From Okamejei kenojei (taxonomy: Eukaryota): DNA of 64,000 bases. The notes under the pieces were generated by a model, which was not told where the DNA came from, searched no databases, and worked only from the letters and a program-made list of their open reading frames with translations. Within the stretch, counting starts at the first letter, position 1. The number at the start of each line of letters is the position of its first letter. The translations under genes and the position numbers were made by a program. The stretch is taken from the NCBI GenBank assembly GCA_035221665.1, contig CM069134.1, forward strand, positions 19,406,001 through 19,470,000. The letters run 5' to 3'. Shown piece after piece: positions 1-64,000 of the stretch.

Positions 1-1446
1 CTGTCTGTTTAAGGCAAGTGGGAATGGGCAAAACAGTGACACAAATGCATTTAGATTTCAAAGTTGACATATAAAGCACAATTACCTCTGCGCTAGACTT
101 TTTTTTTATCACAAAGTAAGTGCCGAAAGTGATAACAATGGAGGGATTATGTTGTACGCATATTGTCATGCAAACATTTATAGAGTTAATCTGTACTTCC
201 TTGATCATTTTATTTTAGAAAGTGCTTTCTGTAGACTAATCTGTAAACCCATTGGGCAAACTATTTCCACGTAATAAAGACCTGATTATAATTGGGCAGA
301 TGGGGAGGTGGAATGCTGCATGTGAATCTCCTTTGTCATAAACTGTGTGGGTTGGTGTCATTTTAATTTTAAAGTCGTCCCCTGGTAATGAACGAGTTCA
401 ATTTTTACCGATGCCCTTAAAATGATTTTGTCCATGTCAGAACATGCATAAAAATAATTTGCTATGGTAACCATACCTTCACAGTATAGTAATGAATGGC
501 ATCAAAAGCACATAGCACTGATAAGAATGAACAATTGCTAAAGTGGAGACAGAGAGGAAACCAGACTTTGTACATACATCAGACTTTTGAATTTAATTAT
601 GTTATGGGAGCTCATTTTTATGCCAAGTGTCCTTAAAGTCAGACATTCATGACCCTTTGCTGCACAAATTTCTGAGCTTTTCCAATAAAGGCCTGTATTA
701 GGAAAGCTCAGGGGTCTGTACTGTGAAGATTACTTTCATTCATTCTCATGTTCCTGTCTGGTTTTGGGCTTACTAATGAAATGGGTGTTTGGAATTCAAG
801 GCCGCAAACCCAGAACCAAGTTGACAGTGTAGCCATGAACTTTACTCTCTTCGACAATGTGCAGCAGGGGTCCCAGAGTATTGGGCATCACAACCAACAC
901 TGACTCCACAAAATCCTCCAAATCCAATGACTGATTGGTAAACTAAAGTCGTCACCCAGGCCAACTTCTCCAGCACCAAAACCCTGATTGGGCTCAACCG
1001 ACTTCAGTGGCCAGACCACAACTTCTGCATGGCCAATCCAACCCCTCAGATCAAACACTTAAGTCTGAACTCCATCGCAAGAAGAGATCTTTGGAGAACA
1101 AAGAAGACATGTCAAGGCCATTCACCAAGCCCCCTTGAAACAATGCACCATCCTATGTCATTGGTCAATTCCAATGACCACTAGAGACAGAGAAGGAGCA
1201 TCTGCGATGGTAACCAATATCTTGATTCACACACTGGTATTTGCAATGGCCATCCACAATCAATGGATGGGGAATACTACATCCCAACAACTTACCCATT
1301 CAACCCCATCTGCCCTAACAATAGCATCATCTGCCCAATCTATCAACCTGCACCCAAATCCACTTTCCAATCGCCTGACACTACTATTGCACCTCTGTGT
1401 TCATTAACCTCCTCTGTCTGAATGATCCCCTCAAATTCAGACGAAT

Positions 1447-1663
1447 TGTGTAGGAGGGAACTGTAGATAGACATGATATGCTGGAGTAACTCAGCAGGAC
1501 AGGCAGCATCACTGAATAGAAGGAATGGGTGACATTTTGGGTTCGAGACCTTTCTTCAGACAGAGAGTGACTGAAGAAGGGCCTCGACCTGAAACATCAC
1601 CCCTTCCTTCTATACAGAGAAGCTGCCTGTCCCGCTGAGTTACTCCAACATTTTGTGTCTATC
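1447..1663. mobile_element. Fold-back Penelope pLTR-derived element with hammerhead-like cores
   Basis: Two inverted copies of the tgctggagtaactcagc...agcatc...gaaggaatgggtgac...cttcttcag unit; ctgaagaagggcctcgacctgaaacatc at about 1572-1599. Confidence 0.8.
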
Positions 1664-1962
1664 CTCAGATTCAGATCAGCTTATTGTGATATACACCAGG
1701 GTGCAATAAAGTTCCTTGTTGACATGAAGGTCACAGAGTACATCAGTATACACGCTGTGCTGAAAAACCCAAAACCAAATGCAATGAGTGCAAAACAGCA
1801 GAACGGTGCAAAATTGTAATGAAGAATCTGAGTAATGCAAAAGAATATTAAAATACAATAATATAATATCAGAATGAGGTAGGGTTAAGAGTTATAGGTG
1901 GCGGCACCTATCCTGAGATGGGTTGTGAAAGAAGTCAGATAACAGTGGAGAACAGCAGTCAT

Positions 1963-2110
1963 AGGGTGGCACGGTAGTGTAGCGGTAGAGTTGCTGCCTC
2001 ACAGTGTCAGAGACCCGGGTTCGATCCTGACTACGGGTGCTGTCTGTACAGAGTTTATAACGTTCTCCCCGTGACCTGCGTCGGTTTTCTCCGAGATCTT
2101 CAGTTTCCCG
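1963..2110 (+). mobile_element. tRNA-derived SINE (HE1/V-SINE-like), 3' truncated
   Basis: A-box-like ggtagtgtagcgg, B box ggttcgatcc, then the V-SINE-type core gctgtctgtacagagttt...gttctccccgtgacctgcgt. Confidence 0.8.
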
Positions 2111-2319
2111 TTAAGACATTGTACAAATTTTTCACAGTCATATGTAGGTTAACTCAGGGTCAACGGTACAAAGAAATGTGTTTGACAAGACAATGGGTCA
2201 CCTCAGCAATGATATTACAAGGATAAAAATAAGATTAAAAAAAAGATAAGATGAAAGTGACATTGGTAGATAAAAGACAGTAATAAATAAAATAATCAAC
2301 ATATATGATGTGTTTATGA

Positions 2320-2925
2320 GTTCAGAAGCCTGATGGCCTGATGGTAAAAACTATTCTTAAGTCTGGTGATACGTGCAGCCATGCTCCTATATCGTCTGCC
2401 TGACAGTAACAAGGAGAACAGTCTGCGTGCTGAGTGGCTGTGGTCCGTGATGATGCTGTGTGCCTCCCGCAGGCACCGCCGGTGGAAAATGTCCTGAATG
2501 GCCGGGAGGCTTCACCACTCTCCATGGTGATTTGTGGCTGTGGGCAGAACAGTTCCCATACAAGACTGTGATGCAGCCCGTCAGCAGGCTCTCGATGGTG
2601 CACCTGTAGAAGTTTGTGAGGATGCTGGCGTTCATGCCAAACTTCCTCAGTCTTCTCAGGTAAAAGTGTCGCTGGCGGGCTTTCTTAGTTACTGTGTCCG
2701 TGTGCAGTGTCCAAGAGAGGTCCTCAGTGATGTGCACACCGAGGAACTTGAAGCTGCTGACCCTTTCAACCTCAGCATCACCGATGTGGATGGGGAGGTG
2801 TCCACTCCCCTGCTGTCACCTGTAGTCCACGATCATCTCTTTAGTTTTGCTGACATTGAGAGAGCGGTTATTTTCTTGGCACCAGCTGTTTAGTTCCTTT
2901 ACCTCCTCCCTGTAGGCTGTCTGTG
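2320..2925 (-). mobile_element. Rex1/Babar-type LINE fragment (RT C-terminal region)
   Basis: HITEDLSWTLHTDTVTKKARQRHFYLRRLRKFGM...LTNFYRCTIESLLTGCITV.YGNCS is the typical Rex1/Babar C-terminal motif; frameshifted. Confidence 0.88.
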
Positions 2926-3224
2926 ATGAGGCCCAGGATGATCAGGAAATGGAGGAACATATTCTTCAGCAGCAGCAGCTTTGGTCTTACTGTGACTTAG
3001 CAAAGGGAATGATGGCTGATGGGTCAGTGCCATAAGCAATATCCCTGATAACTGCCTTCATTCAGAGCGGTTCAGTAAAAAAACATAAAATGCTGGAGTA
3101 ACTCAGTGGGTGAGGCTGCACCTCTGGAGGATGTGGAGAGGTGATGTTTCGGATCTGGATGCTTTTTCTGTTCTAAGACAATGTTTCCACATTCAGTACC
3201 TCTGGTTCATCCTCCTGTAGATCG

Positions 3225-3378
3225 GCAAGACCAGCATCGATGAGGCGACTGTTTCTTTCTGTCCAGGGCCTCCTCCATTGCCAGAATGAGGCCACATGTT
3301 AAACATGATGAAAAGCACCTCACATTTCGCTTGGGTAGGTGACAACCCAACATATATATAATGAATTCTCTAATGAAA
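3225..3378 (+). mobile_element. Penelope-like element fragment (GIY-YIG 3' part, degenerate)
   Basis: cacctcacatttcgcttgggtagg... is near-identical to the GIY-YIG-coding segment at 12635-12700. Confidence 0.7.
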
Positions 3379-3439
3379 GTTGATATTATTGAAACAAATG
3401 ACATGGTAGATGTTGAAATATAGTTTCGATTTTTTTTTG

Positions 3440-3725
3440 AAGTACAGCATGGAAACAGGCCCTTCGGCCCACCGAGTCCACACTGACCATCTATGACCCT
3501 TTCACACTAGTTATGTTATGGCACTGCCTAAGCACTACGGGCAATGTACATGGTCAATTAGCCTACAAACCGACACGTCTATTTTGCGTGGGGAGAAACG
3601 GGAGCATCCATGAGGAAACGTACATGGTCACAGGGAGAAGTGCACAGGCATCATTCGAGCTGGGATCAAATGCGGGTTTCTCGCGCTGTGAGTGCAGCTA
3701 GGTTAGCTGCACAACTGTGCTGCCC
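3440..3725 (-). mobile_element. HE1/V-SINE-like SINE
   Basis: Starts with the reverse-complemented CR1-like tail tacagcatggaaacaggcccttcggcccacc, followed by the reverse V core and tRNA head. Confidence 0.75.
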
Positions 3726-3774
3726 AAAATGTTTCTACTCCTTGGAAAACCTCAAGAGAAGGAACATAGTTACA

Positions 3775-4050
3775 AGACAAGGGGGCTGTCATATAAAACC
3801 AAGGTGCGTAGGAACTTCTTGCGGAGAATTCTGAATTTATGGAATTCTTTATCCCGCAGAGTTGTGGAGGCTAAATTAATATAGAGGGGGGTGATATTTG
3901 AAAAGGAAGCAGATAAATGTTTGAAAGATCAGGAACTTGAGGGCACTAAGGAACTGACACAGAAGAGTAGATGAGGCATGGAACAGATTGTCCGTGATCA
4001 TATTGAGTGGCAGGGCAGGCTTGAGGGACTCAGTAACCTACTCCTGGTGC
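3775..4050 (+). mobile_element. CR1-type LINE 3' fragment (degenerate)
   Basis: ggaattctttatcccgcagagttgtggaggc... ending in gatcatattgagtggcagggcaggcttgaggg...cctactcctg, a CR1-like 3' end. Confidence 0.6.
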
Positions 4051-5340
4051 CAGGACAATCTCAGACATCAACGCATTATGTATACTGTTTCTGATTACAA
4101 ATAAATGAACAATTTGTGACACAAGGACAATTTCAGAACATTTAGTCATCTAGAATATGTGTGTGAACAATAAAGGGATTGATGACTTCTCATGCCTAGT
4201 TGAGTGGCTTAAAGATAGTAATGCAGCATTGAGAATGCAAGTTTTAATGGCATACATATTTTTGTTAGAATAATCATTAATGCAGCTGGACAATCCAGGT
4301 TAATAGGAAATCTTCAACGTCCATTTACCCTACCAATAACTGGAATTAACTGCCTGTTTCGTACTGTCTTTTTCTCTAACCCTTCTCACATGTCGATTAG
4401 ACCATTAGACCATTAATACTCGAACAAATTTGAATATTTCAACAAAAAATGTGTTTTTAAATCTGGATAGAGCTCCTTTCAAGAAAACATTCTAGTTGGA
4501 TGTGTGGGTGAACAGATCAGCAGACTCTGTGAACAAAGGCTAGATCTCCTCGAGGAGATGCAGTTTTTAGACAGCATCATGTACATTAAATGTGCACAAC
4601 ACAGCAGCCGCCTCTGATCTAGGTTGCAGGCATTTTGGCAAGACACTCTTGCTGACAGTGGAGCAAGAACTAATGCATATGCAAGTTTTATTATGTTTCT
4701 AGGAAATATATTTCTAGAATATTAATAACACAAGCTTAAGCACATTTATGAAGTTGTTATGTATAATGTCAAGAAAAATCCTGTCTTGTCGCGAGGCTTC
4801 ATAATTCAATGCTGTGAGCTCGTTAGAACCAACCATTCCAGACACAATTGAACCCAATTTACTCTACACGTGCCTGCCTCATGATACTGCACAGCAACAA
4901 ACAAGGAGTGTTTAGTCTAGATTCCCCAACCACTGTTAGGCGTGGACAATGTTTGATGGACAATTTGTTTTGTTATCTCTTGGTTAATTTGGTTAAACAA
5001 ACAGGAGCTGTATTCTTGGTCGGTGAGTGTCAATATTATTTTGGCAAATACCCTCTTCTGAAAATTAACAATTGATTTAATTGACTAAGAATTATTTATT
5101 TTTTTAACTTTCTAATCAATGCTACACACATAAGCTATTTTTCAGATAGAACCATGTTGCAAAAACTCATCAGCTAATAAGCTGATGAGTAGGTCAAATT
5201 ATTTAGTGGAAGTATTTAAATCTATCGTATACAGTACATTAATTAAGAGTAGACTACACACCCAACCAGATTTCCTGACTTTGATTTTAAATCTTGTATA
5301 TGGGGAGAGCATCAGTGAGAAATTGATTTTGAGGTTGTTA

Positions 5341-5536
5341 AGGGCCTGTCCCACTTGGGCGTTATTTGCGCGTCATTTACACTACATAATTTACGCGTCA
5401 CGACGCGCGCATGGCGAGACGTGGTGACATAGGCAGTGACGCGCAGTCGTGTGCGGTGCCCCAGGATTTTGGGATTCTCAAAATCCTCGCGCGCACCTGC
5501 GTGATGTGCAAATGACACCCAAGTGGGACAGGCCGT
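5341..5536. mobile_element. MITE (non-autonomous DNA transposon; Harbinger- or Kolobok-type)
   Basis: 19-bp terminal inverted repeats AGGGCCTGTCCCACTTGGG / CCCAAGTGGGACAGGCCGT, TTA/TAA-type flanks, CpG-rich palindromic interior. Confidence 0.85.
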
Positions 5537-5649
5537 TAAGACATTGTACAATTTTTTCACAAGTGGAACTTTTCTCAAAGATATCACCATCAAGTTTTTA
5601 TCAAAGGAAGGATGTGATGACATGGTCCCTTCTCAAACCTTATATCTTA

Positions 5650-5895
5650 TGACAGAGAAGGACATTCAGCTCATCAAGTCTTGCCGGCTCTCAACGTAGT
5701 CCTATCCCTACACGTATCTCTCTGTAACCCATTATATCTCACATGTTCATCAACTCCACACTAATTCTTCAAGCACCCACCTTTGCAAGATGTAATATAG
5801 AGCCATCAATTAACCTGCCAACCAGCACAACTTTGAGGTGTGGAAGAAAACTACATAGTTTACACTGGAGACCCGGGTCAACCTTGAGGCCTGCT
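5650..5895 (-). mobile_element. Degenerate V-SINE-like element
   Basis: ccatcaattaacctgccaaccagcacaactttgaggtgtggaagaaaac resembles the reverse V-SINE core. Confidence 0.5.
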
Positions 5896-7599
5896 GCCCT
5901 GACTTGAACAGAATGGGGAATGAAATATAGGATTTTATCTTCAGTCCTGTTAGTTGGCACTAATCACTCTTTTATACAAAATCACAAAGTTATCTTCATT
6001 ACACTTACATTAAGTAGCAAAGCAATAGCGTTAACTCCTGATTTGAAAGAATGATATTTGCAAAAATCTAGTGAGCTCTGTGGTATGGATTTCTTCTTCT
6101 CCTTCGTCAGTTGCTGTCAGTTCAAGGTTTCTCATACCGACAATGGTGTCATCTAGCTGACAACTACTCACATTGAGAAATTCTCTAAAAGAGTAAATAA
6201 GAAAATATAAACAACATCTTTTTACAAACATTTTAAACAGTTCAAAGGGTGTGAAATAGAAGTCAGGATATATGCATGAGCTGAAAGGAGTATTATAAAT
6301 AATTATTATAATTAATTTACGTCACAGAATTTTAAAGTAATTAGCTCAGCACAACACACTCTCAACATATAAAATCAGTATCAGAAAGGTTAGTAAGTCT
6401 AGGTATGTAATAAAATCTCACACATCTTGCAACAAAGTATAACATTTATGAGAACATTTTATAGTGAGAAGGAATTATACAGGAGAAGGACCTGAAATAG
6501 TGCAATTTGCGAATGAACAGGAATTTCTGACAACTTCTGATTTTCATGTTTCCCTGTGCACTGGCAGTTCTCCTTTTCACGGTGCTACGGCAATCAATAC
6601 TGAAACTATTTTCCACCACCACAGTTGAAAATAAAAAGCTTTGTTTAGTGACTATTCTGTGCAGAAAACAGAATCTTTAACTGAATGAAGGCAACATTGA
6701 CTAACAATAGGAAAGGGTTTTAAATCACCTTTTTGCATTGTAATTTATGGAAGTGTAATGATATGACAAGGAAAATTTCTGCTTATGTTTTTTAAGGATA
6801 GACTTTTGTAAATAATCGTTTCATGCAGTTAAAAGATATTAATTCAACTCAAATAAACAGCAAAAGGAATGTGTTTAAAATTGGACTGACATGAAATAAA
6901 ATGTCTGAACTCTTGCATATTTTCAGTGGAATTCTAAGTTAGTTCAGCAGAAGAGTTATTTTACAGTACAAGGATTAATCTGGAATGATTGTGAGATGGG
7001 CTTGAGTCCATGGGGAATGCCAATACATAAATCTAAAAGATTTTCCTTCGCTCCCCATCTTCCCTTTGGCTTTGAGTTTCATATCAGTGCTGTCAAGATT
7101 AAATATTTGTACCATTCTACACCACCACCATGGAATAGCCATCTCTCTCTGATTCTTCATCCATTAACAATTAATTTCCCAGATATTTGTGCTGACAACT
7201 GGAAGTACCGTGGATGGATAGGGATTGATGTGAATTACTGATAGGAAAACGGAATGATCCATGCCCTTTCTCTCCCATGCAAAACAATTGCATCACCCGG
7301 CCATGAAGTGCGTTTAGTTGCTCAACTCCACTCTGGTCCACCTATGCCTTCCCTACACAGAGATATTCCACTCTTGTTCCCTCATTCACGGAGACACTCA
7401 ACTCAGCACTCTTCTGCTGAACTAAACTTAGAATTCCCTATCTCCAACCAATTGTCCCTATCATCCTTACGCGCAATCCTTGTAAGAGAATTTTTCCTCA
7501 TTCTTCCCATTGCCAAGCATTTATGGGTAGTGAGTATTCTTTCCATTGGATTTTCCCTGGGCAGCCGTAATCTCTCACTTTGTTGAGCCTTCAGTCTGT

Positions 7600-7895
7600 T
7601 AGTTTTAGTTTTGCTTTAGAGATACAGCACAGAACAGGCTCTTCGGTCCACTGAGTCTACGCCGACCCTGCACACTAGCACTACCCTGCACGCTAGGGAC
7701 AATTTACAATTTTACCAAAGCCAATTTACCTACAACCTTGTACATCTTTGGAATGTGGGAGGAAACTGGAGCACCCGGAGGAAACCCACTTGGTCACGGG
7801 GAGAACATACAAATTCCATACAGACAGCACCCATAGTCAGGACCAAACCCGGTCTCTGCTATAAGGCAGCAACTTAACCGCTGCACCACTATGCT
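7600..7895 (-). mobile_element. HE1/V-SINE-like SINE, near full length
   Basis: (tttag)n tail, reverse core gtgggaggaaactggagcacccggag...ggggagaac...cagacagc, reverse tRNA head. Confidence 0.85.
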
Positions 7896-10324
7896 GGATG
7901 GATCATCTTAAACAACTTAAGTCAATTGTCCAGAAATGTTGTTACATTGTACTGCTGTTTCAAGATTGCGGATATGACAACTTTTTCCCCTGAAGTGAAA
8001 CACAATATCGACCATTTCCAGTAATTGGATTTGGTACCTTGGGGATAACTGGATGGTATCGTTCACCATACATCGTTCATTTTGAATCTTTTTGGAATAA
8101 CTCTGATCTTTCTGCATCAGAAGCAACAATCACTGAGCCTCCTGGCCCATCTCTGTCTCATCAGTGTAGCTCTGGCACAGGATCCCTGTCAGTTTAGTCT
8201 TGCATCTCCCTTTAATTATTCTGCCCTCTCTGTTATGACACTCCCAATCCACCAAGGACTACACTGTATCCCCATAACCAACCGCCCCCTCCTCCCCTGA
8301 GCTCACCTATGCGAGCCTCCAAACTTCTGTCCACTCAGGGTACTGGAACTGATCTCCTAACTTTCTAAAACCCAATCCTACAAGGCCACCAAATGACCTC
8401 CAACAACTCCCCCTCACTCACTCCACGAGCCTATTGCTTACCTCATCTCTCCCAGAGATTCTCGGAAGATCGTCGGTTTCAATCTGTCCGAATCTTGGCC
8501 ACAAACCCTCCCTTGTCAACTCAAGTCAAAGACAACCCACATTCCACCCCACCCCTAACTAGGCACTGACCCAACCTTTCCACCCCTCAACGCCACCTAC
8601 CAAACCAGCCAGGACTCAGCCCCAATCCCTTCTCTCCAACCACCTTCAACCCCAAGAACATGCAGTGCCTGTTCAGCTGAATTGGACAGACATACACCAT
8701 GGGCACATAAAGTTTACAGGAGAGTCACATACATCATGGCCAAAACAAAATGTACAAGAGGGCAGTGACTACTAAAGCAGATATCAGCACCAATCTTGGT
8801 GGCCTAGAATCTCTAACCATAAATATTTAACTGTATATATTCCTTCCTGGCTTTATTTCGAGATATTATTCAATTTGACATCAGCTGAAACTGGAGTTGT
8901 GTTGAGTCCCTATAGAGATGGCACCCTGTGCCTTGTGTGCAAACTGCAGGCAGGTCTGACATCCTGAGGAACGTGGGCAACATGTGCGGTTACTTCTACA
9001 TGGGAGTTCAAGCATTCCCCCACCTGCATGTCTCCAGGAGTGCATTAAAGTTGCTTCACCAGGAGACTGATGTTATTCATTCTTTGTCTATTTTTGTACT
9101 GATTTGTGAACTGTGAAAAATGTTAAAAGTCTAAAATGTCTCACATGTCCAGCACTATGTACGTGCAATGACCAGAAACAGAAACTAATCCATTGGGAAT
9201 GGAATGCGGTGCATGGGGTAATGTGAATAGAAGGTGCTTGGATCCTCAAGCCAATTCTTCAGCTCCTACAGATTTTGTTAAGATTTCTCATGGAGTCGAA
9301 ACCAATGTGTGAGCCCTGACATTCACTGGCATGCAATTTTACAACAATGGTGACTGTTGCAGATTTACACAGCAACAAATGGTCAAGGACAGATCCAAAA
9401 CTCAATGCACAGTACCGGCCTTTGGTTTATAACAATAGGTACTTAATTGATTTTTTTAATCTACATTCTCTCTGTACAGAAACATAAGTAATTAGCAAAG
9501 ACATGCATTTAGGGGAATTATGTTTACGACAGATGCCTATTGTGTTTACTGAGCAAGAACTGTAATAAAGTGGCTTAAAAAAAATGATTTTGTTTCCCGA
9601 GGTCTATCCACGGCTCATGTTAAAACTGTGTACAGGCCAAAGTTCATTTTTATCATGACTCCAGAGTGGTAAACACATCTACACTTGTGCACTTTGCTCC
9701 TTGACAAATCACTCACAGTTGCACAATTTATGACCTCTTTGTTTCAGACGAAAGAAACACGCATTAGTCTGGGCCGAAGAGAGTTGCTTTATTTCCTTTT
9801 CTGTAAAAAAAGGGTTTATCTGTGGATATTTGCTCAAAGTACATGTTAATGTTCTCAAAGTGAAGGGACTCACAGGAAATGATAAAAAAATATATACATT
9901 CTTTTGACATTATAATCCTGAATAGCACTGGAATCACCTAAGACAAAATTATTGATTATATTGAATGAGGAATAAGAGAAGAAACTAGAGTGCTTACATA
10001 TTATATATATTCCCTTAAAAAACTCTGGTTTATATTAATATTCAAAATATTACCCAGAAACTGTGTTGTGATAGTTTTACAATGTGAATGGTTTAGGTTC
10101 AGTGTTAACAAACAACCAAAAAATATGCAAAATAATGGCAGTTATGCAAAAGAAGTGCCCGTGGTTGAACACCCTTATGTTTGATGACCTAAACAGGTTC
10201 CTGTCGGCCCTGTGTCTCTTAGCTACTGTGGAAAGTGCTGCATCATGTTTGGAGGCTTGCTATTCCTTTAAGAGGCTTTGCCATGCAGTCATGAGTCATT
10301 AAAACTGTTGTACCGGATTTGTAT

Positions 10325-11150
10325 TAAAGAAGGAACTGCAGGTGCTGGAGAATCGAGGGTACACAAAAGGCTGGAGAAACTCAGCGGGTGCAGCAGCATC
10401 TAAGGAGCGAAGGAATAGGCGACGTTTCGGGTCGAGACCCTTCTTCAGACTGGTCAGGGATCAGGGAAACGAGAGATAAAGACGGTGATGTGGAGAGATA
10501 AAGAACAATGAATGAAAGATATGCAAAAAAGTATCAATGATAAAGTAAAAATGGAGCTGGTGCGACAAGGGCCCGAGGGCTGAGGGAGAGGTGGGAAGGG
10601 GAGGCGACAGCAAGGGTTAACAGAATTGAGAAAATTCAATGTTCAAGCCCAAAGGATGCAGACTCCCCAAGCGCTGGCGGATCGCCAACTGGCATCTGGA
10701 GAGCGGATGCAGTAGATGAGGTTGGAGGAGGTGAGTGGAGAGGTGAAGGGACAAGTGTAGCATTTCCAAGCGGTCTTTGCGGAGCAGACAGCTGGCGAGT
10801 GGAGGGGTCACGTTGGAGGTGGCGAAACTGGCGGGGACTATGTGTTGTATTAGCCGGCTGGTGGGGTGAAAGGTGAGGACCAGGGGGACTCTGCCCTGTT
10901 TGCAGAGAGGGCAGTGTGCGGGGTATGGAGGAGACCCTGGTGCGAGCCTCATCTATAGTGGGGGAGGGGAATCCCCTTTCTCTGAAGAATGAGGCCATTT
11001 GTGATGACCTGGTGTGGAACACCTCATCCTGGAAGCAGATGCGGCGTAGGCGGAGGAATTGGGAATAGGGGATGGAGTCCTTACAGGAAGCAGGGTGGGA
11101 GGAAGAGTAGTCCAGGTAGCTGTGGGAGTCAGTTGGTTTGTAGCTGCAGT
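10325..11150 (-). mobile_element. Penelope-like retroelement 3' fragment (RT C-terminus, internally deleted) with terminal repeat and intact hammerhead core
   Basis: YKPTDSHSYLDYSSSHPASCKDSIPYSQFLRLRRIC...FFRERGFP is a PLE RT C-terminal motif; LGSLHPLGLNIEFS is the end of GIY-YIG. Core at 10421-10448 reads CTGAAGAAGGGTCTCGACCCGAAACGTC on the minus strand. Confidence 0.9.
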
Positions 11151-11333
11151 TCAAGCCTGATTGTCACAAAGGTTAGGATCAAACGCGGATCTGTGCAGCT
11201 GTAAGGCACCCTTTCCGAGGCTTCAAGAGCTGAGTCCGATAAAGCTGCTTCATGACTTCCTGACTCTTATACTCAATGCAAAAACCTATGAAAGCAAGCA
11301 TACCATATGCCTTCTCTACCACTCTGTCTACTT

Positions 11334-12110
11334 ACGATACGATATGACATGACACGATAACATTTTAACAGTTGGTCTGCTGACAGTCACAACACACTAG
11401 GTACACAAATTAAAAGTGCAAAAAAAAAAGACAAGCGACTGTTAGCTGGCTGCCATGTGCACAGCGCCTTCACCGGAACAAACTGGAACGTACAACAAAT
11501 AAACAAAGACATATCTCCTGTGCAGAGGATTCTAAACTAGAGTGCCCCCCCTCCTCCCCCCCTTTGTTCTCCCACCGTCCCTAACAGCGGACCCCCAAGC
11601 CGGTGCCCATTGTCTTCCCCCCCACTCCCGTCCCCACTCCCTTCACGTTCCACCACCGCTGTCTCCCATCGCCACCACCGCTGTCTCCCATCGCCACCAC
11701 CGCCGAGTCTCCCATCGCCACCACCGCTGAGGCTCCCATCGCCACCACCGCTGTCTCCCATCGCCACCACCGCTGTCTCCCATCGCCACCACCGCTGTCT
11801 CCCATCGCCACCACCGCTGCTGTCTCCCATCGCCACCACCGCTGTCTCCCATCGCCACCACCGCTGTCTCCCATCGCCACCACCGCTGTCTCCCATCGCC
11901 ACCACCGCTGTCTCCCATCGCCACCACCGCTGTCTCCCATCGCCACCACCGCTGAGGCTCCTTCGACCCAGGCAGGCCTCACCGCCCGGCTTCTCCGCAT
12001 TCCCCTGGGAGGCCTGTGGGGCGAATCGAGCCTACCGGTGTGAATTCCGGTCATCGGTCGTCGCTCCAGTCGTTGGCGTCGCAGTTGTTCAGCGGGTGGA
12101 TCGGGCCATT
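11334..12110 (-). mobile_element. Unclassified CpG-rich composite retroposon with internal VNTR
   Basis: Interrupts a CR1 relic (gtctactt | tgtgttgccactttcagg). It has an (acgat)n-type simple-repeat tail at the left end, a CpG-rich right end and no coding potential. Confidence 0.55.
11650..11955. repeat. 22-bp minisatellite (CCACCACCGCTGTCTCCCATCG) x ~14
   Basis: Near-perfect tandem units read directly; this produces the repetitive ORFs in all frames. Confidence 0.97.
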
Positions 12111-12442
12111 TGTGTTGCCACTTTCAGGGAGTCATGGACTTGGACACCCAAGATCCCTCTGTACATCAATATTGTTAAGGGTCATGCCATTTTACCCTTA
12201 AATTCGACCTCCTAAAGTGCAACACCTCATACTTGCTCAGATTAAACTCCATCCGCCATTCCTCTGCCCATTTCTGTAGCTGATATATATCCACTGTATA
12301 CTTTTACAGCCTCACAGTCTGCGACCCCAGCAATGTTGGTGTCATCTGCAAAACTAACTAACCAACCTATCTACATTTACATATATATATATATCACAAA
12401 CAACAGAGGTCCCAGCATAATCCCTTGTGGAACACTGATCAG

Positions 12443-12897
12443 CTCCTGTACATCGGTGAGACCAAGCGCAGTTTCTGCAATCATTTCGCTGAACACCTCC
12501 GTTCAGTCCGCCTTAACCTACCTGATCTCCCGGTTGCTCAGCACTTTAACTCCCCCTCCCATTCCCAATCTGACCTTTCTGTCCTGGGCCTCCCCCATTG
12601 TCAGAGTGAGGCCCAGCACAAATTGGAGGAACAGCACCTCATATTTCGCTTGGGTAGCTTACACCCCAACGGTAGGAACAATGACTTCTCTAACTTCAAG
12701 TAGCCCTTGCTTTCCCTCTCTCTCCATCCCCTCCCCTTCCCAGGTCTTCCACTAGTCTTACTGTCTCCGCCTACATTGTATCTCTGTCCCGCCCATTCCC
12801 CTGACATCAGTCTGAATAAGGGTCTCGACCCGAAACACCACCCATTCCTTCTAGAGATGCTGCCTGACCCGCTGAGTTACTCCAGCATTTTGTGTCT
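12443..12897 (+). mobile_element. 5'-truncated Penelope-like element: GIY-YIG endonuclease C-terminal part plus terminal repeat with hammerhead-like core
   Basis: YIGETKRS...FAEHLRSVR...PVAQHFNSPSH...LEEQHLIFRLGSLHPNG is PLE GIY-YIG. ctgaataagggtctcgacccgaaac lies at about 12812. Flanked by a 9-bp direct repeat actgatcag (12434-12442, 12898-12906). Confidence 0.92.
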
Positions 12898-13139
12898 ACT
12901 GATCAGAGACCTCCATACAAAATATCACCCTTCCATCACAACCCTCTGTCTTCTGTCAGTCAGTCAGTTCTGAATCCATACACCCAAGTTAAGCTGGGCA
13001 TCATAATCTTCTGGAACAACCTACCATGGGTGACTATCAAATGCTTTACTTAAATCCATGTTGACAACATCCATCATCCTCATCGATCACCTTCATCACC
13101 TCATCAAAAAACTTTAAAAAAATATTTAACCACATCTAA

Positions 13140-13750
13140 CCACTTACCCCTCACATTCAATGACATTACCATCGCAGTTCTCACAATCAACATCCTTGGG
13201 ATGACCGTGGACCAGAAACTCTGTAAGACCAGCCACAAAAACACCCAAGGCTACAAGAGCAGGTCGGCTGCTGAGTATCCTGCAGTAAATGCCTCCGCTC
13301 CTGACACACTAAACCGATAGGAAAGTGCTGAAGTAACTCAACGGGTCAGGCGGCATCTATGGAGAACAACGCTAGGCGACGGTTTGGGACCCGACCAGAA
13401 ACATCACCTATCCATGCTCTCCAGAGAGGCTGCCTGACCCGCTGAGTTACTCTAACATTATGTGTCCTTTAGTGTAAACCACCACCTGCAGTTCCTTGTT
13501 TCAACTCTAAACCGATTGTACCTTGTTCATGGAATGCCAGGGGTGTGAAGAAATACTCTCTGATTGTCAGGTCCACCCATGATCAAGAAGCATGATATCA
13601 TCCTGCATTAAACCATCCCATTGATTCATCCCAAACACAGTCAGCACACAGCAACTATGGTATGTGTACTATTTAGAAATAACACTATGGTTACTCACCC
13701 AGTCCACTCCAAAAGCACTCAGAAACCTATAACCTCTACTATCAAATAGG
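13140..13750 (+). mobile_element. Degenerate LINE RT relic interrupted by a fold-back pLTR element (13320-13505)
   Basis: tcaacatccttggg...gaccagaaactc...ggctacaagagcaggtc resembles a LINE RT C-terminus. The inserted palindrome is flanked by taaaccgat on both sides. Confidence 0.55.
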
Positions 13751-13929
13751 CTCCCGGCACATTGTTGCCAAATCTCTCAGGCGATGTAAGCCAACTATTG
13801 ACTTGTCCAAACCTGAGAAGCTTGCTACAACCCTATATGATAAATTGCCCCAAACCCCCAATATATTGTTGGACTTAACCAGCTGTCCCTAATCAGGAGT
13901 CAGAATTCTAGTCTTCTAAAGAGAGTTTG

Positions 13930-14268
13930 TTTTGTTTAGTTTAGTTTACTTTACTTTTGTTTAGTTTAGAGGTACAGCGCGGAAACAGGCCCTTGGGCCC
14001 ATCAAGCGCGCACCGACCAGCGATCCCCATGCACCAACACTATCCTACTACACACACTGGGGACAATTTAAAACTTAAACTTTTACCAAGCCAATTGGCC
14101 TACAAACCTGTACGTCTTTGGAGTGTGGGAGGAAACCGGAGCACCCAGAGAAAACACATGCTGGTCATGGGGAGAACGTGCAAACTCTGTACAGACAGCA
14201 CCTGTAGACAGGATTGAACCCGTGTCTCTGGTGCTGTGAGGCGGCAACTCTACCGCTGTGCCACCACA
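13930..14268 (-). mobile_element. HE1/V-SINE-like SINE, full length
   Basis: (tttag)n tail, cagcgcggaaacaggccc, reverse V core and reverse tRNA head ctctaccgctgtgccacc. Confidence 0.88.
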
Positions 14269-15099
14269 ATAATATTTGGCAAATGGTGTCAACAAAACTC
14301 TAGAGTTGAAATCACTTATTTCAAACCACTTATCACTTCCTGTGCTTTAATAGGAGTCCCATGGAAGGAATAGTTTGCTTCTCATCCAACAACATTTATA
14401 TTTATTCCCCCTCTGTAAAATAAAATCTTTGCTGGGCCTAAATTATATTTGATCACTAAAAGGAAAAAAAAAATCAAGATGGCGGTTTTAGCAATGTTGA
14501 TATAATTCTCCCTTTGTCTTTTCTTCCACTGTTTCCGACTGTTTCTGACCTTGCCACCTTGTAATGCCAATAACCTGAGAGTCTGTACATCTACAAGTGA
14601 TTGTAACTAAGATTTCACAAACTGTATCCAAAACATTTTCTTTCTTTATGCAGGGCTTTTAACAGCTCTTCAGTTTATTAACAAACGAAAGTGACAATGT
14701 CATAAATCATGTCAGAACATATTAACACACCACTTGTGTACAACTTCATTGTGACAAAAAGTAACATAGTGGGGTCAAAAGCGCGTCTCATAACGCAATG
14801 GCCCTGCAAAAATTTAAATGAACACATTTAAAGCTTTTGCTCCAATCATGAATATGGACAATAAATCATTTGTAACTATGTATTATGGCTTACATCATCA
14901 GTCTCATTGGCTACTAAAGATCATTCTCCCATTTCAACAGGCTGGTGATTGCTATTAACTAGAAACTAGCTGGCAAAGCCGAAAGAAAACTATGGCTATA
15001 AGAACACACCAGAGACTTTACAGATATTTTACAGAATTGTCTTGAGACCCCAAACCTTTACCAAGAGCTGCGAAGCCCGATCAGGATTGAATGGAACTT

Positions 15100-15705
15100 T
15101 GAATATAGAAAATACTGCCCAGGAACAGGCCCTTTCACCCACCGTGGCTGCCGAACATGATGCAAAGCTAAACTAATCGCATCTGCCTGCACATGATCCA
15201 TACCCCTCCATTCCCAGCACAATGTGCCCATCTAAAGCCCTCTTAAACACCACTATCATCTCTGCCACCACCACCTACCCCAGCAATGTGTTCCAGGTAC
15301 CCACCTGTGTGAAAATCTTGCCCCGCATGTCCTTTAAACGTTGCCTCTTTTATCTGACGGAATAACCTATCTATGCCTCTCATAATGTTATATACTGCTA
15401 ATAGGTCTCCCCTCAGCCTCCGAAGCTCCAGGAGAAACAATCCAGGTTTGTCTAACCTTTCCATATTGTTAATACCCTCTAATCCGGGCAGCATGCTGAT
15501 AAACCTCATCTGCACCCCTCCATTGCCTATGCAAAAACAAAGAATTTAATTGTACCTAGGTAAAGTGACAATAAAATATTGTTGAATCATCGACTCATTA
15601 AATCCACATCCTTCCAACATTGGGGCATTCAGAACTGTACACAATACTCCAGATGCAGCCTAACCAATGTCCTATAAAGCTGCATCATGACTTCCTGACT
15701 CTAAT
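15100..15705 (-). mobile_element. CR1-type LINE 3' end
   Basis: QMRFISMLPGLEG...ERLDKPGLFLLELRRLRGDLLAVYNIMRGIDR is the CR1 ORF2 C-terminus, followed by the CR1 3'UTR. Confidence 0.88.
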
Positions 15706-16205
15706 GTTTAAGAAAGAACTGCAGATGCTGGAAAAATCAAAGGTAGACAAAAATGCTGGAGAAACTCAGCGGGTGAGGCAGTATCTATGGAGCGAAGGAA
15801 TAGGTGACGTTTCGGGTCGAGACCCTTCTTCAGACTGATGTGGGGGTGGGGGCGGGAAGAAAAAATGAAGAGGCAGAGACAGTAGGCCGTGGGAGAGCTG
15901 GGAAGGTGAGGGGAAGGAGGGAAAAAGCAAGGACTACCTGGAATTGGAGGAGTCCAAATTCATACCGCTGGGGTGTAAACTACCCAAGCGAAATATGAGG
16001 TGCTGCTCCTCCAATTTGCGGTGGGCCTCACTCTGGTCATGGAGACGGCCCAGGGTGGAAAGGTCGGATTCAGAATGGGAGGAGGAGTTAAGTGCTGAGC
16101 TACCGGGAGATCAGGTCGGTTAATGCGAACTGAGCTGAGGTGTTGTGCGAAGCGATCGCCAAGCTTGGTCTCACTGATGTAGAGCAGTTGACACCTAGAA
16201 CAGCA
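15706..16205 (-). mobile_element. Penelope-like element 3' fragment (GIY-YIG plus terminal repeat, intact hammerhead core 15806-15833)
   Basis: Reverse complement of the 12443-12897 element; contains gacgtttcgggtcgagacccttcttcag. Confidence 0.9.
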
Positions 16206-16209
16206 GCTA

Positions 16210-16882
16210 CTGGTTATTCCGGGCCGATCTGAGGCCTGACTCCAAGGGCGCCAATGGCTGATGCTCTACTGGGGCACACAAGAAGGGAGAGGAGTGGCAA
16301 CCTCAAGATCCTGGGGAGGGAGAGTGGGGGAGGAGAGGGGATAGAGGGAGAGGAGGGGAGAGGAGTTATGGAGGGAGGGAGTGACTGAGGGTAGGGGAAA
16401 GGAGAGGTGAGGAAGGGATTGGGGGAGGGTAGGAGGGAAAATAAGAGGGATGAGGTGAGGAGGGAGGAGGGGAAATGGAGGGAGATGAGGGGGGAGTAGA
16501 GGACGGGGAGTGGGGGAGGTAGGCAGTGGGGAATAGAGGGAGAGGAGGGCAGTGGGGAAGGTGAGGAGGGATAGGGACAGGAGGAGGTGAGGAGTGGGGG
16601 ATAGAGGGATAGGAGGGGGGAGAGGAGTTATGGAAGGATTGAGGGAGAGAGGGGAGTGACTTTGGGAGTGAATGAGGGTAGGGGAAAGGAGAGGAAGAGA
16701 GAGGTGAGGGAGGGATTGGTGGAGGGGAGGAGGAGAGGGGAAAAAAGAGGGAGGGTGAAGAGGAGGGGGAGAGAGCGCTAGAGATGCGGGGAAATGAACT
16801 GCGCCTGTGCCGTTGAGGGCTATGGGTGAGTGGTGGAATATTGTGTTGGGGGACCAAGCCCAACGGGTCCCACTTAGTCTAG
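16210..16882 (+). mobile_element. Candidate non-autonomous Helitron-like element with purine-rich internal repeat
   Basis: Terminal hairpin GGGACC (16850-16855)...GGTCCC (16866-16871) followed by CTAG (16879-16882)|T. Interior 16310-16775 is a G/A-rich degenerate tandem tract. The 5' boundary is uncertain. Confidence 0.5.
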
Positions 16883-16944
16883 TAACTATCTATTGTTAAA
16901 TTGATAAATGCAACGTCTACAATTTTGAATGGGTAACCAATATA

Positions 16945-18358
16945 AATCAAAAGAAAACATACAAATGTTTATTAATTCAAATTATGTTTGTGTTCCTAAA
17001 TGCTTGAATCAGAAATCTGAAAGGAGCATTTGATGTTTTACTGAAAACTGAAATCATTGGATGTAGAACAAGTATAAGATAACAAACCAATATTATTTTC
17101 AAAAAAGTCACCTTTTAATCTGTTTTCAAGGAACAAATAACAATACAAGCAATGACAATAAAAATGCACTGACCGGCCTAAACGCCAGTTTGTCTTTTTA
17201 TACACTTTGCATTATCAAAGCCAACAATCCTCAAGACATTTGTTTCCGTAAAGTATTTACATTTCATCACATAGGTAGTAAAGTTTGCATTTTATTTTGT
17301 CTTGCATATATTTAACCTATAGACAGGCGATATCGACGTGTTTATTTTTTTTTTTACAAAACTTACAAAAGGTAATGCAACATCGAATTTACCTGAGAGG
17401 AAATTTGTTCTTAGCATAATGTTTCTTTTCTCAAACTACCAAAAGGACTACACGGGTGATTCTTAATAGACAGAAAATGAAGTATCCTGTTACAGATACT
17501 GACGTAGTTATTGTCTTTAAATTACATAAGTACCATTAACTTAGAAGGTTTACATTCATTACAAGAAGGTTGTTTAAATTTGAACCATTTTGATTTAACA
17601 CTGATCGCTGCAATGCTAATTGCATTTTGTTTTGTACAATGAAGTTTTCAATATGTGGCAGAATGCGTCCACTTGTTACCCTGTTTCATACACATTGGCC
17701 ACCATGAAGTCAATCACTACAATGGGAACTCACATTACATTAACTAACCTTTATTGTCACTAAGTCACTTCAAACATAATTTGCTTCCATACATAATCAT
17801 TGTAGGGACCAACTGAAACAGTAATGTGGGAAGGTTTGTTTCCGTCACACACACCAGTGAAAATGAGGCAATGTTAAATTAGTCCTGACTACAGTACAGA
17901 ACACACCTCAGTTGTTTCTTCACATCAGTTTTGGCATCTGTTCCATCTATATTCCGAAAGTACTCATTACAGCTTTTTGTTAAATAAAACTAAATGGATC
18001 CAAAATAAACAGGCAGCTTTACTGGCTGCTGGAGGATGTGCCTTTCCTTGGAGATAGGGCGGAAATTATGTTCAGAGATGTGCTGTTATCTGACTCCATG
18101 GAGCTGTTCGTCATCTGTCCACATTGCCTGCTGGAAGGGTTGAAAGTCCTGCAATGTTGAAGTCAGTGGAGAGAAAAGAGTTAGAGAAAGTCTGGCCAAT
18201 GTTCCCTTCAGTCAAATCTTGCGAAAATTAGGTGCCATTTTTATGCCTGTGATTTTTTTTTGATTTTTTATAATGCCACATATCTGAAAATGTGAAATAT
18301 GCTGAGCCCAGGATGATTTAAAAATATTTGCTAGAGGAAGGGGTGGCGTTAATTAGAA
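16945..18358 (-). other. gata6: gata6 3'UTR (putative)
   Basis: Repeat-free, AU-rich stretch directly after the stop region. AATAAA on the minus strand at 16968-16973 is followed by a U/GU-rich tract; other AATAAA copies lie near 17292, 17341 and 17749. Confidence 0.6.
16968..16973 (-). terminator. Candidate polyadenylation signal AATAAA of gata6
   Basis: tttatt on the plus strand. The downstream minus-strand sequence catttgtatgttttcttttgattt is U/GU-rich, and unique sequence ends about 85 bp later. Confidence 0.5.
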
Positions 18359-18502
18359 TTATAGTGCCCCACCAAAACTATCTGAACGGAACACAAATTT
18401 TAGATGCAGTGGTTTGATCCTGCCTGCCCGATTCTTGATCTGCAAACTTAAGTGCACTACTTCCTGGGCTGCCTGTTTCTGCTTGGACTGATGTTGCCGA
18501 GA
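18359..18502 (-). CDS. gata6: GATA6 last coding exon (boundary and frame uncertain; alternative model 18378-18596)
   Basis: One frame gives VSATSVQAETGSPGSSALKFADQE, similar to the GATA6 C-terminal '...ESANPENSDLKYSGQD' segment. The acceptor cccag|TCT at 18502 instead opens a different frame ending RSDSFGGAL*. An upstream acceptor tttccag|TCA at 18596 is in the first frame. See findings. Confidence 0.65.
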   Translation of the reverse strand, partial: SRQHQSKQKQAAQEVVHLSLQIKNRAGRIKPLHLKFVFRSDSFGGAL

Positions 18503-19178
18503 CTGGGCGGTCAACAAAGATGAAAGAATGCATTAGATTGCATCTGAACTGAGTGACATGCTGTACAATGTCACAGAACAAAACAAATGCAACTGACTGG
18601 AAACAAAAATACAAAAATCAATTAGCAAGGTGAATAAAAGTGTCATTTTATTCAGCAATGTAAGTGCACTTAAAATTAAACAGCATTGTCATTTTCCTAG
18701 CTCTCAGAGGAGAACTTAACACAACCAAAAATCCTCAATTTACCTGACGTGAAATTTCACCTTTTACCATCAGCAAACATTGAACAGTCATTAACTTAGT
18801 TCTCGCTTTAAAGAAATAACATCATTCAAAACAAATAATCTTTTCTCAGATATTAATGAAAAGTAAAACCCACCAAGAACAAACAAGGACCCGGCGTGGG
18901 AGGTGGGGGCGAGAAGGAAAAGGGACATCGGGACTATATTGAATACTTTTGTAACTTTGTAACTGCCCTATACTTGGCGACTCTTTGCGTACTTGCGTAT
19001 TATACGCAAAACAAAGAATTTCACTGTAACAAGTAAAGTATCAATCAATCAATTAATAATATGCAAGACAAAAACAATTTGAAGCATGTCCTTTCTGAAG
19101 CTGGTGATTATCTGCTTTGATCATGTAGAGAAATTAGCTGATGGAATTGTACAACTGATTTGATTTTTCTCTGTACAT

Positions 19179-19575
19179 AATGAATGAATGAATGAATGAA
19201 TGAATGAATGAATGAATAAGTTTATTGGCCAAGTATTCACATACAAGGAATTTGCCTTGGTGCTCCGCCCACGTGACAACATGACATACAGTGACAGTTA
19301 GGAGTGACACATAAAACATTAAACATTAATAATAAAACATTACTGATTAAACATGTGCATTAAATAAAATACCAGAGCAAAAGGAGGCTACAGATTTTTG
19401 GTTATGGAGTAGAGCTACTAATCCTGGGAAAAAAGCTGTTTTTATGTCTGGCTGTGGCAGCTTTGACAGTCCGGAGTCGCCTTCCAGAGGGAAGTGATTC
19501 AAAGAGTTTGTGGCCAGGGTGAGAGGGGTCAGAGATGATCTTACCTGCTCGCTTCCTGGCCTTTGCAGTGTACAG
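19179..19575 (-). mobile_element. Rex1/Babar-type LINE 3' end with (TTCA)n tail
   Basis: LYTAKARKRAGKIISDPSHPGHKLFESLPSGRRLRTVKAATARHKNSFFP is a Rex/Babar terminal motif. The (tgaa)n microsatellite at 19179-19217 is its tail. Confidence 0.88.
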
Positions 19576-20329
19576 TGACACAATCAAACCAATGCTAAAT
19601 CTGAGATAAACTATTCAATCGTGTCATATAGACAGGTTGACACAAAATGCTGGTGTAACTCAGCGGGTGAGGCAGCATATCTGGAGAGAAGGAATGGGTG
19701 ACGTTTGTTATATAGACACTTGGCCTCACTAAAATTTGGTTTCTTAGCCTTTCCAGTTTATGGACTCAAAAGAACAATTCAATGTGGAAAACTATCAACT
19801 AAAGCATGTGGATAAAGTTATCAGCTGCCAACAGTCTCTCAAGTAATATTTTGCCTGTGCTCCCTTTATATTTTGGTAACCAAACTAAACAGAATAAGAC
19901 AACATTTTGGGATGAGAATAGACTATATTCGCAGCATGGGATAATTCAATTTATATACTCAGCAATATAGTGTATTCTCCTATAGCTTTCCTGTTTGCAG
20001 CTTGGCATTGAGTAGACATACAATGGAATGAGATATTTGAATAGATGAAATAAAGAAAGAATCTTATATATGTGGAATAAACAACATGGAGTTATTTGGT
20101 CAAATATCCCACCTATGTAGTGTAAATTACATCAAGCTTATTCTGCCGTTAGTTTACCGCCCATGCTTTGATACTATTTATTGCTCCTTTATTGTATAAC
20201 ATACTAAAATTACATTTATTTTTTTACTTATTGCTTGCACTCAAATTAACCTTGTTTTGCAGACATTAAGCTACCTTGTTAATTTTGATATAAATTTTAG
20301 ACGGCTGGAATCGGTGATGTTTCACTTCT

Positions 20330-20424
20330 GTCTGAAGGGTCTCGACCCGAAACATCACACATTTCTTCTCTCCAGAGATGCTGCCTGTCCCGTTGAGTTA
20401 CTCCAGCATTTTGTGTCCATCTTT
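20330..20424 (+). mobile_element. Solo pLTR-derived element, mutated hammerhead core
   Basis: tctgaagggtctcgacccgaaacatcac...agatgctgcctgtcccgttgagttactccagcattttgtgtc. Confidence 0.8.
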
Positions 20425-20519
20425 TGTGTTTGCTTTTCTGACAGAGAATTTCAGACTATGCTTAACTTCTGCAAATAGTGTTCACTTTTACTCGTGCAAG
20501 CAACAGATTGGAAGCTTAC

Positions 20520-20641
20520 CCCAGAAGCTGAGACTGTGGTCTGGCCAGAGGGTGAGCAGCTTTTCACTCGTGGTATCTCCTCCTGATTCGATGCAGAAGA
20601 TGATGAGGAAGATGGAGTCATTGCGACTGCATTGCTTGTAC
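20520..20641 (-). CDS. gata6: GATA6 Ser/Thr-rich penultimate coding exon
   Basis: STSNAVAMTPSSSSSSASNQEEIPRVKSCSPSGQTTVSASG resembles the GATA6 'MTPTSTSSN...PTASG' segment. Acceptor tttttctgcag|G, donor GGG|gtaagc. 122 bp, phase 1 to 0. Confidence 0.93.
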
Positions 20642-20736
20642 CTGCAGAAAAATAATTTGAGCTAATGAAGCATCTTGCTGAAGGTGAATATATTAGTTAT
20701 CTTTCAGACTTTTTCAACTAATAATTGCAGACTCAC

Positions 20737-20824
20737 TTGAAGTGCTCTTGGACTTGTTTAAATTTTTAGGTTTTCTTTTTCGAGTCTGGATTCCTTCTTT
20801 CTTCATTGCCAGAGGCCTTGGGAC
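20737..20824 (-). CDS. gata6: GATA6 exon encoding the basic region/NLS
   Basis: [29 protein letters not shown]. Acceptor gcaaag|GTC, donor A|gtgagt. 88 bp, phase 0 to 1. Confidence 0.98.
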
Positions 20825-21083
20825 CTTTGCATGTGAAGGAAAATATGTATTTTTGAAAATGTTGTGAAATCTTAACTAAGAAATAACAAATATAAGCACT
20901 TCAGACCAAAATATTTTCATTTTGATGCATTGGAAAATTTATAATTCCTCAATTATTATGTACCATATATTAATAAAATTACTACATTCCCTTGTTCATT
21001 GTAATAGAATATTTGCAACCAATTTTGTATTACAGTTTCAAATTAATACTCTCTGAAGCATAGCTGTTAACAGGAGCCAAATA

Positions 21084-21177
21084 GTCTGAAGAAGGGTCTC
21101 GACCCGAAACGTCGCCTATCTCCTTCGCTCCTTAGATGCTGCTGCACCCGCTGAGTTTCTCCAGCCTTTTGTGTACC
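21084..21177 (+). mobile_element. Solo pLTR-derived element with intact minimal hammerhead ribozyme core (21086-21113)
   Basis: CTGAAGA-A-GGGT-CTCG-ACCC-GAAAC-GTC; antisense to gata6. Confidence 0.85.
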
Positions 21178-21295
21178 CTAGTCAATATTAAAGATTGTTT
21201 TTTTTCCTTTGATGCTGTTCGTATATTAACATACTCAAAGTAAGTCACTTTAATTGTTCTTTTCTCTTTGAAATTCTCCCGATGTGGAAAAATCA

Positions 21296-21532
<237 letters not shown>

Positions 21533-21779
21533 TTACAGCAAATATTCACATTACATCTAACATTTTCAAAAATTGTCTCAAAATGTAAAGCAAGCCCAAA
21601 CTAAATAAATTATAGGAACAGGATTGGGCCCCTTAATCCTGTTGTGTAATTTAATAAGCTTATGGCTGGCCTGTTACCCCACTCCAAATATCTGTCTTTA
21701 TCCCTTAATATATTGTGTTCACAATAATTCCTCAATATCAAATTTAAAATTAACAATCAACTCATGGCATTCACTAAGA

Positions 21780-22790
21780 GTGCTAGAGTCATGTAGATGT
21801 GCAGCAAAAATTGTGATCTTCAGCCTCCAATATCCACAAAATATTTACCCATCTACACAAATCCCAATTACCTATATTAGGAATGTGTCATTCCATGCCT
21901 TGCCTACTTACGTATCCCGTCTAAATGCCTCTTCTACACAGTAATTGTATTTGATTCCACCACCTCTTCTCGCAATACCAGATAAAAAACATTTTCAATA
22001 TAAAACACTTACTCCTCAGATCCCCTTTAAAACTCCTATGTCTCACCATGAAAATCTCTTGCTTTTGAGCCTCCTACCATGAGGGAAAAAGATATTGACC
22101 ATCTACCATATCTCTGCCTTTCATAATTTTATATGTTTCTATCCAGTCATCTGCTCAGCCTCCAGGGAAAACAACCCAGCCTATTCGGTCTCTCCCAACA
22201 ACGAATGTCTTCCCATCCAGACTACACACTAGTGAAACTCCCTTGCATTCTCTCCAGCACAATCACATTATTGTGGCAACCAGAACTGTACATAATACCC
22301 CAAGTGGACCTAACTGGTGTTTTGTTAAATTGCAACATAGCATCCCAATACTTATATTCTAAGTCCCAATTTATGAAGGCAACAAGTCATAGGCCTTCTT
22401 CACCTCCCTATCTACCCATGCTGCCATTTTCAGGAAACTGTAGACTTGGTTCTAAGTCGCTCAGTTTATCAACATTCCTTAGTGCCCTTTCATTTCCATA
22501 TCTGACCCCAATAAGACTTCCCAAAATGCATCCCCTCATACTTGTCGCGATTAAATTCCATCTGCCAATGCTCAGTCCAAATATTCCAATTAATCTATAT
22601 CCGGCTGTAGCCTTAGATAACCCACCTCGCTGTTCACAACATCACTAATGTTCATGTTCATACCTCCCACATTCACATCCATTGTTAATATATTTCAAAG
22701 GTCCCAGCATTGATGTCTATGGTACACCACTGGTGACAGAGGTCCAATCTGAAAAACATCCTTCCACAACTACCCTCTGCCTCTTGAGGA
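21780..22790 (-). mobile_element. CR1-type LINE 3' region, degenerate
   Basis: Collinear similarity to the CR1 pieces at 15100-15705 and 12100-12430 (ccagaactgtacataata, attaaattccatctgcca, ggtacaccactggtgacag). Confidence 0.78.
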
Positions 22791-25700
22791 AAAGCGTTCC
22801 AACCTTCCAATATAGCAATATTTCCATGTATTGTTCCTCATACAACTGGCTTTCATTTTTAGACTATGACTCCGGGGTGCACTGTTCTCAGCCAATAGAA
22901 TTAGTTTCCACTTAGCTCAATCAAATTGCTGAGTAAATTACGACAAAGCTTATTTTGTGAAATCTCTCGGCATAATATTATCAAAGAACAGGGATCTTTT
23001 GGGTAAAGCTACACCATAATTTGCTCCAACAGTGCTTGGATTGATCATAGCACTCCAAATAAAGGCCCTGCTTCCTGGATTTTACAGATCTTTAGCATAA
23101 CTCCTACCTTCTTGAATTCTTATCTTATAGCTATAAAGGTTAGTATAACATTGCATTATTATTTGGTATCTGTCCATGACATTTTAATAATGTAATTGCA
23201 TTACTTAATATTTACACTTTATGCAACTCCAGAATACGTGACAAATAATAAATTAGGCCGATGCAAACATTTTAAGTATTAATCATAAACAGAACAAGAT
23301 TGACTCAATAGGCAATACCCGTGCGTATATTTATTGCAAATAAAATGTGACAAAAACTTCACTAGTATCACTATGACATTAATTATTTTTATTTTTTCGG
23401 TCTCATTTTAGTATGGGGCCGTTTTTCAGTAAATTATAGATCACTAATACAAGTAAACTATTAATCTCAACTATTTAAAAAATGGCACCAAATCTGTAAG
23501 TGGGTGAGGTTCCACTCCAAAATGCGGAGAGACCTATATCAGTCAAATGCAAAGGGAATGCAAAGGCAATTCAGCTTTGTTCTTTGAAAATGTATCAACG
23601 TTTACTTTTAAACAATTACAACAAATGATTTTTTGTGGAGCTGTTTCATTGCTTTGGCATTGCAGCCACATAAAACATACATTATGACTGAACTGGTTCA
23701 ATTTCAGCCTTTGACCCAAGATGTAAAGTCACACCCTATGCAAAGCTACTGCATTGGCTCCAGTTAAACTCAACCAGTTGGAGTGTAGATAAACTTCACG
23801 GTAAAAATTAATGTTGTTCAACATTTTTATTTAGTCCAAAAAACTGCTGAAAATGTCATTGGCTCTTTGATATCCTACATTACAATTAGTGCTTAAAATG
23901 TATTCCATTTTGTGGTTAGCTCAGCAATAAATTTTGATTTCTACTTCCTCACAAATTTCTGGACAAGGTGCAGAATTCTACATAATTCTTCTGAATAAAT
24001 TAAACATAAATTTCTTGTCACCCTAAAGTTCACCTCCTACTTGTGGACTAGATTTGTGACTTAAGGTGTGAAGAGTTTTGCACATTAATTATTTGCGTCT
24101 TTAGGATACTGTTTGAATGACATGATTTATGGATCTAACATGCTGCTCAAATTGAGGGCCAAGGGAATAATATTATATAATTAAATAATTTGTATAATAA
24201 TTAAATAAGGAATAATATTACTACCATTGATTTTTTAAATATTCGGTTGTAAATGTTTGCCCTTTGTAATCATTTGGACCTTTCTTTTCCAAAGTTAATA
24301 ATTATTTTCCTCTCTTTATTTCCCTTATTGTAACAAATTTTGATTGTAATCCATATGGTTGTCAGGGGTTATGGGGAGAAGGCAGGAGAATGGGTAGGAG
24401 GAAGCAATAGATAAAATAGATAAGATTCAAATAGATTAAATGGAGTAGACTTGATGGCCCAATTCTGCCCCTATCACTTATGATTCAATTTAATTCCCTC
24501 ATTTGTGTTTTTCTCTATCCTTAAATTGTCATCGTCAATAATGAACCCTGCAGCTTGAAGATCCCAAACTCCGAGATGCTAATTTTTGTAATTGCATAGT
24601 TTATTAATTGGTATTTTCGCACAATTTGCAGTGCAAAAATAACACAACCTCAAGAGTCAGGTAAAAAATCCAACTCTGTTAAGTTCTAGGCCAATATTGA
24701 TAACCCTATCAAAAGCACTTTAGAGAGCTCTTTCATTGTGTTGAAAAAGGAGAATCGGGTGTAGGTGGGAAAATAGATCAACCACGATCGAATGGTGCAG
24801 CAGTCTCGATGGGTTGAATAGCCTAATTCTGCTCATATGTCTTATGAATCAATACACGTTAAATTCTCGAGTTCTCCCTGATATTAGGATGGATTGATCA
24901 GCAATAATGACATCAAATATTTTTAAACTGTTTCTCCAGGCCTGTTGGCTAAAAAGGCATAAAACTACCTCTGTTGATAACATTAATGCAATCCAGCACA
25001 AAGTGGTTGGGAAAAATGCTCATGCATTGCAACTGTTCATCTTTTCCTGGAGATATGCAGCTATATGTCCTTCCAAAAAAAGGAACACTGCTTGTAAACC
25101 CTGCTGTTTTATTTTTTTCTCTCAAATTAATTCATGGCCTCAGTGCCAATTGAATATAATAGGTTGACCTCCAGTCTCTGCTGAAACTGCTGTGAGACAT
25201 GTCTTCCAGGATAATCTATAACAATAGCCCAGTATATTGCTCCTGGACACAGTTCTAAGAGGTCTTTTCTTGGATTGCAAACAACACCAAAGCAAAAACA
25301 CTGCCGTTTTAAGTCAAAAATGAACTCATAATATGTGCTACAAAAGTGGTTGAACTTTTTTTTTGGGGGGATTTAGGCATGACGTCACTTTTGGATCTCA
25401 CTAATTGCTCTTGGAAAGGTGGAGTTGAGCAATCTTTTTGAAAAGGTGTGACAGTAAATAATATGTAACATCAAAGAGCCTGTACAGGGTAAATATAACA
25501 AAGGCATCAAAGTATGGTTTTAATGTACTGAACAATATTTGCAGGGGGATAGAAAGAATAATAGAAAGGTACATTTCCAAAGATTAAGCAACGTTACATT
25601 ACAAAGATTAAGCTACATAAACAACTTATTACTTTCAGACGAGCGTTATGCTAATCATTTTCTGTTGAGTGACCTTCTTGGATGCAATTCGGTTAATTTG

Positions 25701-27614
25701 GAAAATATTGGGAAATTATTTTTTACATCACTCTACACAATTATGTATGCAGACCTGTATTTATTAACCCACTTGTATGACATGCCAATGTGATTTACTG
25801 TCATTACACTTTTGACATGTAATGTAATATGAACACAGCAGTAAATATGTTTTAGTGATGTTGGTTGAGGTGAGGATATTAGCCAAAATGTCAAGAAATA
25901 TCTCCTCAAGAAATCCCACTGACGTGTCCTCAATATAGTGCCATGAAATATATATCTTTCAATCAACCTGGCAGAATAAATGGGACCCAGGTTTAATGCA
26001 TATGTTAAAGGCAGAATCTCTTCCAGTGTTGCACTCAAGTGGTGTTGATAAGGTTTATTTCTCTTCGGTTTTTTTTCTAAACCAGCATTGCAGTTCCTTG
26101 TATCTAGCAGTTTTTTTCTCTCTACATGGGAAATGGAACCAGTTCATGTGTGACCTAGATCCCAAAATACTGCCAATTGAACCCCAGTGAACACATATGA
26201 GGACCGGCTTACAAATGGTTCCTTGAACTCATCTTTCAACAACTAGGATTGTCGGTTAACTTGTAGATTTACAGCTTGCAAATGGAGTCCATGTTGGGTT
26301 ATGTTTACTTGCTGACTGAAGATTGTGGTAAATTATTAAATACGTCTGAGTTCAATCCACTGCTTTCGTGTCACTCCACCCCCTTCTGATGACACCATTG
26401 CATGTGCATCTTTACTTGGAAAATCGTATTAACAGAGTCTGAGGTTCAAAGTTTAATGCTAAAAACCGGGTGGGTATACGTTTAATTATTGACAGCGTTT
26501 CAACATTTTAAATTGCAGTTACCTTATTTTTAAATTATCGACCTGTTCTTTTGATTGAGATCGTGAACTATCTAACAATAAATCTAAAAATTCCATGGTG
26601 GTTTTGTAGTATCTGAGAGCAACTGTATCGTGGATTCTTAAACCTAAATCCTAATCGTGGATAAAATACGCCTGAATTCGCTGCCATGATAGCATTGCCT
26701 GCATCTCCTTGTTTTAGCGGGGACTATTGTTCCTTCATAATGCAAGCAGAAGACGATTCCATGTCGCCTTATCTCACCCCACCGTGACCATTTGCCTCGT
26801 TAAATTAAGTGGCTGGGAGTGTTCAATGTTTTCCCACGATAGACTTTAACACAGTAGTTGATGTGATACCTTTTTAAAAAGGGCATCTTCAATGGGAATG
26901 GCTCAGTGGTTAGAGAACCCAATTAACGCTTTTTAACTCGTTTAACCTGGAGAATAGATGCAATGATCAGATTTTCTGGGAGGGGAGGGGTGGTAGGATG
27001 CCTCCTTTGGGTTTGCCAGGTCGGGTTTTGTTTTATTTTTCAGCCGTTTAACACCACGCTTTCTCTATTCTGTAGATCGCACGTGACTGTTAACAATTTT
27101 CCGTCACTACGTAACAGATTTGTTTAATTCCACGGGCAGCAGAGAGGAAAAAACCAAAAAAAGAACATAAACCTTTGCATGATCTTGCTGGGGAAATTAT
27201 ATCTCTGTCTTCCGTTTATCTGATTTAATCTAAGATTACAAATAAATGAGCTCATTTTCAAGTAACTGGCTTTGCATTACGAAAACTGGTTAGCCTAGTG
27301 GATGCAAGAATTGAAATACACAACTTTACTGCATTCACTTTGTCTAAAATTAGAATTAGAAAGCTGCAGGAGTTGGTTACAAGTCTCTTGCCTAATAGGG
27401 AAGATTCACCCATAACAACCGGATAGTTGTGTATTTCCAGTAAGAATTTGTTTTAATTTTCGATTACTATGTTGTTCAGTTTCTTCACATGGCATGTTAT
27501 CCATAAAATTATATTCCTTCAATACGTGTGCTTAGGTAAGCAATCTTGACTGTTAGTAATTATCAACGAAAACTGGGCTGGCATGGCATAGAAAACGTGA
27601 ATGGATCTGAAACA

Positions 27615-27750
27615 TGTGCATAGGAAGGAACTGCAGATGCTGGTTTACACCAAAGATAGACACAAAATGCTGGAGTAACTCAGCGGGACAGGCAGCATCT
27701 CTGGATAGAAGGAACAAGTGATGTTTCGGTTCGAGACCCCTCTTCAGACT
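27615..27750 (-). mobile_element. Solo pLTR-derived element
   Basis: ggaaggaactgcagatgctggtttacacc...tgctggagtaactcagcggg...gtttcggttcgagacccctcttcagac. Confidence 0.85.
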
Positions 27751-28151
27751 GATTTACATTTGTTTGTATATTTCCGAAATGCACTTTAATGCAAAATGAA
27801 TCCTGAGCTGTAACTTTATATTCATGGAAAATCCTGAATTGGGACAAATCCTAATTGAGAAAAAAATGTTTAGAGTGGCTGAGTAATATCATAATAGTGG
27901 GTGCTTTACATAGTATAATCTATTAAAATACAGATTACATTGTTGAGTGCAAAAATAAAATTTTAGTGATGCATTGGATTACAAATGCTAAAAAAAGATA
28001 AAGACCAATGCTTTTCTAATTAACAGAAGCTTAAACTCTGCATGCTATTCTTGGAAGTATTGCTGCCTTGCAGACTGAAGTTATCATTCATATTTAAAGA
28101 TAGTACCTGCTGTGTCTGGATTGGACTGGCGGGGTTACATAAGCCGCTTAC

Positions 28152-28318
28152 CATTCTCTTCTGCGGTTTGATAAGAGGTCGGCTGAGTCCGTTCATCTTA
28201 TGGTACAAACCGCAGGCGTTGCACAAGTAATGGCCGGTGCCATCGCGCCGCCAGAGGGGAGTGGACATGGAGCCACAATTGACACACTCGCGGGCCTCGG
28301 ATAGCTCGTCCAGTAGCT
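28152..28318 (-). CDS. gata6: GATA6 exon encoding the N-terminal zinc finger
   Basis: [56 protein letters not shown] (C-x2-C-x17-C-x2-C). Acceptor ggcag|AG, donor ATG|gtaagc. 167 bp, phase 1 to 0, joins the previous exon in frame. Confidence 0.98.
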
Positions 28319-28914
28319 CTGCCGTCCACGAACAAAAATAAATAACACCAGTTGTTGAAATAACGTACACAACATATTTCACCAAAAATTGTGCAAAATG
28401 ATTCCAATGAATCAACGTCTATGGACGACTGCATTATGATTGACTAAACACCAAAAAATACATGACTGTCTGTAAAGCATTTCCATAGATTCTGAAAAGA
28501 CTTCGAAAAGCAAACCTTTCCTCCCAACCACCTCAGTGAATCAGGAGAAGAGTTTTAAATGATCTGGGGAAATAATATTTCGCTATGAATGGAATTCTGT
28601 TCTCCAGCGGTATTTTAAATTGTTTACATATCACACATGGTGGACATTTTTTTTTAATGTTTAAGGTTGATGATTACCAATGTTTGAAGAAGATTTGAAT
28701 TTTCTATTTTAATGTCTAACGAGTTTCAATTTTTAACTTTGTCTTATTACATTTGTCCAAATTACCTCAATATTCCACATGCTTTCCTATGCATATTTTA
28801 AGGAAGTGATCCAGCCATTAAAACAGGGAATTGGTTTGCCACGACAGAATACTAAACACAAGGGCCTGGTTTAGGGTAAGAGGTAAGCTCATTGACAAAC
28901 ATTTATACAGTGAA

Positions 28915-29108
28915 CTAGGAAGGAACTGCAGATGCTGGTTTACACCAAAGATCACCGAAGATAGACACAAAAAGCTGGAGTAACTCAGCGGGACAGGCAG
29001 CATTCTCTGGTGGACTCCGAAGACTCGACCCGAAACGTCGCCTATTCCTTTTCTCCAGAGATGATGTCTGACACGCTGAGTTACTCCAGCTTTTTGTCTC
29101 TATCTTCA
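28915..29108. mobile_element. Fold-back pLTR-derived element
   Basis: gaagatagacacaaaaagctggagtaactcagcg ... cgctgagttactccagctttttgtctctatcttc inverted arms. Confidence 0.85.
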
Positions 29109-29449
29109 TTTGTAAAGTAAGCGTTGGTCTGTATTTACTCGCTCCAGTTTTTCAATGGAGGTGGGGAACTCTGAAATTAAATTGATGATTTCGTCCAATC
29201 GAACAACTGGCGGAATTTTAGACAAAAGCATCACCTTAAATATCGGGTGGCGTTACTGCAGAGGTTTTGTCTCTACGATTTCCCTAATGAGTGCTCATGC
29301 TTATTGGAGAATGCTTTGTCTTCCACAAAGCACGATCTCCAGCCTAAACTATTATACCACATCTCATTCCAAGTCAAAACAGCACCAGCGGTGAACCCTG
29401 GGCTAACTCTTGCGAGCTGGGGAATAGCTGACTACAATGTTCCGCTTAA

Positions 29450-29750
29450 ATGGACACAAAGTGCTAGGATAACTCAACAAGCCAGGTCATGTCTCTGGAG
29501 AACATGGATAGGTGGCGTTTCTATATGGATAGGTTTCTACATGGATAGGCTAGAAACGCCACCTAACCATATTATCCAGAGTACACAAAAAGCTGGAGAA
29601 ACTCAGCGGGTGCAGCTAAGGAGCGAAGGAGATAGGCGACGTTTCGGGTCGAGACCCTTCTTCAGACCTTACGTCAACATATTATCCAGAGTTGCTGCCT
29701 GACCTGCTGTTAACCACTTTTGAGTGTTAACCAGCATCTGCAGTTATTTA
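29450..29750. mobile_element. Older fold-back pLTR element containing a younger solo copy (about 29580-29668) with an intact hammerhead core
   Basis: catattatccagag is duplicated on both sides of the inner copy; inner core at 29638-29665. Confidence 0.8.
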
Positions 29751-32199
29751 TTTCTCAATTTCTCCGCTGCTGGTGTATTTTAGTCAACCGGTGACTCAAG
29801 AAAACGCTTGGTAGCGAGCTAATAAAACCGACCACAAATGTATCGAGCAGCTACACGATGCAGAGATGTTTTAAATAAATAATGCTACATGGATATATAG
29901 CACACCAGTTCTCAGTCTGACTGGCAACATTTCTGCCTTCGATTTATACAAATCATTTTAAATAGAGAGTTTACTCGTTGGTATTCTAGTGGATGTTAAT
30001 ATCCATTTATTCTTCCGGTATTACTCTATCGATTGCAGTGATAACTAGCGGTTCCAAATTGACCAGAAACTTCCTTTCCGCTAATCAATGTAGTCACTGG
30101 AAGCAGGGTGCGGGCGGGCCAGTGAACATAATATGATATAAAATGGTAAGTCACCGAGTTACGTGTATTTCGTTAAATGCATTGCTTTCCATTGGAATAA
30201 CCGTTCAGTATTGATGCACTTGGAGATGTATCTTCCAGAAAATATAATCCTACAAATTAGGTGAAACGGGAAATGTAACGATTAAAATTTTAGCTATTGA
30301 TGAAGTCCCAAAGTGGATGCCAATGTGTACTGTGATTACAACTGAAAATGCTGGAAATACCCGACAGACAAGTCGTGTCAAAGATCTTCCGCTGGGAAAT
30401 CTTTCCTCTGTTTCTCTTTCCACAGAGGCAGTGAGTAATTCCTGTATTCAGTTTTTATTAGATTCCCTGCACCTACAGTTTATTTTTTTTAATCTTCGTG
30501 CCTATATATACTGCATTGATTACTACAAAAAATAAATACCAAGATTGGGGGGCGTTTGAAATAAGATGAGTGTGTGTGTGTCCCTCTCTCACTGCCTGCT
30601 GTCGGGCCCGCTGAGTATTTCCAGCAATGTAGTATTTGATTCCACGGGCATGGAAACATCAGAGACAGGGAACCAGACGCCATAGATGTTGCAATTAAAA
30701 CAGAAATCCTCAGCATATCCGCATTGTCCCACAATTGGTTAAAACTATTCTAATTGTTAATGCGTTGTAGCCGCGCAATCAACTCCTGTGAAAGAGACGG
30801 TGGCATGTCCTGCAGTAATTCTCGCCTTTTCATATTTGTGTATATAACAAAAATATGAATGTTGTCAGATAAACATCTGGACAAATAAACTTTAAAGGTT
30901 TCAAATGTTTCAAATGTCTTTTATTGCCACGTTTACCGATTGAGGTACAGTGATATGAGAAACTTCCCCTTTCCTATTCCAAAATGTTGGCGGTTCCGCT
31001 CTGAGTTTCTAATAGTTGCTACATTTTTTTAATAAATTGTAGTAAATCGCAATACCTCAAATTGTCAACGTCTTGTTTGTGCGGTGATTAATTAAAACAG
31101 AACACTCGACGCTAAATAAATTAGCCCCCACATCCCCGCGGCCAACATTCGGCATCCCCATCTTCCTTCCCAAGATTGCTGGAAATGTACAAGTTGTCGA
31201 GGCCAGGGCCACAGTTATCTGCTCGTTCTCAAGTGAAGGAACACGCGCTCTCTGCACTTTTCTCCGACCTTATAAAATCACTCGACCTACAGCCTCGGGC
31301 AATAAATCAACTGCGCTATAATGCCATTAAATCAGACGGCTGGACCTTCCTATAATTGTCCTAGTTAATAATGATGATAAATGAACAGGGAATCCCCGTG
31401 GGATACCATGAGACGAAATAATTTTACGCTAGCAAATCCATTTACAAATGCCGTTGTACCATTGTAATAAGCGTGTTTAATATTTAAACTGTAACACGCT
31501 CAAAATGCACCTTTTCGTCCCCTTAAAAAATCTCGAAGATGGCCCGAGGCGACAGAGAGAGGTGTAAGGTCCTGCTAAGGGGCTGCAAAATGCTAGGAGG
31601 ATTTATATGTAAGCTGCAAGTCTACACTACAAAGAATTACTCGAGACAATGTCTCCCAGAGATTGATCACTGCAACAACAAACATCAAAGCAGCGAAAGG
31701 AGAGAATTAATCCTTCATATATATATTCGCAGCAGTTGCTGTACAAACGCTGCCTTCAAACAGTTGAGGTGTTTCCACAGTTAAGTTTACTTTGCGGGTA
31801 TTTTAAAAGTTAATTGGTTTAACGCAATTGTCTCTACATTCACAATTCGCTTTAATATCTAACTGAAGAGATGTGACAATGTGGCTCCAAAGGGAGCAAG
31901 CAAATTAACGTCGAAATCCATTGCCAAATGGGTGCGGGTTTACGTTGAAAGGTGGCTATCCACCGTCTCGGTTGTATGGGAAGATGGACATAATTAAGAA
32001 CGACAATGTGTTAAATGCAGAAGGCAAAACACTTCAAGTTCTAGAAGTGCGAGACATCAGAAAAAGGAGCCAGCCAGGATGCCAGACCTCCAAGGCCTGT
32101 TTCAAAGTACAGAACCGTCTCCTCCATTCAAACAAGACATCGTTGATTCAACAACTCATCATTATGTCAGCATTCAACAATGCGTAAAGAAAATGCAGT

Positions 32200-32330
32200 C
32201 GGTACACAAAAGGCTGGAGAAACTCAGCGGGTGCAGCAGCATCTAAGGAGCGAAGGAAATAGGCAACGTTTCGGGCCGAAACCCTTCTTCAGACTTCAGT
32301 CTACAAAGCATCTGCAGTTCCTTCTTTACC
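32200..32330 (-). mobile_element. pLTR-derived element with hammerhead core variant (UUCG loop, GUU triplet) at 32265-32292
   Basis: Minus strand reads CTGAAGA-A-GGGT-TTCG-GCCC-GAAAC-GTT. Confidence 0.85.
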
Positions 32331-33044
32331 AAGAAAAATATAGTCTGTCAGTTCCGATTTTTGGAGTGTGTGTTATGGACCTTATTCCATCTGGATAGAA
32401 TTCATATTCCAAAGGCGAAATACCGCTCATAAGCATGGGGAGATTATTACATTTTCTCTGTGAACTGTCTTGGGCAACCCCCAACTCTAAACAAAACTGA
32501 GAAAGCAGCTTCCTTATTGCATTGGAACAGAAGATTAAATTTATTTAACCCATCCCACATAAAGCTGCACAGTGGCTGCAAGTGTGAAATACTTTACATT
32601 TCAAAAGGTTCCGACTGAAAGTATTTATAATTAATTCACTGAGAAGTGAAAATAATTAAATCCCATCTCCTTGTCGTCGTGTCCTATTTTTCACCGGAGA
32701 TCCAAAAATCTAGCTGCTATATTTCGTCAAACTGAACCATTCTCAGTGGTTTATAATTCATTGTACAATAATAACAACTTGTACTCCTAGCTGCAATGAT
32801 CCTATAAACACTTAACCCTGAAATATTCTGTCCACTATAAATTGTGAATCCATCTAATGTGAAATATTGTAGTAACAACGACGTTCAATTATAACATGTC
32901 TTCACTTTATAGATTTAAACTTAGGTTGTGAACTTTTTTTTTAAATTTACCTGGCCTTATCTTATTTACCTGGTTGGCAAAAACATGTTCGTTTAATTTA
33001 CTAATTAATTTAAGAAGTAATTGTTATAAGTAACTATCGCAAGG

Positions 33045-33380
33045 TGGATCCGGTGGCGCAGCGGTAGAGCTACTTACTGCCTTACAGCAGCAGAGACCCG
33101 GGTTCCATCCTGATCACGGGTGCTCTCTGTATGGAGTTTGTACATTCTACCCGTGACCTGCCGCGGGGTTTCTCCGGGAGCCCCGGCTTCCTCCCACACT
33201 CCAAAGACGTACAGGTTTGCACTTTAATTTGGTTGGTAAAATAGTAAATTGTCAATGGTCTGTGTAGGATAGTGTTGGGATCCTACGCTAGGATCACACT
33301 GTGCTGGGATTACTGTTCCGCGCGAAATCGGTGGGCCGAAGGGCCTGTTTCAGCACGTTATCTCTAAACTCAACTAAACC
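33045..33380 (+). mobile_element. HE1/V-SINE-like SINE, full length
   Basis: A box tggcgcagcgg, B box ggttccatcc, V core, tail gggccgaagggcctgtttc...tctctaaactcaactaaa. Confidence 0.9.
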
Positions 33381-34647
33381 GATTAAAATATAATTTGCCG
33401 TTTCTGTTAAACGATTTACGTTGTGAACTATTTGAATGAATCGATAACGTTGTATTTGTTGGTTTCTGCTTAATCTGAGACTTCGGTTTACAACCCGAAC
33501 TAATTCGCGATCTATGGCTCACGAGTTTCTCCAAGCAATCTTGGCCATAACCCCTACCATCAATAGACGCAGAGACAGCAGGAAACTGTGATCTTTAGAA
33601 TGAACATGGCATTGTCAACAAGTACCTATACTGACAATTCCAATGTTAGACCAGCCTGGGGACTTAGAGATGCGCTGCTGCATATTACTGTGGAATATCC
33701 AAAGGAAATAACTATTTGATCCATAAAGGCGATTTACCTATTAGAATTCTATTACTGCTGACAGTTTATACGTACGCAGTGCAACTGTGTTAAAGATTGT
33801 CTTTGCTGCAAGCTGCAAATACATTGTGATCTTGAAATCATTTTATCTATTAAAATCTGGTCAGACAAGATAAGAATGACTAATGTCATGTGGAAGAAAT
33901 TAAACTTGATTTTCGGATTTGCGGTTTAACCTCGACAGCAGGGCTGTTTTAAGAACCGTTACTGGTCCGAACCAGTTATGTTTCCGTAAGCGGCGTAAAC
34001 CAGTAACACGCCTACCGTTACGATAGCTCGCAACCTTTTGCATCGCTGCTGCGGGTTCCTATGGCCTCGGAGGTGTCAACATTACAAAGCCAAAAATATG
34101 CCATTGACAACTCGCCAGCATTATGACAACTTCTTTCTACACGTCCATCTAAATAATTATTTATATTTTGTGTCGGCTGCTTGCTGCTCATGAGTTTATT
34201 GGGGCGAAGGTTGTAGGCCTTTTGATGTTTTATTTTGCTTGGAAAGGGGCTACATTTTAAAATATGCACCTTACATGGATAAAACATATCGTGTTCAACT
34301 AAAATTATATTTAACATTGGGAACTATAACATGGGTTTTATTAACTATTAAATCTCGCTTATTTTCAAGCAAAGACCTTCAAATGCCGATATTTTAATTT
34401 CTGAACCTAGATTTTCAGCTCGTCAAATTGATTCGGATTTGGTTAACTTTTGTTTTTCTGCATCTTTCCTCGAGGAAAAGTCGTTTAACAGTCACTATTC
34501 ATATTAAATAAATGTCATGTGAACTAAATGCGTCCGCGGAGACAGTTTAATGCGAGGCCAATATAAGTCTCCCGCACTCTCGGAGTTGGGGTTCAGACAT
34601 GCATGGTGCAGGATTCAAAGGAAGCACATCGCTACTATTACAAAACT

Positions 34648-34855
34648 AAGATAGACACAAAATGCTGGAGTAACTCAGCGAGTCAGGCAGCATCGCTAGA
34701 GAGAAAATAATAGATGACGTATCGGGTCGGAACCCTTCTTCAGTCATCTATTATTTTTCTTCAGAGATGCTGCCTGGCCCGCTGACCCGCTGAGTTACTC
34801 CAGCATTTCGTGTCCGTCTTCGGTTTAAACCAGCATCTGCAGTTTCTTCGTACAC
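34648..34855. mobile_element. Fold-back pLTR-derived element
   Basis: Inverted arms aagatagacacaaaatgctggagtaactcagcg / cgctgagttactccagcatttcgtgtc; core mutated (GAAA to GATA). Confidence 0.85.
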
Positions 34856-36989
34856 TATTGGTGAACAATTATCGGGTGGGTGGCTGGGGAATGGGTGGAG
34901 TTCGTTGCCCTACTCCTTAATAAATATAACACAATTACTAATATTCAAAATTACCAAATCAAACAAGTTATAACCTTCCGAAGACATGAATGCAGATGTA
35001 GGTGGACACCAATGATCATAGAATATTTGTATCTTTGGATCATAGCTCTTAGTATCTTTGGTAGACACTGTTCTTTTAATTTTTACTTGAAATATTTTAT
35101 TGTATTACCCGTTAGCATAGGCAATGGGGATGAACGCTTATTCCTTTTATTGTAATATCTGTTACCTTGTTCATAAATCGGCGGTGAACTGGTAAGGACT
35201 CGCTGTAACCAATCTTAAACGTCACTGACATAATAACTCCCTCTGGGAGCTCATTTCACTACACTATTTCCCATTGTAGTTCAATTAAGCCAGACATGTC
35301 TTAAAAGGAGGGCATTTGTTTAAGTCTGTTTGCAAGGCTGGATGGTTTTATGCATTTCAGATTCACCTTGTTCTGATTTTGGGAAAAAGAAATGCATTTA
35401 AAAATCGTAATTTGATAACCAGTACGACTGTAATGTTTCAGATTCGTTTGTTACTACTCGATGGACTAGAAAATAGATTTAGATGACTGTGTACGTGTCT
35501 GTATGGACTCTTATGATAACAATCCATCTCCCTAACTTCTGAAAGCCTTCATTGAATTTCTGCGAGGCGAAAGTGCTTACACTCCTAACATATAATCATT
35601 TAATACAATAAATTAGTCTAATTTGGTGTCAGTTCCATTATAGGACGCACCTATGATTAGGATCAAGATTAATAGGATTCCCATGAGTATTGGAGAGATA
35701 GTGTTACATGGAAATAAGCAGGAGAATGGCACCGGGTGCGATGCAAGTGAGAGCCGACATCAACTCGATGGGCCGATCGGCCTCCTTGGAGTAGTAGGAA
35801 TTAATCAGAAACGCAATTCCTGAGATTATGATTCAAGTATAGAGGGAAGTCAAAGTTCACCAAATACACGAATATTGGGTGAAAATGATGAAATTACTTT
35901 GATTATGATTACCCTTGTTCACCAGAATAGGCGTTTTTCAATGGCTATCAATCGATGTGAATGCGCGGTCTTAATATTCCGCATATCTACCAAAATAAAG
36001 TTACTTTATTTGGTAGACATCTACCAAAATCTCCGAACAACCGAAATCTCCCAACACAAATATATTTCAAAATGCGTGTTGTGACACTTGTGAATGCATC
36101 AAAAAAGAAACAAGCGTACAAGTTCATACAGTTAATTGTGCATGCTGCCGTTTGCGTTTATTTGGCAACATGAATTGACACTATCATAGTTATTTGACGT
36201 GTGAATTCGCCGGCTAAATCAACTGCTAATTTGATTTGTTGCCGTCTTTGTAGGAGTCTCCATTGTGTATTTCAAAATTATTGCTTGTGTCTAGGAAATG
36301 TAACCCGTTGCTCTTTCTTGTCACGCCTCGCCATTTAGGTGGTGTCGCAGACTTTAAAAAACTGCATTTTGTTCTGCTTTTATTTCTTCAGTGTGCTCCA
36401 ATATTTCCAAAGTTTATCAGCTGCAGTAATTTATAAATCTACAGCCATTGGCGGTATGTCTAACTTATTGAGATGGGCATTCTCGGTGAATTAAATGTAT
36501 GGAAATGAACTGGTCTCAAAATACTAAACTTGGATTTTGTTCGGACTATATCAATTCGTGTGATTTTTGTTGATTTTGGCCATGCTTTGTACACGATGCC
36601 CACTTATGTAGTATGATGTACACGGACTGCTCTGCAGTCACACACTGTAGTGTGTCCGCCAACAGCCTCTGTGGTCCGACAGCGTCGAGGCGTAAAGTAG
36701 GAACGAAGCTAAAAGACCAGTACAGAATTTCGTTCACTGCTTGTTAAAAAGAAGACAACAAAATTCCTACACGATGACCACTCCTGACAAATCCAACAAT
36801 GGAACGAGTGGCTGGAAAACTGCAGTAAAGACCACTCGATTTCACTAGCAAGGGCGACGCACAAAACTACCACGTTTAATTTACCATTGTTATCGTTGAA
36901 AAATAACGCTCTCGATTTCAGGCCGAAACCATCCCGTCAATGTTGATCAAACATGACTGTGTAAGGGAGAACAGGAGAGACTATATAAG

Positions 36990-37185
36990 ATATAGACACA
37001 AAATGTTGGAGTAACTCAGCGGGACAGGCAGCATCTGTGGATAGAAGGAATGGGTGACGTTTCGGGTCGAGACCCTTCTTCAGAACCAGCCTTTCCTTCG
37101 AACCAGATACGCTGTCTGTCCCGCTGTTACTGTAACATTTTGTGTCCATCTTCGGTTTAAGCCAGCATCTGCAGTTCCTTCTTAC
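36990..37185. mobile_element. Fold-back pLTR-derived element with intact hammerhead core (37056-37083, minus strand)
   Basis: Explains the non-GATA tail LKKGLDPKRHPFLLS...PAELLQHFVS of ORF 36937-38127. Confidence 0.88.
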
Positions 37186-37250
37186 ATAGAATATATGCAT
37201 GGATGTCGGCCGTAACACAACACGCGTGTGGCACACAGAGGGTGACTTAC

Positions 37251-38100
37251 CTCCATTGGGTCCCCGAACAGGTATATTTGTAGGTCTTTGCAAACTCTGC
37301 AGCATAGGGTTTTCGAAGGAACCTGTAGCAGTCCAAGCCGAAGCCAGCTGGGGCCCAACGTAAGAAGTGTAAGGGCTGGGATAAGATCCATTGAGAGGTC
37401 TGGCCAAAGGGCCGGTGTACTGATCTCTGCCATTCAGACTGTTACTGTAGCCAGAATCTCGAGCTGCTCCGTTGGAAATGGGAGGACTGGGGGAAAAGGA
37501 GAACCTGCTGGAAACCATATCGTGAGGTCTGCTGGAGCTGTATGTCGAGCCTTCCGTGACAGGTTGAGTCCAGACCGAGTGGTTAGTAACGGGGTGACTC
37601 TGTTGGCTTGATCCGCTACCTTGGAGATAGGGGATGGTCTGGATCATGGAGCTAACCCTGGTGGTAGGAACGTAGACGGGAGAACTTGTACTGGAGTGCA
37701 TGAAGTTGTTGGAGACATCGTGTGGGTAGGTACTCGGACCCTGCACCGATGCCACGGGCAAACTTTGGTACATTTCAATCGACGGATGTGCCACAAATTC
37801 CCTTTTTATTCCTCTGGGCAGAAAGAGTTTGCCTGTTTGATCCAGATCCGCCATGAAGGTGGCGAGTTCGTGTGAAGAATGCCCAAATGCGTCTGCTGGC
37901 CTCCGCTGCAGGAGGTGATTCCTATCAGTGTCCAGAGTGGGTTCCGCCAATCTCAGGCCTTCTTCTGACCCCGAGCTTCCTTCTCCTCCGCTATGGTGGC
38001 GGCCCTGAAACTTTAGGTAAGGCTGGTCAGGCGGCGAGCTTAGGCCGTTTGGTCCGAGGTGCTTTGCCACGTTTGACCAGTCGGGTTCATTCGGGTCCAT
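37251..38100 (-). CDS. gata6: GATA6 first coding exon (N-terminal extension plus GATA-type activation domain); exon acceptor at 38136, 36-nt UTR portion 38101-38136
   Basis: Translation MDPNEPDWS...EMYQSL...SSPVYVPTTRV...IPYLQGSG...RFSFSPSPPISNG...NGSYPSPY...AW matches GATA4/5/6 activation motifs. The long extension before MYQ is the GATA6 hallmark. Acceptor tttctctag|G at 38136, ATG at 38100, donor G|gtaagt at 37251 (850 coding nt, phase 1). Confidence 0.96.
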
Positions 38101-38729
38101 CCAGGTTCCGAAAAGTCCAAACGCCAAAGTGCAGTCCTAGAGAAACCAAATAGACTGTAAGCCTAAAGGATCGATGACAGAGAAAGAGAGAGGGGGGAGA
38201 GAGGGAGAGGGAGATAGAGAAGGGGGGAGGGGGGAGAATACACAGGGCAAGATAGACATTCTCGGGTTCGCTGTTAATTAAATTAACTCGAATCTCTTTT
38301 TTATGGTTCTGACGCCCAGGAGACAAACGAGACATCAGACACTTAAATACCTCTTGCAAAACAAACTCCCTGGAACAATTCTGAGTGTTTTCTTTCAATA
38401 CAATGCAATTTGATAAAATAGGTAAAGAGTTGACGTATTATCCAGAGGTCACCTAGGGCCTATCTCCTGCGGTAGACGGCTCTGTGTGGTTCAATCGAAA
38501 GGTCCCGAGAGTACACCACTTTAAAGTTCACGGACCATTCAAAGTAATCCAATTTCTCCCAACTGTGTCTCCTGGTGTTGACCATGAAATAGTTACTGGC
38601 GGCCCTTTTTCGCTGGCCCGAGAGAATGTTCCCTGCCGCTCAAAAAGGGAACAGAAACTGTCGCGCAGTCACGAAGCTTCGCCGCGCCCGGAGATTGCTT
38701 ATAAAATATCAGAACCCTCGCCTACTTAC

Positions 38730-38875
38730 ACGGAAGATAGACGAGTTAAAAACAAAAGTGGAAAGTTAAACGGCCGTAAAGTTAACGGAGAGAACAGTGA
38801 GTGAGAGAGAGGGAGAGCGAGAGCGAGAGAGCGACAGTCGGGTGGACTATGAATCGCCCATACATCGCCATTTAC
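38730..38875 (-). other. gata6: Candidate non-coding first exon (exon 1b-like) of gata6
   Basis: Strong donor CGT|gtaagtag at 38730/38729 and TATAAAA on the minus strand at 38898-38904, about 30 bp upstream of the inferred start. Mammalian GATA6 has two alternative non-coding first exons. The 5' boundary is inferred. Confidence 0.55.
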
Positions 38876-39246
38876 CCACCTGGTTTACAAGCATAGGTTT
38901 TTATACGATAGCCACACGAGCCACCGCAAACTCTGCCTTTAAATGTTAAGTTTAAGAGATCTCTAGCATTCCTTCCGAACCGAGTTCGCAAGCCAAGCGT
39001 GTGACGGTGCATACTGCAGCCTCGGCGATAGCGTGTAAACCCCCCCCCCCCCCCCCCTTAGCGCTGTGCTATTTGAAAACCTCGGTTTATAAAACGAGAT
39101 TAAAGACTATATCAAATACGAGTTGGCTTGCACTTCGAATCCTGGTAATAACCAAGTGTCCCTATCCAACCAAGGGAAATCCAAGACTTGCGAATTAGAA
39201 AGTAATTAAAAGATTTCCAACGCAGCGAAAGCGCTGAGGTTTCAAA

Positions 39247-39443
39247 AGATAAATTGGTCAGAAATGATAGAAACCATACGTCGATACAGATAGGCCCAAA
39301 GCGAACCGTAAGTAATATGTCTTAGTTACGCCAGACCCGAGAAAGATAATTCCGAGATAAGAAATATAATAGATAAGAGCTAAAGGCACGATAAATAACC
39401 ACAAAATTATCCAGTACTATCACAGCCGTCATGCTACACTTGA
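39247..39443. promoter_or_regulatory. Homotypic GATA-site cluster with adjacent NKX2-type site
   Basis: WGATAR at 39247, 39265, 39288, 39344, 39355, 39371 and 39417 (reverse); CGATAA at 39389; CACTTGA (TCAAGTG) at 39437-39443. Confidence 0.7.
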
Positions 39444-39589
39444 ACCAGTCCGTCGAGCATCAGAAAGAAGTGTGGAAAGTAAGGTGCCGACCTAACGGTG
39501 GATTGCCATCAGTCAGGTGTTTGTAGAAGTCCAGTGTGTCTTAAGACCAGTATGTCTAGGTGCTGGGCGGTAGAGTGCGCGTCTCTGCT

Positions 39590-39735
39590 CTCTGTTGAGC
39601 TATTTGAGAGGAGGCAGCGCCTTTAACACAATTCACTGGAAAACTGGAGATCCTGATTGGATTCACACGGTGCTGACTTAAACACGGACTCCGCAGCGCC
39701 TCCACCGTGGAGCCAGTCCTAACAAACAGCATGAC
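39590..39735 (-). promoter_or_regulatory. gata6 distal promoter / exon 1a-like region with CCAAT box
   Basis: Minus strand reads gctgtttgttagg...gtgaatCCAATcaggatctccagttttcc...aaaggcgctgcctcctctc, with the CCAAT at 39656-39660. CpG-rich, and it resembles my recollection of the human GATA6 transcript 5' end (unverified). Confidence 0.6.
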
Positions 39736-41903
39736 CCTAGCAAAACGGGCCCTCAGATAGACTGAAGCTCTCTGCGCGTCTCGTTTATATCTCCAGTCTC
39801 ACAGATAGGTAGAGACGGGAAGACTGCAGCATTCAGAGACAGACTGCCAGATACAAAAAAAAAAGATAGCTTGGGATATAATGTGAAAATGATTGAGTGG
39901 AGAGGGAACAGCAGAGCCTTTGAACTCCGGCATTAACGCGCTAACTAAAAGCACGGCGGACTCCATTCAAGGAACGGAATGTGACACCGACCTTACACTC
40001 GGAGACATTTTAAAATTAAAGACGTACATACATTATAATGCGTTGTTGCAGGAAAATCAATGAGACGGTGCTGATAAACATTCATTCCACCTGTCGTGTG
40101 ATGATTTCAGTTACTTTTGGGGAGCGAACTGATCGGAATGAATACGCTTGAGGGCACAATGTGCAGCGTGTGGTGGGCACAGCCTAAACACTACTTTGCC
40201 TGCATTGTCTTATAAAGGACGGGCGGCTTCCTCGCACTGACACGTTGCCCGCTTAAAAATGGTTGCTCTGAGTTCAGGTGCGCAGTTCAAATTACTTTCA
40301 TCAATCTTAGCCAAGCCGCTGGCGTTGTCCAAAGTCCGAACGATATTCTCGCCGCACAAAGATCTATAAATGCAAGGATTAAAATGAAAGAGAATATTTA
40401 AAGAGGTACAGTTTCACTAAATGTGCTCATTACAAGATCACTCAACGGTGTTTTCGTTTTAATTGGATATCCATTTAGTTTACCCCGGTGCACAGTTGTT
40501 AGAATCAAAGGGGGGGGGGGGGGGGGGGGTCGGTACCGATTCAAGACAATTGTGGAAAGCAAATGAGCCCGTCACCCTTTCCACACCAGAAAATTCAGAC
40601 CCGGGCATTGAACAGCTGACTACAAACCAAGACAATGACACTTTCTCAACGCAGACCTAGTTTCAGAGTCCGCATCCCTCAAAGTGTAGTCTTATTCCAA
40701 AATATTCTGCAGTCTGCACTGCAAGAACTGCCAGTCGCAATGCTTCCTTCTTGCAGCAAGGCTGGCGTATTAAAAGCAACAATGCAGTTATCTCCATTTC
40801 TCGCTGGCATATCCCACACACAACCCGATCGATACTGCCGTTACTCTTTCAGAAATATCGATATTCAAGCGCCATCATATCTCTGGCAATGCGGGTGTTT
40901 AATTCTGACTCTTAAGTGGTTTGCAATGTGGTTACCATTATCCAACAACAGAGACATGCGTTTGATTTCGTTATCAGTTCTGTAAAATCCTTACGTCCGA
41001 TCCTACGAGGGAGTTAAAATCTTTTTGTATCGCTGCTGGCTGCACGAGAAGAGCTAATTAATTAATAGTCTGTCCTGTTAATTTGTCTGCGACTGGATTC
41101 GAATCATTTGTAAAAGTCTATCGGTTTAGCTAAACCATCTCGGCGTCAGGGGGCCTGACACCTTCCATTGACTTGCCAGGGGGATCCTTCTTTGAACCTT
41201 AAAAGTAAGTGATAATTTACTCCCTGGGTTCATTACCCAAACTGCACAACCGACAGAATGCAAATGGAAATAAACAAATAGTGAAATAATCACCATTGCG
41301 ACTAAATAAATGTTTTAAGTTGTGGATAACAAAATAATGAGGCCGATTTTTGCGTGTCTCCTTTAGTAAGAATGGAAATAGACCATACCTTGCCTATATG
41401 TCTATGGTCTGAAGCATTATAAAGTATAACATCTTTACAGGTAAAATGTATGTATCGAAAACTAAGCTCAACGGTAATCGTGTTCAGGAAATGGTCCAGG
41501 GTTATATGTTAAAAGTGTTAAAATTGATGGAATAAGTGTGCTGCAACTAATATATATAACTGCATGGATCTAGTATATTGTACACATATATGCATGTGTG
41601 TACGTGTTCACGTAACACGAACCTGTTCACATCACAGCGCAACCTGTTCTACAATCAAACAGTTCATCCTAAATGTCTCAATTGTGCACTTGACTTGCAT
41701 AAAAGTTTATTTTATGTGTTCACTCCGTGTGGTTGGTCGGCTTGTCGTATAGATAACTCATCTAAAGCATATATTTTTTAATAAAGCTATATAGAATATC
41801 TCTGCGGTTTGTGCTGCTGACACGTTTAAAGTATTAATTTCTCGTGATTTTTCCTGAATAACTTTTCTAAGATAGGTTCGAGTTACACTTTGTTTTCTAA
41901 ATG

Positions 41904-42001
41904 GCAAATCTGGTTGATTATTTCAGTGCTGAAGGAGCCTTGTTAGATTGTGCAAATCTGGTTGATTATTTCAGTGCTGAAGGAGTCTTGTAAAAGATTG
42001 T
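41904..42001. repeat. 48-bp tandem duplication
   Basis: gcaaatctggttgattatttcagtgctgaaggag(c/t)cttgt...agattgt occurs twice, starting at 41904 and 41952. Confidence 0.92.
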
Positions 42002-44146
42002 GTACAGTTTAGTGTCGAGGGGCAGGAAAGATTGCACCACCTCGGATGCGTGAATGCGAATTGTTTGCCGAATGATTTGGGTCGGTTTTAATTCCGATTG
42101 TTTCGCGCGGTGAAGGATTGAAAAAAAAAATGCACTCCGGTGTTTGGGAAGGTGGTCGGTTATTTTTGCGCAGAAGAGGAAGGCTGAGCTGCGCCGCTTC
42201 CAAAACGAGTGTAAAGATTGTGGTGCTGCCGCGGTCAGTAGAAGAGTGATGAGGTGGCTGAACTAAACAGAACAAGCTGTGTGTGTTCTCCTCTGATAGT
42301 AATGTTAAAACATGGCACACAGGAATGAATGTTGGACGCCGCACTGTCTCCCCATCCGAGAGCTCTCTCTCTCGCATTTTAACAGGCTACAGGGAAGAAA
42401 GGAAAATAACATCTACAAATCCACACTCTCAGGATAATTTACAGTACGCTTTAGCACAATTCAATCAACTATTTACACACAAAATATCATTTATTATTTT
42501 ATTCTGTCATTAATGCGATAACAAAATTAGATTTTTGACATGTTGTCCGTGAAACGTTCTCATTTCTTCATCCTAAACGACTACAATAATTGTGTGTTTC
42601 ATGCAGTATTTATTCGATAGGAGGCAGACGAACATTGCATTAACATTTACATTTTAACGATTTTTAATGTGCAAAACGCGTTTGCAAGCAGGCCTCCCGA
42701 TTCAGTTATTGCATCCACATTCATGTTACAACGCTGACCAGTGACAAATCAGTTTCAAACCCAATCGTTGTACAATTCATTTGCGTTATTTAAATTTTTA
42801 AGAGGGAGCCAATATTGAACAGTGAAATATTTCCATAAATGACCTGAAAACCAATGACATTTGCTTTTCGCTGCTTCGTCTGGGGATTACTGGGGATTGG
42901 CACCAGATTTTGTGTTGCCACATTTTTTTTTAAATATTAGTGAGGTGAAATATGAACGTTAGCGTTTTGAAATGAAATAAATAATTAAAACTAGTGAAAT
43001 GCAATGATTTAATCGAAATTCAGATTAGCAATTTACGCGCGTGGCGACATTGATAGCGCGGCTATCACTTGTTTTAATTGATCTTGCGAAGTTTGTTTCT
43101 CTTTTCTAATTTGCTAAACTTTACAGAAAGTACATCGGGGAAATATCGCAACTCTTTTATGCATCGAAGGCACATACTTTTGCGTTCAAACTCATATATT
43201 CGGAGCAAAGCTCGTTTTAAAATAAATTGGGGTTAGCGTGCTGCATACAAGGTAATGAATAAAAGGTAATGTTTCCCGAATACATCATTTTGATTTACAT
43301 TCGCACTATTTTAGATGCAATAAGATAAGGAAGGACTGATCACTTAAAATCTCTGCCAACGCAATAAAATTAGCGAAATTAAGACATTTTGCTCATGTTC
43401 AGATAAAATAATGTTGTCTCTCTTTCGAAATTACAGTGGGTTGCAAAATATGAATAATTCATCTGTTGTTCAGTGCAGTCCACGTGATGTAGTTGATGCT
43501 GAAATAAATACATCAAATATTGGCGGTTTTGTATGGTGGCTTTTGTGTTTGCTTAGTTTCACAGTTGTGACTATATTCTTTGCTTTTAATTAAGCATGCA
43601 ACCGATATCTCAAAGCAAAAATAACAACAGAGAGATGTTGGCATAAAAAAAAACACACGGAAGAGCGAAATATGGGGGAGCTACACCATTCTCTGAACGC
43701 CTTTAATATGAAACTGTACAACGGAAGGCATTAGTTATCCTCTTCAATTATTCATCACCAAATAAAATTAGGATCATGGCTGATTCCACTAAAAAAGAAA
43801 GTTGCATTCATATAAATCGTTTTTTCGGTTAGACCCTGAGCCGTCGTCGTAGTCGTCGCCCCCACCCCCCTCCCTCCCATATTGAAGTTTAATACACTTA
43901 AAATGAAAATAATATAATTATTAGTCATCGTATCGAAAAATGCCTTAGATTCTACTTTTCAAGGCTGAAATTGGGGACAGTTTGAGTCACAAGTTCCGTT
44001 ATAGATTCACCTTTCTCTGAAAATCACGTGGCTGTGTTGGTCGGGACGGTGGGACAGCAAAGTATTTATTTCCATGAGTGGTGTTGGTGCTTTAAAGAAA
44101 AATAAGGAAACAAGGTTTCTAAATCTGAAGTGAACATGAGTTCTGG

Positions 44147-44278
44147 TCAGAAGAAGGGTCTCGATCCGAAATGTCGCCCATTCCTTCTCTCCAGAGATGC
44201 TGCCTGTCCCGCTGAGTTACTCCAGCATTTTGTGTTTATCTTCGGTTTAAATCAGCATCTGCAGTTCCTTCCTGCACA
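44147..44278 (+). mobile_element. Solo pLTR-derived element
   Basis: tcagaagaagggtctcgatccgaaatgtcgcc...cagcatctgcagttccttcc. Confidence 0.85.
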
Positions 44279-45179
44279 TGATTTCTCCCAAGTTCTTCGA
44301 CTATGGAAAATCCTTGGAGGCTTTAACTTAGAAATGTTACAATCAGCTAAATTTCGGCGTTACCTTTCACTGAGAAAGAAGCATGGACGAGAACGTATTT
44401 GGAACATTAAACTAGTAATCAGTTAATAATTATTTTTGCGTGGTGCATTTAACGGAACAAAACTCAGACATATTCAATTGCAACTAATTGTTGACACGCC
44501 TTCCTTGAAAATATTTTACATAGGTCACGTTTGTGACTTATTCTTTTTATTTCTCATGTCATAGCAGAGTTCTAACCTGCTGAGTACCCATTGTATTTTC
44601 TGCGTTTATTTCAGATTTCTAACATTAACTACGGTTTTTTTTTTATTTCTGTGGGATTGTTCTCAGTTACAAATATAATGTATGAAAGACTGAGTAACCC
44701 TCAGTTTAAAGAAAATCAGTATCTGCCGATATAAAGAGACTGCAGCTGCTGGAATCTGGAGCAAAAATAAAACTGCTGGAAGAATGCAGCGAATCAAGCA
44801 GCTTTCGTGGAGGCACACGAACGCCGACTTTTCGAATCGATAAATTGCATCAGGATAGCGATCCGAAACGCCATCAAATAGCGGGTGGACATTTTAATAT
44901 TAAAGAGTGAGTGAAATCAAGATCCGCCTTTGGAATCAGATGGTTTCTGTCTCTTTTAAGCTTTGAAACAACATAGGACAGCATTATATAGAAGGTTGAT
45001 GTCGCATTATATATTACTTCAAGAGGACTGGAGAATGTAATACAGATTCACTGAATTTGAACATTTTAACGAATATATTCGTGTGCAGGGGGTTAGGGGG
45101 TCAAAGGGGTACTTACTATATTGTCATCGATGGTAGTAGAATCACAATTTATTTATGTCAACAGAATAGTAAATTAAAA

Positions 45180-45312
45180 TCTAGAAATAAAGAAATGCAG
45201 ATACTGGTTTATACCAAAGAGAGACACAAAGTGCTGGAGTAACTCAGCGGGTCAGGCAACATCTCCGGAGAAAAATAATTGGTGACATTTCGGATCGGGA
45301 CCCTTCTTGAGA
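45180..45312 (-). mobile_element. Solo pLTR-derived element
   Basis: gacacaaagtgctggagtaactcagcgggtcaggcaacatc...tttcggatcgggacccttctt. Confidence 0.8.
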
Positions 45313-48300
45313 CTACGGTATCTAATAATTTCCAATTTCCGCAGGTGTCCGCAGATAGCATTTCGTTATTTACAAAAAAACCCTACAAAGGTTACTTACT
45401 CTTAGATTTCAACACAAAAGGGACAATTTAAGGACATGCAATTGTTGGTGGAAAATACAATAAATAAAATGAAACTACGGGTGTTTTTTAATTACAAAAA
45501 CACCATTAACATAATAACATAATAAAAGAAACATAATAGAAGAAGCAGTTGCTGAAAAATGAATATTAACGTTAATTTGCAAACTTTAATTTGATAATCA
45601 TAACGCAACTGTTTTCAAGTGCTCTTAGGGGCTACTACAGAACGCTACAGTATAGATTTGGGGGGAACTTTGGGGCTACTCAAAGCTAGAGTATATATTT
45701 TGCAAAATTTTCGTCAACATTTTCAACCAATATAATACAGATCAATTAAAAGTATTTTTGACCCAGGGATTTGCATTTACATTGTCTCTGTGAAAAGGTG
45801 GCATGCGGTCTTACATTTAAATCTGCTCTTCATCTTTGGGTAAAATATAATAAGCAGATTTTTGGCTCAATCCAAATATATATAAGTAAACGGAATATCG
45901 TATCTTCCCATGTTCTACGGAAGGTAAACAAGGAGAACGAACAAAGATAGAGTTGGCGCTAGCACTGTCATAGGTCATCTTATCTTTCCATTATTTCCAA
46001 TCCAGATATAAACCAAACAGCTAGTGCTTTCTTCTTCCATGCAAAATAATCCTTTAAACGGACCTCTCTTTTGATCCCGTGTCTCAATTTTTCGCTAAGT
46101 ACATTCCAATCTGACTCACGTAAAGTCAGACTTTCTGTTCTGTAGTCAGAAAGGGTTCTGCTCTTTTTCGTCAGGTCCCTGTGTAAAACAAAATAGTCAC
46201 AGTCTAACTGATAGTTGTGACCTCCCACGTGTGGAGTTGCTCTACAGGATGACCAAATTCTGGGTGGAAGGAAAATTCCAATTTGTTAACATTTCCTGTG
46301 CTTCATTGTCAGGACGTTGTCAAAAGTTACTTGTTTTAGAATGGGATCATGTGAATTTGAGTGAATAATATAAATATTGTTTACAGCCTAGAGCTAAAGC
46401 AGTAAACTGTTGACCTGAAGGTTACAGATACTCAAGAGAATGTATATAATCCCAGAGTAATTCTGAACATTGGTTAGTTCTGAGGCTGGTAGTAGAGTGG
46501 TGTAATTAATAGTTTATCCTCAGACCATAAGACCAGAATTTAATGTCACTAGCTGTAATTTTTAAGTTACTGTCATATCATATTCATTTTAAGTGAAAGG
46601 TTTACACCTATTTGATATGAACAGCCAATATGCACTCTATTACTTAATAAAGATTAAGCATCCAAAATGTCTAATTATTAATGTAATTTAGAAGGAAACT
46701 TTTAATATTGATTGTTAAACATTGTTCAATATTTAATATTTTTATCAATGAGAAAAGTTGATTTCTTCATCAACTTATGGTGTGACAAAATTTGACATGG
46801 CATACTGTAATTGGATCAATAACTATTTTAAATCCTAAATTTTACAAAACTGCAAGGTAAGCAAGTATTCAGTGTATCATTCCATTACCATTTTTGTAAT
46901 AATAATCTGCAATTCATTATCAAAATATTTAACTGAGAAAAACAGAAAACATATGCTTTCTCAGCTGCTGCAGAATAAATAGACCTGTGCATTCTGCTTG
47001 AATACAGAACTGGTTCATTGTTTAATCCAACACATCAGGATGAACATTTTTTTTATAACATTGCAATTAGCAAATTGTAGGAGATTTCCAAAATAAAGAT
47101 TTGCACCATCTTACATGTAAACTGACTTTTGTTTTACTATCAACAGTGGAAATTGAACATACATTAAACTTAAATATTTTAATTTACTTGTGAACATATT
47201 ACTAAGATCACAATATGCTGTTTTTTTGGTTTGCCATGATCAGTGAACATGCACAATGAAGCAATTTTGTTTTGATGAAGTGATTTTGCTCAGACTTGGT
47301 GTGTTTTTCCGCGATCTTCATCTGAATATGTTTGTCCGTTATCTTTTCATTGGACAGGCAACCAAAATGAAAATGGTAAATAAGGTTATTTTTATGTTAG
47401 GTGCAAAGTGCTTTTGTTTTCAATATATATTAAATGTCCCACTGCTTAGAACCCAAAATATTAGAACTACAAAAGCATTTCATATCTCAGTCACAGGTAC
47501 CATTTTGTGTTGGCTGTATAGGTTCACCCCGAGAACATTGGCATGCTTACTTTGATAGAAAAGCCCATAATATCGGAACTTACATCCAAGTTGGCTAGCA
47601 GGAGAAACAATTAAAAATTACACATTTGTGAGTTTTGCTTTCGTTATCAATTTGGTTTGAATTAGTGTGATGTACGATTGGATATTTCTTATCCTGGTAG
47701 ATGATTTAGGAGTTTCGCTGTCATTCCCTCTAAAGATACCAGAGAGAGAGACAGAGAAAGATAATGTGAGAGGAGGAGAGAAATAATCTCCTCCAGTATA
47801 TGGACACTATGGTAAGTTAGCAAAATATTTTCATGTAAATTGTAATGCCCTGAAACTCCACGTCTGGCACAATTTGTAATCACATAATGATTTTGCTTTT
47901 CAAAGAGGAATATTTAAGTCTATGCCAACCATGAGTCTCCATAGAAATGTAAACACTGAAATTGACTATTTGGGGAGAACTGAGTTTGCAGATGCTCTTA
48001 CTTCACATATTACTTTACTTTATGTTCTGTCATCATATGTACAATGTGTCATTGTTTCTTTTTATTTATCCACTTACTATTAGCTGAATCTGTTTGGCAA
48101 TCTATCCAGCGATTGGCTAATGACATTTTTATTCTATTCCTTCCCAAAGCTGACAAAGATCATGTGAAAATGTGCAGTTTAACAAGTAGGATGAAATCAG
48201 TGGCAGAAGATTGCTGTTCAATCACCTTGTGTACCTTGCTGCTGAGCAAATAAAGATATACTTTGCAAAAAAAACACAGATCATTGTCTTACCAGTGCAA

Positions 48301-50579
48301 AAGATGCTGTATGTGGAATACAATAATGACAGGAATACCAAACAAGGCCAGATAACTGTGTTCCATTTTACGGTTGTAAAATGTTACGGTTGGAACATTA
48401 GAATGTATTTGACTTAGATCAGGCAATTGAGGTGGTTTTTTGGACTCAATTCCCAGATGTCCATCCATTATATTTCCATTGGAAAGGTGGAGCCTTATAC
48501 GTCATGGAACAAATAACAAAAGAAAAATGGTAAACGTGACAATTTGGTATAAATTATTGGGCAGTTTATTTTCAATATAGTTTAATATTGCATGCTGATG
48601 CTGCCAAAGTTTATTTTAAAAAAAAATCATACTACAGTTCTGTCAAGTTCAAAAGCTATGAGTTAATGAAAAGCAAAATAAAATTGCAAACTCTGGAAAT
48701 CTGAAATACAAAAAAAAAAATGCAGGAAGAACTCAGCAGGTCAGACAGTATCTGTGAAAAGAGAAACAGTCAATAATTTGACACTTGGTTTCAACCTAGT
48801 TGATGTTTAGGTTGGGGATAATATGTGGTAAATCTTCTGCATTTTCTAATAATTATTATAGAATTTATACAGTATATGTGATTTTAGCACAATAATGCAA
48901 CATTTGATAATAGTAGTTTTATCAAGGGTATAAGTGCTTTCTTTTTACTTCACTTTGTCAAGAATGTTTTGAGCTTGGTATATTGTGAAATTTTGGTGCA
49001 AGAAACAGAATCTATAAAACATTTATGAACACATTTCCCAGATTAGGGAAAATGCATTGGAACAGAAAGACTTCCAGTGTCAGGGGTGAGCCTTAGTGGA
49101 AAAATAAGTTTTTCCATTTCTTAATTGTGTCCCTTAGCCAAAGTGAAAATATAAATGTCAATGTGGAAGATTGTTTACTTTGGTGTATACCTGTCACGAA
49201 TTGGCCCTCCAACTCATGTATAAAGATTCTTTACAAGCACAAGAGAGGCAGGAAACTTTTATCGGATTAGTTTATTCTGCTTTCAAACATGGGTCATTGA
49301 ATTACAGGATAATGTGAAAACAGAGTGAATCAATCAAATCTCTTCAAGTGCTTGTGGTAAATTCAATAAATAATCATCTTGCTTGATAACAAATAAGGAA
49401 TTTAATTGATCATACAAATTAAGCAGGCAATTATTTCATCCTCAGAATGAGAAGATGATCACTATCAGTGCTGCTATAATATATTTTGATAATACCAATT
49501 AATTTGGTTGTATGCCAATGATGAGGAGCTTTAAAATTAGGTCAATAGCTTTAGACTGGATATATAAGCAACAACAATAACAAATTCAGGTCATTTGCTG
49601 ACTGTGCTTTCATAAAATTCTTCACAAAATTACCATCCAATTTACCTCTGGGAAATGCTTTCATGTTGCATTACCCACTGCTCATCCTTACCCTTGCATC
49701 TAATTTTACATACGCAACTATTCCAAAGCATTCTCAGCTAATATTTTATAATCCTGCATCTGTAAATATAAACTCACCCAAACTCACTCACCTTTAATTT
49801 TGTTTGTCTATCATTACAGTACTCATTGATTTACTCTGGCTATTGGGCCAACCTTGACTTTAAATTCCCTAGCCTTATTTTCCAAGCAATTGATGGCTTT
49901 AATCAATTTTTATCCCTCCAACCTATTCCAAAGCTATAATATTTGGAATTCTAAGTCTTGTGTTCTAAGCCTTCCCTAGAATATTACTCTCATTTTAAAT
50001 TGTTCCAAAATTAGCCTCATATGTCCAATTGCCCAGGATCCAAGATTTAGAATGTTCTTTATAATTCTTTCAAGCTCTCTGAGTCTCAGCTTCTTAACGG
50101 AGATCCTCATGGAATGCCTTTTGGATCAAGCTTTTGTACATCAGTCTCAGCACTTACAATGATTATGCACCTGTATTATCATTTCACTATTATAAATGGA
50201 CTATATGAAGGCATCATTCTTTATCTTTGGTTATGTGAATGATTAAATGACTTAAGAAGCCTTTGGTATTTTACAATGTATAAAATCGGTGTTTTGTTTT
50301 AATACATGTTTTATTATTGACATTGCTTTCTTAGAGGTGTCATTAAAATGTTAATTGAAGTGAAGCTCTGGAACTATTTTTTAAATGAATATATATATTC
50401 TATGTTAATTCACAAATTTTATTTCCAACAAACAGTATTTTTATTTTTACAGAAAAGGCAACTTTGACAGTCACACGAGTGACAGAGTTTTGATATTTGA
50501 GAAACACTATGCAGGGCTATTTATTCAAGATTGAATTACCACAATTGTTAAAAGTTCCTAAGACAAGAGAAATGTTAAG

Positions 50580-50960
50580 GGGTTGCGAAGTGGCACAGGG
50601 GTAGAGACCCGGGTTCGACATAAACTTGTCTTGACGTGACATACCCCAGGTGCTGTCTGTATGGTGTTTGTAAGTTCTCCCTGTGACAACGTGGGTTTTC
50701 TCTGGGTGCTCTGGTTTCCTCCCACATTCTAAAAGATTTGCATGTTGTAGGTAAATTGGCTTCTGTAAACTGTGCCTAATGTGTAGGATAGAAACATAGA
50801 AAATAGGTGCAGGAGTAGGCCATTCGGCCCTTCGAGCCTGCACCGCCATTCAATATGATCATGGCTGATCATTTCCATGATAGAACTAGTGTACAGAGAT
50901 TGCAGCTCTCCATAGACTCGGTGGGCCAAAGGGACGGTTTTCACACTATATCTCTAAAGC
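50580..50960 (+). mobile_element. HE1/V-SINE-like SINE with an inserted antisense CR1 tail (about 50788-50870)
   Basis: B box ggttcgac and V core; the inner atagaaacatagaaaataggtgcaggagtaggccattcggcccttcgagcc is a CR1 3' end. Confidence 0.82.
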
Positions 50961-51659
50961 TGGTTAGATATAGGTTCAGCAACTGCAATCTCTTGGCATT
51001 TATTTGTTTGCCTAAGAATTTTGCATTGGTTTGCCAAAAGTGGCTGAACATTTTTTTTTTCTGTTTTTTGCCTGTCAGATGATTTATGGTGGTTCTCGTG
51101 TTTAATAAATGATGTTTGACATTTTAGAATAGATTGAATGAGAAGATTTGGTGAATCTGCATGAAAATAAACATGAAAAAACAAAATCAGTATACATTTT
51201 GAGCAGTTTGTGATATATTACTTAGGCAATTGCCATTATAAATGTAGCCACAAAAGTTTATAATCAAAAGACTTAGTACAAAACTATGAAGTTTAATAAA
51301 ATAAAATTTTGCAGATGCAAAGTGCTTGGAGAATATTATTCCATAAAATTGAGGCAGCTTTGTTTTTTTCATCAAGGTGAATGAGATTGTCTATATTAAT
51401 TTAACACACCTGCACGTATGTAAATACATGTAGCCCCATACTTGACTGTTCCAACTTGCATAATTGCAATAGATATTCTTACAGGTCTTGTTTTGTTAAT
51501 TATGCAATGGCATAGCCTCACGTCTCATAAAAGCTCTTGTGATGTGGAGAATTCCTGAATACAAATATATTACCAATCTTGCTGAAGTTGATACCCTCGG
51601 ACATTACTGGCTTTACTTTGCACTAAACATTATTACCTTATCATATATACATACACTGT

Positions 51660-51785
51660 GTTAAAGAAGGAACTGCAGATGCTGGAAAATCGAGGGTACA
51701 CAAAATGCTGGAGAAACTCAGCGGGTGCAACAGCATCTATGCATGGTTTGACCTGCTGAGTTTCTCCAGCATTTTGTGTACCATC
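51660..51785. mobile_element. Short fold-back pLTR element (core deleted) inside a LINE-tail relic
   Basis: ggtacacaaaatgctggagaaactcagc / gctgagtttctccagcattttgtgtacc; atacactgt / atatactgt flanks. Confidence 0.8.
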
Positions 51786-52899
51786 TATATACTGTAAATG
51801 GTTCCATTGTAATCATGTATTGTCTTTCCGCTGACTGGTTCACACACAACAAAAAGCTTTTCACTGTACCTCGGCACATGAGACAATAAACTCAAGATTG
51901 GGGCTGGAGGCTGGCTACTTGATTCCGTTTGCAGCCTGGTTTTGAGTAGACTTACGATTCAAATGTCACATCTTGCCTTAATGTAATACACCTATAAAAT
52001 GAGTTAAAATGCAGTGCTTCCCCACATATCACTTAAAAGCAAACATGAATACCCCACTTCCAGCTGCACATTAATTTCCAGGATGTGTGTTGTCACTGGC
52101 TGATACAGGAGGAACTCCAGCATGTAGTGCACTGGGGGCGTGTGTACTCTGGTTCTGTACACAGCTTGATGCAATCACACACAAATGTGTCCATGAAGAT
52201 GGAACATGTCAGCTCATACAGGGTAAGCAGCTCTCCCTCTTACTTTTGAAACCCTCCAAGACAGAGGACAGAAAGTCCTGGGAGGCTGTGCTGCTTTGAC
52301 CTTTCTGTCATGTCGACCAGCATGGAATCATTTGCAGATCCTCAGTTTGTTCAGCTGTGAAGATGGTTAATAATTCATCCTTTTCCTTAAGGACCCGGAT
52401 CACAGTGCTCCTGCTGTGAACCCTTGGAAGAAGCAGCATGAGAACCCCTCACTTTGCCCCCACGGAGCAGCCTCTAGATCTGGAGACGATCTCAGAGGAT
52501 TCCCAAGCAAAGTGCAAGTCTCTATGATTTACTCCTCTGCATCCAGCTTTTCTAGAGTTGATGCGTTGTACTTTGACTCTCTTTCATTTTCTGAACACCT
52601 CACAGGATGAAGAACCTTTTGATATTCTCCTGGAATTCTACCCACAACGGAGTTCGAACAAATCTTTATAGTTTGCCAATCTGTGTAGCCCCTCTTCAGT
52701 TCCTTGCTGTTTACTGTGGTTGTCAGTTTACCATTCATCTTCGTTCTCCCCCTGCCAGTGCCCTCATCTTCCCATGGGTGATAATCAGCCTGAAGGAGAC
52801 ACTGGTCAGGTTTGAAGACCAGTTTGATATCAGTGGGTTGGACCACAATGATTTGGTCTCGACTGAGCCATCTGGCCTTGTACAGATGAATTAACATGG

Positions 52900-53032
52900 T
52901 GTGCAAGAAGGAACTGCAGATGCTAGTTTAAACCAAGGATAGAAACAAAATGCTGGAGTAACCCAGCGGGATAGTCAGCGTCTCTGGAGAGAAGGAATGG
53001 GTGATGTTTCGGGTTGAGACCCTTCTTCAGAC
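52900..53032 (-). mobile_element. Solo pLTR-derived element
   Basis: gaaggaactgcagatgct...gtttcgggttgagacccttcttcagac. Confidence 0.85.
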
Positions 53033-53058
53033 ATGCTTCTCCATTCACAAGGTTGTTG

Positions 53059-53257
53059 AAGACAAGACACACGGCATCTTTTACTCCTTCCATCAGTAGC
53101 ACGAGAGGTGACATCCGGGTTTGCTGGTTGCCCTGCCAGACCACCCATGACCACTGATGATGCAGTTGAAGTCACCCGTACTCACGGAGATCTCCACTGC
53201 AACGTCATGGAGAGCTGCTGGAAGACAGCAAGCTGTTTGTTACATAGAACATAGTAA
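53059..53257 (+). repeat. 199-bp dispersed direct duplication, copy 1
   Basis: Matches 56635-56833 with 6 substitutions by my count. Confidence 0.93.
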
Positions 53258-53699
53258 AGTATAACCCTGGAATGGGCCCTTCGGCCCACAATAGTTGCTC
53301 AGGTGCATAAAGCTTTGCATAGCCGCCTTGACCCTTGACTAAACTAAACTGAACTGAATCACGACACATCAAAAAGCATTTTTCCATCTGTGAACATTGA
53401 CTGAAGTGACCTTTATGTCCATTGTTTTGAAGATTTAAAGTTGCATTACCTCAGTTTATCATTCTGTACCAGCATGCCCAAGGCTTGCGTGAACGGTGGT
53501 GCTTGTTTTGGGCTGAGGTACATACTCTGACCACCACAAGGGGTGGGCTCCCCGTGTGATGAAGTCGATGGTATTTCTGAGGGGAGATAAGCTTTGTTCT
53601 CCATATCTGCTGTCTTCACTGCTGCTACTCCTTGTCACTACTCTCAGTCTCCATGTATTAGGCCATTCTGGGCACAGGACTACTCAGTGTCGCATGGAA

Positions 53700-55230
53700 C
53701 TTTAATTTATTTCAAAGTAAACTTTATTCATTTAAATATGTACAAAACATTTTTTTAAACCGCATAGCTTTCTTTGCATTCTCATCACATGAGTCATCTG
53801 CTCTTTACAATCGTAGCATTATTGATTCTATACATTTGTAGTGTTAGCACATTCCGTTAAGTTTAGTTCAGTTCAGTTTAGTTCCGAGGTACAGTTCAGA
53901 AACAGGTCCTTCAGCCCATCGAATCTATGCCGACCAACCATTCCCACACACTAACGCCATGCTAGTCACACTAGGGACAGTTTACAATTATACCAAGCCA
54001 ATTAGCGTACAAACTTGCCTTTGGAATGTGGGAGGAAACCGGAGATCCCAGAGAAAACCCACGCAGGTCACGGGGAGAACGTACAAACACCATACAGACA
54101 GCAGCCGTAGTCAGGGATCAAACCCGGGTCTCTGGCGCTGTGAGGCAGCAACTCTACCGCTGCGACACTGTGCCGCCCCGAGCCTCATTACCATTTATGT
54201 GGGCTCCTAGGTTGAAACCATGTCAGGTGTTTGGGAGACTTCAACAAGGGGCTTAGCTTTTAAACATCTAGTGGCAGAAGGATCCAGATGCAGTCCTACA
54301 TGACAAAGCCTTTGTGTTGACTGCACCAAGCGTCAGTCATCCCTCAGCACATACTTCAGTAGCCTGGAATGGCCCATGTGGCAGCCATTCTTTAAGGACA
54401 TCATGTGAGGCTGGAAAACCAACAAATTTCAGGGACACCAAAGTCACCAAGTTGATGATCTTCGAGCAGCACTTAAAGTTATCTAAGATCATGTCCTTGG
54501 ATTCTACACCCAACTTGATGAAGCTACACGCAAAGGTGGCGATCAGGATTAGGGCGGTATGTGATGTGCTTTCCCCCATCCCCCTCTGGCTTCTGGGGAC
54601 GTGCATTATGGCCTGATGACCACCTTGACCATCTTAGATCCCCATATGGTATGGAGAATGACTCAGTGACTGCCACAGCAGAGGAGAGGGGCCCAGGCCA
54701 TACCATCGGCAAGTACAGCAACTCCAAGAGCACCTTGAACCTGGTTCTTACCAGTCATCAAGATGGAACACTGCTCCTGCATCTACACCTCAGTAAGAAT
54801 TTCATTGTTCTATCTGGAATATATGACAATAAAACACTCTTGACTCTTGGCCTATCCGCTCTAGTCAATGGATTCAGCTTGAGCTGGAGTGCAGGCCCTC
54901 CTTTTAGCTCATATTCAATAAATTGAACGTCTGGTTGTTGTTTTCTACACCATCTGGGTGTCATTTTAATAATAAAATGATCCAAATCGTTCTCAGTATT
55001 CAGGGTGGAATAAAAGCAGACACAATATGTCCTCCACAGGTTTGTTTGGGAACTATTCTACTGGCTCCACTTTCCAAGATCATGTTATCTTCCTTCACAG
55101 CTGTGCAGACCACTTGACTGCCTTTAACTATCTCTGCTTGCATTAACGTGAAAGCAATGAAAATGATCACCTGGCATTTCCACTGATGGTCTCCTGAGCT
55201 CTGGCTGTAACTCTGGCAAGAAAGCACAGG
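53700..55230 (-). mobile_element. Degenerate L1/Tx1-like LINE relic, interrupted by a SINE
   Basis: ALILIATFACSFIKL (ORF 54337-54606) resembles a Tx1-clade ORF2 C-terminal motif. There is an AATAAA/A-rich 3' end on the minus strand near 53700-53730. Boundaries are rough. Confidence 0.5.
53860..54180 (-). mobile_element. HE1/V-SINE-like SINE, full length
   Basis: (gttta/gttca)n tail, reverse V core, reverse tRNA head. Confidence 0.88.
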
Positions 55231-55684
55231 GGTTGCACTTTAAAAGGCAGTTTACCCTCTAACCGCAGGATTTTAGCTGGACTTTGACTGAAGTCATGGT
55301 GGGAGATTAGAAGTGCTCTCTCAAAGTTCAGCTGCTTGGGAGGATGACAGTGGGTGGGGGATGGGGACTGCTCAGTGCATGAGTCAAGGCAGCAACTGCA
55401 TAAAGAATTTTTATTTTGGTGGAGTGTGATTGGATGGAAAGTAGAAACAGTGATTAAAGAGATAGGTAGAAAGTAAGCAATTAGAAGGGAAAATGAGACT
55501 TAAAAATGATTTAACTAGCATAACATTTAGAGATAACGCTACAGATTTTTAAATGATGGTTATTTTTAATGATGTTTGAACTTACCAACTTAGTTCTGCG
55601 TTGCTGAACAATGCCGACTTTTGCCAGCATTTCTGGTCAAATCATTTGTGTTCAGTTTTTGATACCGAATCCAGTATCATGGTG

Positions 55685-55940
55685 AAGATAGACACATAAA
55701 AGGCTGGAGTAACTCAGCGGGACAGGGCAGCATCTCTGGAGAGAAGGAATGGGTGACATATAAAATAGAAAATAGGGAAGGTGGAGGCCGTTTGGCCCTT
55801 CGAGCCTGCACCGCACGTTTTGGGGCGAGACCCTTCATCCATTCCTTCTCTCCAGAGATTTTGCCTGTCCCGCTGAGTTACTCCAGCTTTTTGTGCCTAT
55901 CTTCGGTTTAAACCAGCATCTGCAGTTCCTTTCGGCACAC
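55685..55940. mobile_element. Fold-back pLTR element with a CR1-tail fragment in its loop
   Basis: Inverted arms; the inner atagaaaataggg...ggcccttcgagcctgcaccgc is a CR1 tail; flanked by ccagtatcatggtga / ccagtattatagtga. Confidence 0.82.
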
Positions 55941-56345
55941 CCAGTATTATAGTGACAGACTAAGTCCAGCTACTGTACTGGACCCATGTTGCGACAAAGC
56001 CCTGCCCAGAGGTACTCTACCCCTGTTATAATGACAGAGCCATTGCCAGAGGCAATGTTACAGTGTTACAGTGACAAACCTATGCTCAGATGGACAATAA
56101 CCATGATACCCACCAGTACTGTAATCAGGTTATAATTGCATACCTGTATCCAGAGCTGCTGTAACCATGTTATCGTGACAGACCTGTATCCAGAAGCACT
56201 GAAACCATATTATATAGTGACATACCTGTGTCCAGAGGGACTTTAACCGTTATAATGACAGACCTGTGTCCAACAATACCGTACTCACGTTGTAATAGCA
56301 GATTCCTGTACAACAGCATGATGCCCTGGGTCTACAACAGACTTG
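55941..56345. repeat. Degenerate ~39-40 bp minisatellite (gttatagtgacagacctgtatccaga...)
   Basis: About 10 diverged units sharing tgacagacctgt.tccaga. Confidence 0.8.
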
Positions 56346-56417
56346 AATCCGGACGCATACACAAAAAAATAAGAGTGGGCTTAAAACAGGGATGACTGGT
56401 CGCAAGCGATGTCTGGT

Positions 56418-56562
56418 GGGGTGGGAGATTGCAAACTTCACGTGGTCCACCCAGTTTCGACTAATGCAATCAACCCGACAAATAAACAATCAAATAGGTC
56501 AAATAGAACAAGTTGTCCTACAACTTTATGCTGTGCACGCCACACGCAAGAAGAAGAAGAGG
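56418..56562 (+). mobile_element. Short retroposon insertion with (AAG)n tail and 14-bp target-site duplication
   Basis: aagcgatgtctggt at 56404-56417 and 56563-56576; the insert ends cgccacacgc-aagaagaagaag, an RTE-like tail (clade inferred). Confidence 0.75.
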
Positions 56563-56634
56563 AAGCGATGTCTGGTCAGCTTATCTATGTCCGAGCGCCA
56601 AACACAGTCTCTTTCTTCCAGTCACATCTTGTCC

Positions 56635-56833
56635 AAGACAAGACACACGGCATCTTTTACTCCTTCCATCAGTAGCACAAGAGGTGACATCTGGGTTTGC
56701 TGGTGGCCCTGCCAGACCATCCATGAGCACTGATGATGCAGTTGAAGTCACCCGTACTCACGGAGATCTCCACTGCAACGTCGTGGAGAGCTGCTGGAAG
56801 ACAGCAAGCTGTTTGTTACATAGAACATAGTAA
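56635..56833 (+). repeat. 199-bp dispersed direct duplication, copy 2
   Basis: Matches 53059-53257. Confidence 0.93.
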
Positions 56834-56849
56834 GAGCGTCTGTTCGCTG

Positions 56850-57030
56850 CCTAATCTAGTCCCTGCTACCTAGTCCAGTCTGGGTCTGGTGCCACACTAT
56901 CTGTTCTCTACTGCTTGGTCCAGTCTGGGTCTGGTGCCACACCATATGGTCTCTGGTACCTGATCCAGTCCGGGTCTGATGCCACACTATCTGGTCCCTG
57001 CTGCCAACTGGTCCAGCCTGGTTCTTGGAT
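56850..57030. repeat. Degenerate ~45-bp minisatellite (tccagtctgggtctggtgccacactatctg...)
   Basis: About 4 units visible. Confidence 0.8.
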
Positions 57031-57521
57031 TCTGGGTCATCAAACTACCAGAACAATCTCCTTGACGTACTCACCAATCTATCTGTGTTAGATTAACTGC
57101 TCATGGTAAAATGATTAGTCACCTTGTGGAAACCTTGTAAAGTCCCATCTCCATGTGAGGAGTTCAGGAGCACCGGAATACTGCCTCCTCCAAGTCCCAC
57201 TTCACCCTAACTTGGAAATATACAGTATTGCCATTCACTTGTCATTTCTAGGTCTAAATCCTGAAACTGCCTGCCTGATGAATTATAGAGTGCCTTTGCC
57301 AAAAGATCTGCAATCGTTCAAGAAGACACCACTACCTCCTCAAAGATAATTAAGAGATTGACGATAAATGCTGGACAATAAATATCCCATGTGCTGGATC
57401 CTGCATCGTGGATCTTGGGATTAGACCCAGCGTAGGCTAGACTCAGGGAACATGACCATGACATGGCAGGGCTCCAGGAACTGGGCCCAATGCTGGGAGA
57501 TCCCACTGACCAGACCCAAAG

Positions 57522-57830
57522 AGGCACGGTGGCGCAGCAGTAGAGTTGCTGCCTTACAGCGCCAGAGACCCGGGTTCAATCCTGACTACAGATGCTGTCT
57601 GTACGGAGTTTGTACGTTCTTCCTGTGACTGCGTGGGTTTTCTTCGGGTGCTCCGGTTTCCTCCCACACTTCAAAGACGTACAGGTTTCTAGGTTAATTG
57701 GCTTCTGTAAATTGTAAATTGTCAATAGTCCCTAGAGTGTGGGATTGTTGTAGTGTACAGGGTGATCGCTGGTCAGCGAGGACCCGCTGGGCCGAAGGAC
57801 CTGTTTCCATGCTGTATGTCTAAAGTCTAA
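57522..57830 (+). mobile_element. HE1/V-SINE-like SINE, full length
   Basis: A box tggcgcagcagtag, B box ggttcaatcc, V core, tail gggccgaaggacctgtttccatgctgtatgtctaaa. Confidence 0.9.
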
Positions 57831-57904
57831 TGTCGGAATGATCCACAGTGTCCAACATAGTGATGGGTGAGCCCCCAGTGACGAATCCCAGTGTCGTAAG
57901 ATGA

Positions 57905-58026
57905 AAATGCAGATGCTGGCTTAACCCGAAGATAGACACAAAATGCTGGAGTAATTCAACGGGACAGGCAGCATCTCTGGAGGGAAGGAATGGGTGATGT
58001 TTTGGGTCAAGACCCTTCTTCAGACC
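57905..58026 (-). mobile_element. Solo pLTR-derived element
   Basis: tgcagatgctgg...gggtcaagacccttcttcagac. Confidence 0.82.
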
Positions 58027-58614
58027 TTACCCAGTAGTGTTGGTTCATCCTCAGTGACCAGACCCAGTCTGAGGTGACTCCCCTCAGTGACTAGAGCCAA
58101 TGTTATAAGTCCCAGAGAGATCGGGGAAGTCGAGTCCTACCTGTGACAGCAACTGCAGCCTGCACCATGTTCCTGAGCACACACTCTGATGGGAGCCACA
58201 TCCCCACAACCTCCACTTCTGTGAGGGTTGGTGACCTGTACCACGGCCACAAGGACAGCTGATTTTTCCACCAAGTGTGTAATTTATTGCTGGATGGAAT
58301 CTTTGGTAACCCTTGTCAGGCTGATTCTAGGATGGATGACCAGGCCAACACATCTAGCCTATTCATTGTTCATTAGTTATGCTAATATGCATTTTTTCAA
58401 TTTTTCCTCAAATAAATGGAAGTATGTAGGGTTTTGTAATCTATGATGATCATTTCTGGTGCTGTGTAGTTTTCATTTTTGTTCAGGTGATATGAAGCCA
58501 GAAAATCTAATCAACTCTTCTTACATTTGAGGAGAACACAATGGCCTCAAATTGCATCAGGCAGTATTGGCATCTGACTAATAGTTGCTCAAAGTCCATA
58601 TTCCTACTTACTTT

Positions 58615-58803
58615 GTTTAAGAAGGAACTGCAGATGCAGGAAAATCGAAGGTAGACAAAGGTGCTGGAGAAACTCAGCGGGTGCGGCAGCATCTATGGAG
58701 CGAAGGAAATAGGCAATGTTTCGGGCCGAAACCCGTTGCCTATTTCCTTCGCTCCATAGATGCTGCCGCACCCGCTGAGTTTCTCCAGCACTTTTGTCTA
58801 CCT
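58615..58803. mobile_element. Young fold-back pLTR element
   Basis: About 70-bp near-perfect inverted arms around tttcgggccgaaa. Confidence 0.9.
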
Positions 58804-58812
58804 TCCTACTTA

Positions 58813-59146
58813 TAGCCCTGTCCCACGGTACGAGTTCATTCCAAGAGCTCTCTCGAGTTTAAAACAATTAAAACTCGTGGTAAGCACGGAGAATGAACGT
58901 AGCGGGTACGTCGGAGCTCGGGGACGTCCCTTAGCGGCTCGTAACGCTAATGGCAGGTACTCGGGAAGACACACTAACTGCAGGTAATCACGGGAAGACT
59001 CGTGAGGATTTTTCAACATGTTGAAAAATGTCCACGAGAGCCCCGAGTACAGACGAGTGGCCATCACCGTAAATCTCCGAGTTCGGTAAACTCAGGGCAA
59101 ACTCGGGAGAGCTCTTGGAATGAACTCGTACTGTGGGACAGGGCTT
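58813..59146. mobile_element. MITE with ~47-bp terminal inverted repeats (Harbinger-like)
   Basis: AGCCCTGTCCCACGGTACGAGTTCATTCCAAGAGCTCTCTCGAGTTT / AAACTCGGGAGAGCTCTTGGAATGAACTCGTACTGTGGGACAGGGCT; inserted after TTA. Confidence 0.9.
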
Positions 59147-59152
59147 TTTCTT

Positions 59153-59375
59153 TGTTCAGGAAGGAACTGCAGATACTGGTTTACACCGAAGATAGACACA
59201 AAATGCTGGAGTAACTGAGCGGGTCAGGCAGCATCTCCGGAGAGAAGTAATTGGTGACATTTTGGGTTGATACCCTTCTTCAGGCTAGAAGGGTCTCGAT
59301 CCGAAACGTCACCCATTCCTTCTCTCCAGAGATGCATCCTGTCCTGTTGAGTTTCTCCGGCATTTTGTGTCTATC
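59153..59375. mobile_element. Fold-back pLTR element
   Basis: Two inverted pLTR units joined at cttcaggctagaaggg. Confidence 0.88.
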
Positions 59376-60429
59376 ATTCCTACTTACTTTAAATGCGATC
59401 TCTTTCATTAAAACAATCAACAGAACACCACATACACGCAACAGGCAGAAATGGTCTCATCATCAGTAACTTTGAGACATATTGATTGTGAGACAGTGCC
59501 CTGAAACTGATATTTAAACAAACCGTGAAAGAGCTCTGTTCAGTAGGTTGATTGTCTCTCATCTTTATTTAATTACCAGACAAAGCATCCAATTGAATAC
59601 ACTACTGGTTGTTTGTACAAATTGTCTGGATTGCTCATGGATAAGAACTCAGACAGTTGCCTAAAAAGTTAGATAAACGCTCAGCTGTTGCCGAGCATTT
59701 TGAGATACACATTCTGCATTGTAACCTTCAGTAAGTGTTCTCTGCATCATCCATAAACACAGAAAAATGTTCCCATGGTGTATGGAATTAGGGATTCCTT
59801 TCTAGGAAGGCATGGCAGCTCTCTGCCTTGTAGGGAAACCCATGTCTCACCTTGTGTAATCTTGAGGGACTAAAGCTTCCGGGAATGACTTCAATGGATT
59901 AGTAGCAACCAATATTTGTTAGACATTGTAATGTTGCACCTCATTTTCGCCTGATTGTCACAAGGAAGGCAAGTGACTGATTGACTGTGAGGGAGACAGA
60001 CACATCAGCTCCCCAATTAATGCTTTAATTCTCGCCCACTGCGATTTTAGGCATGTCTATCAGAAGACTCAGACTCTACTCAATCAAAGTGGGGGGAGGT
60101 TTAACTAAATTTGTAAATTAAGGCTATACGTCATTTTCTAAAAAACTACCATCTCAGTTACATAATTTCAAAGAATGCTAATTATTAAAAAATTGCTGAT
60201 GCCAGAAATATGAAATAGAGTAATATAGTCATAGAATCATACAGCGCGGAAACAGGCCCTTCTACCCACACCGGCTATGTCCCAGCTATGCTAGTCCCAC
60301 CTGCCTGCGTTTGGCCCATATTCCTCCAAACTTGTCCAATCCATGTACCGAGTACTAAATGTGGCCGAGAAGTTTCTAGTCTTATCATCATCTGCCTCAT
60401 CTGCAAAGAGAAGAAATGCCAGGTTACTT

Positions 60430-61106
60430 AGAAGGTAGCAAAAATGCTGGAGAAACTCAGTGGGTGAGGTAGCATCTATGGAGCGAACGAACTAGACAAC
60501 GTTTCAGGTCGAGACCCTTCTTCAGATGCCTTAATTGTTCTAAACAAGAAGCCATCCAATTCACTACACAGTAAATCAAGGTCAAATGAAAAGAGTAGCA
60601 GCAACCACAGCACATAGCTTTTATCAACCTCACAAAAGCCTTTTACTCCATAAATTCAGAGGGATTATAGAAAATTATTCTCAAATTTAGTTATCCCGAG
60701 AAGTTCATGAAGGCCTGAAGAATGGTCCCGATCTGAACCGTCGCCTATCATTTTACTCCAGAGATGCTGCCTGACCCGTTGAGTTACTCCAGCACTTTGT
60801 GTCTATCTTAGGTTCATGACAATTCTGTCTGAGATAAATAATAATAACATACAAGCTGCAATCTTAACCAACAAGACTAACACACACTCAATCCCAATGC
60901 AAACGGGGTCAAGCAAAGATCTTCCCAATCTTCTTCACTATAATATAGCACTTCATCTCGAACAAACATCCAGTTGTGCAGTAAGGAACTGCAGATGCTG
61001 GGTAATACCAAAGATAGGTACAAAATGCTGGAGTAACTCAGCGGGTTGGCAGCATCTCTGGATAGAAGGAATGGGTGATGTTTCGGGTTGAGACCCTTCT
61101 TCAGAC
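60430..61106. mobile_element. Three solo pLTR-derived elements (60430-60526 -, 60715-60810 +, 60978-61106 -)
   Basis: Each carries the tgctggag(t/a)aactcag...cttcttcag unit or its reverse complement. Confidence 0.8.
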
Positions 61107-61954
61107 TGCTGGATTGGAGTTAACCCAGAGGATGAATGGGAAGTTCGGCACTTTGTAACTAAAATCCTCCCCAAATTTCAACCATTTATCTACACCACTC
61201 AGATGATATTTGATAAATGCATCTCATCATGTTGCTCCTCATAATGTAACTGCTGGGAAGGGCTGACATTTAGGCTATGCAGTTTTGTGTCCCCTGGATC
61301 CTGAATGTTGCAGACTTTTCTTCAGGCATGCGTGGTGACCAATATCACATTCTGTGGCAGCAGGATTCCCACGGCATACATAGCGTCACACCTGATAGTG
61401 AGCGGCACACCAGAGTTAATGTCAGGTGGTCATGGAAGGTCCGGTGGCTAATCTTCAGTTTATCATGGTGATTGCAATGTAGATTGCAATGGTGGACTGT
61501 TGCAGAATGAAGTGATCAGAATAGCTTCCAGGACACCAGGACGGACCTCCATGTGACACTGTCTTTCCCACACAGTCATAGCAAGGAAGTGGAATTTTCT
61601 TTTGGGTTCAGATACAGACGTAAACAATTAATTCACTGTCATAGAGTCATGCAACACAGAGACAGGCTCTCCGGCCTAACTCATTCATGTCAACCAAGAT
61701 GCCCAGTCTGAGCTACTCCCACCGTCTGTCGATGTAGTTGCAATGTCAGCATTTATTAACCAGCTACTATTTATTGAGAAGGCTGATAAGAGTGAATCAC
61801 GTTGATGGGCCAGGAATTATATATTGATCAGAATAGGTGGGGATGTCAAATGTCCTTGATCATTGATCAATAGACAGGGTCTTGTTTCCATTTGAATTCT
61901 AGGTCCACAACTCCAGCTGATAGTGATGTAACTTAATACCCTCTTGTCCTTTGC

Positions 61955-62245
61955 ATCATGCCTGGCTCAGTAACCCAACACCCAGGAATGAAGGAGGCTG
62001 CAGAAAGTGGTAGACACTTCCTGGTTCATCACGGGTACTGACCTTCACCCCATCAAAGGGATCTACAGGAGGCATTAACTCAAAAAAAGGCAGCAAAGAT
62101 CATAAAAGACACACATCGCCCTGGCCATGCTCTCATCTGGCTACTGCCATGGGGAGGACGATACAGGAGCTTGAAGACCGTAACCTCCAGATTCAAGAAC
62201 AACTTCTTCCCAGCAACCAACAAGGCTCTTGAACACTGCACAACT
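61955..62245 (+). mobile_element. Rex1/Babar-type LINE 3' fragment, degenerate
   Basis: gcagcaaagatcataaaagacacacatcgccctggccatgctctc...ctactgccatggggaggacgatacaggagc corresponds to the 'A.KIIKD..HPGH.L..LLP.GRRYRS' motif. Confidence 0.72.
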
Positions 62246-63079
62246 CTGATCTACCTTGGCCTTGATTGCACTATAGACCTCATTTTTTTCACTATTATGG
62301 TCTGATTTTAAGTAGTATTCAGTCTACTTATGCATATACTAAATATGCAAATTTCAAGTCCAACCCACTGCAGATGTGCATGTATTTAGTTTAACTACTG
62401 TCAATTCCAGAAAACACACTCTGGAGAGATATAGCTAACGCACTGATGTTTGGTGAATAATATGTCTGAAGAAGGGTCAAAACCTGCATGTTATCTGTCT
62501 ACCTCTTCCATGGGATGCTGCCATTGAGTTCCTCAAACACTCTTCTCTTTGATTCATATGTTAATCAGGTTCCATTTGTCAAACATTTTCAATCAATACA
62601 ATTTATGGTTAGCTGTCTGGGTTTGCCAACAGTCAGAAATCTGAGCAATTAAAGAGAAACAAGAGTAGACAGACACAAGAGGTCAAGGTCCAAATGACCA
62701 CGCAAACAGGAATTGTTCCTTGACCCGTTAAACAAATCTTCCACCCCAGTCTGTCTCTCTGTCCAGTTTCTGCCCATCAACCCCGCATTTAGATTTCCAC
62801 ATTGCTCTCTCCTCTTCACAGCTATGTTTAGAAATCTATTTGCTACCCACCATGCCACAACCTTTTCCAATTACCATTGACCCAGCAAACACCAGCTGCA
62901 GCCCCAGTCACTAGCCTTTCTGTCTATTAGCCAGCCAACCTCAGTCTGGCTGGGTAAGGAGCAGTAAGTGAAACCCAAAACTACCTTGTTATTGAATTTC
63001 ACTGCGTGTCTAATGTGACAGCACTTCCACAGACATCGCTGGAGGTGTACATCAACAATTTCCTCTAGCCTCCTACAGC

Positions 63080-63245
63080 CAATAGACAATAGGTGCAGGA
63101 GTAGGCCATTCAGCCCTTCGAAGAAGGGTCTCGACCTGAAATGTCACCTATTCCTTCGCTCTATAGATGCTGCCTCACCCGCTGAGTTTCTCCAGCATTT
63201 TTATCTACCTTCGATTGTTCCAGCATCTGCAGTTCCTTCTTAAAC
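63080..63245. mobile_element. CR1 tail fragment fused to a plus-strand pLTR element
   Basis: caatagacaataggtgcaggagtaggccattcagcccttcg followed by aagaagggtctcgacctgaaatgtcacc...ctgcagttccttcttaaac. Confidence 0.8.
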
Positions 63246-64000
63246 TCATTATATTTCTAGATCATTTAAAAGAATGCTCAAAATCTGGTAAGTAAACCTT
63301 TAAAAATGGGAACAAGTTTTATAGTGAAGAATTTATGCACCCAATGACAAAAATTAACTTGTCCCAAAAGTTGGCTTCAGAAATAAATATTTACTTCAAA
63401 ACCGTCCTTTAATTAATTTATGTTATACTTCATGCTTAACCAAAATAAAATCATTTGGCAAAAGCACCTTGTAATCCTATTAAATACCTGTTTTGTAAAT
63501 AAATGTTCCTTTTAAACATTTGCGTCAGCATCTATTATCTTCTGTCTGATTCCTTTTGAACAGTAGTTAAGAGTTACAACTGTGTCAAAAAAAATGGATT
63601 ACATACATAAAGGAATTGATCTGACATTCGCAAAGGCTTCAAAATATAGGACTGTGAGGAATGATCATGAAACATTAAGTAAATAGAGGAGCTCCTCCAC
63701 AGAAATATCATTAGATTACTGCTTAAGTTGCAAAGTGTACAAGCTTCAAATTTGACCATTGATTCCTTAATGTTTTAATAAAGGTTCAGAAATATTTGTG
63801 CCATTAAATTCAATAACAAATTTTAATTTTGTTTGTAGAAAAGATGGTATGAGCGATTTTCATACCTGCACCCACATAAACACAGGCCATAAGCAGGTGT
63901 GAAATCAATCTGCCCCCACACCACTCCATATTCCTTGTTTACAATCTTTACAATGCACTGGTATTTTAGTTTACTTTAATTTAGAGATGCAGCTTGGAAA

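What the first reader, a model, noticed from the sequence alone, without database searches (positions are those of the whole stretch)
1447..63245. High-copy family of ~100-140 bp Penelope-derived elements carrying a minimal hammerhead ribozyme
Seen: about 28 copies in 64 kb (counted by eye) of one short unit whose end reads CTGAAGA-A-GGGT-[CTCG]-ACCC-GAAAC-GTC. Intact cores lie at 10421-10448(-), 15806-15833(-), 21086-21113(+), 29638-29665(-), 32265-32292(-) and 37056-37083(-). Variants keep the stem and change the loop (GGGT-TTCG-GCCC, GGGT-TCCG-ACCC). Three copies are still attached to Penelope GIY-YIG/RT coding fragments (10325, 12443, 15706), which fixes the origin. Established: CUGANGA...GAAA...NUH is the hammerhead catalytic core, and Penelope-like elements carry minimal hammerheads in their terminal repeats, with a palindromic stem III (here ACGT) that favours dimeric folding. 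Inference: the terminal repeat alone has become a prolific SINE-like or retrozyme-like non-autonomous family in this lineage, with at least two subfamilies (ggagtaactcagc and ggagaaactcagc types). Caveat: stem I is only about 2 bp in the consensus, so monomers may be inactive.
Basis: partly seen in the sequence, partly recalled or inferred. Interest (0 to 1): 0.8.

Follow-up and report, generated by a model that had tools for sequence, protein, structure and literature searches.

The report
Skate Penelope-retrotransposon end repeats with hammerhead
These are scattered copies of the short end repeat of a known kind of jumping gene (a Penelope-like retrotransposon) in a skate-like fish; each carries the known minimal self-cutting RNA motif, and their sharply fixed ends record how the element's enzyme starts and stops copying rather than proving a new independent element.

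Summary
The repeat is real: 41 segments in about 31 insertions (6.6% of the window), with six intact minimal hammerhead cores at the stated places. It is the terminal repeat (pLTR) of a Neptune-type Penelope-like element; the best protein hits are from skates. Such hammerheads, and their scatter as single or opposite-strand copies, are published.

The hammerhead is at the unit's 5' start. The 3' ends fall at two sites about 35 nt apart (the PLE 'tail'). Thirteen insertions are head-to-head pairs, and 11 of 11 scorable pairs join a tailed and an untailed arm. 23 of 42 arms start within 10 nt at the hammerhead's edge, so random truncation fails.

A retrozyme or SINE is not supported: no tandem arrays, no tRNA head, tail state not inherited, every subfamily has an ORF-linked copy, and copies decay neutrally.

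Best reading (about 0.55): short run-off cDNAs, primed at the two internal start sites near the 5' end of uncleaved element RNA. Ribozyme activity is untested and unlikely without protein. Known kind, with one testable mechanistic twist.

The parts
10324..11146 (-). Subfamily A copy: RT-thumb/linker/GIY-YIG remnant with many internal deletions (~10622-11146), pyrimidine-rich intron-like spacer (10450-10621), tailed repeat unit with intact core (10421-10448)
   Evidence: tblastn and frameshift-aware alignment to whale-shark PLE protein P0003; unit 99% identical over 97 nt to solo 21083; spacer
12440..12899 (+). Subfamily B 5'-truncated copy: GIY-YIG end (12443-12703), spacer (12700-12810), untailed unit with damaged core; 9-bp target duplication; lies beside LINE-type RT fragments
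15706..16202 (-). Subfamily C 5'-truncated copy: GIY-YIG end, spacer (15835-15937), tailed unit with intact core (15806-15833)
1446..1665 (.). Head-to-head pair P1: minus arm tailed (21-nt deletion in the tail), plus arm untailed; 13-bp duplication with one mismatch
3081..3373 (.). P2: old untailed minus arm facing a degenerate GIY-YIG fragment (about 3205-3373, plus) whose own repeat is missing
13316..13503 (.). Pair P3: minus untailed, plus tailed, joined inside stem II; 13-bp duplication with one mismatch
19634..19706 (-). Unpaired untailed copy starting at +22; 13-bp duplication with one mismatch
20300..20423 (.). P4: plus untailed copy with a 17-nt inverted fragment (not scorable for tail)
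21083..21178 (+). Unpaired untailed subfamily A copy, intact core 21086-21113
27617..27751 (-). Unpaired tailed B copy, core damaged
28916..29106 (.). Pair P5: minus tailed (starts +44), plus untailed
29450..29752 (.). Old pair P6 (minus untailed, plus tailed), interrupted by the next item
29582..29667 (-). Young untailed A copy with intact core 29638-29665, inserted into the plus arm of P6 near its junction, with a perfect 15-bp duplication
32201..32328 (.). Pair P7: minus untailed A arm with intact core 32265-32292 (UUCG loop), plus arm reduced to the tail
34648..34855 (.). Pair P8: minus untailed, plus tailed starting at about +26 to +29 (near the predicted cut); both arms share private variants
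36990..37186 (.). Pair P9: minus untailed with intact core 37056-37083, plus tailed starting about +29; about 180 bp into the intron after the GATA-N exon
44146..44277 (+). Unpaired tailed B copy; 11-bp duplication with one mismatch
44733..44840 (-). Old diverged tailed copy
45185..45314 (-). Unpaired tailed copy
48675..48758 (-). Old diverged copy starting about +45
51659..51785 (.). Pair P10: both arms A type and lacking the hammerhead; minus tailed, plus untailed
52901..53032 (-). Unpaired tailed B copy, palindrome lost
55686..55935 (.). Pair P11: minus untailed arm split by a 55-nt insertion, plus tailed arm starting about +27 to +29
57896..58026 (-). Unpaired tailed B copy
58615..58804 (.). 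Pair P12: minus tailed, plus untailed, junction at stem II; 10-bp duplication
59154..59375 (.). Pair P13: minus tailed, plus untailed
60432..60527 (-). Unpaired untailed copy (A/C type)
60712..60808 (+). Unpaired untailed copy; 8-bp duplication
60975..61108 (-). Unpaired tailed B copy, palindrome lost
62464..62550 (+). Old diverged untailed copy
63118..63245 (+). Unpaired tailed C copy
20788..37800 (-). Host context (not part of the element): coding exons of a GATA4/5/6-type gene whose introns hold eight of the insertions; the most-like-GATA6 label is recalled, not from a call
   Evidence: Pfam GATA-N and GATA; exon positions

Best explanation
The unit is the pseudo-LTR of a Neptune-type Penelope-like retrotransposon, i.e. 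the first ~130 nt of the element's RNA (numbering: first C of CUGAAGA = +1). It holds a minimal type I hammerhead (+1 to +28, 2-bp stem I, 4-bp stem II, ACGU in place of stem III), followed by a stem-loop region with two reverse-transcription start sites near +95 and +130. SHOWN: PLE origin, the two 3' ends, the sharp 5' edge at -2/-1, target duplications, head-to-head pairs with one tailed and one untailed arm. INFERRED by analogy with the anole Poseidon enzyme: the element protein nicks both target strands and primes cDNA internally, one strand at each start site. One cDNA gives a single copy; two give a head-to-head pair. INFERRED, my own step: the RNA begins at about -2/-1 (an initiator-like TCAGTCT), so priming at the start sites nearest the 5' end runs off after only 95 or 130 nt, like a retroviral strong-stop DNA. 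This makes ORF-less copies the main product (27 of 31 loci), while priming at a downstream repeat gives the rare ORF-bearing truncated copies. The templates were mostly uncleaved, since the copies span the cut site. Inserted copies are dead ends that decay neutrally. The hammerhead probably matters only in master elements and needs protein help.
For: Coding remnants match RT-plus-GIY-YIG proteins of skates and whale shark; the latter has the CX4CxxC linker and CxxC inside GIY-YIG (clade features from PMC8557442). 3' ends are bimodal. 11 of 11 scorable pairs are tail-discordant, P about 0.001 at even odds; arms of P8 and of P12 share private variants. 23 of 42 arms start at -4..+5, 16 start further in, none between -5 and -368, and 3 run on 369-690 nt; 2.1 were expected at the edge, Poisson P 2e-16 (ends curated by hand). 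Target duplications score >=8 at 8 of 31 loci versus 14 of 930 mismatched flank pairs. Each of three subfamilies holds one ORF-attached copy, and tail state is mixed within each (27 arms). Singleton substitutions: core 6/190, stem II 5/133, downstream 30/1052, P=0.58. PAc cuts and extends both strands, starts at two internal sites that bound the tail, uses uncleaved RNA, needs RNA beyond the tail, and its hammerhead cleaves only with protein (PMC11167929). PLE promoters are internal to the pLTR (PMC2377424). TCAGTC fits TCAKTY in 2 of 3 ORF-attached copies, 1 mismatch in the third (consensus recalled).
Against: No full-length element is in the window, so the true start site and the sequence beyond the tail are unseen. 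The same edge is also a perfect CAG 3' splice site after a 103-172-nt pyrimidine tract; in Drosophila Penelope the intron ends at helix I and the start site is upstream of it, which would put the start elsewhere. Most copies begin at G-1 (10 of 11 unpaired copies checked carry it; only 4 of 11 carry A-2), not at the initiator A. PAc is a Poseidon, not a Neptune. Conservation of the core between subfamilies is only a trend (1 of 17 versus 15 of 56 columns vary, P=0.096). Copy 10324 looks like a deleted non-autonomous master, so mobilisation in trans probably does occur. 23 of 31 loci show no strong duplication.
Confidence: 0.55

Rival explanations
1. Independent non-autonomous family: solo repeats keep an internal promoter, are transcribed, and are copied in trans by the PLE protein, like a SINE.
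For: Fixed ends; 27 of 31 loci lack any ORF; target duplications on solos. pLTRs suffice for mobilisation in trans in rotifers (PMC3846280), and non-autonomous PLEs exist in Chlamydomonas. Copy 10324 has about 120 aa deleted in 8 blocks inside the ORF and 4 frameshifts, yet a young repeat.
Against: Tail state is not inherited and every subfamily has an ORF-linked copy. An untailed solo cannot template a tailed one. PAc needs about 55 nt beyond its tail, which no solo has. Most solos have lost the TC(A) of the initiator-like motif. The deleted master is about 820 nt, not the repeat alone.
Confidence: 0.15
2. Same origin, but the 5' edge is not a transcription start: it is set by RNA processing or an enzyme block at the splice acceptor, or by the base of the hairpin that pairs UCUGAAGAAGG with CCUUC..AG downstream.
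For: CAG acceptor and pyrimidine tract in 3 of 3 ORF-attached copies; intron end at helix I in D. virilis; the hairpin starts near the edge in several folds.
Against: Solos carry no spliced-on upstream exon (mean score 11.3 versus 10.8 null, 11 copies). An enzyme moving 3' to 5' should stall at the 3' side of a hairpin, not at its 5' base.
Confidence: 0.15
3. Solos are left by recombination between the two direct repeats of once full-length insertions, like solo LTRs.
For: This also gives fixed ends and intact target duplications (solo-LTR logic in PMC8969392).
Against: It needs most insertions to have been full length, yet the three intact ORF-bearing copies are cut to 460-820 nt with one repeat. 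Repeats of 95-130 bp recombine poorly (general knowledge). It does not explain pairs in which both arms are short or cut inside the unit.
Confidence: 0.07
4. Ordinary random 5' truncation of an autonomous PLE, as assumed in the literature for scattered minimal hammerheads.
For: 16 of 42 arms do start at scattered points inside the unit; PLE copies are known to be heavily truncated.
Against: 23 starts in 10 nt against 2.1 expected, and none in the next 360 nt.
Confidence: 0.04
5. Non-LTR retrozyme: self-cleaved monomers circularise and are re-inserted.
For: Type I hammerhead with PLE kinship; monomers of retrozyme families are dispersed in Xenopus.
Against: No head-to-tail array. Copies start 28-30 nt upstream of the cut, not at it. 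The hammerhead is minimal rather than canonical. The active dimer lies 12-46 kcal/mol above the best fold in 18 of 18 constructs.
Confidence: 0.03
6. The antisense strand is a Pol III SINE, with A-box-like and B-box-like motifs 53 nt apart.
For: Both boxes within one mismatch in 2 of 6 copies tested; 8-28 of 2000 shuffles reach this (consensus recalled, test post hoc).
Against: Absent in 4 of 6, including the youngest A and C copies; no tRNA call; no LINE-type tail; ends behave as PLE ends.
Confidence: 0.02

Closest known systems
Minimal hammerheads of metazoan PLEs (Cervera and de la Pena 2014, PMC4209133)
   Same: Type I core without stem III, extra base after A9, G10.1-C11.1, palindromic 15.2-16.2; lies in the pLTR; mostly found as single motifs and sometimes as close opposite-strand pairs; thousands per genome in coelacanth and Xenopus.
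   Different: Helices are shorter (stem I 2 bp versus 4-5; stem II 4 bp versus 7-8 in Schistosoma). Sharks and skates are not named in the parts read. That paper ascribes singles to truncation and does not describe a fixed 5' edge.
Poseidon PAc of Anolis (Frangieh et al. 2024, PMC11167929)
   Same: Same GAAAC-GUC core; two 3' ends about 35 nt apart downstream of the hammerhead; a stem whose 3' strand lies in the tail (here AGAUGCUG with CAGCAUCU); uncleaved template.
   Different: Here the clade is Neptune-type; the repeat shows no common reading frame (subfamilies differ by 1-4-nt indels), whereas the PAc ORF starts at stem II; stems I and II are shorter; ORF-less copies dominate.
Inverted pLTR plus optional tail of EN+ PLEs (Craig 2021, PMC8557442; Arkhipova 2013, PMC3846280)
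   Same: Head-to-head inverted 5'-truncated copy, 30-40-bp tail on one end only, 8-15-bp duplications.
   Different: Here the inverted structure usually has no ORF at all: two bare repeats face each other, and the one-tail rule held in 11 of 11.
Non-LTR retrozymes (Cervera and de la Pena 2020, PMC7229834; Li et al. 2026, bioRxiv 10.64898/2026.07.22.740005)
   Same: Non-coding, pLTR-related, type I hammerhead, dispersed monomers; reported in one chondrichthyan genome.
   Different: Defined by head-to-tail tandem units with a hammerhead in each (canonical in the 2020 paper) and by circular RNA; none of that is seen here.
Drosophila virilis Penelope pLTR (Schostak 2008, PMC2377424; hammerhead in PMC4209133)
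   Same: 2-bp helix I; an intron-like stretch ends at the 5' side of helix I; internal TATA-less promoter.
   Different: There the start site is 46 nt upstream of the intron and helix II is 6 bp; here copies end at the acceptor itself.

Membership tests
EN+ Penelope-like element (pLTR) | RT followed by C-terminal GIY-YIG with CxxC between GIY and YIG | tested here: met
   Window fragments align at 48-64% to P0003, which has RVT_1 and GIY-YIG; IYCIR and CSRCQLLY remain in the window
EN+ Penelope-like element (pLTR) | Optional 30-40-bp 3' tail | tested here: met
   3' ends near +92-97 or +123-131
EN+ Penelope-like element (pLTR) | Inverted 5'-truncated copy head-to-head | tested here: met
   13 pairs
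EN+ Penelope-like element (pLTR) | Full-length or partial-tandem copy with two direct pLTRs | not testable with these tools
   None in the window; no vertebrate genome collection available
Neptune clade | CX2-5CxxC linker between RT and EN | tested here: met
   CNRRKCYTC in P0003; CYTC survives in copy 10324. Shared with Nematis; only Neptune and Poseidon were found in vertebrates by Li et al.
Neptune clade | Placement in an RT phylogeny | not tested
   Only the thumb region is in the window and no reference set was at hand
Minimal PLE hammerhead | CUGANGA, extra base, stem II with G10.1-C11.1, GAAA, palindromic 15.2-16.2, UH | tested here: met
   6 of 42 arms fully intact
Minimal PLE hammerhead | Helix I of 4-5 bp | tested here: not met
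   2 bp in 4 of 6 intact copies, 1 bp and 4 bp in the others; a 2-bp helix I is published for D. virilis
Minimal PLE hammerhead | Covariation in the stems | tested here: inconclusive
   89% of cells paired, but 71-121 of 500 shuffles do as well on every measure; 0 of 18 pairs compensatory among tailed copies
Minimal PLE hammerhead | Self-cleavage as a dimer or with protein | not testable with these tools
   Folding disfavours the active dimer by 12-46 kcal/mol; this needs a bench test
Non-LTR retrozyme | Head-to-tail tandem units, each with a hammerhead | tested here: not met
   No array of this unit; the two same-strand neighbours within 400 nt are a nested insertion and an unrelated old copy
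Non-LTR retrozyme | Circular monomer RNA | not testable with these tools
   No RNA data
SINE | tRNA/5S/7SL-derived head with Pol III boxes | tested here: not met
   No tRNA, no Rfam hit; box look-alikes only antisense and in 2 of 6 copies
SINE | Own master lineages, independent of ORF-bearing copies | tested here: inconclusive
   All three subfamilies have an ORF-attached member among 27 arms; a genome-wide test was not possible

The most novel reading that the evidence does not exclude
In this skate lineage the normal product of Penelope-type retrotransposition is a 95- or 130-nt 'strong-stop' copy of the RNA's 5' leader, inserted singly or as a two-primer head-to-head pair. If the density here (31 loci in 64 kb) is anywhere near typical, the genome holds hundreds of thousands of natural records of where the enzyme primes, where the RNA begins, and how often the hammerhead had cut in vivo. 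Three pair arms (P8, P9, P11) begin at or within 3 nt of the cut site. A genome-wide spike at +29 would be direct in-vivo evidence that a PLE hammerhead cleaves, which RNA-seq in Anolis failed to show.
Probability: 0.4. Interest if true: 0.62.

Novelty: new member of a known kind. Interest (0 to 1): 0.36.

Why it matters
That PLE repeats carry minimal hammerheads and litter vertebrate genomes has been known since 2014, so the headline is not new. The value lies in the ends. The PLE insertion cycle is still unresolved beyond the priming step, and whether these hammerheads ever cut in cells is open. A dense family with two fixed 3' ends, one fixed 5' edge and a strict one-tail rule in pairs makes both questions answerable from a genome assembly alone. 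For the host, the pairs put ~100-bp hairpins into pre-mRNA introns, here of a GATA factor gene. Three intact cores in the sense direction are tolerated there, which suggests little cleavage.

Tried and rejected
Rfam: no family at gathering threshold; at E<=10 in 29400-37300, nine sub-threshold hits, mostly miRNA-like hairpins over the inverted junctions and snoRNA-like hits elsewhere, no hammerhead. Pfam found nothing in the three PLE fragments sent, so identity rests on homologues. One search used wrong stem I columns and was redone. Covariation was not above shuffles. Whole-unit folding stability was unremarkable: z between -3.2 and +1.1, below -2 in 1 of 12; stem II probability was at most 0.21 in the 11 copies scored. 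Selection on individual copies was rejected. A spliced upstream exon on solos was not found (the best single case has P=0.014 before correcting for 11 tries). An antisense Pol III SINE is weak. AT content next to tailed ends is 109 of 160 versus 59% background, a mild bias only. Lunse et al. 2017 was not held. No bacterial-genome scan, structure prediction or complex prediction was run, as they do not bear on a vertebrate repeat. Dfam and Repbase could not be searched; the family may well be catalogued there.

Full report
OBSERVATION. The repeat is real. The 27-nt core pattern matches 17 times within three mismatches, against none in 100 shuffles. A profile built from 12 long copies finds 48 segments at E<1 and 41 at E<1e-3; a reversed window and five block shuffles give nothing better than E=0.017. 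The 41 segments cover 4,226 bases, 6.6% of the window. Grouped by hand they are about 31 insertions: 13 inverted pairs, 15 unpaired ORF-less copies and 3 ORF-attached copies. Six cores are fully intact, at exactly the places given; three more have lost the ACGU palindrome. Rfam does not recognise the motif.

ORIGIN. The fragment at 12443-12703 finds 11 proteins among 107 candidates; the best are from Leucoraja erinacea (77% and 71%) and whale shark (64%). The whale-shark protein P0003 has RT, a CX4CxxC linker and a GIY-YIG domain with internal CxxC. It aligns to 10711-11142, 12443-12700 and 15952-16202, and weakly to 3255 onward. The linker marks the Neptune or Nematis clades (PMC8557442); Li et al. 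found only Neptune and Poseidon in vertebrates. So this is a Neptune-type PLE of a skate-like fish. No RT tree was built. The host locus is a GATA4/5/6-type gene on the minus strand.

ANATOMY. On the coding strand the order is ORF end, a 103-172-nt pyrimidine-rich spacer ending in CAG, then the unit. With the first C of CUGAAGA as +1, the hammerhead spans +1 to +28: extra A after A9, 4-bp stem II, GAAA, ACGU in place of stem III, and a 2-bp stem I. This fits the published minimal PLE motif (PMC4209133) except for shorter helices. The 3' ends fall near +92-97 or +123-131, which is the PLE tail. Thirteen insertions are head-to-head pairs. Eleven can be scored, and in 11 of 11 one arm is tailed and the other is not (P about 0.001). 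P2 (ORF arm without a repeat) and P4 (17-nt arm) were left out. In most pairs it is the untailed arm that holds the hammerhead, so neither arm can be a fold-back copy of the other; two primings on one kind of template are needed.

THE 5' EDGE. Of 42 arms, 23 start at -4..+5, 16 start further in, none starts between -5 and -368, and three run on for 369-690 nt. From the rate of starts inside the unit, 2.1 were expected at the edge (P 2e-16). These ends were read by hand; the tail-only arm of P7, the ORF-only arm of P2 and four weak fragments (26060, 30415, 30597, 34988) were not counted. Target duplications score 8 or more at 8 of 31 loci against 14 of 930 mismatched flank pairs, with a perfect 15-mer at 29582-29667 and a 9-mer at 12440-12899 (boundaries set by hand; one null pair also scored 15 and was not traced). 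At least those copies are true insertions.

LINEAGES AND SELECTION. A tree of 27 hammerhead-bearing arms gives three groups, A, B and C, with some intermediates and weak internal support; each group has one ORF-attached copy and both tail states. Private substitutions are as common in the core (6/190) and stem II (5/133) as downstream (30/1052; P=0.58), so inserted copies are not kept for their ribozyme. Shared changes tend to avoid the core, but not significantly (1 of 17 versus 15 of 56 columns, P=0.096). Stem covariation does not beat shuffles. Against my reading: copy 10324 has about 120 codons deleted in eight blocks inside the ORF and four frameshifts, while its unit is 99% identical to solo 21083. 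That suggests a deleted non-autonomous master of about 820 nt, although the deletions could have arisen during one insertion.

RIBOZYME. In folding, the 5' core strand pairs with a CCUUC tract downstream of the cut; stem II probability is at most 0.21 in the 11 copies scored. The active dimer lies 12-46 kcal/mol above the best two-strand fold in 18 of 18 constructs (nearest-neighbour energies omit tertiary contacts). Published minimal PLE hammerheads are inactive as monomers and weak as dimers. The anole one, with the same GAAACGUC core, cuts only with protein, and cutting is not needed for insertion. Head-to-head pairs put the two motifs on opposite strands and cannot supply a dimer. Most copies span the cut site, so their templates were uncleaved. 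Three plus arms (P8, P9, P11) begin at or within 3 nt of +29, but microhomology blurs those junctions; this is a hint only.

MECHANISM. Frangieh et al. showed for PAc that both target strands are cut and extended, that priming is internal at two sites bounding the tail, and that RNA beyond the tail is needed. The tail-discordant pairs are what one priming per strand, at different sites, would leave; this step is inference across clades. For the 5' edge I infer that the RNA starts at about -2/-1. TCAGTC fits an initiator in 2 of 3 ORF-attached copies, with a DPE-like stretch at the right distance in 2 of 3 (consensus motifs recalled, and the DPE-like bases are also the ribozyme core, so this is weak). 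PLE promoters are internal to the pLTR. Priming at the start sites nearest the 5' end then runs off after 95 or 130 nt, which explains fixed ends, the excess of ORF-less copies and the mixing of tail states without any self-propagating solo. I give this 0.55.

COMPARISON AND NOVELTY. It works like the pLTR of an EN+ PLE and is one. It fails the defining tests for retrozymes (no tandem units; definitions) and for SINEs. Scattered single and opposite-strand minimal hammerheads, inverted pLTRs and one-sided tails are all in print. I found no description of this family in skates, nor of a fixed 5' edge or strong-stop reading. The searches were made, in an open-access library only; Dfam and Repbase were not searchable and may hold the family.

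PAPERS SEEN. PMC4209133: parts 1-2 of 4. PMC11167929: parts 1-3 of 4 and the text of two figure supplements, without the images; its Fig. S2 on genomic copy ends may bear on the 5' edge. bioRxiv 10.64898/2026.07.22.740005: parts 1-3 of 5; its closed supplements list the chondrichthyan families and may include this one. PMC8557442: passages and one section. Passages only: PMC3846280, PMC2377424, PMC6765202, PMC7229834, PMC8969392, bioRxiv 10.1101/2025.06.08.657570 (no mention of Penelope or PLE). Lunse et al. 2017: not seen, known only from the citation. The names GATA6 and HE1 and the promoter consensus motifs are recalled.

VERDICT. Observation confirmed, interpretation partly supported. A new, very dense member of a known kind; interest 0.36, rising to about 0.6 if the end pattern holds genome-wide and reveals the RNA start or in-vivo cleavage.

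Noticed in passing
20788-37800 (-): GATA4/5/6-type gene: GATA-N exon (MYQSL at 37773), zinc-finger exons at 28286 and 21424, next exon at 20818; later exons not found by my motif search. Three intact hammerhead cores lie sense in its introns and one antisense.
   Followed up: partly
58597-59391: Two inverted pairs of different subfamilies share one 15-bp flanking sequence (left of P12, right of P13, partial copy between), with a ~335-bp element bearing 47-bp terminal inverted repeats (58812-59145) between them: repeated use of one target site.
   Followed up: partly
29450-29752: A young copy inserted near the junction of an older pair, next to a 16-bp tandem duplication; fits insertion into the element's own repeats.
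   Followed up: partly
about 3205, 12440, 16202: Three of four coding fragments begin within about 15 nt of the same point in the GIY-YIG region, and copy 10324 has a deletion starting near it: a possible second preferred 5' edge near -370 (n=3).
   Followed up: partly
10450-10621, 12700-12810, 15835-15937: The spacer between the ORF end and the hammerhead looks like an intron (GT at the stop codon, 75-81% pyrimidine, CAG).
   Followed up: partly
unit positions +75 to +115: The motif CCAGCA occurs twice about 30 nt apart, each 11-20 nt upstream of one of the two 3' ends, in all three subfamilies; a candidate protein recognition signal.
   Followed up: no
13940-14275, 7599-7889, 33052-33378, 53857-54168, 57528-57824 and fragments: A second dispersed ~330-bp repeat family, 70-83% identical; it resembles the elasmobranch HE1 tRNA-SINE (name recalled).
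   Followed up: partly
2387-2815 (-); 12202-12442 (-); 22517-22809 (-); 55760-55815: LINE-type fragments. The first hits Pfam ALKBH8_N; the next two match the RT-like part of P0001; the last recurs at 50793-50846.
   Followed up: partly
11650-11954; 16214-16800; 56118-56272; 56854-57005: A 22-bp minisatellite (13.5 copies), a purine-rich tract, and 40-45-bp tandem repeats.
   Followed up: no
35875-35926 (+): Several sub-threshold C/D-box snoRNA-like Rfam hits at one spot (best E 0.37), antisense to the GATA gene; probably chance.
   Followed up: no
P0007: A skate neuromedin-U receptor model carries a 72%-identical piece of this element's endonuclease, and P0001 and P0002 look like similar chimeras: the repeat seems to contaminate gene annotations.
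   Followed up: no
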